A DNA stretch of 64,000 nt from Botryllus schlosseri (Eukaryota): assembly GCA_051294905.1 (NCBI GenBank), contig CM119373.1, positions 3,596,001 to 3,660,000 of the forward strand. The letters are read 5' to 3'. Positions 1 to 64,000 of this stretch are shown here, one piece after another. A program made the translations under genes and the position numbers. The notes beneath the pieces are model-generated. The model was not told where the DNA came from and ran no database searches. It saw only the letters and a program-made list of their open reading frames with translations. The stretch's first letter is position 1. Each line of letters opens with the position of its first letter.

Positions 1-365
1 GGATGCCCTATCTTCAAGGCAAATTTTTCGATGCGCAAGGAGTGTTTCGTTGCTATCAAAGCATTACGCCCCAACCCTGAAATTCATATCACCAGTTATA
101 TTGGTACGAAGCCTTGTCTTGGTAATGTTCAATTGTTCATGGTCGAAAATGTTTGCTCGTAAATATATAAGTACACCCGAACAGAACAAGTCGTTTCATG
201 ACAGTCCTTCTCAGGTTGGAAAACTTGGATCCATTCTTTGGCGCATAAAATTTGTAGATTAGATTAGATTAGGATTTCACTTTGACGGTAGAAACTCTCT
301 GCAAATCGATCAAAATGCCATCGCGGACCGAATCCGGCCTGTGGTCCGAATGTTGCCCGTCCCTG
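1..365 (-). mobile_element. Degenerate non-autonomous hAT element with transposase C-terminal remnant (SPIN/GTF2IRD2-like)
   Basis: Minus strand begins CAGGGACGGGCAAC (352-365), a hAT-type TIR followed by GGCC-rich subterminal motifs. About 95-190 reads, with indels, FGCTYI-YEQTFSTMN-ITKTRLRTNIT, resembling the hAT C-terminal FGSTYxCEQxFS motif. Confidence 0.6.
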
Positions 366-824
366 CGCTAGATGCTGGACGTGATATGTTCATAAAATAT
401 ATGTTTCTTCATTTTGTTGCCATAAATGTTGCGATCCCACCAAAAGTATCGTCGGAAGCGTCATGCGTTAATATTGCATCAGCCTCCATCTACCTTTGCG
501 GAAATGGTTTTTGGCACTCCTCGTTTCATATCAAAACAAAGACGCGGATTTTCAAGACACGACCACGTACTTCAAGAAACACAGCAGCAAAATTAGATTT
601 GAAATAACAAAAGTCTACCAATTTCTACATAAATAGTATGATGTTATTTTCAAGAAAAATCAATATTTTGCTGTTTATCACAAGCCTATAAAGTTCATAA
701 TTGCACAAAACAAATGAAGGTCGCACCATAATAGAGCTAAAATTGAACTAAATCTTGAGGGGGTCCGCGAGGGTCCGTGACGGTCAAAAGGGGTCCGCGA
801 AGCCAAAAAGGTTGAGAACCACTG
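366..824 (+). mobile_element. hAT (Buster/Charlie-like) 3' remnant
   Basis: About 470-600 translates ASIYLCGNGF..FHIKTKTR, like the Buster/ZBED5 TYLCExGFS..IKTKxR motif. The segment ends in the hAT TIR GGTTGAGAACCACTG at 824, preceded by GGGGTCCGCG repeats. Confidence 0.6.
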
Positions 825-954
825 CATTATGGCAATCGTGTTTGCATTTTATTTGATCAGCACTCAAAATGACTTGGAAGTCAGGTATTTCCACCATGAG
901 TGCAAAGATGATAAAACAGCCACTGTAATAAGTGTAGATTTTATGCTTTTCAAG

Positions 955-3178
955 GAGAATCTACTGTCAACATATCGACAACATCGGCACCTTTACCCAT
1001 GACGAAACCTACTGCCAACAGCATCAGCGATAACATCAGTGAGAATGACCTTTAAAGTGAAGGATAATTGTTTTCATAAGCATGAAATAGTCTTTTCTTT
1101 CAGTTCAACTTGAATATGTTTCATTCATTTCCTTCAAAAAATATACGTGCCTATATTTTTACTTCTAGACTCCATCACCTACCATTGAACCTTCTAATGT
1201 CATGAACGAAATATTGGTTTTAATTTTTATGAATTCTCATTCCAGCGAGGGAGTCTACCACTGCAGGCGGACATGCAATGAATACGACACGAAATCAAGC
1301 AGACGAGAGTTCTACTGAAGGTTAATTACAAGCTTACTTCCAGTACTCAGAAAACTATTAGTAATCTTAACGAGCGGGTGGTGTTGAACTGGTCCTTGAG
1401 AAACAAATTCCACGGAAATAGTCATAGCTAATATCTTTATTCAATATTTGAATAGTATACTTATATTGAAATGAACCCGGATATTTTCGGCTGACAGTCG
1501 ACAGGGATAATCGTGAGCAACTAGTAGAGAATTTGAAAGAACATTGTACATGAACAATCGTATCACAAAATATGACGTCACCAGCATGAAATTTGGAATG
1601 AGAGAGCGTTCAATGCACTATTTCCAAGTGGTACACGAACTCCTTCTGTGGACAGAGTTTTGGCCAGTGTATTCAATATTTGCGAGTTTTGATAAACAAA
1701 TTTCTGAATAACTACAAAATTTATTTGAATACTAAGTTTTCCTTGGAATAATTGGCATAGTGAAATCTAATTTCCGCTGCTTCTACTACAAGCATACACA
1801 CTATTATCTGTTTGCTCATGTTATCAGGTGCATTCACAACCATCGCGATCCATACTACTTTGCCAAATGCGAAGGAAAAAGATGTGAAAAAGATACCGCT
1901 AGGTAAGGTCTGGAGCAACGAAGCCTATTGCCATGCAGGCCATGGTTATTGAATTTTTACAAGTCATTGTAATGCTACATCGCTACTTTTCTCCATGTTG
2001 CATGCATTATTTCTCACACAAAAAAACAAGGCTCCCGCTAAATAGGACTAAATATGCTAAATTTAACCAATCGGCTACATGAAATAATGAAAGAAGTGAT
2101 GTGACCAAGCTTTAACATTATGTGCTAAATCCACCATGGAAAATAGCTTCGAATTCAGCACGCTTAGAGGTAGATAAAACATTGTCACTCGACTCCATTC
2201 CCAAATATATACCACAGAGAACGTTGGCAATCCATACTAAATTGAATAGTCATTGCGCTTATTGGTAACCACATTATTGCTACATCAGGTCTGCATTGTA
2301 TGGACAATTATTGTGATCATTATTCCAGTCATAAGTTATAAAAAAAATGGATATTCAGGCAGCAACTGACTGCCCGGTCATTTGTGGTGGAAATATTCCG
2401 TCATTAGTTTATATATTACACTGCGTTCATGAATCTCAAGTGAGCAAATGCCAATTGTGAAAAAAGATTTAAATTGTTTGCATATCCATTTATTTTTGAT
2501 TAAAATGCATTCTAAATGAGCCTATGCATGATTGATAACTAGTTGCATTAACTCTCAACAAGAAACTTCTACTTACAGTACATTGAGATTTACTTTGCAT
2601 TTCAGCTAGTAGCAGCTGGCCGCCGGAAGCTTGGAAGTACTTGCTACCAATAATATTGTTGACATTGCTGGCAATCATTGTGTGTATCGCATATTGGCTG
2701 TACAGGTATGAAGAAGATGTCTTTTGAAACTTTTAAGCTCAAGTATTGATGTTGAGATCCCTGGTAAATTTAAATGTAGGGCAAAAGAAGTCAACTATTA
2801 GTTTGCCTCTGATAAAAGCCCAGGGAATGATCGTTTATCAATTTGAAAACATTACTATACCAAAATGTAGTAAAATATATGAGCTTGGATTAGGATTTTG
2901 ATCAAACTTAGATTCACGATTTTCACAAAACTGTATGCAGGTTTGGACTCGGACATAGTATTTTTAATAAATTTCAATTGTCATATACCTGTAGACTGCA
3001 TCCTGGTCCTCACTGGACCTGAAGCTCACATCTTGAACTAAATTTGGATTCAAAAATCTAAAATCTCTTCATCGCTGGCATGATATAAGTCAAATACATT
3101 TTCTTTTGCAGCAAATCAAAATCTCCGTCCAGAAGAAAAGAAGGCAGAGACGAACATATTTCCACCATAGCGTTATGA
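955..3178 (+). CDS. Gene G0, 3' part only: Thr/Ser-rich stalk + TM + short tail; probable paralog of the CUB-mucin family
   Basis: Exons 955-1038, 1246-1320, 1828-1902 (all phase 1-1), TM exon 2606-2705 (EAWKYLLPIILLTLLAIIVCIAYWLY, phase 2) and last exon 3112-3178 (SKSKSPSRRKEGRDEHISTIAL*). All junctions are GT-AG and in frame. The TM aligns with gene A (QAWHIAVPIAILLL). 5' exons lie outside the window. Confidence 0.75.
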
Positions 3179-5970
3179 TATTTTCCGCAGCCGAAGCCAC
3201 AGTGCCAAATATCATTCATTGGAAAATATATGACTATTTGTAACGCTACTGCCAGCCATGAATATGGCAAACCGCACGGAAACACCAATTTGACAGAATT
3301 GTATATAAATTCCAAATTTACAGATTTGTTGTTGACTTTTAGTGGACATATTTTATAAAGTTGGGTTATACTGACAATTTGAAAATCAATAGAAAATTTT
3401 AACTATACGATACAAAGAGAATTGCACTGCCATCATATATATATATATATATATCGCGATCACTGATAATTTTTATGGGCGACATGAACCAAAGTCATCC
3501 AATAGGCTAGTTTACGCAAGACATTGTCAAAGAAGCAACGGAAAAACTATCAACCTTAATTCAGTTGGCCTAATTTCACACATATTGTCAAGTCATGGTA
3601 AATATTGTAACAGTAAGATTGTATGTCTTGTATATAAGGTTGTATGAGTCTTGATTAAATGAAAATGAGACATGTCATTATTAATACTGAATATCATCGC
3701 ACTATCGTCTGGACTGCAATGAAAACGCAGCTTGGAGTATGTTTATCATCGCAAATTCCGGATATCTATGCTCAAAATAAATAGGATTTGATAATGGAAT
3801 GCGTCTATGTGTGTTGTAGTTTTGTCTGGCCTGCAATTACAGCGCAGACATAGAAGAGTCTGAAATTGATAGAACGAGTTAGACATGTTTTGCCATCTGA
3901 TCAACAAATTCGGCAAGTGAGGTTTTCTTTAGTAGGAAGGGACATAACTTTCTTTGTCTGCATCAGTATAGTAGGCCTACTTAGAATATGAAGATGCCAA
4001 GGAACCGCAAACTTCTGGTGCTAGCATCACCATTTTTACAATGAACTGTCTCGTCACCCAGGGATTGAATTAATCTCCTACCGATCAAGAAGCTGAACAC
4101 TTTACAACAGTGTTATCTCTTCACTCTCAATTGATTTGTCTGCCTTGGAGTCGACTTCAAATACGCAAACCTAGTTTGTGCCAACAAAAGGAATTCGTGT
4201 ACCAACTAAAAATATTGCATAGAGTTTGAGCGATCTCATAGCCAGGATTATTCGAAATTTCACGCAGAAGAAGAAATGTATATGCAAGACAGGTAAATGT
4301 TGGAAATTTGACTATAAGATGAATCGATCCAGCAAAGGTTATGTCTATTAACGTTTTTCTAGGTATGACAACTGCAAGATAGCAACACAGCTATTGTCAA
4401 ACACCAGTTTACCGCCGTCGATCAATCAGGAAGTTATTGACACGGGCAAGGGAAATATCAGGTGGGAAAGAATATAAAAGATAAACCAGAGCAAAAATGT
4501 ATGTTATTAACGTCACGAATGCATTGCTATAGACGTCATTATACCAACGTTCATTTTTTCTCATATATCTGTGGTAAGATATATAACTAGATGAATCCAA
4601 ACTAGATGAAGCATTTTGCAGGAAAGCATGTCATGAATCGTTATATTAATTAAACTCTAGTTGCTAGTAGCGATATGATCATGATCATATAACCAATTAT
4701 TGGTAGAAAGCTCAATATGAATTGTAATGTGATAACAAGTGTGATCAATGATGCCTAATTGTAATAGTGTTACCAATGGATATTCTGATTATAATTGATT
4801 AAACAACAAAATAATATGCGACAGGAAACAATGATCATGTAACGAGCAGTTAGTACCCGATACAGGTTAAAAAGATAACGCTAGCAATGCCGTAGCGTCA
4901 TGTTAATAGAGGATGTCCGATTATATCTATTATTATCCATCATAAGGTAAAAGTAGATAGCCAAAATGGGACATGATGTACCGTTGCATCTATTGGATAA
5001 CAACTGATTCACAATTAGGAATGATTTCAGTTGGTTAAGCTTATTCAATTATGCAAAGCGTATGACATTCTAATCAATCAAGGGTTCATTGATAGCTGTT
5101 ACGTTACTGCAGAATACCACACAGGGTGTTACGTTACTGCAGAATACCACACAGCGTGACTCCCAAGTGCCAATAGACAAAATTCCTTGAATTGCTAGAA
5201 TTATTGTAAGTATACAGAATCCAAAGATATCGTGTATCACGAGGCGAGGATTTTATTAGAATGCGAGAATCCCGGGATGTAGTCTAATGCCCCAGCGCCA
5301 GCTGCAGAGTTTCTTATTTATGTTAACTTTTTTCATGTAATTATTCTTATTATTTCAGTACGATACTATGATCAAAGAATGCAATGACTTAAATATAAGG
5401 CAGTGGATAAATAATATTCATACTTAATAGTATTGCATTATGTCTGCACCCTGAACACCATGGTTTTCAAAATGAGGATATCCGAGTGCAAAAATTATGT
5501 AGAGTCGCTTATTTAATATTAGCTGGCATTGTCAAAACGTGAATTTACCCCAGCACCATCACCATCATCGCATGAAGTTAGCTGGAATATCTGCTAGTAA
5601 CATGCTCCACAAGAAAAACAGGAAATCACTGGGGCACGAACAGTAATCGTTGGCTGGAACTATGTGTATGTGTCTAAATGACCAAAACTCCGAAACCGTT
5701 TAATATTTCAACAGAGACCCTATGTAAAAAAGTATGCCGGAATTGGTTTATTAGTGTCCGTCACGTTCATTGAATTCTGAAACGTGATAGTTTTAAAGAC
5801 TCTGCTGTCACGATCATAGCATTCAGTAAATAAGATTGGTTTGAGGAGTGACAGAGCTCAATAGTACTATCCACATGGTAAACGAGGTTAGTTCTTCGGC
5901 ATTAACTGACATTCTTTCTGTGGCAGATTTTACTAAAACATATTGAAAGCTGAATAATCCAGTACAAAGG

Positions 5971-8900
5971 ATGGTGAGCATTAAAGGAGTTCAAAGATGC
6001 ACGCTGATAATATTTCTTACATCTGCTTTCCTAAACACAGGTAAGTCCATATTTTCAACAATTTTGTTCTAGGGGAAAAGAATCCTGCTAATCAGCACAA
6101 CTATGGCTCACCACCGTGTACCTAAAGCCATAAAATAACATAGACCATTTTGTAGACAAACTGTATCCGTAAGACATTATTTATTATACCAGAGATTACT
6201 GCAGGTCCTAGATGATGTCTGTTTTGTTAACCATTTATTAGTCATCTGGCAATATTTTGGGGATAATCCTAACCTTCAGAGAAACCTTTCGTATGGCCTA
6301 AATAAAATCTTGCCACACAGCATCAACCAAAGACATCCTGACTTCAAAATGTGATGGCGTGACGGAGTCAAGGAATGGAGACTTCGGATTGATGGACGTC
6401 GCAAACAACATGGACCCGAATTGCGAGTTTCACATGTCAACCCTCGCCAGCTTGAGAAGAGACCTACTTTTATTTGACACTGCCAGAATGAATTGCACAG
6501 GAAATGGAGTAGTTACCTTCCCAACAGGACGTAAGTCGATATATATCATACTTCTAATGGAGTCAAGGTAACTGGTGGCCTATAATTTTCACGAGACCGC
6601 AAGAAATGAAAATCCACAATAACCTTCGAATCATTCAATTCTCATGAAATACAAAAACATACCTTATGATTCAACACTAATAACTACACGAAATGGAATC
6701 GATCACTGATAACGATCGGGAACAATATGGTCCAACAAAACACGCTCCAAGAACTTATCTCTAGAAGCAATAATGTAATATCTGTTGAATGTTTGCGGAA
6801 AATATGTCTACGACTGATGTCAATTGGAATAATGATATATCAGCGTGTGTATAAAGGTATCTTTGATGTAGCCGAAGAGACAGAAATTATGTTGGTACGA
6901 CAGATGTGAAGTAAAAGTGATAGGCAATCAAACAACATAGAGCACCGATGATGATATATTGATATATTATGTAATATATACTTTGAAGGTGTCTGATGAT
7001 TTCATGGCAATTATTAAGCCCCATTTCAGAATGACAATCAACCATATTATTATCAATTCTAGAAGTAGGGGAATTTGGAGTGTATTAGAGATTATCTCTG
7101 ATCAAGATGCATTTTTGTTGGATATTCTCAAGTACTTGCATAACTTTTGTGTAATGCAAGCAAATCCGTTCACAAATTCCATCTATACACGATGCCTTGT
7201 GAATATTATAACATGAAATAGGTAATCCAGAACGGTCAAACTTATTGCGTGACAAATTTAGGTGGGCAAAAGAACTACTGCAATCAGGACAAATGCCTGG
7301 TGTTCAAGAGAAGAAGGAATAAATACACGAATGAAGATATATTGGCGACAGTCCGAGATGTGTTTCCAACATGCATCGAGTACGATATCCGAAGAAAGCC
7401 AATCCCTAAGAGAATAATTGCAACACCGGAGACAAAGTCATTCACGCTGAGATACAAGGTTTTGGAAATGGTGATATCCACAACACATGCTTCACAAGAT
7501 ACCACAGCTTCTAGCGTCACGGACCATTTGTCTGCAACAGGTAACGAAACTTGATCATTTTAATGCTACCGACTACATGTCCGTCATAGAACAATCCAGA
7601 TTCAATCTTCTAGAAAAGAGATGCTAATTAGACCTATTCATTGATCCGTGACCAAAGGTTGGGATGAATTATTGTTCAACTGACTTGCGTCAGAATAATT
7701 GATCACTGACTAATGACGCATTTGACGCATGCCGCTACGACGCACATGATATCAAATCATGACATACCAACGGTTAAATTACAGTTCATTTATAATAAAC
7801 TGGATGTAATGACTGCATTTAATACGTGAACTGCAGACATCCAGCGATTGTAAATGCTTGTTATAGAAAATAATTCAAATTAAGGTGGTCAGAAATGATT
7901 TGCCATTATATGCTATAGCATTCCATAATATAACAATGTTTTGGCAATGTGGTTTTATACTGTTAGGAGCTTGACGACCCACCACAATATATATATATCA
8001 ATGTTAGCATTAGAAAATTGTGGATTTCCCTCAACGTTATTACTATTCAATGAATGCTGTGTTCTTGACTGATTCATGTATTGCATATTTTAGTCTTTAT
8101 CCAGATACTTTACCGAACTAACCACGGTCTTGTCTCTATTTATTTCAGATCAGCAGTCAGAATTACATACAACGGCTAATGCTATTGAAAGTGCAACATT
8201 ACTAGACACCACTGTCTCAGATAAAGATTCATGTAAGTTAGTATATATAAGGTAGATATTATTTAGTTATCATGTATGAACTCTGCAGTAATCTCAATAA
8301 CATCAACTAAATATCAGATTCAAAACAATTCGGATTAAAACCAATATGGTGAAGTTTGCTGTGGTACAACATGTCATAACTGCCTTTAAACCAACAGCGT
8401 TTAGGTAATACGGATTTATACTTGAGGATCCATCAGTATAAACTATGTTGGTTGCATTTGAAACAGTTTGAATTACTATTTGCAGTATTGCTGTCAATGT
8501 GTTGCCCTTGGCAGTGCTTATTGTATCGGTAAACATTTAGTTTTCACCCTGATACTGCAGTATGCTAGGTATTGACGTCTCTAAATTGACTTCAGATCAG
8601 AAGTTACGACTACATACAACATCGGCCGCTACTACAAGTTCACTAGTGCCAGACACCACTGCTTCATCAAAAGATTTAAGTGAGTACACATACAAATTTA
8701 TAATTTACAATAAACTGGGTCATAACCTCAAAAACATCAACTACAATGCAAGTTAGTTAGCATTCGGGATGTTCAAAATGAATCACTGTCTTTTCACGCC
8801 ACATGATTCGAATCCTGTCAAGTTTAATCAATCATAACAGTCATATTATGCATAAGGTAAACAGTGCTTTAAATCAGAAAAGCAGTTTTGTTAGTCCGCT

Positions 8901-10573
8901 CACTATAGAAGTGATATAAAACTGTTAGCTGACAAGACAGAGTAATGGTGGAGTGTCCGGCCTTTTGGTCGGTAGGTTGTGGGTTTAATCTCTGGTCGGG
9001 TCAGACGAAAGACCTGGTTAGTAACATTGGCATCCATGACTTCCCCACTTGGCGCTGACCAGTACCGGGATAGCATGGCGGGTTGGTGCAAGACTTAGAA
9101 AGCCGTACAAGGCTATACCTGCACCTTCCTTGTCCAGCGGCATATCATGCACTCACAGAATGCATATGCACAAATTGGGTGTATGCATATCATGAGTCAG
9201 TGTGCCGCAAAAACATCAAGGACAAAAATATACTGCGTCCTATTCCTACACATACAATATATCAATATTTCAGTCGGAACACCTACATCTGTCCAGACAA
9301 AACCTACTCCAACCAAAGAAACGAAAATTGAGACATCCAAGATCGTGCTACCTGAGGCAACAACAAGTATGCATGATATTCATTTATGATCAATATAATA
9401 ATGATCAATCACCATGGATTGCGAAAATCCCTGGAGAATATCATAATATAGACTACCATTTTTTCGTTGCATAACTCAATGCTTATATCACAGTGGATCA
9501 GCAATATCCAACAACCAGACAAAGACAACAAACAGTAATTGCAGGAACTTTCGGGGATACAGCTCTAACTGAAGAGTGGACAAGTAGGTCTTGCTATATC
9601 ACTATATACTATCTTGGTTAATCGGCATTATACATGCACATAATATATATATATACCGTGTATACTTTTAAGTGGAGTTTGGACTTCCATCCACACTCAC
9701 TAGGAATCAAAAGAAAATTGCCCAGAAGCACACATCTGCACATACGTGCACTTTTCAGTTTTATGTGATCCATAAAGTCGTGTTACTGACATTATACTAT
9801 ACTGTACGTACGAGGGTCATAACTAAAATGCAATTCCACGTGCAATAGGTTCAAAAGCAACGCACAACTATGAACCAACGACTGAAGGAATCACATCAAA
9901 TCGAAACGAGGACGCTGGGATTAATCACACATCTGGCATTTTCAATAACGGCGTAGCAGGTATGGCTTTATATTCAGTTACGACAAGGGTATACAAGCTT
10001 AGCATTGATTTAGTGGATTTAGGGATAGATCTTGGTTGCGACTATCAACCTTGAGTTTTAATTTAATACAATTTATCACTTTATAAGTAGATGAATGCAC
10101 AATTATTGTACCATTTCCGTTTTCATTACCGCCAAATACTTCATTAACAGGCCTGCGGACTGTATAACTAGCCTGTCTCTTGGCTTGCTACTAGCTCCGT
10201 CATAAATATTAAATTACACAATGTCCAAAATGCTTTACAGGTCTTGGAGCGGCCAGAAATAAGAGCGACCAAGTTCAAGCATGGCATATAGCTGTCCCGA
10301 TTGCTATACTCCTGTTGATAGCAGCCGTTATCGTGATGATTTTGATATTCAAAAGGTAAGATTACAGTATATTTGCTGTCATTGCTTCAATCAATCTATG
10401 ACTGAAAGCTATTTTTATGTGATTGAATACTTCGTGGATGAAGGCACAATTTTAATTGCTATAGAACTGAAAAATTATGTAAAAAATTCATTCATATTTT
10501 TTAAATCTTCAGCAAGGACAAGAAAAAAGATCCAGAGCACACAGCCGCAAAGTCTGTTCCCGCACAAGCGTAG
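5971..10573 (+). CDS. Gene A: type-I membrane protein, CUB-like domain + mucin stalk + TM (398 aa predicted)
   Basis: 10 exons: 5971-6040 (signal MVSIKGVQRCTLIIFLTSAFLNT), 6321-6530, 7262-7540 (CUB-like), 8149-8232, 8596-8679, 9274-9366, 9494-9583, 9849-9959 (stalk), 10241-10355 (TM WHIAVPIAILLLIAAVIVMILIF), 10513-10573. Total 1197 nt, open frame, all GT-AG. Confidence 0.88.
8930..9252 (+). mobile_element. tRNA-derived SINE (family 1) in an intron of gene A
   Basis: Degenerate A/B-box head, then GGTCAGACGAAAGAC...CTTCCCCACTTGGCGCT core. A homologous copy lies at 18165-19322. Confidence 0.7.
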
Positions 10574-13500
10574 AGAGACAGATTACAAAAGGCAGAGATG
10601 CTGATACTGGTCACTGATCCGATTTCAAGATGGAAGTGGGTTAAAAGACATCAGTAATTTACAGAAGCTGAAGACGCAAGTTTTACACGCAAGCCATCGG
10701 TCTGACCCGGTCGGCCCACAGCCAATCAAGAAGCCGGATGATCTACCACTATGCAATCTTTTTTATCAAAACGTACTGGTTCACAAACAATTGGGAACTA
10801 TTATATTTTTGCCATGCTTCTTCATGGCTACTGTACATCTAAAATTAATAGTTTGTAGAGTATGCTGGACAGTGGAAATTTTGATGCTTGCATTTTTAAT
10901 GAAATTTCATTAACTTTCTCGGTCAAACTTCTACTGTGTCTCATTTTCGGAAAATCTATATTAGTATCAATATATTTCGAGTCGTCGGGAGAGGTGATTT
11001 ACATTTTCATTTGTGTGCCTTGGCGTCAACATTTACCGAAATTAGTCAGCCTAGTTTGTGCAAACAGGGAGTTCCTGTATTATCAAAAAATCTACATTTA
11101 GCTTAAAGCGGTCTCTTTGCCTCGAATATTCGAAATTTCATGCCGGTGTCGGCGTATTTAGTGATATGATTGTTGATCTACAATGTTTTTTTCAATTCTC
11201 TAGCTGTACCTGCAAGTCTCTTCCAATATATATTAATATATATATATATGATGAATGGAATTATTACATGGGTGTACCTTATAATGGACTATATATATTG
11301 ATACACAATCTGACAGGAAGCAATCCTATGCTACAGAATGCGTAGATTTAAAACTTAATTCGAGGGGCTGGAAAGAGAAAATAAAAGCTTTGACGCTGAA
11401 CTGGAAGGATGTTTCCATCATAAAAAAGCAATTTCCTTAATATGGAATTGTAACGTGATAACAAGTAAACTGTGTGATCAATGATCCTTAATTATAATAC
11501 TGTTAGCCATGCATTTCCTGATCATAACAAAAAAGCATTTTGTCATTTTGCAAATTTGTCATTTTCTCTAGCTATAATCTAACCAGAAAATATATGCTGA
11601 GCTTTGATGGGCGCAGTAGATATTTAACCTATTGTACCCGTATGCATCAATTATGAATCAGAATGGATGAGAGATGCAGCAAAGTTGATAATATTTGGAA
11701 GAAGATTTCGGCATACTTTTAGATAATCGAATTATGAGTAATATGTGACAGGAAACAATGATCATGTACCGAGCAGTTAGTACCCAATAAAGGTTCAAAA
11801 TATAACACTGGCAATGACGCACAGTCGCGATAATAGAGGTCTTCTGATTATATCTATTATTTTCCATCACAATGTAAAAGTATATAGCCAAAATGGGTCA
11901 TGATGCACCATTGCATCTGTTGTGTCAACAATGATTGACCAATGAGAGTGATTCCAGTTGGATGACCTTATTCAATTGTGCAAAGTGCAGTTCTTTCAAA
12001 TCAATGCAGGGTTGGGTGATAGCTTGCTACGTTACTACAGAATAGACATAATATCTGAAGTGGTTACAATTTAAGCATGACAAATATGCTTTATTAAGAT
12101 GGCATAATGATATCATTAAAGTCAACCAACAAATATTTTATCACAGAGTAGTAAGATATGGAATCCTACTTCCTGTTTTCCTATTTCGTTTTGTGAACGT
12201 CAATTTATAATTCCATACTAGAGTTGACTACAGTGGCAGAATTACAAGCTAATAACTTTCATACCTTGTATGGCTGTCCAGTGAAAGGCCCAATATGTCG
12301 GACAAATTGATTTAAAAAATAATTCGTCATTATTACCGCCGTATAATTTCTACGAGCATTCACTGTAATTTGATAACATCGGAACGAATTAGAGAGATAA
12401 CATGAATTATTACGAAAAACTTATACAAGAAAAGCCCGAGCAGACTTATTGTCTGCACCAAAGATATCATGGCGTGAATTTTGTTAAAATGGTAGAATTA
12501 TGGGTTGTCATGATGTATAGCTACGCAAGCGCCAGCTGAAGTGTTTCATAATTTCGTTAACATGTTTCTCCGTGCAATAAATCTTATTATTTCAGCACTA
12601 TAGTATGATCAAGAAATGCAATGACTTCAATATTCAGCAATGGAAAAACCATTCATACATAATAGTGTTGCTATCTGTCTGCACCTTGAACACAGTGGTT
12701 TGAATAATGAGGATATCCGAGTGCAAATATCACGTAGGTTCTCTTGTTCAATATTAGCTGGCATTGTCACAATGCGAATTTAACCAAGCACCATCACCAT
12801 CATCGCATGAAATTAGCTGGAATACCTGCTAGCAACATGTTCCACCAGACAGACAGGAAATCACTTGGGCACGAACAGGAGTCGTCCAATGGAAACAGCA
12901 GAATTGGCTGAAAATGTGTGTATGTGTCACAATGCCAAAAAATCCGAAACCATATACTATTTTAATCAAGTAACATGTACTAAAGTATGACTGAGTCGGC
13001 TCATATGTGTCTGTCACGATCATAGCATCCTGAAACGTGATAGTTTTGAGTAAACACTCTGATGTCACGATCATAGCATTCAGTAAACATGATAGTTTTG
13101 AGGAGAGACAAAGTTCAACAGTACTACCTACAAGTTAATCGAGGCAAGGTCTTCGGCATTAACAGATATTCATTCTGTAGCAGATTTTAGTAAAATACAT
13201 TGAAACTTGAAAAATTCATTACAAAGGATGGTGGGCATTAAAGAATTTCGAAGATGCTATCTGACAATATTTCTTACATCTGCTTTCCTAGGAACAGGTA
13301 AGTCGATATTTTCACTCAATTTGTTATAGGGAGGAAGATCTTGCTAATCAGCACAACTATGGCTCTCCACTGTGAACCTATAGCCATATCATTCGGACAT
13401 TATAGGTGATACCACAGACCTTTTTCAAGTCAAAGGTAATATTTCAGAATTCCTAAACATTTATTAGTCACCTGGCAATATTCTGGGGATAATACTAATC

Positions 13501-13969
13501 TTCAGAGATGCCTTATAACATGACATAAATAAAATCTTGCCACACAGTATCAACCAAGGACATCCTGACTTCAAAATGCGACGGTGTTGCGGAATCAAGG
13601 AATGGAGACTTTGGATTGATGAATGTCACAAACAACACAAATTCGACTTGCGTATTTAAAATGTCGAGACTCGCCAGCTTGAAAAGAGACTTATTTTTAT
13701 TTGACACCGCCAGAATGAATTGTACAGGAAATGGAGCAGTTGAGTTCCCAACAGGACGTAAGTCGATATATGCTTGTAATGGAGTCTAGAAGGTACCTAT
13801 AATAACTAAAACCATTATATCTTCTTGTAAGGTACTGCTACTTTATACGAAAACATTCTTTATCATTTAACACTAATAATTACATTGGTTCCTTGTGATA
13901 CAGAATTTGAATATTGCAACGAGCAACACATTCATATTCGCAATTTAATCGCTCTAAGCGCAAAACTAA

Positions 13970-14810
13970 TCTGATACGAAAGCTTGTTCAGTTGTTCACA
14001 GGGATCATATGATTTGTAGTAAGTCCGAACTTGAATCTGAATTCTTCCAGTCTAATCGATATACAGATCACATTGTGAAGTCCACCATTGACAAAAAACT
14101 AATTGACTTCAGAGCCACTAAATTCATTGGACCCGGTAAATGACCAGTATATTTACATTTACCACGGATTGGTAAAGTTTCTGGTAGATTTGAGAAGCAA
14201 ATCATGCCGTCTGTTTGTCAATGTTTCATGGGGGAACAGCCTGGGATTGTTTTCAGCACAAAATCTCTCTTTCCTGCAACACAGAAGGATGTACTACCTG
14301 CCTCAAAACAGAGTAGTATTATTTACAATTATACGTGCCGCTGCAACAGTCGGTATGTGGGCCGTACTTCACTTCGTTTGTAATAAAAAAAAAATCGACC
14401 AACATGTGCCCAAGCAGATTAAAAAACCAATGCTAATCAATGCAAAAGAAAATCAATGCTATTTCAGACAGTCAATCGCAGACAAGCACCCCTTCCTTGC
14501 GAGACTATGACCAGACCATTACATGTAACTCTGCAATAGGTCAGCACCTCCTTACGCACACAGAGTGTGCAAAATCATATAACGATAACAGATTTTCAAT
14601 TCTTGCTCGCGGACGTAGTCTGTTCCACATCATAGCCAATTTGTATTCCACCAATTGCATTTTTGCTTAACACTCTCGTTTTGTGAATTCTCTGGTTGTT
14701 GTTGTTATTTAATTCTTATGTCACACTACCTATTTCATCTTTATATTGCGAATTGCAATCTCCGTATTTACTGACGGCCACTCCCGACGAGGGTCAGTTG
14801 AAAAGCTTAA
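13970..14810 (+). mobile_element. Penelope-like retroelement 3' fragment (RT C-terminus + GIY-YIG endonuclease), decayed
   Basis: Reads VVHRDHMICSKSELESE...GPGK*PVYLHLPRIGKVS...QKDVLPASKQSSIIYNYTCRCNSRYVGRTSLRL...QHVPK...SAIGQHLL...FSILARGRS with stops and frameshifts. It is absent from the homologous intron of gene A. Confidence 0.85.
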
Positions 14811-16417
14811 GAGTGAATAAATTGCGAATATGAATGTGTTGTTTCGTTGCAATACTAATAACTACATAAAATGGAATCGATCATTGATAAAGACCGGGCA
14901 AAATATGGTCCAACGAAACAAGACCTTATCTCCGGAAGCAATATCATATTATCTTATGAATCCCTGTATTATCCGGCTCATGTGCAACAACATTGAGATT
15001 TTAAATATGAAATACTTCCAGTAAATAATTCGCCAAGACAGCAAATGTCGAACATATCCATAGGCCACATTATAACTATCCGAAAGCGGTTTTGCTGCTT
15101 CACTCTGGGCACCTTTAGGAACATTTCAATGACACTAATCACAAAGGCAAAAAACCAATACGAAACCTTTGTGAATAACGTTGCTGCTACATGAACCGTA
15201 TTTATGACCTGTAATATAATGTGTATTTTAGTACTATTATGTATTGCTTTAACAATAAAGCATTGCTGTGAAAAATCAATGTATGGATTTGAAGGTTACG
15301 TTTTGAAATCATTTGATTGGTGCGGGCCGCGAGAGACTAAAATGTCTGAATCGAGCCCGCGGCCCAAGTTCAGTTTGACACCCCTAGACCATAGACATGT
15401 TAAAGGTGACCGATAATTTCATGGCAGGTATCAAGTTGCTTTCTAGATGACAATCAACAATATTATCATCAATTCTAGAGGTAGGGGAATCTGGAGTGCA
15501 TTAGAGTTTATCTCAGGCCCACATGCCTCTTTGTTGGATATTCTCAAGTACTTTATAAGGCTTTTGTGTAATGCAAGCAAATGCGTTAACACATTATATC
15601 TATACACGATGCGTTGAATATATTTAAATTTGAAATCGGTAAACCAGAATAGTCTTATTATTGCTTGACAAATTTAGGTGGAAAAAAAAGAACTACTGCA
15701 ATCAGGACAAATGCCTTGTGTTCAAGAGAGGAAGTAATAAATACCCGAATGAAGATATATTGGCGACAGTCCGAGATGTGTTTCCAACATGCACCGAGTA
15801 CGATATAAAACAAAAAACAGGCGATAGGATAATTGCAACACCGGAAACGAAGTCATTTACGCTGAGATACATGGTTTTGGAAATGGTAATATTACCACCA
15901 ACTACACATGCTTCGCGAGATACCATAGCTTCAAGCATCACGGACCTTCTGTATGTATCAGGTAACGAAACTTGATCATTTTATTGTTACCCATTACATA
16001 GCAGCCACAGATCAGAATCAAGCTTCTAGAAAAGAGATGCCAATTAGCCCTATTCATTGATCCCTGACCAAAGGTTAGGACAAATTATTGTTCTCCTGAC
16101 TTGCGTAAGAATAATTGATAACTGACTAATGACGCATGCCGCTACGACGCACATGTTATCAAATCATGACATAACAACGGTCAAATCACAGTTCATAACT
16201 TGTAAACTGGACGTAATGATCGGATATATATATGTGCATTACGGTACGGCATGAACTGCATAGATCCATTGATCGTAAATGCTTGAATCACAAAATAATT
16301 CAAATTAAGGTGGTGGGGTATAATTTGCCATTATATGGCATAGAGTTACATTAAATAACAATGTTTTGATAATGTGGTTTTATGCCGGTACGCACTTCAC
16401 AACTGACTACAATATAT

Positions 16418-16840
16418 TAGGCTTACCATATTTTGAAAATGTAAAAAGAGGACACTTTTTCAGAAATTTGAAAGATGCAAAACCGGAGTAGAATTCGGAA
16501 AAACCTGTGAATTTTTCCCACCAAAAAGGTCATCACTTCTGAGCAGCCGTTTTGCACTCCACATTACCAGGTGGATGACTAAAAAAAAAAAAAAAAAAAA
16601 AGGGTCAACTTTTCGCTCAGAGCTAAATTCACCGGTTTTCACTCCGAAATATCCGCCGCAGCGTCACTTCTATGCTAATTTGCGGCATATCAGTCGCAAT
16701 TTGCTCTAAATCTGACCTAAATTTTCAAAAAAGAGGACAAAATCTCAAAAAAGAGGACAAAAGGGCGTCCTCCAAGGACACTCTCAAAAAAGTCAAAAAA
16801 GAGGACAAATCCTCTTAAAAGAGGACGTATGGTAAGCCTA
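16418..16840. mobile_element. hAT-type MITE, specific to gene B
   Basis: TIR TAGGCTTACCATA / TATGGTAAGCCTA, perfect 8-bp TSD CAATATAT (16410-17, 16841-48) and subterminal AAAAGAGGACA repeats. The empty site is in gene A at ~7985. Confidence 0.92.
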
Positions 16841-18164
16841 CAATATATTAATGCTGGTATTAGAAATATTGTGGATTTCACTTAGCAGTATTATTATGAA
16901 TGCCGTGTTCTTGATAGTTTCAGGTATTGTATATTTTAGTCTCAATCTTCATACTTACTCACACTGAGCATGGTCTTGTCTCTATTAATTTCAGACCAGC
17001 TACGGCTACATACGACGGCTACTGCTTTTGAAAGTGCTCCAATAACAGTCACCACTGTCTCCGCAAAAGATTCATGTAAGTTTGTAAATTTAAGGTACTG
17101 ATTATTTATAGTTAAGATGAATTCTGGAGTATTCTTGATCACATCAAATAAATAGCAGCTTCATAGCAACTTGACTAAATATCAATTTGGTGAAGTATGC
17201 TGTGCTTTTCCCTGCCATACCTATCTATAAACCAGCAGTGTTCAAGTAATACGGTTTCATATTGGTAAGCCATAGAGGATCTATCAGTATAAACAATGTT
17301 GCTGGCATTTGCATCAATTTAACTTGCTTTTGCTTTTCGCTATTAATATGGTGACTTTGGCATTGCTTATTGTACTGTTCAACCTTTAGTTTTCACCTTG
17401 ATCCTTCAGTATGCCGGGTATTGACTTGTCTATATTAATTTCATATCAGAAGTTACGACTACATGCAATCTTACGCTTAGATATCGTGTCCCTAACGCTA
17501 GCAATAGTGCATGTAATCACTTCAATTGCGTTAGAACTCAACTTTCTCATTAAGAATTAGTATCTTATAGGAAGCAGCTATGAATTGACTTTAGCTATCC
17601 CTAGTTACCATACATACAGACATGGTATTATATTTGACGAAATGTTAATTGCACATGGTAAGGTCATACTTGGTCACAAAAGGGGTTATTACAGATAGAT
17701 AAGTAGATAAGTACTTTTAGCAGTACATAACAGAACACTTTCATTGCTGATGATAATCCAGGATATTACGCTAACAGCAAATGTGTTGAATAGCTGATAA
17801 CGGGTAATATTTTCACACGATGTATCAATATTTCAGTTGGAACACCTACATCTGCCGAGACAAAACCAACTCTACCCGGAGAAATAGAAATTGAAACATC
17901 CAAGATAGTGCTACCAGAGGCAACAACAAGTATGCATGATTTTCATTTATGATCAATATAATAATGATAACCAAACATAGATTGGGCTACCATTTTTTGT
18001 TTCTTTACTCAATGCTTCTATCACAGAAGTCCCGCAAAAACCAACAACTAGACAACAGACAGTAATTGAAGGAACTGCCAGCGAAACAGCTTTAACTGAA
18101 GAGTTGTCAAGTAGGTCTTGCTATGTTAATAAATGCTACCTTGGTTAATCAGCCTTACACATGC

Positions 18165-19322
18165 GCACCGACAAGATAGTGAAGTGTCCGGCTTCTTGAT
18201 CAGTAGGTCATGGGTTCGATTCCCGGCCGTGTCAGACCAAAGACCAGTTTAGTAACACTATCCATGCCTTCCCCGCTTGGTGCTCAGCAGTACCGGGATA
18301 GCGTGGAAGGGTGGTGCAAGACTTAGAAACCCGTACAAAGCTATATCCGCACCTTCCTTATCCAACGGCATATGCACATCATGCACTCATGGTATGCATA
18401 TGCACAGATCATGTGTATCAATGTATGTACCGTAATTTTCCGAATGTAGTGCGCCCCCATGTATGATACGCACCCTTAAAATGACGTGTATATTCTGGGA
18501 AAAAGCTTGTACCCATGTATAGTACGCACCCTGCATTCGCAGTACATGAGTACATGAATAGTTACGGTTTAGTATTCGATGTTGTTCTGATTTGCGATGT
18601 CACTGTCGAACAATCATGACATAATGATCGCTAATCATAATACAATTAACGGTATTGTCTCTAAACAAGAGTAGATAGTAGCCAAAGCCTGTGAGGTCGG
18701 CGACGTGATAGTTCAGGCTAGCGACACACGACATCTTGCGCACGAGGCCTATTACAATTACAGATGCGATTGCTCAGGCCAACGGTTATGTCGGGCGCAC
18801 CAATCCTGTTTACGAAATCGATTATATGTTGCGTACATGGCCTCTAGTGTATGCGATTGTTAAGGCCTGTCATTGACGCGATGAATCCGCAAGGATTGCC
18901 GCCCACGCTTGTAGCATTCAGCGACCTGATTTCGCTCGCGTACAAACTGCAAACCAACTCAGCAAGAGATCGCGTGCTTTGCCAGACGACTCTCGATAAT
19001 TAGAAACACGCTTTTCGTTAATTGGCAACCCGCTTCTCTATTTGGCAGCGCGTCACACTCTATAATACGAATTACGGGACCCAATGGCTAGAGGTGATGC
19101 GCGATTTAAACAAACATGGAGAATGGTGTGATTTCAAGTTTTTGATCGAGGGATTTTTTTTCAATGCTTGCTGTACCCATGTATAATACGCACCCCCCTA
19201 TTTTAGGGCAAAAAATCGGTAAAATTTTGTGCATTATACATGGAAAATTACGGTATATCATGAGTAGGCGTATATGCCGCAAAAACGCCGAGGACAAAAA
19301 TAAACTATGTCCTTTCCTTCCC
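18165..19322 (+). mobile_element. tRNA-derived SINE (family 1) interrupted by a MITE
   Basis: B box GGTTCGATTCC at 18213-18223. The body matches 8930-9252, and the tail (GCCGCAAAAAC..GGACAAAAATA) resumes at ~19256 after the MITE. Confidence 0.75.
18430..19253. mobile_element. Tc1/mariner-pogo type MITE
   Basis: TIR CCGTAATTTTCC / GGAAAATTACGG flanked by TA on both sides. A second copy lies in reverse orientation at 37550-38638. Confidence 0.88.
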
Positions 19323-20939
19323 ATAATATATGTATATATACCTTCTGTACTTTTAAGTAGTGTTTCGAATTTTATTCACACTCCCTAAAAATCAGAAGAA
19401 AATTGCTCATAAGCACACGTCGGAACGGAGGTGCACCTTTTAGTTTTATGTGATCAATTACGTCGTGTTACTGATAGTAGGTCAGAGCTATAGATGCATG
19501 ATAAAATGCAATGCCACGTGTAATAGATTCAGAAGCAACACACAACTATGAGTCAACAACTGAATGGATCATATCAGAGCGAAACAACGATGCTGGACTT
19601 GATCATACATCTGCTCCTTCCAATAGTGACGTAGCAAGTATGGTTTTATATTTATTTACAACAGAAGTATGCAACCTCTCTCATTAGATTAGTGGTTACA
19701 CGACTAGATCTTGGTTGTGACTATCAACCTCAAGTTCTATAGTAACCGCATTACCCCTAATTTGAACGGTTCACTGAAATTGCGATAAAGTCAAATCTAT
19801 ATGCATTGTTCATTGTGCAGCAACATACCAGCATCAACGACCACATGTCACGAAATCTATAGTATTCATAAAGTTTGTGACAGATATTTGTAATTTAGGT
19901 TCTAAATAAAACGGTGAATCGATGTCTTTCCATATATTGTCATGGCAAGAGTCTTCTACGTTCACAAACTGTGAAATAGCCATATGTAGATGGAGATATT
20001 TACACATAAAGTTGAATGACACCAGGCGCAGCTATTTTCGGCCGACCATCTCGTTGCAGTTGCTCGTCAACTTAAGGGTTTAAGTTAACAAACAAACAAC
20101 CAATAATTAGCATGGAGAACTTAGGGTGGGTTTCAAATAGTCAACTTAATCCCTTTGTCGGGCTTAAGCTACACCCCTCAGGCTGAAGTCGGTTTCAAAA
20201 GTGTGACTTGAGGGGATTTCCCCTCCAGCGTGCGCTTAGTTAAGACAGATATCCAAGCCAGCTAGGGGGTAGGCTGAAGTCACCAGTGCTGGTAACTGTT
20301 GTGCTGGTTGTTGAAGGATACTGGCCGTTTTTCTGATGTATAGCTTGGCAAATCAGATTAGATCATTGTATATTGCTTTCAGGCAGTTTGGAACAATGTT
20401 TTTATCACAAACGTGACAAGTTGATGTCATACCGTTATATAGTGGGATTTACAGGGGAATGCTGCAGGGGTGTTCGTATACTGAACGGATTTCAGGTCAA
20501 ATGGATAGCCAGAGCCCTGATGCACACAGGACACATCAGCACTTCTTCCATACCCGCACCATATAGTATCAAGCAATGTTCCCCATGACCACTATAACCC
20601 GCGATCGCTGGCCCCAATCGATTCAGTTACGAATATGATATGACTGTGGTTACGAGAGAGGGGATGTGATATTTCAGGCAAGGCGTAAAGATGTGCCCTA
20701 CCGTTGGACTATTTCTATTGTGAATAATAATATATATTAATATCGTTGGGTTATATTTTTCATCTGAACAAGTCACAAACAATGTACAATGCAATAAGAC
20801 ACAATGCTATGAACAGATAGGAGGATGTCGAACGACACGCATCAGTAGCGATCCTCTACTCTAACATCCACCTCGGCCTAGAGTACCCGATGTCACAGTT
20901 CTTTTCGATGTTGATCTTTTTGAAGCGGAGACCTTTTTG

Positions 20940-21031
20940 TTGCCGTAAGAACGGATAAACCTCCGACAGGAATCGAACCGGGTCCGTCAGATTGGTGGAC
21001 GCTTATCGTTACCACTACGCTATCTCCCCTG
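20940..21031 (-). mobile_element. tRNA-derived SINE head (family 2) inside the Harbinger element
   Basis: Minus strand GGGGAGATAGCGTAGTGG (A box) ... GGTTCGATTCC (B box) ... GGAGGTTTATCC, shared with 42395-42502. No acceptor stem can be formed. Confidence 0.65.
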
Positions 21032-21623
21032 CCTATGTGGGTAAACAATAGTCAGCGATGCGAATCCGTTAAGGTAATGATGCTGATTAGTGGTCATGGG
21101 GAACATCGGTTAATATGGCACATGTATCGAAGAAGCACCGAGATTAGGTTGTGACGTCTTGTCTGCATCTTGCTGTCACCTTGTCATTGCAGTTTTCTGA
21201 CTCTTCAGAATTTCTTGGTTACCTCTTAAGCATGTCGGTGTTTTGACAGTTTGCCTTTGCTGGGGTCATAGCCAAAAAGTGAACGCATGACGCGTCATTA
21301 GAAAAATGAAAATATGTATCGTACATATTTGGTACAGTATGGCCTAATCAACGTTGCACGCAATTTTGCCAGATTGCATGGTTTTTATCTTGATTTCCAT
21401 TTTCGTCCCACCCATATGAGCGTTGTCGTAAATATGTTCAACCGCTGTTACTTTCAGCAATAGTGCTGACTATATGGAACTTTCATCAATATGTATATTT
21501 TTGACTTTATTAAATATTGCTGATGACGTAGGTATTGTTTTTACCAGCATTGTGCTCATACTCAATTTGGTCTAGTTGACTCTTTGGCTATCACCACTCA
21601 AAATTTATTATCCTGAACAAGCA

Positions 21624-23209
21624 ATGGCTGGCACTGCACGCGCTCCGAATTTCAGCATAGCTGAAAAAAATGGATTTATCGACTTGATTGGAAAATACCC
21701 CGTTTTGATTACCAGCAAAACTAGTGGACAGAACGATAAGGATTTTAGAAGGAATAAAGAAGCGGCCTGGCGCAAACTTGTCAGTGAATTCAATTCATCA
21801 GGAATTGCACAAGTGGAGAGAAATGAGGACAAGTTGAAAAAACTCTGGAAAAATTATTTGAAGAGCGATTGTAAAAAGCATGAGGCGCAACGAGTACGGG
21901 AGCAAAGAAAAACTGGTGGTGGAATACCTGACCTTCAACCAACTGCATCAGACATGATCTATGCCAAGATCAAAAGTAGGTGCTGCAGTAATCCATCATT
22001 CCTTGTGTAGACTACATAATAATTCAGGATTGTTTTTCACAGGTTTGATACCAAGTCAAATAAGTAGCATCCCCAGTCAATTTGATGATGATTCAATATC
22101 AGTACAAGTGCAACAAGAGTCATATGCAGGCTGCGAAACACAAATAGAGACGCCATCTTTCAGCACCACAGAAAATGTAGCAGGCATAGAACTGCCATGC
22201 TCTGAAATAGGTCTATATATATCTGTATATACACTTGAATGGTGATAACATGATCTAATACGATTTATCTTTAGGTTCTTCTGAAACTTCTATGGTCGAA
22301 CTTTTTTCCGTTCCGACACTGAACCGTAAGTATACAATACAATTTCTATTCACTGCTTGAGAATTTACTGGATATTTTCTGATAGATCCTAGTTCACCTG
22401 ATCTGTCAACGTCTGGGGTTGCAGTTGGAACTTCAACTTCTACTTCTACTTGCTCCGTCATGAACAATCCACTACCAAATCAAGGTAAATTCGCATTCAT
22501 TTCTGATTTAACCATTGTCTATTTCTGGGATGGCCGGACATTTGTGCGGCCGTCGACACGTAATTCAATTAGTATGTGCTTGCGGCCGTCAACATGCAAA
22601 TTGAATTTCGGAATTGAGAGATTTTAATTATTCTTGAAATTTTCAATTCGGCTTCATTTTTCAACTACAATATAGTAATTGAATTATGCAATCTGATCCC
22701 CAGAATATAGTAGCCTACAGATGCGAGCAGCAGAGGAAAATAATTCAGAATAGATTCACTTGAATTTTTCCAAATAAGCATCAGGGATCTTGACCACTAT
22801 AATTATGAAAACCCGCTTTACTTGCCAAAGCATGATAAAATCACTTTTCGCAGACCAGGAACGGACTTGAAAAGTGCTGGTCTACGGACCAGAGGTTGCC
22901 GACCCCTGCTATCAACTGCGGAATTTTGGACATATTGCAGCAATATAAATATCAACATTTTTTTTAAACTCATGGTATTTATCATTTTCATCTTTCCAAA
23001 CAGCTCGCTCTAAGCCTAAGGCCACCTATGAAGAAATGAGGTTGGATGTACTAAACGCTAAATTGGAGGAGAGCAAGGCTAAAAAAAGACTCCTGGAAAA
23101 GGATTTGGAAATGAGAGTTACGGAGACGAGAATGAGACAAATTGAGCATGATCTCAAAGTGAATCATTATAAAAAAAAGTCCGAGATGCTGGACAAAAAG
23201 TATCAGTGA
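21624..23209 (+). CDS. Harbinger Myb/SANT-like DNA-binding protein (291 aa predicted, 5 exons)
   Basis: Exons 21624-21975, 22043-22210, 22275-22325, 22386-22484, 23004-23209 (876 nt, all phase 1). N-terminal RAPNFSIAEK...AWRKLVSEFNS...LKKLWKN...RKTGGG Myb/SANT-like motif, Ser/Thr-rich middle, coiled-coil-like C-terminus. The exon-2 donor (GTCTAT) is weak. Confidence 0.85.
22525..22908. mobile_element. Decayed hAT MITE in the last intron of the Harbinger Myb gene
   Basis: Right end GGTTGCCGACCCCTG. The internal sequence aligns with the hAT element at 40146-41001 (e.g. ACAGATGCGA.CA.CAGAGGAAAAT). Confidence 0.7.
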
Positions 23210-23535
23210 ATTTTTGCTCACTGAATCCAGTGTCTGAACCAATTTTCTGTATACTTCGTTCAATTTCGTTGACACGCCATTCTTTTCTTGCCGAGGTTTT
23301 CCACACTGCTCATGCTATCCTGTATTGCAATTTATAAAATTGCTTCTACCGTTTTTCTACACCGCTTAAGCGCTTATGCTATCCTGCTATACTGTTTTAT
23401 GCTATCCTGCTATACTGTGTTAAACTTACTATCAGCCGCTATGCGAATTTTCATTTTTACATGACACACGCAATAAAGCTCATGTTTGTTTCTTTGTAAT
23501 TGAAATGGAATGTGTAGAAAAAGAATATTCATGGA

Positions 23536-24573
23536 TTAGTTTGAAAAGTGTCTCAAAATTATGCTTTGTCGCTCGGATTGTCCAGAAGGAGTCGATGCGA
23601 CATGAGGGTGGTCTGAAGCATCTGGTTCGAATACGTCATCAACTTCCGTTTCATCAGTCATCTGTCGTGTCCGAATTGCCAGATTATGAAGGCAGGTTAT
23701 GGCCACGACGATATTCGTGGAATTGCTGAGCTTGGTCCTCATCGGTATAGCTAAGGCAAAAAATCTTTTTTTCAGCATGCCAAAGCACTGCTCTATGCGA
23801 GAGCGGGTTACAATATGAGCGTGATTATACTTTTTTTCGGCCGATGTTCTTGGTGATAATAGTGGTGTAAGTAAGTAGCTCCTCAGTGGATATCCATTAT
23901 CCCCAAGCAAATATCCATCGATTTGATTATCTTCGAATCGATCACGGATCACCGAATTGTCAAAGATTCTTGAGTCGTGACAAGATCCATACCAACGTGT
24001 GACAATGTTTGTTACGACTCGCTGTGCATCACATATCATTTGAACGTTCAATGAAAAATAACCTTTTCTGTTCCGGAACACCTCTGCATTATCACCGCCA
24101 GGGGATATTATGGGTAGATGAGTACAATCGATTGCTCCAACAACGTTTGGGAAGCCTGCAATGTCATAAAATTCTTGCTTTACTTTGGCGAGGTCAGTAG
24201 GAAAATTCAAAAACAGGAGCTTCTTGCGGCATATGGCACGGGTAATTTTGTGAATGCTTCTGTGAGCAGTTACTTTGCTTATACCAGCTAGGTCACCATC
24301 AGTCTGTTGAAAATGGCCATCCGCGAAAAACCGTAAGGCGCAAGTTAGTTGTAGTATTGGCGGAAGAGCATGATCTCTGCAGGTCAATTCTTCATCATCT
24401 TTCAACAGCCCAAAAAGATAGTGAGTTGCGTCTTTTGAAAACCGGAATCGCAGTCTGAACTCGTTGTTCGAATACCTTTCGAAGGGGTTCTGAACATCTG
24501 CGAGATACTTTCTTGGCAGTCTGTACTGTTCATCATCATCGTCAGTAAATTCCAACAACTCCAGCAATTCCAT
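23536..24573 (-). CDS. Harbinger DDE transposase (HARBI1/DDE_Tnp_4-like), 345 aa from the likely ATG
   Basis: Single-exon intact ORF with VGAIDCTH, NRKGYFSLNVQ, GSCHDSRIF, LLGDNGYP and RSRIEQCFGMLKKRF. All three catalytic acidic residues are present. Confidence 0.96.
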   Translation of the reverse strand: MELLELLEFTDDDDEQYRLPRKYLADVQNPFERYSNNEFRLRFRFSKDATHYLFGLLKDDEELTCRDHALPPILQLTCALRFFADGHFQQTDGDLAGISKVTAHRSIHKITRAICRKKLLFLNFPTDLAKVKQEFYDIAGFPNVVGAIDCTHLPIISPGGDNAEVFRNRKGYFSLNVQMICDAQRVVTNIVTRWYGSCHDSRIFDNSVIRDRFEDNQIDGYLLGDNGYPLRSYLLTPLLSPRTSAEKKYNHAHIVTRSRIEQCFGMLKKRFFALAIPMRTKLSNSTNIVVAITCLHNLAIRTRQMTDETEVDDVFEPDASDHPHVASTPSGQSERQSIILRHFSN

Positions 24574-25681
24574 AATCCTCCACTGATCTCCTTTCATTCA
24601 TCCACGAGCAACTCAAAACAATAACAATCTGGCCTCGGTTCCGTGTTGAACTCGCTACAGCGACGAAGTAGACAGTAATTACTCGCAACTAACGGACTTG
24701 GCCGAGCGCGGCGCCAAATTGACATTTGAAACCGAATTAAGACCGCCGTCGCCTGGCGTCTCGGCCAAGTCATTCACTGGCCTTAAGCCAGGTCTAAATT
24801 AAGACAACTTTTTGAAACCCACCCTTAATATAATTAAATCAGGTACTACACATCAAACATGCTTTAGTAAATACTAATGACGCAATATTGCACGTAGTCA
24901 CTCTCTCGTTCGAGAGACTGCAAAACTATAGAATCTCTCTCGTTTGAATCAGACTCATTTTACGCTACCTACAACAAACATCGACGACGAATAAATCTTG
25001 TATTGAGCAATCTCTTGGTTCAAGAACTTACTACAGAGTTGACGTTAAGTTAAGTATAGCGCAATTACCTACAATACACAGGTTACGTTACTTTGCTACT
25101 TCAGGACGATACAACTGCATCGCGTAAAATCGTTGTTATTCAAAAAACATAAGAATCAGAGGATTGCTAGCTTTCCCTACAAACCAAAACGAGGCCACTA
25201 GGACATACAAAAATGAAGGTATGTCCAGCTGAAGTTGACCGATGCCACCAGTGGCGTGTTATTTCAGAAGGATAATATCCAAAGTACTCACAAAGTCTGC
25301 GATGTACACTTGTAATTTTGGCTTCAAATAAATCAGTGGATTGATGTCTTTCCATATATTGTCATGGAGCATATGTTCTACGAACAGAAACTGTTTACTA
25401 GCCGTATATAGAAGGATAAATCTACACATATAAAGTCAAATGACGTCTTCGATGGCGCCAGGCGCAACTATTTTCGACCGACCATCTCGTGTAAAATCAT
25501 TGGCATTCAAGAAATATTCGACTTATACCTATAAACCCGACATCATAAGAATCAAAAGATTGCTAGCTTTCCCTACAAACCAAATTGAAACCTCTTGGAC
25601 GTAGACAAATGATGATATGGTCGGATGAATTTGACCGATGCCTATAAAATGGATGATAAAATGCAATTCCATTTGTAATAG

Positions 25682-25798
25682 ATTCAGAACCAACGCACAA
25701 CTATGAATCAACAACTGAAGGGATGATATCAAAATCAGATCAAAATATCAACGCTGGAATTGATCATACATCTGGTGCTTCCAATAGTGACGTAGCAA
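25682..25798 (+). pseudogene. Duplicated copy of gene B stalk exon 8 with a destroyed splice donor
   Basis: NSEPTHNYESTTEG...SNSDVA parallels 19527-19637. The acceptor is intact but the donor reads GATGG instead of GTATGG. Confidence 0.8.
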
Positions 25799-28243
25799 GA
25801 TGGTTTTATATTCATTTACAACAGGAGTATGCAACCTCATTCATTAAATTGGTGGATACACGACTCTTGCTTGCGACTATCAACCTCAAGTTTTTATTAA
25901 ATACAATTTATCGCTTGTATGGGCAGATGAATACACGATTACTGTATGATTACGTCTTCATGACCGCCAAATACTTCATTAACAGGATACCTTGGCCGCC
26001 TACCGACTCGGAACGAGCTTGGCAATAAATATGAAATTACACAATGTCCAAAATGCTTTACAGGTTTTGGAGTCGCAAGAAACAAGAGTAACGGAGTCCA
26101 AGCATGGCATATAGCTGTCCCGATTGCCATACTCCTACTGATAACAGCAGTTATCGTGATATTTTTGATATACAAACGGTAATATTTAGAGTATGTTTGC
26201 TGTCATTGCTTCTTTGGTAGTGCCCAAAGAAACCTGCATAACCTAATTGACTTTGACACAATTTTTAAGATCTTCCAGGTTGTTACTGACACCACTACAT
26301 TCAATCAAATTCATTGAAGTTGACTACTACCTACTAACTGGCATATGAAAATCAATTGTTTGAGCATATTCTGGATACAATTCAGAAACAGAGGAAATAT
26401 GGATATATTCTGTTGTTATATGTATGATGACTTACTCTGGTTGCAATGTTCAAAATGGAATATAAGAAACAATCGAATAATATATTCAATTGTTTATTTA
26501 AGCTCCGCCCTTCCAATCTTCAAATGTATGTATAATGTAATCTATGACTGAAAGTTAATCTTATGTAATTGAATACTTCATTGATGAAGGCAAAATTTTA
26601 CTTGCTATATAGGCCTAACTGAAAAATGATGTAAAACTATCTATACAATTCCCATTCATATATACATACACACAATTTATATTAATATGAGCTAAACATG
26701 AAAGAATTCATACATAGTTTTCAAATCTTCAGCAAGGACAAGAAAAAAGATCATGAGCACACAGCCACGATATCTGCTCCTGCGCAAGCGTAGAGAGAAG
26801 AAGATTATCAAGGGAAGAGATGCGGACACTGACCACTGATCTACTTTTAAGATGAAAATGGATCAAAAGACAGCAGTAAATTTATGGAAGCGGAAGACAC
26901 AAGTTATAGACGCAAGCCATTGGTCTGACTCGGTCAACCCACAGCTAATCAAGAACCTGGATGATCTAACACTATGCAATCTTATTATTGAAAGTACTAG
27001 TTCAAAAAGAATGGGGGGATATCCTAGTTTTTCTTGCCGTGCTTCTTCAAGGCTATAGTATGTCCAAAATTAATAGTTTGTAGATTACGGTGTGCTGGAA
27101 ATTCTCAATGCTTACATTTTATTGAAACATAAACTTTCTCGGTCAAACTTTTACTATTTGTCTTTTTCCGAAAAGATCTATTGGTATCAATAGATTACGC
27201 GTCGTCAGGAGAGGTCATTCACATTCTCATTTGTGCGCCTTGGCGTTGACTTGTACCAAAATACGTCAAGGCAGTTTGTGTGAACAGGAGTTCATGTATC
27301 ATCTAAAAAATATATTCATCTTAGGCGAAATTTCATGCCTGTGTCGGCGTATACGGTGGTACGATTGTTGATGTACAATGTTTTTCTTTTCAATTCTCTA
27401 CTAGTTGCTGACGATTACCCTTTACGACTGTCAGTCGAAAATAGCTCAATAACAATACACGTTACTATTCAATTGTATCTTGAAGGCCTGTTCCTGCAAC
27501 TCTCTTCCAATATATATTATTATCAATAAATGATGAATGGAATTATTATTATAGTGTACCTTGTAATGCACTTGATAAATTGGTAATCTGACACAAAGCA
27601 GTAGATTAAAAACATAATTCAAGGGGCTGGAAAGAGAAATAAAACACTTTGAGGCTGTACAGGAAGGATGTTTCCATCATGAAAAAGTAAATTTCCTCGA
27701 ATACCAGGAAATGGAACAAGTGAGCTCTGTCTTAGGAAACGAATTATTGCACATTGAAGCTAGGAATCCCCGTCCATTACGGTACACAAAACATATCCAG
27801 GCAAACATTCATAGCCGAGCCACAATGCGGGAACTTACGGCACATGTGTGAATTAGGGTTGATGATATATTTCATTGAGGGGGTAGAATAGGTGATGTGT
27901 AAAAAGATACTACCACAAATGATGATGTACTTTCTGATATCAAACTAGCAGACTTTGTATCCGGGTAAAATTCCATTACAATAATAAGATGAAAGAAGGT
28001 AGAGTTTATCCATGATTGTCATCGATACAAATAGTCTCATATTATACCTCTATTATTATGCAGGAGTTATATACTATTGTCATGATTTAAAAGTGATGTT
28101 TCCCAGAAAAGTAGATGAAATACGTTTCTGATGTCAAAGATAAACATATGATTTCAGAAATCAGTCAGTTCCCAGAGAGTATCATTATGATTGACAGGTT
28201 CTCAAACATTTTCAGTAGATTAACAATCTGTCCGCATTTCGAT

Positions 28244-31200
28244 ATGATGCAGAAACATAAAGACTCTCGGAAATGGAATTTGACAGCCTACATTTTCCTG
28301 ACATTTATCGGAACAGTAAAGTGTGGTAAGTTGGAGCAATCTGAGCAGAGTCACACAATCTCACTGAGGCATCTCTACAATTACAAACACAAGCTCCGTA
28401 TAGAATTACACACGGAGTTAGGATAGGAGAAGGTCATCAAAAGCCATTAATGTTTTCATGTGAATCAATTAATCAATCATATTTATATCACAATAACTTG
28501 ATTATATACAAGAGAAAAAATAACAGTAATAACAGAGCTGGAGTAAAGGGGTAGAAAATCATCAAGTCGACGGCAGTCTGCGTGCAACGGAAGAATAAGT
28601 CCTGACTAAATCAGCAATTAAATATGATCGATAAATATATGATAGGTTAAGTTTCTATTATTTTCTAATTTTGAAAATGTTACTGTGTACAAAGTATAGA
28701 GTACATCCATTTCGTTAAACAATCATTATCTGCAAATACTTCCATGAACAATAGCTCAACATTCTTCATGGTGCCTCCACAGACCGACCGAACTTCATGT
28801 CACACCCCATCGATTTTATTAATGACAAAAGCGAAAGTATTGCACTAGGAATTATTGAGTGTAGAATATTTTGCGGGGATAGTTGGTACAGCTTTCCTTT
28901 ATGTAGGGTGCCAATCCTGCGAATCAATATTTCCATAGGCTATTTGGAATATGATTGAAACCAAAATAGCGTCAGAATTGGCTGGGTGAGATTCGAGAGA
29001 AAATGAGAAAGAAATAAGACAAAAATATCAATCGCAAAGTAGTTTCAGCTCACACGGGTGTTTTGCGATAAAAATAATATAAATGGCGTTGTCAATGTGT
29101 GTATCTAATGAACTTGTGAATAAGAGTAACGCGGATACATGAGAAGATATCAATCAACTCATGAATATATGGTTAATACCCTGGTTGCAATACCATCCTT
29201 ATATGTGAAATTTGTCCATATGTTGAAGAGTATTCTGATAAAACTAGGCTTTCATTGTCCTGGCTTCATGCTTGAGACATCAAATATGAAGGGGCATACC
29301 TCTCAAATATCTCCTGGTATCAACACTTCTCAAATCACTTCCTATATGATGTAAAGGAGGCCTAACATTAAATATAATATTATTGTTATCGATTATTATA
29401 TGACATATAGTCGATGGATCTAATACATTTTCTGTATCGCACAGCATATGACAAAGACATCCTCCGATCAAGTTGTGCAGGCATAGAGGAAATCCGGTAT
29501 GATGAAAATTCTGGAGCTCTGAATGTCACCAATAAGGAAAATGTGACATGCGAATTCACAATGACCCCACTCAATCAACTGCATATCGACTTTATCCTGT
29601 TCAATACTGCAATGAATTGCACGGGTGGAAATGTGACATTTCCGGTTTCTTCAAGTGAGTACATTAAAATATTTTTCACTCATCACCAGTAGCTCAAGTA
29701 CGACGTTTTGATTCATGGTCAACCATGGTCATTTTGGCAAAATTATACTGCAAAGACTGAAGCAGGGTTGTGAACCAAGTCACAAGGTTCCAAGTAACAA
29801 GTCAAATATCACTTTTACAGTTTTGACTCGAGTCAAGTCAAGTCATTTTCAATTCACCACCGAGTCCACCGTTGTAACTCGAGTCCGAGTCTAAGTCGTT
29901 GAGCACACTGTGCAGTTTTGGGTTCAATCCGGTTCAACGTACTTTCTTCAGCTCTGCTCGAGTGATATAGAATGGCTCGCATTCATGATATCGTAATTTT
30001 CCTACGTATTAACAGTTTCCGGCCCTAATCTCGAAGTATCCGGACCGATAGATGAAACACCAATAATATGGTGACTTTACTATTCCACGAAGTTACAATG
30101 AAATGGCCGTCTTGGCCGTCCTAGCCTCAAGTCATAGGACTTGGTTCGAGTCGTGCACAACGACTCGAGAACAAGTCAAGTCTATACACAAATTGACTCG
30201 AGTCGAGTCATCTTACACATTTGAAAAAATGACTCAAGTGAAGTCGAGTCACCAAAAAATAGTGACTCGAGTCAATGCAACGCTGGACTGAGGCAATTAT
30301 TGAATTTCCTAATCAGAATACTGTGCTTCTACACGACACCCTCCCCACCAGTGTGAAACCATCAACTACACAGATATATTATAGTTAGGCACATTCCTAT
30401 GCAATTCCCTGTTTATAAGTGTTTGAGTCTGTGAAGTTAGTTTACTAGCTTAAACCCACAGACCATATTTACTTTAGAAAAATTTTCACTATTACTCAAG
30501 ATTTCATATCATTAAATCGATTTAACTGGACGGATTATAACACCAAGACAGTCCTGAATGAGATATTTATTTCAATATGAATATATCATTCTATTGTAGA
30601 TTGAAGTTCTGTGTCTCGAAGAGTCTGTTCAAATGCTGTATTGTTGTACATATTTCACATCGTAATAGCAATAAAAAATTAACAATTTAAATTAACAATT
30701 TGGAATATCAAATATTTTACAGCTGACGATGCCGACTACTGCACCAAGGATAAATGCATAGTCTACATCAGGCTAAGTAAGAAATTCTCAGACAACGATG
30801 TGCAACATATCGTCGAAAACGAATATCCCTCTTGCACCAAATTTGATATATCCCCGAAACCATTCCGCGTCCCATTTAATATAGTAGCTTCAAAAAGCAT
30901 GCGATCATTCCTACTGCGATACAAGACCTACCAGACCGGACAAATTCCTGTACCTACAACTACAGTACCAACTACAGTATCAACTATAGCACAAACTATA
31001 ACGCCAAAGGCAGCAAAGGCTACAACTACAGGTAATTATAACCGTCAAAAGACTGGAAATTACAGTGCCAGTACACATATTACAATGCATTGTATGTATG
31101 GAGCAATGGGCTGAGTGTGAGTCATAGAGATGTTACTCCTAGCCAAGTCCAAGTCATTTTGTTGACTATTCAGTGTTCAGTTTCGAATTGAAGTCTTGAC

Positions 31201-34200
31201 TTCCGTTATGTTTGCGACATCAAATTAGAAGGGGCATGTATCTCAAACACCCCCTGGAATCACCACTGCTCAAATCACTTCCTATATGATGGAAAGCAGC
31301 TTAAGGAGGCTTGTCATTAAGTAAAATATTAGTTTTTCAATGAACATATCAGATATAGTTGATCGATCTAATTCCTTTCCTGTATCGTACAGCTTATGAC
31401 AAAGATATCCTGCGAGCAAGTTGTCCAGGCATTGCGGAAATCCGATATGACGAAAATTCCGGAGCGTTGAACGTAACCAATAAGGGAAATAAGATGTGCG
31501 AATTCACAATGACCCCACTCAATCAACTGCATATCGACATCATCTTATTCAATACCGCAATGGATTGCAAGGGTGGAAATGTGACATTTCCGGTTTCTCC
31601 AAGTCAGTATATTAAAATATTTTTCATTCATTACCAGTAACCCAAGTTGGTCATTTTTATTCGGCTTACAGTATGACATCCAACATATCTTTAAGCTATC
31701 AAAACTGGAACAAAAATCTTTCTCGGATTCTATACAACGTCACGGTCGTTTAGGCAAAACTGTAGTACAAAGAATGAAGCATTACTTTAATATCTTAATC
31801 AGAATATTACATTTCTACAAGACACCCTCCCCACCAATGTGAAACCATCAACTACATAGATATGTTATAGTTAAACACATTCCTATGCAATATCCTGCTT
31901 GCATAGTTTGCTTGCTTCAACCCACACACTTTGTTCTTTAGAACATTTCATATCACTAAATCGATTCAATTGGATGGATTGTTACACTAATATAGAACAA
32001 AATGAATTGTTTATTTCAATATGAATATATTAATCATTGGTATATTCAAGTTCGGTATCTCCAAGAGTCTGTTGAAACGCTGTATTATTGCACATATTTC
32101 GCATTATAATTGCAATAAAAAATCAACAATTTGTACCATCAAATATTTTACAGCTGACGATGCCGATTACTGCACCAAGGATGAATGCATAGTCTACACC
32201 AAGTTGAGTCGCCATTACTCAGACAACGATGTTCAGCATATCGTCGAAAACGAATATCCCTCCTGCACTACATTTGACATTTCCCCGAAACCATACCGCG
32301 CTCCATTTAATATAGTAGCTTCAAAAAGCACGCGATCATTCCTACTGCGATACAAGACCTACCAAATCGGACCAATTCCCGTATCATCAACTACAGTATC
32401 AACTGGAGCACAAACTATAGCACCAAAGGCAGCAAAGGCTACTACTACAGGTAATTATAACCATAAGAAGACTGGAAATTGCAGTGTCAATATACATATT
32501 ATACGAATTATGATGGATTGAATATCATGCCAATTTCTGTCACTGATATGATGCAAGGCATGGCAAATAAGTACTCAAAATTACATTTACAGACTTGGCA
32601 ATACCATGAATTCTAATTTGGACTTCAAATGCATGTGGGTCGAATGTGTGTCATTGATATTGCGAATTGCTGCTTTCTTAAATCATGTGAGTTTTTTAAT
32701 GTAACCTGCATCGTAATACACAGCATAGCATGACACTGTGTGTCACTTTTCATTCATGTTTGATTGAAGCAGTATTGTAACCAAATCACAAGCTTCGGAG
32801 ACACAAGCCAATTTCACTTTTAAAGTTTTGACTCAAGTCCAGTCTAGTCATTTTCAATTCACAATCGAGTCAAGTCCGAGTCCAAGTTAGGTAGCAACAC
32901 GTTGAGTCTGAGTCATGGTGATGTGGCTCGAGCCCAACTTCAAGTCATTCTGTTGACTGTTCAGTTTCGTATTGAAGTCTTGTGTAATCCAGTTTTTACA
33001 ACTCTGAAGTACAATGGTTACCATCTATAATATACAAATTTCCTCACTTTTAACAGTTTCTGGTAGCGTTTTCGAGTACCAGTACGGATGGACAAAATAC
33101 CAATTGAATGGTAATTTTATCATTCTTCGAAATTGCAATGAAATGCCTGTCTTGACCTTCCAAGTCTCGAGTCTTATGACTTGGTTCGAGTAATGCGCAA
33201 TGACTCGAGTGCAAGTTTAGTCAAAGCATTGATTGATTCAAGTCGAGCCGAGTCATTTTCTTGAAAGTCAAGTCAAGTCGAGTCAACAAAAAATCGTGAC
33301 TTGAGTCGTGCCATGACTCGAGTCATTACAGCCCTGCCTTGAAGCATGCGGCTACAATGTGGTCAACATTGTAATTTATATCTCTCAGACTGAAATATCG
33401 AGCTTAAACAGTTGTGGTTTATTCAACTGTTTTAAATAAAATTTTACGAGAAAAGCAACAGTTAGGTGAAACGTACGTATCCATTTACGGTGGTAGTTCT
33501 CTACCCGTGGTGTGCGAGAACCTTCAAAGTGGTACGCGAGGAGTCCGGCGGTTTTTAGTTGTATATTTGCTGCCCTTGGCAGTGACTAAAAACAGCTGTA
33601 TACATGATAAAGATTTACTTCATCGGCGCAAGATTTCCATGTTAGTATTTTCACAGTTGATGCACAGCAAGGAAGACCAAGTAATTGGTGAGATTGGCTA
33701 ACTAGGCTACTAGGGCTAACAGACTTATCTATCAGTGTAGTAAGTAGGAGGTATGCATTCAAGGAAATCAAATACGGATGACAACAATTACCACAAAATG
33801 TGATTTGTAGGAAAACCCTTTGTAAAGCGGCCATGCAGTCCAGCTTATTAAAACAGCACCTTGACTATGACCATCCATGTCTTGACATGGAAGTATTAGC
33901 AAGGCTTGTCCGCATTTACGGGCATATTTTCGAAGAGCCAAAATCCTCTTACGAACCTGGACATGATCTCCGATGTACTGTGAGTAATGCTATACGCAGG
34001 ATAGGCAAGCTCGTTTGAAATAAACAGCTGGTTATATCACATTAAATCCTGTTTTCGTGCTAGTCATTGGTGTTATGGTATGGTAATAACGTCAAAACTG
34101 ATATATACCGGTATGTTTGAGTCAAAGAGTCATTCTGGTTCCAGGTGGTGCGAAGTGCAGTAAAAAACAATCAAGTGGTATGCCATCGGAAAAAGGTTGA

Positions 34201-34927
34201 GAAACACTGGCTTACGACAACAGATTTTTAGAATATTTAAAATCATGATTCAGAATAACTCCTAGTGGCTGATTATATACCAAGTATTCGAATAGTCCAA
34301 TTTCTATAATCCTAAAAACGGATGACTGGTCAAACAAGAGATAAGACAGACGTCGATAACATGTGAATGGGTCACAATCAAAGCAGATATACTTATATAC
34401 AACGTCACATGCATTCGTTATGCGCCAGTGGGTGCATTATAGCAAAATATACCCGTCTTCAATGTGATACAACAGATAACTGATCTAATCAACACCAAAT
34501 TTGATTTCAAAAAATTCTCAACGACCAATTACATTCATCGTTTCAATTACAAGCTGGTTACTGACAACAAAGCTGCAAACTATTTGGTTCCATGCCGCTG
34601 TGAGATAACCAAATTTCTGAATGGTATATTATTTCAGATCAGACGACGTCTTCTAATGCACAGAAGCTGACAACAGCACCAACCCCAAATTCAACAATGG
34701 GAAGTGGCGCTATCGCAGCGATCGTATCGTCTGTAGTAATCGCAACAGTTATTTTGATGTAACATTAATTCTATAGCATTTCAGAATATCAAAGTAATCA
34801 GTGATTATCTCTATACAGTGTAGGTGTGAGACAATGGATGCTGAAGCATTTAGAGACGATCGAAGATATCTCACTTTCCACCGGGACGCAACAGAAAACC
34901 GTAATTCAGATCCGACTGGAAAGCTGA
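28244..34927 (+). CDS. Gene C: type-I membrane protein with two tandem CUB-like domains (445 aa predicted)
   Basis: Exons 28244-28325 (signal), 29445-29654, 30723-31031, 31393-31602, 32154-32450, 34638-34758, 34819-34927. Total 1338 nt, open frame. TM GAIAAIVSSVVIATVIL|IVGV is split by a 60-nt intron. Confidence 0.85.
29763..30285. mobile_element. hAT-type MITE with GACTCGAGTC subterminal palindromes (copy 1)
   Basis: Ends CAGGGTTG / CAACGCTG, TSD GACTGAAG/GACTGAGG (7/8). It is absent from the paralogous intron 31603-32153. Confidence 0.85.
32770..33336. mobile_element. GACTCGAGTC hAT MITE (copy 2)
   Basis: Aligns with copy 1. TSD GATTGAAG/CCTTGAAG (6/8). A fragment of its middle also lies at ~31110-31200. 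Confidence 0.8.
33490..34209. mobile_element. Decayed hAT-derived element
   Basis: Left end resembles a ...GGTACGCGAG MITE start, right end AAAGGTTGAGAAACACTG. The TSD is not clear. Confidence 0.45.
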
Positions 34928-37115
34928 CTGAGCAGAGCTCATTTTTAATTTGCAAAATCAAAGTTTTACCATTATTTACAACTCATTATTGTACTGATTA
35001 AGTAATAGTCAAATTAAAGCATTGGCATAGAGTCGTTCACTGCTCACTGCTCTCATCAGTCTGACGTTATACACCATAAGTGTATCTTGCTATGTACAGA
35101 ACAATATAGAAAGATATGACACTGTTAAATAAAGTCGATATTAGTGTATGTCCGAATGTGTCTTGTAATGTCTAAACATTTTCGTTCCTGTATCTTTGTG
35201 CATATAATCAATGTGGTTGTATTGGATGAAATTAGAAATTTTTTGTTTTGTGTTTTCGAAATTTACTGCATATGTCTCTTGCTTCACATTGTTGCTGCAA
35301 TGGAAGCTGTCGAAAAAGCTTCAACATTAAAATACATTCACCAGCAAACGGTCAACTTGTTACATTTATAACACGGTAGCAGAGTTTGTAAGATATCGAT
35401 TTTTAGGGTTTCTGCCTCTTTTTCCTGTTGATACCGAGTTTCCATCTAATTTTCATATAATACAGCGATCTCTGATGATATATCCTACGCTGAAACTTCG
35501 TGCTGCTATTACCAAATGGTCAGGGTCAGCATCATAGTGAGATGACATACTTTCTCACATAGATTCAAATTTTCTGTGTTATAAGTAGAGTTTTGGCATC
35601 AGATTATGCCGCAAGTTTGTGGAATTCGAAACAAACCATCTGTAGCTTAATCTGACCAGTGGTTGTCATAAGTCGAAAACATTTGGTCGAATCAAATGGC
35701 AATTAGGATGGTGCAGTTGATACTCGTCTAGGGTAATAATCGGCAACTAGAAGAGAATTGGAAACACATTGTATATCAACAATCATATCACCAAATATGA
35801 CATTCATTTCAATATGAATATAGCCTACTATTCATTGTATATCGAAGTTCTGTACCTCCAAGAAGCTATTTAATCTATGTTAGGATATCAATTGTAGAAT
35901 TTATTGAATATGTTTTAGCCCAACGTGAAGAAGGGATAATTCATGAATCTAAACTACGTCAACGATTCTGAATGGAATTTTGTTCAATTCTGAATTTATT
36001 TGATAGTTGGGCTGTAATTGACCACAATGAAATACTTTAAAAGTGGAGTGAACATTGCAAGCTCCAGTTTCAGTGTTAACTATACCAAAAAAGTACTTTC
36101 CTAGAGGTGAAATTACTGAACTGACCATTATCATTTTTGACATCGGCATGAACGTATGGTTGGCTTGTCTACTTCACAGCAAACCTAATTTTGTCATACT
36201 ATGTGACATCATACCATCCTATTTATTATTTACTATGTGATTCACAGCACACTATTCTACTTAATACGGGAAGATTCAATGAATTTGTTGCAATAACGTG
36301 AAGGCATGAATGGGTATCATGTTCCTCTGTTTCCTGATATCAGAGTTTGTGGAAAGATGGTTCATACCAGAGTAATTATTCTTTGAGATCTAAAAGATTA
36401 GCCAATTCAATAGAATTACAAGCTTAGAATCGGTGTCAAATAGGGTTTGGAAATTGCTGTTGTAATCATTTGACTGACATAATGGTATTTTATTAAGGGT
36501 GGCTGGTCCTTTTATATAATTTACAAGCATACGAGCATCAAGTAGTATTGGGTGGATGACGTTTCCATGTAGCTATTGTCAAAGTAACTAGATGTGTGTG
36601 ATGGCTGATGCAAAAAAATGTTTATCAGTACCTTGGTTGAGCGGGTGAGTGTGCTTATGAACAACTAATAAGAAATACAACTATCATCCACAGTCCATTT
36701 GTAATTTTATGTAACAAATGGTATCATCTCCTCACTATGGAAATACAGCTTAACACTTTTTTATAATGACACACTTGTCATTTCAATTCCTGTCGAGACA
36801 TTCCATTCCGGAAATTGCACATGAGTATGGTAATTACATGAGGAATGGAATATTATTATTCAAGCAATGAGCAGGCTAATGGTAGGAGTTACAAGTTGCA
36901 GATGAAAGGGGTGTCTGATAAAGAAGTTCGAATTACTATTTTGTGAGTAGCAAATTTGCGCTTGCACTTTTTATATAAATTTATACACTTTTATTGCAGT
37001 CACCAACATGTTTTTGTCACTCATTACATAAATTTATTGTTATCGATGTTGTGTGATAGTGCATCTATATTCATTGATATCAGAAAAAGATTGCAATTGT
37101 ATCAACGAAATCGAG

Positions 37116-40100
37116 ATGAGAATATCACAGTGGCTGATCCTTGTATGGTACCTAGTTACCATAATTTCAACGGGTAAGCTATACAAATCCCTGAGTTAGC
37201 ATCTTTCATAGTGTTAAGGAGAATGTACGATGTACAAAAAAGAAAAAAGGGGGACTTGAGTATGATGATTGTATCATAAAATCATATTATTGACAAAATG
37301 TAAATAATGATGTCAGTGTCGACATATGAAATGTCTGACGATCCCTAACAAAATCACCAAATATATCAATTTGATGTGATGGTATTTCTGAACTAGTTTT
37401 ATCTGGCTACTAATGGTCAGTTGCGAGTCTACCTAAGCCAACTGCAAGACTGAACATCATAAGAGAGGGAAAATGTCTTTGAGAGGTCATTGTTAATGAC
37501 TTCAATGAAAAAGGGCCAGCAATTACAGAACAGATTTGTGGGGAGATTACCGTAATTTTCTATGTATAATTGAAGAGCTTCTTGGAGGTACAGAACTTCA
37601 ATATACAATTGTCAGCCGAAAATATTCGGGTTCATTTCAATATGAATATACCATTCAATTCCATGTATAATGCGCAAAATTTTCACGATCTTTTGCCCTA
37701 AAATAGGGGGGTGCGTATTATACATGGGTACAACAAGCCCTGAAAAAAATCTCCCCCGATAAAAAACTTCAAATCAGACCAATCTTCATGTTTGTTTCCA
37801 ATCGCGCATCACTTTCATCCATCGCGTAGTAATTCGTATTATAGAGTGTAGCGCGTTGCCAATTAGTGGGAAGTGGGAAGCGTGTTGCCAATTAACGAGA
37901 GTCGTGTGCACAAGAACGCGGTCTCCTGCTGAGTTGTCAAGAACGCGATATCCTGCTGAGTTGGTTTGCCGTTTGTACTCGAGTGAAATTAGGTCACTAA
38001 TAGACACTCGCGCGCAGCAATTCTCGCCAATTCATCGCGTCAACGGCAGGCCCGAACAATCGCATTTGCAATTTATACATATACAAGAGGCCATGTGCGC
38101 AATATATAATCGCTTGCATAATCAGTCGCATCTCCAACAGACCAGTTGCGCATGATATAACCGTTAGCCTAGGCGCAATCGCATCTGTAATAGGCATCGT
38201 GCGCAAGATGTCGGTTCGTTGGCCTAAACTAACTCGCCGCCGGCCTCGCAGGCTTTGGCTTCTATCTACTATCGTTTAGAGACAATACCGTTAATTGTAT
38301 AATGATTAGCAATCGCATCTGTAAAATGTCTCCTCGTGCTCAAGATGTCGTGTCGCTAGCCTGAACCATCGCGCCGCCCGCCTCGCAGGCTTTGGCTGCT
38401 ATCTACTATCGTTTAAAGACAATCCCGCTAATTGTATAATGATTAGCGATCGTTGTGTAATGATTGTTCAAGAGTGACATCGCAAAACAGAATGACATCG
38501 TATACGAAATCGGAACTATTCATGTACTGAAATGCAGGGTGCATACTATACATGGGTACCGGCTTTTTCCCAGAATTTACATGCTATTTTAGGGGTGCGT
38601 ATTATACATGGGGGCGCACTATACTTGGAAAATTACGGGATGATTGAAATGCAAAGCCTGTGCTATGTGTTGTGTAGTGTCAATAAGCAATAAGAATGTT
38701 TTATTTGTCAACCATTAAATACAAATATCATTGATACAATGTTGATACAGAAGGGAACACCCTATTGATTCGCTTGAAATCATCTCATTCGGTGTTACAG
38801 AGCTGATTCAAACCATCCGGCGTAAAAACAAATTGAAAATATTTTGTATCAATAATTTGTATTACACATTCCTAAGTTACAATGAATAATTGAATAAACA
38901 TCAAAATCAATTTTGAAAGCATTTTTTTCTTACAGCCCAGACCACATTTCTTTACGAGATGGATAAATGCAAAGGAGTGACATTGGATGATTACGGAGAT
39001 GAAGGGACTATGACAGTGTCCGGAGAATACAACCAAGTCTGTACATGGAGCGTGCCACCACAGGAATTCAGAACCTATACGGCGATAGTGATGAGATTCA
39101 CGGAACTTGATATTGACTGTGACAAGGGCTATCTGCAGATGAATGATATGAGCGGTAGGTAGTCAAGTATGGTGGCATCTTTCCTACACTCCTGCATAAA
39201 GGACATTTTCCACCATGGATATGATGCAGAGAACGTATGGTATCGGAAACGTGCCTTCAAATCAGATAAACCTAATTTACATTCAACTACAATTTGTCTT
39301 ATTTCATGTTTGGCTGTTCACTTGTCCCTTCATTTCAAGTTTATCCTTCAATTAACTGATGAGACTTGAAGGTTAATATATATAGAGAGAATTAGAAATA
39401 TAGCTACACAGTTTTCCGTGTTACATTCCAATTTGTATTATAGCTACACAGTTGTCCATATTACATTACTATTGCAAATATAGCTGCAGTTTATTCCAAT
39501 CCAGATTGCAATTAAAATTATGACTACAGTTTTTTCCGAATTTGATTAGAATGAGAAATATAACTACACAAGTTTTTTCACATTACATTAGAACAGGGGC
39601 CGCATTCAACATCTGAAAAATCCGCGGGCCGCACTAAATAAAAGTTGGATTATAAACCAAAACGCAATATTGGTATTTGATTATATAATGATAACAGGGA
39701 GATAATATATATGCTCATTTAAAACAAACCAAACATTCCTTCGGTGATATTGTACACGCGTCAGAAACAGTGGCGAGATTTCATAGGCTGGTCGACCTCA
39801 GTAACCAATTTGTCAAAACTATAGATATGAAAGTCGGTTATCCCGATTCTTAGAACAGGATTGAAATTTCAATCTGTGAGCATCGATCTGCGCATAGATT
39901 TACTAGTTCCACTTATGGTTCAGTTCCAGGACACACAATGCTGACAGCATCATAACCATGTTAGCTTCAAGCACGCTTCTACTATGTGTAGATCAGGGGT
40001 CACCAACACGCGGCCCGCGAAGTCATATTTTGCGGCCCGCGACCTGATTTGAAATTTCGGAAGAATGCTTAGTAAAGCATTTTGAAATTTTGAAATTGGA

Positions 40101-43100
40101 GATAGTTTTCAAGCAAAAAACTAACGTCAATATCGATTTTTACTCCAGGGGTGGCCAACCCTCCGCAGTAGAAGACAAATTATGCCCCCGACGATAGGCT
40201 ACTTCATTCAATTAGGATGTGTTGGCTGCCGTCAATATGCAAATTAAATTTACGAATTGACTTCCTAATTAATGAGAGGTTTGAATTATTCCTGAAATCT
40301 TCTTCGCTCTATGCGCGGTCCAATGCGAGGTGATTCTCGATTTTAATATAGTAGTCGCCTTTGTAATCTAAGTCACAAGTACAGATGCGAACAACAGAGG
40401 AAAATGATGTGCCCCATCAAGAATTTCCTATTTGTAATCGTGTTCTCGTCATCACGAAGGAAATCTGTTTCTGGTAGGCGTAAATTTAGGCGAATCCAAA
40501 ATATTTCCACTATTCCGGCAATCCTGATGGGACACAAGAGCATGCGACAAAGAGAACTAGTAACAATTGGACCAATCAAAGATGCAGCACAGCAGCATTA
40601 ATAACTTCCCTAAATTTTCGAAGACATCCCCTGCATCAACTCTACCGGTGAATCTGATCACATGGACTGAGAAAGAACAAATATTTGATAGTAATATGTG
40701 AAACTATACTAATATTATTGACGAAATTCAATCATGGATATGAAAAAATTTTCGCGCTTGGCGCAACTACAAAATGCATCCGTGTACCTGTTCATAACAT
40801 GACTACTCACGATTTCGGTGCGCATATTAAGCCGATATTATTATATAGATTAGTCCGGAGTTCACCGGCAATGGACATGGACAGTTTAACGTGGTTATTT
40901 GGCCTCCAGTTACTTCATTACGACTATGAACTGAAATGCGGCCGTGCGCTACATAAGTAATTGATTGTGGCCGTGAATAGCAAAAAGGTTGGCCACCCCT
41001 GTTTTAGTTGCTGAAGAGTGTTGTCATGTATCGTGCGCAGCTCACAGTTCAAAATAGAATGAAATTGATGATATTGATATTTTTTGTTGTATTTGTATTT
41101 CTTCAATAAAATATTATTTATTTTATGATAACTATATGCCCGTCGCCCATGTAAGAGAGCACAGCGTTACACTGACGAAGAGTTATCGAAACGTGGTTGT
41201 TAAACTGCGTTGCATAATTTTATCTCGATATTGAAGTCATGCGGCCCGCGGCCCATACGAATTTTGAAATGTGGCCCGCGACCCATTTTGAGTTGGCGAC
41301 CCCTGGTGTAGATAAAATAGAAATACCCAATTCTACGCATATAGAGAGAACGAATCTACCTGAGACACGCATGAATCGTTTTTTATAAGCACATCACTGA
41401 AATAACTAAGACTGGAGTGGCCAATCTGAAATCACACTCGTGATCCGAATTATGTCAATCTCGTTTAGGATTTCTGTGATGTTTAGCAGTTGAAACGTTT
41501 CAAACTGCGTGGGCCTTAAGGTCAAGATGTCGCGCCAGAAAATAAACATAAAAAATAAAATAGGAAGTATTTACCTCAGAACAGTAGTTCTCAAACTTTT
41601 TAGGACACGACCCCCCTTATGATGATGAAAGATTTCACATCCCCCTTATCGTCATATCACAAAACGCAACCAGGATGCTAGCAAACCTAATCGGTAGTTT
41701 GATGGCATGGAAGGTTACGACTGTGGATGAGAGATTTTGAGATATGAAATTCAGACTAAATACAAAGCAATAATTATGAATCTCGTATAATCGCACGTAG
41801 CGGGGAATTTTTTTTCAGTTTCGCGCCTCCTCCAGATGCTTTCACGTCTCCAGTTCGAGAACCACTGCCTTAAAATTATCATGGTGAAATATGCGAAGAA
41901 AAAGTTTAATCAAGTCCCTGCATTAATTCGATTTTTAGTACGTGTACGTAAGACGCTCGCGGGCAGCACAGAACGGTGTTGCGGGCCGCATGCAGCCCGC
42001 GGGCCGTAGTTTGCCCACCACTGCATTAGAATCACAGATACAGCCACGAATTTTTAACTAGATTACATTAGAATTACAGTTTATAGCTACACAGTTTTCC
42101 CATGTCACATCAAAATTACATTTAGAGCTACACAGTTTATTTTAAAACTAGATTAGAATTAAAATTGTATACCGGACATATAGTTTTTTTAAATAGTCAA
42201 TAGTGATTCGGGATATGGTGAGGTTGTTTGTTGTTGTTTTGTGGTATTCATGGTGGTTGACGACTACTATGATCATTTACACCAGACCAATTTTCTTCAT
42301 TTTATTCCATAGCTGCAGACTCGCAGCACGGCCCACTTCTAGGCTTTTTTGTAAGACACCGCCTACACGGATGAGATGGTGAGGAGGAGCCTGGATAAAC
42401 CTCCAACACTTGGGTAGGAATTCTGGAGTCGACCTCGGTCGGACTCGAACCCGCAACCCATTGGTGTTGCAGCTGTGGATTACACCATTACGCTATCTCG
42501 CCATTATATGGTGTTATTGTAAAATGATCCGATTCAACCGATGCCTATATATGACCAACGCATACTCAATAACTAACCAGCATAAAAATATGTTACAGGG
42601 GCAGCATGTACACTTTGTGGCGCATATCCGGCAACCACCTGCCACATATATGCGGACCAAGATAAATGCACTGCGTCAGAACTTTGGAACGCTTTATTTC
42701 AAAATTATGCCGACTGCATCGGAACCAGTTCGGTCATTCATAGAGGCATCAGTGGCACGCCGATGGAACTTATGACAAACACAACATTGGACGTTGAATT
42801 CGTAACCGATTACATATTGTACCCATGCCAAGGACCCGCAAGAGAAGGCATACCAACACTGGGAACTGGGAAACCAATTCAAAAAATCGAAACCGTAAAT
42901 GGACTGAATGATATTTGCCAGAGCGTCATCCACAGTACGCCACCATCCGTCACAGAATCGCCAAAAACGCCAACCGAGACACACACGAACATAAGTCAGC
43001 CTGCACAGCCGATAACTCCCATACCAATGAGTGGTCAGCAAACCACAGCAACACAGCCACCTACGATGAAACCTACGGAAACAGCAGCAGTGACAGACCC

Positions 43101-44627
43101 CTTAATGACTATTCTATCAACAACAAAGTTACTAGTTCAAACTACGCAGCACACATCACAAACAAATAGTAGAAGTCACTCATTTGAAACTTCCACGGCA
43201 GCATCGGTCACACAAATTTGGGTAACAACATCGATACAGCAACCCACAACACAGATTCCACAACAATCAACAGCCTTGTATCAAAATTTGACAACAGTTG
43301 ACCCCAAAACCCAGTTGGCAGATCAACCGGTGATCACAATTGGGCTCGAAACTTCGACAACAGATGCACCTCATGGCATATATTCAACGACAGCGATAAA
43401 TGAAGCACTGGAATATGGAGCTACCCGTCATGAGAGAAGTGAGTACGTAAATGACAATTACCATTACCGAGGCGCAAGGTTGTAACGATACTAGGTCAAC
43501 CTGGGTCTCACAACTTACAACATATTTGTATTTCATCTATCAATTCTAGTACTTGAAAAAGCAGTGCTAAACTGAGGAAAATTACTATATTTTCAATGTG
43601 GGCCAGTAGATATCACCCAATCAAGGTTGTAAAAACATCGGACTGAACATGACTTGAACTCCAAACTGAGCAGGGAACACAATGACTTGGACTCGAGTCT
43701 CAATACTATGTCTCGGACTCAACCCTATGCTCTCCAACTCCGACTTGACTTGATGGTGAATTGAAAGTGACACGACTTAAGTTGAGTCAAAACTATACAA
43801 GTAATTTTGACTTGTGACTAAGAACCTAGTGACTTGGTTACAATTACAACACTGCTGAGGCAAGAGAGTGATACATTAAGCCTGAAACAGTGAACGATAT
43901 CTCTCCATCTCCAATTAAAAGGTACGGTCAGATTTTTGACAAAAGAATCAGATATCAGATTAGTACATTTTCATTCATAAGCCTACTGGTACTAATGACT
44001 GGAGAGGTGAACTGTCAGCGAAATGGCCTAATATCCTTTAAAATGCCAATAATGTTGCTACCAAAGCAAGATTGATCACATTCGGAACACTTCAGGATCG
44101 TGACCACATAATTTCTGTGCCTCGGATAATGAGTGTGATTTAATGTTAGCGAAACAGGAAATATTGTTCCATTTAATAGTTTACACAGGAACTACTTCTT
44201 TTGAATGCGTACATTCGCGATCGTAAAGAAATTATCACTTATCTTATTCAATGACATTTTTCATGTCTGCATACAAGCATTAAAGTTAAGAAGTTCAATG
44301 CATCCAAGCTGTAATGTTGAGGAATAGCATTCCTTAATCCGATACTTTTTACAGATGAAGAGACCACCGCAGATCCACAGAAGCAACCAGAGAGCCCTCA
44401 CTCAACGTCCACAGGCTTTCATATTATGGCAATCATATTGTCTCTACTGGTTGCAATATTTATAATGTAAGACAAATTTGAATTATGGCATCATTACATA
44501 TGTAACTGTTGTGGTTTATTTCAGTGTGTTAATATGGAGACTGCGCAAGAGGAGTACCAACAAGAAGAAGCTTCAATCGCAAAGAACGCACAGCAGTGAA
44601 AAAGAGCAACAGGAAACTTTTGTATAG
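37116..44627 (+). CDS. Gene D: CUB-like + long mucin stalk + TM + tail ending ETFV (443 aa predicted)
   Basis: Exons 37116-37173 (signal MRISQWLILVWYLVTIIST), 38936-39154 (C..YNQVCTWSV..IVMRFTELDIDCDKGYL, the clearest CUB N-half), 42599-43438, 44355-44466, 44525-44627. Total 1332 nt, open frame. Confidence 0.88.
37550..38638. mobile_element. pogo-type MITE, second copy (reverse orientation)
   Basis: Reverse complement of 18430-19253, with an internal ~130-bp tandem duplication (~38180-38450) and an 88-bp filler near the left TIR. Confidence 0.85.
39395..39593 (+). repeat. Degenerate ~40-bp minisatellite (TATAGCTACACAGTT core), continuing at 42024-42170 after the transposon stack
   Basis: Repeated TAGCTACACAGTT/ATTACATTAGAA units on both sides of 39594-42023. 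Confidence 0.7.
39994..41305. mobile_element. Middle hAT MITE
   Basis: TIR CAGGGGTCACCAAC / GTTGGCGACCCCTG, perfect TSD GTGTAGAT. Confidence 0.92.
40146..41001. mobile_element. Inner hAT non-autonomous element
   Basis: TIR CAGGGGTGGCCAACC / GGTTGGCCACCCCTG, degenerate TSD TTTTACTC/TTTTAGTT. Confidence 0.85.
41582..41867. mobile_element. Small hAT MITE
   Basis: Ends CAGTAGTTCTC / GAGAACCACTG, TSD CCTCAGAA/CCTTAAAA (6/8). Confidence 0.7.
42395..42502 (-). mobile_element. tRNA-derived SINE head (family 2)
   Basis: Minus strand GGCGAGATAGCGTAATGG ... GGTTCGAGTCC ... GGAGGTTTATCC, parallels 20940-21031. Confidence 0.6.
43622..43854. mobile_element. Internally deleted GACTCGAGTC MITE (reverse orientation)
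   Basis: Reverse-complement similarity to the ends of 29763-30285. Confidence 0.65.
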
Positions 44628-45397
44628 AGGGCAATTGTGTGTAATTTATTCCGCTGGGAGTTCACCGTTTCTCTTAGTTGAACAATGAATGTAACTCTGT
44701 CTTCTAAAACAGGAAAATGTACATGAGAATTTAGTGGTCAAAGTTTAACCACAATTATGCTAAGAATTGCACTTTTTAAACATTATGGTTGGATTATGTT
44801 CACTACTGGAGCAACTTTCACTTACAAAAATTGATTACATCGAAAGTTATCATTCATCATTACCATTCAAATTTCTGAGAACATTGAGGCAACCTGCAGA
44901 GTCAAGTTGCTTGTTTCGTTTTAGAGGAAATTACAAAAGGTGATTCGGATACGTGACTAGTGGTTCAATGATGATGATGGGACCTAACTCGTAATCATTC
45001 TTACCTATGTTGCACCTATTTCCATCATCGTGCTACAGTTCAGTGTCATATTGAATATACCAGATTGACGATATTGAACTGTTCCATCACAAGACGATTT
45101 CTATTGGCCAGTGGAAGGTAACTTTGGCAGTCAGAAGAAGAATGAATGACAAGTTTCAGTAGTGCATCTATTCAGGATTTAAAAATTGGAAAGACCTATA
45201 TGGTGTGTGCATTTCAAGTTTATCGTGTTCATATTCTAGCTTTTAGTGATAAACATGGAGTACATCCAGGAGACCAAGAAGATCCCGTAAATTCCAGGCT
45301 GTGTATAATAAACATTCGATATATTAGAAGTCTTTTCAAATTCGAATCTCGCAGCTGCATTAGGTTGTGTTTAAAGAAGGAGACCTCAACAAGACAT

Positions 45398-48300
45398 ATG
45401 GAGTTAGTCTCACGCAGGATAACCATGATGTGCTTCTGGATCAGTCTACCTGCAGGTAATTTCGATTTGACAGAAATGTAAAATGATGTAATTCCATGGC
45501 ACTATTATTATGTCTATACATTGTGTGCATACATACGAAAATAAAGTGAATATTCGGTTTGATATAACAGGTGGGCATATAATTTTAATAGCACATGTAC
45601 AAGCCTAGCTTTATTCAATACTTCAGTTGATCGATTTTAATTTAGGATTCAAGCTCAAATGATTACAGACAGTAAAGTGCAAATCGTTATATCGACAAGA
45701 ACAGAGGTTACTAGCTCGAAAGTGCTGAAGGCCACTGTTTAATCTTGATCACAAGTTAATATTACCGATATCAGTTTGGCCCAAATGGTATGCTGCGAAG
45801 GCAAGATTTGGTAGGCTGATCTGGTATGGGATCTTTTGAAATTGTGTAAGGTTTGCGAGCTTTTGGTAGCATATGGATCCTACTGGCTTGCCACGCAGTT
45901 GCACAATGGTGACTATCGCTGCGTCTGGTTGATTTCGACCACACGCCACAATTGAGCCGCGACTGATCAAACATATACCGTTGCTTGTGCAAATATGTCA
46001 ATATTACATTCCAGATTCTAGGTAACTGAACATATTGAAACCTACTTGCCTCACTTGTACGATATAGTTTTGGCAAACCCAGCGTTATTAGGATATCAGG
46101 GTTGTGACCAAGTCACAAGGTTCCGAGTCACAAGTCAATCTCCCGTTTATAGTTTTGACTCGAGTAAAGTCGAGTCATTCTCAATTCACCACCGAGTCAA
46201 GTCCGAGTCCAAGTCACGGAGTAGAGTGTCGAGTCTGAGTCACAGTGCTTTGACTCGAGTCCGAGTCCAAGTCACTATGTTGACAGTGCAGTTCCGAGTT
46301 AATGCCATGCAAAACCCACTTTTTACAACTTTGCTCGGTGATATCGAGTGCATTGCATTCACAATATACTTACTGTCCTCACTTTTAACAGTCTCTGGTA
46401 GCATTTGCAAGTACCAGTCCAGTACGGATAGAAAAAATAATAATAGTGTGATAACTTTACTGTTCTTCGAAAATACAACGACATCCCTGTCTTGGTAGAC
46501 CCAGTCTCGAACCATATGACTTGGTTCAAGTCATGCGCAATGACTCGAGTACATGTCGAATCATTACACAAATTGACTCCAGTTGAGTCATTTTTCATTT
46601 TTGTGAAAATGACTTGAGTCAAGTCACCAAAGAATCGCGACTCGAGTCATTACAACCCTGTTGGATTAAAGCAAATTAGAAATCTTAATCCACATTTTTT
46701 TTCAATTCAGAATTATACAGGTTTGCTCAAGAAGTTACTGGCGTATCATTCGAGATTACCCGGCCCACTGGCAAATTATAGATTACCATTTACAGCTCAC
46801 TAACCACCTTCACAATTTTTTCCAGTCTACGGAATAATCACCCAAAACGGTGATGGCTGTACAGGCAGTACCATCGACGAGATGACTGAAAGAACTGGTG
46901 AATTATTTGTCAGCAACGACGATAACCGAGACTGTGATTGGACCTTCCACTTGCCAGGGCACCTCCAAGCCAATGCAATAATAATGCATATCATGGATGT
47001 AGATATCGATTGCAACAAAGGATATTTAGGGTTTACTGATCAATACGGTAATTACTAGGGCAAGTTTTTGCAACTTTTGCAACTTTTTTTTACAGCTTCC
47101 GGAAGCTTCGTAAATAGGGTGGAGTGAAAAATGGAAAATTTTGAATTTCAAAACGGACACTTGATATGTGGTGCCAAATTAAAAAAAAATAATTTCTATA
47201 TTAATTTTGGGCTCGTGCACCCTCTAGTGGTCGTGCAATTGCAACGAACGAGCCACAAATATCAAATTTTGATATATATTGATTACCGCTTATGCTAGAA
47301 AGCTGGTTCTGGGCTTAAAAGATGCGGAAGCAACAAGTTTCTATCTCACTTCCACAGAACTTCGTCTTCAAAATGAACAGAAAAAAAGTTACGAGCAAAT
47401 TTTTGATCTTTAGACCATTTTTCGGTAAAAATTACGCACTGAAGCAGGCTACGAGGCCAAAAGCGTGTAGTGATTGATCTTATGACTGACAGCTCTATAT
47501 TAAAAGCACATAAATTGCAAATACATATTGAAAACACAAAAACACCAATTCTATATTGAAACAAGATATACTTCGAATATGGTTTCACTACCAGAGTATT
47601 ATTATGCACAAACTTTAAAATCTTGTTTTGTAATAAAGGATTTCATCTGCTTTCGAGGTTTCAGTTTTTGTGTGATGAGGCCATCTCTACGTTCAAATCC
47701 CGACACATGGGCAATCGGCATATGCTTCGGTCACCACTTTAACGTCTCTTTCCACTGCCTGGTTGTGCCAAGGATGATTGATCCTTAATGGTGATGACCT
47801 TGGATTTTCCAGCTCGAGATATGAAAAGTTTTTGATTGCTGGTGGCTGTTCCACATCTTTTAGATGAAAGTTGGCAATTAAGTGGTATGATTTGGCCTTG
47901 ATGTTTATAATTGGGATTTTTAACAATCTGATTCTAGTATCAACGTTGTTTTTAGGTTTCGGTTCATTATCATATCCTCCTTCTAAGTCGTCAATTGCAA
48001 TATGATATTCTGTTTGATCTGCTCATAGTTGTAGTCTTGCAAGTCTTCTGAGGCCTTCATCATCATCACCGAGCATTCCCAGATGTGCAAAACATGCCTT
48101 TTGTTGTAGCAAAGATAGTGCAAGGTTACGAATTGTGTATTAGAAAGCTTTTGTAACATGGGAAACTATGTTGCAGAAGTTTTTAGCACCATCAACAATG
48201 GAATCGTGCCTTTTTATTTCAAACCATGACGGACAATAAACCTCAATGCAGAATTGAGCAAGATAGTTCAGATTGCTTGATGGATGACTCTGTCGCACAT

Positions 48301-51300
48301 AGCAACTCAATATTCGGCATGTTATATGTGGGACTGAATCACCCATAATTGTGCCTTTTTATTTCAAACCATGACAGAAAATAAACCTCCATGCAGAATT
48401 GAGTAAGATAGTTCAGATTACCTGATTGATGACTCTGTCCCACATAGAACATGCCAAATTTTGACGTTCTATACATAGCATACATGTGCGACAGAGTCAT
48501 CCATCAAGCAATCTGAACTATCTTGCTTAATTCTGCATGGAGTTTTATTATCCATCATGGTCTGAAATAAAAAGTCACAATTGTTGATGGTACTGAAGCT
48601 TGTGCAAAATAGTTTCCCATATTACAAAGCTTTCTGATACACGAATTCGCAACCTTGCACTACCTTTGCTACAACGAAAAGCATATTTTGCACATCCGGA
48701 TAATGTTTTTTGGGAATGCTCGGTGATGATGATGAAGGCCTCGGAAGACTTGCAAGATTACAACTATGAGCAGATCAAACAGAACACCAGATTCCAATTA
48801 GCGACTTTGAAGGAGGATATGTTAATGAAACAAAACCTAAAAACAACGTTGACACTAGAATCAGATTGTTTAAAATCCCAATTATAAACATCAAGGTCAA
48901 ATCATACCACTAAATTGTCAACTTGAATCAAAAAGATATGGAACAGCCATGAGCAATCAAAAACTCACCATATCTCGAGATGGAAAATCTAAGGTCATCT
49001 CCTCAAACATCCCTGGCACAACCAGGCAGTGGAAAGAGACGTTAAAGTGGTGATCAAATCATCTGCCCATGTGTCGGGATTTAACCGTAGAGATGGCTTA
49101 ATCAGAGAAAAACTGAAGTCTCAAAAACAGATGAAATCCTTTATTACGAAACAAGATTTTAAAGTTTGTGCATAATAATACTCTGGTAGTGAAACCATAT
49201 TCGAAATATATCTTTTTTCAATATAGAATTGATGTTTTTCTGTTTTCAATATGGATTTGCAATTTATGTGCTTTTAATATAGAGTTGTCAGTCAAAAGAT
49301 CAATCACTACACGCTTTTGGCCTCGTACCCTGCTTCAGTGCGTAATTTTACCGAAAAATGGTCTAAAAAACAAAAATTTGCTCGTAACTTTTTTTCTGTT
49401 CATTTTGAAGACGAAGTTCTGTGGAAGTGAGATAAAAACTTGTTGCTTCCGCATCTTTTGAGCCCAAAACCAGCTTTCTAGCGGAAGCGGTCATCAATAT
49501 ATAGCAAAATTAGCTATTTTTGGCTCGTTCGGTGCAATTGCACGACCACTGGAGGGTGCACGAGCCCAAAATTATTACAGAAATTATTTTTTTTTAATTT
49601 GGCACCACATATCAAGTGTCCGTTTTGAAATTCAAAATTTTCCATTTTTCACTCCACCCTATTCGTAAATACTCATAATGTATGTAGTATGGTGTTTTAA
49701 TCTGTTTGGAGGAGTTTTATGTTGCAACTTTTGTCTATATTTTTCATGCAACTTTTTTCTGCAATTTTTATCAAGTATTGCGCAAAATATGCTATAAAAC
49801 TATAATAAAGACTAAATTAATGGATTTCAAGTGACAATGCGGCCCACCATAGGCGCCGGACGCAGGTATACTGGGCATGCCGTGTTTACCTAGCAATTTT
49901 TTTCGGGTGTGCGGCATACTCACTATTCCGTTAGTCATGAAACTCCTTGAACTAACTGGTAAATTGTGCGAACCCAATGTAAATAAAAATGTAACCATGA
50001 TCGATTGAATAGCGAAGGAAGAAACGGAACAAGCAGACACCATACAAATTTTAAACTGCCGGAACCTTTCGAGTATCTCATACCCTCATGATTTCAAAAA
50101 AAATGTTTAAATGCAACTTGTGCAATTTTTGGTAAAATTAAAAAAATAAATGCAACTTTCTCAGGTTTTTAGTGCAACAAAAACTTGCCCTAGTAATTAC
50201 TAATCTAAAATATTTCGGCTTACAGATATGAAGCAGATTGCTCACATCATTTTGCTTGAGCAGTACTTCAACTGTGCATGAAATTGGAACAAATTTGGTA
50301 AGATTAACCCTTTGGCGGCCTCTAATTAATTGAATCTCAAGTGAACAAACATAACATGAACATTATCATGGAGCTGCTGCTTTATGTTAGTTACCTAATG
50401 CTTATGTCGCAGCTAATAACTAATGATTTTGTAGAATACTTTTGATAAACTGATCATCAACTGAAAACGTATTGTGACGATAACATGAAAATTAATTGAA
50501 ACCAAGAAACAGATGGGTATATGAATGAAGAAAGCGATGATAGATTGTAAAGCATCTATTCATTGACGAACGCTCAAAATGACATAAATGGTGTAGGAAA
50601 GTGGCTATTAATCAAATCCATGGGAACAGATGATTGGCCATGAACAACATTGACGTAAATGCAACGCTCATTCAAGCCATAACAATTATTGTGTAGCAGT
50701 TACCAGCTTACAGCTTTTACTGGCAATGCCATGATTTCCACTGCAGAATGAACACATCACAATATTACTATCAACAGGACCTGGATGTGGATTATGCGAA
50801 AAGGTAGACATTCCAACAGATTTCTGCCAAGTGTACATTGAAGAAAATGTCTGTACAGAAGTTGAAATATGGCAGGCCGTAGCACTCCACTACCCGCAGT
50901 GTACGCACAACATAATCCACCGAGGCACACGAGATCTATCGTTGCATTTAGTAACAACGGGAGCAAGCTGGAGAGAATTCACGCTGGAATACACGTTGCA
51001 TTCATGTACAGGTTCCACGAATCCGGCGGTACCGGTACTCGGCTTAGGGCCGCCAATTAAAAAGGGCATATTGTCGTCAAAATTTTTTCCGCATGGTTGT
51101 CCGGTTACGTTACCGCAAGAAGAAAAGACTACAGCACTGTTTGTAGAAGATGATACGACTTCTGATATGAGTAGAGAAGAACATTTGCTCTCTACCATTG
51201 AAAATACAGATACAACGAGCGTGGAAGATACCGCTCAATATCAAACTACAACGGACGGCAACACGATCAAATCAACAACTGAGACAGCAACCACAAGCAA

Positions 51301-52771
51301 CAAACTTACAGCTAAACAACCATTCACGACAGAGGAAGACAGACTAACAGAAAAGACTTCAACTTCAGATGAAGATTTGAGTGGCGAAAGATATACCATA
51401 CAAAGTACTGAAAGACTGCAATTGGTGATAAATGTAGACAAAAATTCTCATAACCCTGCAAACCCGACTGAAGCGAATAGCGAGGTGGTCAAGCCATCGA
51501 CTGGAGCAAGTACTACAAGCAACATGTTCACCACAAAACAACCATTTACAGAAGAGTATGATGAAACAAAAAGTCAGAACTTGAATTCCAAGGAAGATTC
51601 AAGTTATACAGCATATGATGTCCAAAGTACTGAAATAATGCGCTTAGTAACAACAGAAGATGGCAGTAATCGGGGAAGCCAACCAATCCTGTCAACGAGA
51701 GCTCTAAATAACAGAACAGCCATGCTGAGAGATACAATAGCCACAGCAACAGAGGGATACCACACACAATCAGGTAAGCAAAGCAGTTCCAAATGGAGAT
51801 GATCGCAGGTGTCCAACAGTCAACATTTAGTAGGCCATAATTCAAATAATTTCAAGTCGAGACATAATGAATGTGTCACTGCGAATACAGCTCACGTCAA
51901 GCTGTAATCAAGGATTACGTTTGTGGGCGTAGCACTTCGATATGGTTTAAAAATAATTCAAGCTATCCAATGTCATGTCTATTGACGGGCAAAAGAAACC
52001 CCGGATTCGGAACCCAGTCAATTCAGTTTTCATGACATATAAATCCTTTCCAGCATGTACAATTGAATCAACATGAATAATAGAACCTAATATTGGGCAT
52101 AACTGGCCACTGACTTGAACGAGGCAATTTTCGTGCTAAGAGATCCGGTTCAAATGGAAGTGATAATGCAAAAAGTACTACAATTGTTCTAGCACTCAGC
52201 TCGCTTATTCAAGAACCACACTCATTCTTTTGAATGCAATTGCCAAGATGCAAGATACCCTGAACATAGGTGGTGCACATGCCATCCATTCTCATTCAGT
52301 TGATCTTGAAGATCAGACAGAAATGATACTTGGAAATTTATAACGAGACACTGTAGCAGTTAACTGTGTATTTTAATAACAAAGCATTGAAGTTTCCTTG
52401 GACTGGGAAGGTTTTCGTGCTTTTCTAATCCGGCGAACAACTATTTTCGATCTCAAGATGCATTTAGGCTGTTAACTAACCAGCCATTTGAATACTGTCA
52501 ATTTATATCTTATGTTTTATTACCCGGCGATACAGATCAACCCAGTGGCAAACCAAGTGAAGACGCAAGTAATATCTGGATTACGGTGATAATTCTTGGA
52601 GTGTTGCTATTATTAGGCATCGTAACGCTCATCGCATTGATAATCAGAAAGTAAGATTTGGCAAAATTGCGATCGCGACAAGTTAATATGTGGTCTTCAA
52701 CGTATCCTTATCTCTTTTGCAGGAAATGGCATAATGACAAATATCATTCTGGAACAATTCACAATACATAG
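45398..52771 (+). CDS. Gene E: CUB-like + long mucin stalk + TM + short tail (479 aa predicted)
   Basis: Exons 45398-45455 (signal), 46826-47047 (C..NRDCDWTF..IIMHIMDVDIDCNKGYL), 50778-51773, 52536-52650 (TM IWITVIILGVLLLLGIVTLIALII), 52723-52771. Total 1440 nt, open frame. Confidence 0.87.
46097..46660. mobile_element. GACTCGAGTC hAT MITE (copy 3)
   Basis: TIR CAGGGTTGT / ACAACCCTG. Aligns with copies 1 and 2. Confidence 0.85.
47056..50192. mobile_element. Non-autonomous hAT element at the exon-2 donor of gene E
   Basis: 15-bp perfect TIR TAGGGCAAGTTTTTG, GCAACTTT subterminal repeats, perfect TSD GTAATTAC (47048-55, 50193-200). Confidence 0.93.
47115..49661. mobile_element. Nested foldback hAT derivative with ~1.2 kb inverted arms carrying transposase C-terminal remnants
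   Basis: Ends TAGGGTGGAGTG / CACTCCACCCTA, perfect TSD TTCGTAAA. The arms encode decayed YCPSWFEIK, AYFAHP and HNQAVERDVKVVTEA motifs in opposite orientations. Confidence 0.9.
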
Positions 52772-54522
52772 TCAACAGATCATTGCAGACTGACAGCTGA
52801 AAACGCGACCAGAGAGATGATTTACTGTGGCTTGCAACTGGTCTCCCTTTGACTGGATGCTTTCAATAAACTAAACCATATTTCTACTTGCTCATTTGGC
52901 CTTTTCCAAAATAGGGGCTGCCAATGCGGATTGGTGATTCGCATTATAGTGTGGCTGAAGAATAACGCCAAATGTGATGTATGCTGCTATCCTACTCATT
53001 TTCCATTTTCCAGTGATGCAATCGGGTTTGCTCATCGATGGCTGGATTTTTGGATCGCCGGTCGCATGTCATTTAAAGACTGCAGAGGGCGAAACCGGAG
53101 CTCCAACCATTCAGCTACGAGTACTGTCAAACCCTATAAGTGATATAAGTAGGCCTAATGATTGGTTTCATGTGTTTAGGCACCCTTTGTAGTTCAGTTC
53201 ACTTCATTGTTGTAATAAATTACTTGCTTTCACAATTTGGTGTCCGTATGGTACATTATTTGGCTTAAGGTACACCCTTCATGACACGGAGTTGAAACAT
53301 CATGGGCCATACTTGTTCAATTGGATGGGGAGGAACACACGAACTGACAGTGTATTGAAATAAATTCATTACCCATACTGCACATGGAAATTGGAAACAC
53401 AGAGCTTCAATATGGAACACTATTGACACATTGCATGGAAATGTGCGCCACATTAACACTGATGTAGTAATGTTGAGTTGAACAGTTTATATGATTTTAG
53501 GAGTCTTGACAGTGGCACTAGAACTGGTAGTAAAACGTTTTTGCAAACAGAACCGAGCCACTTGCAAGCACGTCAGATTACATACAATATTGATGCCATT
53601 ATAGGGAGATTGCTTTTGAAACAAGGCATCTGTTGTATCGTGGTTGTAGATTTTGTCTCTGTTGCCAGTGTCTATTGAAGATTAAGACCAACACCAAGAC
53701 TTTAAAGTGTCATAAATAGCTGGTTCGTGGTACAGAAACAGAACTTAAAGATGGCTTTCATTACAACATCCATTGCAGCAATACATTTAGGACTTTTCGG
53801 GTACCTCTTTTAAAGAGTTATCGGCGCACTAAAGGGATTTAAACAGATTCACAATGTAAACCAATATGGTAAAGTACGACGTAGCAATAGAGACCTTGAT
53901 GTTCAATGCATTCCGTTTCAATTAAGCGATTACCAATATTTCCTTTCGATTAATACTAATCCGCACGTTGGAAGATGGTTTGAAAGATCAACACTCCCAA
54001 ACAGAATGCAGCCTTTTCCAAAGGCCCAGGATGACTACGTCAACACAGGAAGCTGCAGCAGATCATCATTATCATAAAACCATTTCTACAGATGATCAGG
54101 AAGGGAAAATACGGAACATTAAATAGTTGATCGTTCCACAGTAAACATTACCAAACTGAAGTTCAGAAGATATCAGTCGCTTGTTAAGTCAAGTCAAAAG
54201 AAGAGATTGTGGGACCATCGCCATGAATCAGATTACAAAATACAAATTCATCTTGATGCTGTGGATCCCTATTCAAACAGGCAAGTTTTTCACTACTGGT
54301 AATACAATAGGAATAGGAATATTGGCTGGAATGATAAAGCAACGTAATTCATTGGAAAGATTGGCGTTATTAAATCGTTTAGAACTATGAACGTCTGGTG
54401 GGATTTAAACAACATCGTTCAATATCACAGTATGAGATGAGATGTTTCTCCAAGCAAGAGGTTCTATTTATTCAGAAGATGAGTTTGCCGATTCTCTACC
54501 TTTTTGCAGACTAGCATCACAT

Positions 54523-54880
54523 TAGGGCTGTTCAAAAAAAACTTTTTTTCCTGAATCTTGCTGCCTTGTTCGGTATATAATCCAAGAATTATCATCGAAA
54601 AACTCGAATAACTCCGCTTCTACAGGTTGGAATTGAGTCAAATTTATTTTTCATTGTGTTTGAAGGCAGCTCAACAATTTCATGGGGTTGACAGAAAAAT
54701 TCGAAAAAATACATAAATTTTGGCATTTTTAGTAAATTCAAAATTTGCAAACCGTTAGATATCCGCGATTACCGGTTGGAATGAATTCAAATTTGGTGTG
54801 CGTCGTTTTTTAAGGAAAGATAACGATTAAACTACCCAGCCAGCAAGATTCAGGAAAAAAGTTTTTTTTTAACAGCCCTA
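54523..54880. mobile_element. hAT-type MITE
   Basis: TIR TAGGGCTGTT...AACAGCCCTA with long imperfect inverted ends, perfect TSD CATCACAT. Confidence 0.92.
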
Positions 54881-56402
54881 CATCACATTTTACACGTGCA
54901 AAGTATACATAAATATCAAATATCAAAATATCAACATCAATTGAAAGGGTATAGAAATATAATTTTTGCAAGTGCGCAATTTTCACTTCAGTCTGATGTT
55001 ATAAAGTCAATCATAAATCATTTATATGACTCTAAAAGTTCTAAACCATTGGTTTCCGAAAGGGGGCTATATCACCCCATGGGGAAGATTTTGAGAAAGA
55101 AGGGGGCACAAATAACAAATGAGTCGATTGTGGCGCGTAAAGGTTCAAAGGTTCAGTCAATGTTATTGATAGACAAGCGACTCAATGCTTGACTCATTTT
55201 AGCATAGGAAAGGTGAAAAGGAAGGTTGGGCCTCACTGTTCAAAACCGAAATTTGTATACTACACGGTGATTTCCTAGCATATTACGTGTGGACCCCTTA
55301 TTTCTCAATCTACATGTCAAGGCCTTCTTATAAATATTCTCACACATTCGAATTTTGATGCACCCAGTATTTACTACCAAGATACTGACAATGACATGTC
55401 AGAATGCTGTACGATCGGAAACAAGACAAGACTACACATGTCACAAGACGGGTTCCAGTTGTGGCTTTGATCTCAGCTCCATGAACTTGGCTAGACCTCC
55501 AACAGATTAAACAGTATTCTAGGCAGACTAACGGTTATTATGGTTACCTTTTTTTCTGCAATAAAGTTTGCAGACCCCTGACCTACACAATGTGATGGTT
55601 AATATGGTGAATCCCAAATTAATGTGGTCATGTTAATATTTGGAAGAGACAAGATACATATCCGATCTGAAGCCCGATAAGGGTACCTTTGGCAATAAAC
55701 TAGAAATGCAGAATATTGATGAATGATGAAATTGTTTACAGTACCAATCAAAGAAACAATACTAACCTACCCATCATAACACTCTAGAAATGTTTCTGAT
55801 ACAATTGGACTTGAATCGACCAATAGAGATTATGCTGTTCATAGTAACCAGGACTATATTGATGCTCACAGTTTGTCTATGCATCATCATGGGAAACATG
55901 ATACAGAAATAAATTCCTTTAATATGATATCTCTCAGGATTCACTGCGTCAACTGTCAAGTTTCTACCTACAACATGTACCGTGCAACAACAGGGAGATA
56001 TGGATTTCAGGACTATAAACGTCACGAAATAGACTGGAAAAAATTGCAAATTCGACCTCGAAATTTTAAACCTGGTCAAACTATCCAGAGATGTTATTCT
56101 ATTCGATACAGCAAGTCTGAATTGTAAAGGTGGAGGAGCTGTCAAGTTTCCTTACAGCTCTCCGACACAAAGTTAGTACTCTTCCCTATTGTTTGGAATG
56201 AAATGAGCAAGTAGTCTAGTCATCTAAACCAGGCGTTTCCAAGCTTTTTTGATCACCTAGGCTACCCCTTCAAGTTTTGTGGATGGTTACACGTACCCGG
56301 AAAATTCCAGATGCCAATGACTGCAAGATCATTACATCAAGCTCAACTCTCTTTAAGCTACTCCATGCCTGGAATAACATGGCCAATGACTGAACCGGAC
56401 AA

Positions 56403-57013
56403 TAGGGTTGTTCAAAAATAACTTTTCTCCAGATTCCTGGGATTCATTGATGATATTGTTAATTGCCTAAAAACACGCTGCACATCAAATTTGGCTCGAT
56501 TTTACCCAGTAAAAGCCGACGCAGAGACAATTGTAATTTCTGAATTTATCACCGAAATACAAATTTTAAAATTTTACTGTAAACCCTATAAAAGTGTTAA
56601 GTTGCCTAAAAGTACGATGCAATACAATTTTTGATCACTTCCAACTGGTGGAAGTGAAGTTATTGCAGTTGAAAGTTTTTAATTCGTGAAAATAGCATTG
56701 ACGGTGGAAAAACCCAGAATTATTAATGAAAAACTCAAATACCTCCGCTTCTACGGGTTGGAACAGCGTCAAATTTGTTTTGCATCGTTTTCGTAAAAAA
56801 CTGAACAATTCCATGAGGTTAACAGTAAAATTAGAAAAAAATTCTAATTTTTCTTCATAATAAATAATATGTTTGGATTTGCTCTGTCGGCCACTGCTGG
56901 TAGTAAGAATTGAGCTAAATTTGGTGTGCAGTGTTCTTTTTTTTTTTTGCAACCCAACAATTTAATCAGGGAATCCCAAGAAACCGGAAAAAAGTTTCTT
57001 TTACGCGACCCTA
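56403..57013. mobile_element. hAT-type MITE (older)
   Basis: Ends TAGGGTTG / CGACCCTA, TSD CCGGACAA/CTGGACGA (6/8). It is related in sequence to 54523-54880. Confidence 0.7.
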
Positions 57014-57669
57014 CTGGACGAGGTAGTCACAGCCCCACTCATGACGTCATTCGCAATAAATAATCTGATTTTATAGTTTGTTAACAACGTATTGCCCATG
57101 CACGGACCCCTTTAAACTAGATCGCGGATCCCTAAGGGGTCGTGGACCCCAGTTTACAAACCCCTGATTGGGACCATTGCTCTTCAACATTTTCGGTTCA
57201 AATGGCGAACTCTCAAAGTTATTGTGATGAAGTCAAACACCGTGTTCACATGACAGGTAGACTGAGGTAAAAAGTGGCAAGAAAAATCTTTATGCATATC
57301 ATGATGTCAATTAAACTGGGAGCTGTCGGTGACAGTTCAATTATGGCTCTTGGTAATATTTATTGTCATAAAACAGCATTCAGACAGAGTTGAGAAAATG
57401 AAAACGATGCTATTTAATGACCGTTTTGTTGTTTCACAATATTACCAAATATCCATCGGTTGAAACCTACATATTTATATATTACTGCAGTATTTACAGC
57501 CACATAGCACCAACAGGCAGATTCCTCCTTCAAAGTTCACAGACGTTTCGAAATTATGAAAATATTTCCATAAAAATCAGTTTTGTACCAGAACTGTGTC
57601 TAGACTGTCCGTATTTAATGGTATACAAAGTTTAACGCCGGCTCATACATATATGGATGGATCGGGGCA

Positions 57670-60438
57670 GGGTCATTCCATCCCAAATCAACCAAATTTT
57701 TTTCAAAAGATAACCCTATGGTCATGGATTTTATTCAAATCTCACACAAAAGGAGACAGTGATCTCCTGATCAGAAAAAACTTGATTTTATCGAAATCGG
57801 ATAAGTCGTTGAGATTTTATCGCAGTGAGAAAAATACCACTTTTTGCGTTCATTGAACCATGTCAAAATGGCATTTCTGAACAACTTATTTTGCATGGAT
57901 CTTTATACATGATGGGCTTGAGTTTTCGTGGGTGAATCAACGTTTTTGAGACCGCTGTTAAGTGAACTTTGAATGTGAACAATAATATGCTGGATATTTC
58001 AAAAGTTTATGGGTCAAATGAGCAGAGACGGTTGGACCCCCAAGGAAATCAGTCCTGCATGACAGAATTTTCTGGGCCGAATTGTGAAAAAAGGTATACC
58101 TCAAATTTATTGAGTAAGGTATCAAATGAAAGCTAAGAACAAATACAATGCAGTAATAGGAATCCCAATAGTGATTTCAAGGATCTAAGCAGTGTTATAG
58201 CAAGAAAACTAAGGCCATGATATTTCCCCCGTGTCAGAAGGTATTTTGGGGGGCATAATTTATACAGCTGCTTGGTTACGTGATTAAGTATATTAATTAG
58301 CTAGCACTGTCCATTTCCTTCCATGGTGCAAGTGATATCAAACATTTAATCAAGTTATTATTCAGTCAAAGATATAAGGAAGTGCCTAGTTCTATATTAT
58401 ACATAACATTTCACTCTAACATGTCCGAGTAACCAATACATAGACAGTCATAGACAGAACCCCTGAGTGTGCCTTTTGGGGTGTTGTTGTTTCGTGACAC
58501 AAGATTTTAATTCATGAAGTTGCATGTGGTGCATTTTCGGAATGCAAAATTTTGAATCATTGAAAATATCATAGGATTGCTTTACAAAGCACAATCAGTT
58601 GCAAATATTGCTTTGTAATTTGTGTCATAATTCGTATCTAACCGTTCTTTCTTTGAGCACCTCGTCTATCCTTAGATTAAATTACCAGCTACTGGTTAAT
58701 ATCAGAAAAAGAATTATATTAGGCCTACTTTGTTGCGCTTTTATGTTACTTTTCTTCGCACGTCACTTGTTGCTGTAATGCCACAAAATGAACGTAGGGT
58801 GAGATTGATTAGGCATGTGCTCCCAAATTCCATCTTCATCTTGTCACAATTTGGTGAAATATATTTATATTCTAGCTCTCGAGATAGCGCCTCATTTGGC
58901 AAACTAATACCATTACAATCAAGCTTCTAGGTCATTGTATTTGGATTTGACACCAAATTTTGTAATGATACATCATTTTGGATAAAATATGGTTTGGGCA
59001 GGGTGGTGATACGATATTGGCCATTGTCTTTGAACAGTTCGTCATTCTTATACATTATCTTTAAAACCGCAATTCTCGATCATTTGTCTCCATTAGTTTA
59101 AAAATCATCTGTAAGTAGTTAATTTGGTCATTTTAATCCTTAGGCCTACTAATAGAAAACAATCAAACTTGAATGGTCCAACAAATATGGTAATCACACT
59201 GAGTGTACAAGTCAGGATATATTATAAACTTGTCAGCATACATGATATATTAAAGCATTTCTGATTGATGTATCTATCCGGTTCATGATGAGGTTGGAGA
59301 ATGTGAATTCATGCAAGACGGTATACTTGTGATCAACCCACAAATTTTACTACTGTGTTTGAATACGAAAAATGGAAATTAGACATTCTCGACTTGGAAA
59401 ATGTCTCTACAATTGATAATTATCAATTATAATTCATAATCTATAAACATGAACATGTACTTCGTGTTTCAAGTTTTGTTTTGCTTGAATGACTGATGAG
59501 GCACTGCCCCTACCAATGCCGGTCACAAATCTCAATTTTGCGAACAATTTCAGTTATGCACTTGGACGGGTGACGCATACATGTGACATTGAGCTTTCAA
59601 GATGAATCTTTGCCACTTAAAAAGAATAATTCCTATGGAACCAGATCATATGTGCACAGTGCAGTTATCAAAATTATCTTTTTCAACCATGCACAGCTGC
59701 TATACCGCCCGACTATTTGAACATTAATAATCTATACACAATACACCACTCACCAAAATATGAAATATAAAAAGCTGGAATATCAAGTAAGCCCTGCCCC
59801 AAGCTATTACATATGCTTAATGAAGTATTAATCTATAATTTATCAAGGTGTATAAAAAATATATAACCCAAAATACCTTTAGACACATGGGAAATATATG
59901 AATATAGTTTTCTTGTTATAACGCAGCTTAGATCCTTGAAATCACTATTGGCATTGCTTTTATTGGACAGTGCTCGTTCTTAGCTTTCATATGATACCTT
60001 ACTCAATAAATTTGAAGCATACCTTTTTTCACAATTCAGCCTGAAAAAAGTCATCACGCATGACTGATTTTACTCCAGCATTACCTTTAGCCCCCCTTTC
60101 AACCCCAAACGGCTAGGTTATTATCATAATAAAAATATTCAAAATGAGTGTTAGGCTATGTACTTTCTGAAAATGTACTCCATTTAAAGCCACAGAGAAA
60201 GACTAATTTACAGTAAAATTCTAAAGTTTATGATCTAAAAAATGATGCCTCTTAACGGTTGACTGAGCACAAAAAGTGCACTTTTTCAAATCCCCATAAA
60301 TCCTAAACCGCTGAATGGATTTCCGCGAAATAACTTTTGTTCAGTTTGAAATTGATCTATGTTGCTTAGGAATTGCATTTGATGTTTATTTTGAAACATG
60401 TGGTTATCTGCCTCAGTTGATTTGGGCTGGAATTACCC
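57670..60438. mobile_element. Non-autonomous DNA transposon, Sola2-like by termini
   Basis: TIR GGGTCATTCCATCCCAAATCA / TGATTTGGGCTGGAATTACCC and 4-bp TSD GGCA on both sides. I recognise no intact ORF, so the superfamily call rests only on GGG termini and the 4-bp TSD. Confidence 0.7.
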
Positions 60439-62114
60439 GGCATATATTGTAATTACATCATCAAAGTGTCTTTTTAATGTTTAAGATTATGAAACGAAAG
60501 ATTATTGCAACAACACTGCCGGCGAATGTATGGTGTACAGAAGATTACGCGAGACCTATCCCAGTGAAGATGTATTAGGAGTGGTTCGCGACGAGTTTCC
60601 AAATTGTAAGAGCTACGTCATCAGACCGAAATTTAAACGAGACATAATCGTAGCACAAGCCACTACAGCCTTAACCCTACGCTACAAGCTTCTCCGTATT
60701 CCTACAGCAACAACAGCATCTACTCAAATTTTCGCATTGGCGGATAACACAGACAATTCCTTGACAACAGGTAAGGATGTTATAGAATTGGAAATTTAGA
60801 ATTAAGCCAGGCGTGTCAATATTTTAGTATTTTTTCATGAAATCGGCAAGCAACGAAATTATCAACTCAATTTTGATACTTGTTGATACTAATTGGCCTG
60901 AAAAATATGAAAGTAGAAAAGTGGTACTCTTCACAGACGATTAGCAATTCACAAAATATCTTTGTTTTAGTTCCATACAGCTTAGCACAAACGTGAATCG
61001 AAACAGTGACAAGCAGAGGACAAAGAGAAAAGGGAGTAGACACAACAGCAGTACCAGACGTGAAAAAAGACACCACATCTTTTACTTTGACAAGTAATAA
61101 ACTACAACATCCGTAGAACACTGCAAAAATAACACAGGCCAAATAATCAGTATCCCTGACAGTAGCAGTAGACTTTAGATTATCAAAATTGCATGGACAT
61201 AAGTGGTATTTCGAACATTTCTGATTGTGAAACTTTCATTGGAGCTTAGCTAAAATTCGTAACGTATCAGGTAAACACAACAAGTAGATATATGAGCTGT
61301 GCAACCGGACACATACTGTTCCAGTAAATGGTTTATCTTTGTCACAGCTCCAGTTGACGTATCACAAACGATAAATGGACTGGTCACAGACGGAAAAGCC
61401 ACAGAACAGGGAGAAGCCACAAGAGCAGTGCCGGATGAGAAGACAGACATCACTAAAGCAACACAGACAGCAGTGCCAAAGGATAATACAGCACCAAGTT
61501 TGTATTTAACTTCTTCTTGTGATAAGAGTGAATTTGACTGTTTACCATAGTAACTGATTTAATACAGTGGCTATATTACTCTGTGAAATGTAAGTTTTGA
61601 CTTCTACAGTACAATAAGTCACATATAATATGTGTGCTTTTCAATCAAACATATTAACTTTCTTTAATGGAGAAGTAATGACAGAGAAGTGTCATATCGT
61701 TATTACCGTGACATAATACGTTGGAAAATCAACATTGGTCGCAATTGCCATAAATCTGAAATATTGTGTTGCTGGTGACGGCCATAGTGAATTTATAGCT
61801 ACAGTACTTAATCCAGGATATCATTTAAGATCAAGAGTCAACCACAAACCAACAACCTGCTGCAACTGAAAGTTTAATGTCGAAATTAACTGGCGGTCAG
61901 ATCGCTGCTATTGCCGTACCTCCAGCATTAGGAAGTCTTGTGATTATGTGAGTAGCCTGTAATTCAAATGATATCACCTTAAAGAAAACTATGAGCAAAT
62001 TCTATTTTCATAGAGCAAGTTTGATACTGAGCAGAAGAAGAAATGGGATAGTCCATCGTCACGAAAGGATAATGTCTCTTGATAAAAAGGAAGAAAGCAA
62101 AGTTCAGCCTGAGC

Positions 62115-62680
62115 CATAGGCGCCGAGTTACGGCCACCCCATACAAAATGCTTGAACGCCCGCCGTCTATGATTTCAAAGTTTTGTATATTTCTATTGTC
62201 TGGCCAGTTCGATACGACATCAGCCCTAAGAGATCATCAGCGCTGTCAATTAGCGAGTCCCTGATATCGCGTAAATGCCTACTATTAACCATTAACCGAT
62301 ACGCGAGCGATTATTTGAATACATGCATAATACGCCCCAATAAATTGTTATCCGTGATTAGTAATCAGACAATCGAAGCGACGTCTTTTTCGACACGCGT
62401 TTACGACGTTGATTTCGACATTCGTGGGCTGAGGCTGAGAAACACCATCTCCTCTCGACCACACAAGCGAATTCACGTTCTCCTTCTCTTAAGGACGCGG
62501 CATGCGCCCATATTGCTCTTGCAGCAATACCACCTGGATAATTAAAATCGCACCTTCGCGCCATTTCATGATCAAATTCGACTGGCTGATCGGGGCCTCC
62601 GTAGGCCCCGGGCTGATAGTAACCAACCCCTCCCTTTTTCATCTGGCCACCCAATGTTAAAATAAAAGTCGGCGCATAAG
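62115..62680. mobile_element. hAT-type MITE inserted in the last coding exon of gene F
   Basis: Ends CATAGGCGCCGA / TCGGCGCATAAG, perfect 8-bp TSD GCCTGAGC (62107-14, 62681-88). Confidence 0.9.
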
Positions 62681-64000
62681 GCCTGAGCAACGAGTTACCT
62701 ATATGTAGCTGAAAGTTGTGAACTTGGTTGTATAGTGTTAACACAGAACAGCTTTACTCATCTTGATGATATTGTAATTATGATACTGGATAATATCAAA
62801 ATGAACTCACAAAATCATTTGGCATTGAATACTCCCATAAATGATAGACATATAGTGTCTGTTGCTAGCATTGTTGTATTTGAACGAGTGACTGGTATCA
62901 CTAAATGAATGTTGCTTTCAAGACAGAATATTTTATTGAACTTAAACACATTTCGCAACCCTCTTCCCCAGAATAGACAGCACAACCATACTGTATTTCT
63001 ACAAAGATAAGCCAACCGGTTAATTCAAATACTTTTCCGAACACCAAGATTTGATTTGACAATCTATGCATGGCCCAAAAAGTGATAAAGCGCCTTGTCA
63101 AACTATGCCGACTGCCAGGCACTACGAGCCTAGTCAGACAGTGCACAGATAGTATCGTTTTTTTCAAAAATTTGGAGAAAATTGTATTGTTGCTTTTGTT
63201 GCTTGTCATCAAGCCCGGGTGTTACAAATCTGTTGTCAGACATGCTAAGTCAATCATCTCTTGTTTTTAAGCAACCCTGACATCTTTATCATTGTCAACA
63301 TATATTTAGTACTTACACACTCAAGTGAATCAATGCTTATAAAAACAGAAGCTTGAACCCCTTCAGTTTTAGGTGAGACATGTACAAGACTATTTGATCG
63401 TTTATGTTGGTATACATTGGTACATCTTATCAGCCTTATCTATTCATAGATACTTATGGCCATTTCAAATAACAGTTGTTCGTAAGCGTATAGTTAAAAG
63501 TTATGGCAGTTGCCCTTATTATATTTTTCCGCTTTTGTTTTTGAAGCTTGTCAGCTTGTCAACAGCTTGGGAATTCTCACCTGTTTTCGAGCTATCAATG
63601 TTCGTGTATCAACAAAAGCTATCGACAGAAGCAAACCGCGTTTTTTAATGACATGAACGAAAAATATATTGCTTCATGTGACTGTCGTGTGCCTAACATT
63701 GCGGATGATTTTACTCACTGCCAGGTTGAGTACTGCAAGTGACCTATTGAAAAATCCAAAAAACCAGTATTTGTTTGTAGATCAGGCATTTACTGTACAC
63801 AGCAGAAATAGAATTGCAACCAGACAGGCCGAGGAGAAAATCGTGACGTTACAAGGAATCAAGATGCAGTTGTTATCCCTTCTAGTGTTACGTTCTCTGA
63901 TAATTCTAGTTGACTAATTAGACTAATTGGTGTGAAATGTTTCTTTGTTCTAATTCTAACTGTAAAGTAGATTGTGAAATACTTCTATGCACTAATTTTA

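What the first reader, a model, noticed from the sequence alone, without database searches (positions are those of the whole stretch)
7262..60770. Non-canonical CUB domain with a ~35-40 aa Cys-bounded insertion, and covarying cysteines that suggest its disulfides
Seen: in D the canonical CUB C-half LCG...P..L.T...L.VEFVTD is interrupted by AYPATTCHIYADQDKCTASELWNALFQNYADCIGTSSVIHRGISG. The same insert aligns in E (FCQVY..VCTEVEIWQAVALHYPQC), A/B (KCLVF..KYTNEDILATVRDVFPTC), C1/C2 (CIVY..SDNDVQHIVENEYPSC) and F (ECMVY..YPSEDVLGVVRDEFPNC). D and E have two extra Cys (CxxC before the insert, and mid-insert), and A/B/C/F lack both together. Inference: the outer insert Cys pair forms one disulfide and the covarying pair another, stapling an amphipathic helix onto the beta-sandwich. 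This could be a new CUB subtype with an added ligand-binding surface.
Basis: partly seen in the sequence, partly recalled or inferred. Interest (0 to 1): 0.75.

Follow-up and report, generated by a model that had tools for sequence, protein, structure and literature searches.

The report
Sea-squirt CUB-like domain with stapled insert

Summary
All seven copies (A, B, C1, C2, D, E, F) lie on the + strand. Each has two phase-1 exons, and the cited peptides and cysteine pattern are as described.

- **Splicing:** A spliced mRNA from a related species (L015) and a spliced contig from the same species both confirm the exon 2 to exon 3 join.
- **Insert:** It lies between strands 7 and 8, runs about 30-35 residues, and consists of one strand plus one helix.
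- **Outer cysteine pair:** In the six-cysteine copies these two must pair, by elimination.
- **Other extra cysteines:** D and E have four extra cysteines, not two. Four relatives (X, Y, Z upstream, and P0003) carry the mid-insert cysteine without CxxC, always together with a cysteine just after the last strand.
- **Not tested:** The tools returned no model coordinates, so no cysteine distances could be measured.
- **Range:** Only 4 relatives turned up among 1.84 billion representative proteins.

The scan had already noted this array in the adjacent upstream window (s1-281512).

The parts
6321..6530 (+). Copy A, N-half exon (210 nt, phase 1-1). It encodes strands 1-6 with Cys 1-3.
   Evidence: AG/GTAAGT splice sites. 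The join with 7262-7540 gives one open frame.
7262..7540 (+). Copy A, C-half exon (279 nt, phase 1-1). The canonical 4th Cys is at 7279 and the insert runs about 7282-7374, bounded by Cys 7294 and 7372. The last three strands follow.
13548..13757 (+). Copy B, N-half exon
15678..15961 (+). Copy B, C-half exon. It is out of frame with the N exon as assembled, because the A-run at 15682-15689 is 2 nt longer than in A.
29445..29654 (+). Copy C1, N-half exon
30723..30937 (+). Copy C1, domain part of the C-half exon. The open frame runs on to 31111.
31393..31602 (+). Copy C2, N-half exon. It is probably the second domain of the same gene as C1.
32154..32368 (+). Copy C2, domain part of the C-half exon
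38936..39154 (+). Copy D, N-half exon (219 nt, phase 1-1)
42599..42918 (+). Copy D, structured part of the C-half exon. Cys positions: CxxC 42607 and 42616, insert-bounding 42640 and 42715, mid-insert 42667, post-domain 42826 and 42916. The S/T-rich stalk continues to 43482.
46826..47047 (+). Copy E, N-half exon
   Evidence: A spliced contig of run X1 covers 46824-47049 joined to 50780-51198.
50778..51100 (+). Copy E, structured part of the C-half exon. Cys positions: CxxC 50786 and 50795, insert-bounding 50825 and 50900, mid-insert 50852, post-domain 51005 and 51098. The stalk continues to 51799.
55938..56171 (+). Copy F, N-half exon with an in-frame TAG at 56030-56032
60486..60770 (+). Copy F, C-half exon
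44321..44627 (+). Copy D, transmembrane segment split over two small exons, then a short tail ending ETFV
52391..52650 (+). Copy E, transmembrane exon
10213..10356 (+). Copy A, transmembrane exon

Best explanation
The window holds seven domain copies from a tandem array of about 16 genes. The family appears to be restricted to sea squirts. It encodes type-I membrane glycoproteins built from a signal peptide, one divergent CUB-derived beta-sandwich (two in C1/C2), a Ser/Thr-rich stalk, a transmembrane helix and a short tail.

Two phase-1 exons encode the domain. It keeps the ten CUB strands and the two canonical CUB disulfides (Cys1-Cys2 and Cys3-Cys4). About 30-35 residues are inserted between strands 7 and 8. 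The insert consists of one extra beta-strand and one 11-residue helix, with a conserved [DE]-[IVL]-[LW]...[FY]-P-x-C pattern, and its two ends are tied by a family-invariant disulfide.

The subfamilies add further staples in pairs:
- Eight-Cys members add a Cys at the N-cap of the helix and a Cys two residues after the last strand. These most likely bond to each other and pin the helix to the C-terminal strand.
- Ten-Cys members (D, E and relatives) also add the first Cys of the CxxC and a Cys in a roughly 35-residue C-terminal extension with an LGxGP motif. These most likely bond to each other and tie the extension back onto strand 7.

The insert is best read as a structural embellishment of a surface recognition domain. 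The ligand is unknown.

**Shown:** the exons, the splice, the Cys patterns, the predicted fold and secondary structure, purifying selection and rarity. **Inferred:** all disulfide pairings and any binding role.
For: - **Exons and splicing:** The motifs and exons are as described. The exon 2 to exon 3 join is seen in the spliced mRNA contig L015 and in a 645-nt contig of run X1 from the same species that skips 47049 to 50780.
- **Model:** AlphaFold2 gives pLDDT 83 and pTM 0.81, with strands 11-14, 20-25, 30-37, 43-47, 57-67, 72-78, 83-86, then 96-101 and helix 108-118, then 124-129, 134-140, 146-155.
- **Sequence hints of CUB:** The N-half profile's best PDB hit is cubilin (E 0.014), with Cys2 and Cys3 in register. 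An atlas feature search puts 63 of 100 neighbours in PF00431.
- **Cys table:** Across 20 family members there are 9 with six Cys, 4 with eight and 7 with ten. The mid-insert and post-domain-1 Cys are always present or absent together. CxxC-first and post-domain-2 are likewise.
- **Selection:** Pooled dN/dS is 0.24-0.42 in all parts.
- **Rarity:** The family profile finds only 4 proteins among 1.84 billion representatives.
- **Membrane topology:** Transmembrane exons and tails are present.
Against: - Pfam CUB and all other Pfam models miss the domain even at E<=10.
- PF00431 finds 149 matches in this genome but none in the array.
- hhalign against canonical CUBs of the same genome gives only 4% probability.
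- Foldseek on PDB, AFDB clusters and the Atlas ranks generic jelly-rolls first.
- The Cys states need only two changes on the tree, so the pairing argument rests on parity and parsimony, not on many independent events.
- No model coordinates were available, so no Cys-Cys distance was measured.
- The model region around the last Cys has pLDDT 47.
- The model is of a 56%-identical relative of E, not of a window copy.
Confidence: 0.7

Rival explanations
1. In D and E the first Cys of the CxxC bonds to the mid-insert Cys and staples the helix to strand 7. The two post-domain Cys then bond to each other.
For: Inside the window the two Cys are present or absent together. Both lie within 22 residues of each other, near the start of the insert. 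Ten Cys also allow this pairing by parity.
Against: X, Y, Z (L014) and P0003 have the mid-insert Cys without a CxxC, and each also has the post-domain-1 Cys. In those proteins the mid-insert Cys can only pair with post-domain-1. The D/E versus rest contrast is a single branch.
Confidence: 0.2
2. The domain is not derived from CUB. It would be an unrelated jelly-roll sandwich that only resembles CUB in outline.
Against: The first 23 structural neighbours of 48,161 are all CUB, then Z drops to cupins and CBMs. Cys1-4 and the C-x-W motif sit in CUB register. Language-model neighbours are CUB. The domain is bounded by phase-1 introns and sits in a type-I membrane protein, a usual context for CUB.
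Confidence: 0.15
3. The copies are decaying pseudogenes, and the conserved pattern is only shared ancestry.
For: B is frame-shifted and F has an in-frame stop. Raw RNA runs X18 and X22 give almost no reads on E's exons.
Against: dN/dS is 0.24-0.42 in six recent paralogue pairs. A, C1, C2, D and E have intact frames and splice sites. Spliced transcripts exist for E in this species and for an E-like gene in another species.
Confidence: 0.05

Closest known systems
Canonical CUB domain (Pfam PF00431), for example C1s/MASP CUB1, neuropilin a1/a2, TSG-6 CUB_C, cubilin and spermadhesins
   Different: No Pfam score is obtained. A 30-35 residue strand-plus-helix insert with its own disulfide lies between strands 7 and 8. 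By motif inspection, the acidic residues of the Ca2+ site (E, the D of Y-D, and S-D) are not kept. The domain is split by an intron after strand 6.
Other divergent CUB-like families in Pfam (CUB_2 PF02408, CDCP1_CUB_6 PF23665, CUB_animal PF26080) and the meteorin N-terminal CUB (7tl6)
   Different: None of these Pfam models scores on any copy at E<=10. No helix insert at this position was found in any library searched.
The neighbouring 8-cysteine CUB-like type-I receptor genes noted earlier by this scan (s1-281512)
   Same: They belong to the same tandem array and the same family. Members X, Y and Z, upstream of the window, align with the window copies over both half-exons and share the Cys-bounded insert.
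   Different: They represent the eight-Cys state, which has the mid-insert and post-domain Cys but no CxxC. The window holds the six-Cys and ten-Cys states.

Membership tests
CUB domain (PF00431) | Scores above the Pfam gathering threshold (21.4 bits) | tested here: not met
   No hit at E<=10 on the half-exons or on the whole spliced domain. A PF00431 six-frame search of the genome gives 149 matches, none in the array.
CUB domain (PF00431) | Ten-strand jelly-roll sandwich superposable on solved CUB structures | tested here: met
CUB domain (PF00431) | Four conserved Cys forming the Cys1-Cys2 and Cys3-Cys4 disulfides | tested here: inconclusive
   The four Cys are invariant and in register with cubilin and with canonical CUBs of this genome for Cys2 and Cys3. 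Bonding itself could not be tested because no coordinates were returned.
CUB domain (PF00431) | Profile-profile homology to canonical CUB alignments | tested here: inconclusive
   hhalign of A6 against A8 gives probability 4% and E 0.0098, with only the C-x-W to strand-5 stretch aligned, in the right register. hmmsearch of the N-half profile against PDB puts cubilin first, E 0.014.
Ca2+-binding CUB subset | Conserved Glu, Asp (Y-D) and Asp (S-D) that bind Ca2+ | tested here: inconclusive
   By eye, the aligned positions read C-N-K-G-Y and V-T-T-G or I-A-T-P in place of C-x-Y-D and F-x-S-D. No residue-level structural alignment was available.
   This holds in 20 of 20 aligned C-halves, including four proteins from other species. 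The model shows strand 96-101 and helix 108-118 at pLDDT 84-95.
   Structure prediction returns no coordinates, and no model file appears in /data.

The most novel reading that the evidence does not exclude
The strand-helix insert creates a new binding face on a CUB scaffold. On this reading the array, which evolves by gene birth and death, would be a sea-squirt-specific cell-surface recognition system, for example self/non-self or gamete recognition. Stepwise addition of disulfide staples (6, 8, then 10 Cys) would tune the receptors.
Probability: 0.12. Interest if true: 0.7.

Novelty: new variant of a known kind. Interest (0 to 1): 0.45.

Why it matters
CUB is one of the most common extracellular binding modules in animals, yet this family escapes every sequence model and has almost no relatives in public data. 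It shows how far a CUB domain can drift and still be recognised by its predicted fold. It also gives a defined case of a helix grafted into the strand 7-8 loop, with a graded series of six, eight and ten cysteines that makes the disulfide map easy to test. The array, of about 16 type-I membrane genes, is a candidate lineage-specific recognition system in a close invertebrate relative of vertebrates. There is no functional evidence yet, so the value is mainly in annotation and structure.

Tried and rejected
- **Homologue search:** The search for homologous proteins with D's C-exon gave nothing.
- **Foldseek:** Searches of PDB, AFDB clusters and the ESM Atlas gave only generic jelly-rolls at TM 0.3-0.48. 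They did not help, and none showed a domain with the same insert.
- **C-half against PDB:** hmmsearch of the C-half profile against PDB found only chance hits (adenylyl cyclase, E 1.6).
- **Fragment alignments:** MAFFT alignments of the half-exon fragments misplaced their ends (A4, A5, A7). A6 was the least bad and was used for folding.
- **Hydrophobic moment:** For the helix it was not above shuffles in most copies. Amphipathicity therefore rests only on the conserved hydrophobic positions.
- **dN/dS by region:** The insert showed no excess, so a diversifying ligand face is not supported.
- **Literature:** Searches for a described ascidian CUB array or a CUB with a helix insert found nothing relevant.
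- **Raw RNA reads:** Runs X18 and X22 were almost silent on E, so tissue expression could not be addressed.
- **Other copies not folded:** A six-Cys or eight-Cys copy could not be folded because no unspliced reference covers a whole domain, and I did not type joined sequences.
Full report
**What is in the window**

The window is G000:C3:3596001-3660000 of a 495-Mb genome. An earlier scan note calls it a sea squirt. It has 38% G+C and no N runs.

Each copy consists of two exons.
- The N-half exon is 210-234 nt. It carries three invariant Cys in the pattern C-x-G ... C-x-[WF] ... C.
- The C-half exon starts with the fourth Cys and carries the described insert.
- Both exons are flanked by AG and GT sites in phase 1. 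Joining them for A gives one open frame.

The finding's limits, 7262 and 60770, are the first base of A's C-half exon and the last base of F's.

Downstream lie Ser/Thr/Pro-rich open frames, transmembrane exons and short tails. Plausible signal-peptide exons lie upstream. The products are therefore type-I membrane glycoproteins.

**Is the splice real?**

A profile of 14 C-halves was searched against 1.84 billion representative proteins. It found only four proteins, all unnamed singletons from Logan or ENA assemblies.

One of them, P0002, comes from a 2077-nt contig, L015. In L015 an E-like N-half runs straight into the C-half, then a stalk, a transmembrane helix and a 22-residue tail. This contig is a spliced mRNA from another species. 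It is 56% and 47% identical to E's two halves.

In the same species as the window, a 645-nt contig of run X1 covers 46824-47049 joined to 50780-51198. That is E's exon 2 to exon 3 junction, within 2 nt of the GT-AG sites I predicted, and no exon lies between. Raw RNA runs X18 and X22 gave almost nothing on E, so expression there is low.

**Fold**

Sequence methods mostly fail to recognise the domain.
- Pfam gives no family at E<=10 on the halves or on the whole spliced domain.
- PF00431 finds 149 CUB matches in this genome, but none in the array.
- hhalign of the family against eight canonical CUBs of the same genome gives 4% probability. Only the C-x-W to strand-5 stretch aligns, in the correct register.
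- The N-half profile's best PDB hit is cubilin (E 0.014), with Cys2 and Cys3 aligned.
- A language-model feature search puts 63 of the 100 nearest clusters in PF00431.

AlphaFold2 was run on L015:27-611 with a 31-row family alignment (A6) and no templates. It gives pLDDT 83 and pTM 0.81.

Structure searches give mixed results.
- Foldseek against PDB, AFDB clusters and the Atlas returns generic jelly-rolls. TSG-6 CUB ranks only 42nd.

**Where the insert really is**

The model has ten strands in CUB order, plus one extra strand (96-101) and one helix (108-118) between strand 7 (83-86, which ends in the f-C-G-like Cys) and strand 8 (124-129). Solved CUB domains align up to model residue about 154-158, which is the end of strand 146-155.

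In D this means SSVIHRG is strand 8, MELMTNT is strand 9, and LDVEFVTDY is the last strand (the GF.a.Y position).

The insert is therefore about 30-35 residues, roughly 25-30 more than a normal loop. It has the conserved pattern Cys-x-[VI]-[YF] ... [DE]-[IVL]-[LW]-x-x-[AVT]-[VIT]-x-x-x-[FY]-P-x-Cys. It matches no Pfam family.

**Cysteines**

The own genome holds 14 clear members. Thirteen lie in tandem at C3:3.594-3.704 Mb and one D-like copy lies at 15.9 Mb. Two weaker members lie upstream.

I aligned 20 C-halves, including the four foreign proteins. They show three states.

| State | Members | Extra Cys beyond the six-Cys set |
|---|---|---|
| Six Cys | A, B, C1, C2, F, L008, L009, L011, P0004 (9) | none |
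| Ten Cys | D, L010, E, L012, L013, L015, P0001 (7) | the eight-Cys additions, plus the first Cys of the CxxC and a Cys in a C-terminal extension with an LGxGP motif |

In the six-Cys proteins, if the canonical pairs hold, the two insert-bounding Cys have no other partner.

In the eight-Cys proteins the mid-insert Cys has no CxxC to pair with, so it must pair with the post-domain Cys. Parsimony then pairs CxxC-first with the extension Cys in D and E.

Three caveats apply.
- The tree needs only two changes of Cys state, and the D/E clade is one branch (100/100).
- The model is poor around the last Cys (pLDDT 47).
- The tools give no coordinates, so no distance was measured.

**Selection and function**

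Six recent paralogue pairs give the following pooled dN/dS values.

| Region | dN/dS |
|---|---|
| N-half | 0.42 |
| Pre-insert | 0.24 |
| Insert | 0.39 |
| Last strands | 0.26 |

The genes are under moderate purifying selection, and the insert is not a hotspot. The helix's hydrophobic moment is not above shuffles in most copies, although four hydrophobic positions are conserved.

I read the insert as a stapled structural addition to a surface recognition domain. A ligand role is possible but unsupported. By eye, the Ca2+-site acids of classical CUBs are not kept.

B is frame-shifted and F has a stop. Together with the orphan exon in L016, this points to birth-and-death evolution of the array.

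**Novelty**

No paper found describes this array. The scan itself had already noted the same array from the adjacent window (s1-281512). I used that note only as a lead to look upstream for the eight-Cys members, which I then checked myself.

Verdict: a new variant of a known kind, of moderate interest.

Noticed in passing
window 15678-15693: With splice sites homologous to A, copy B's C-half exon is out of frame. An A-run is 2 nt longer than in A, and stops follow. This is either a pseudogene or a homopolymer assembly error.
   Followed up: partly
window 56030-56032: There is an in-frame TAG in copy F's N-half exon, where the sister copy (L016:7327-7539) has Lys.
   Followed up: partly
window 29445-34759: C1 and C2 have no signal or transmembrane exon between them, and only one transmembrane exon follows (34604-34759). 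They are probably one gene with two tandem CUB-like domains.
   Followed up: no
L016:3502-3699 (G000:C3:3663502-3663699): This is an orphan N-half-like exon that lacks the second Cys and has no matching C-half. It is preceded by a sequence also seen near window 41239-41388.
   Followed up: no
window 44524-44627 and L015:1233-1298: D's tail ends in T-F-V and the E-like mRNA's tail ends in T-S-V. Both look like class-I PDZ-binding C-termini.
   Followed up: no
G000:C3:3580179-3580962, 3586449-3587759, 3592753-3594803: Three more divergent eight-Cys members (X, Y, Z) lie just upstream of the window. They have the mid-insert and post-domain Cys but no CxxC.
   Followed up: yes
L010 / L022 (G000:C3:15925613-15927100): A D-like paralogue, 78% identical to D, lies 12.3 Mb from the array on the same contig.
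   Followed up: partly
window 46500-46700 and 46900-47100: Read and contig depth is very high, but the records match only in part (0.96-0.97 of laid reads run on into unlike sequence). These are dispersed repeats flanking E's N-half exon.
   Followed up: no
window 18000-26000: This stretch has higher G+C (0.40-0.42) and lies between B's C-half exon and a B-type transmembrane exon at 25964-26179. It may be an insertion inside gene B.
   Followed up: no
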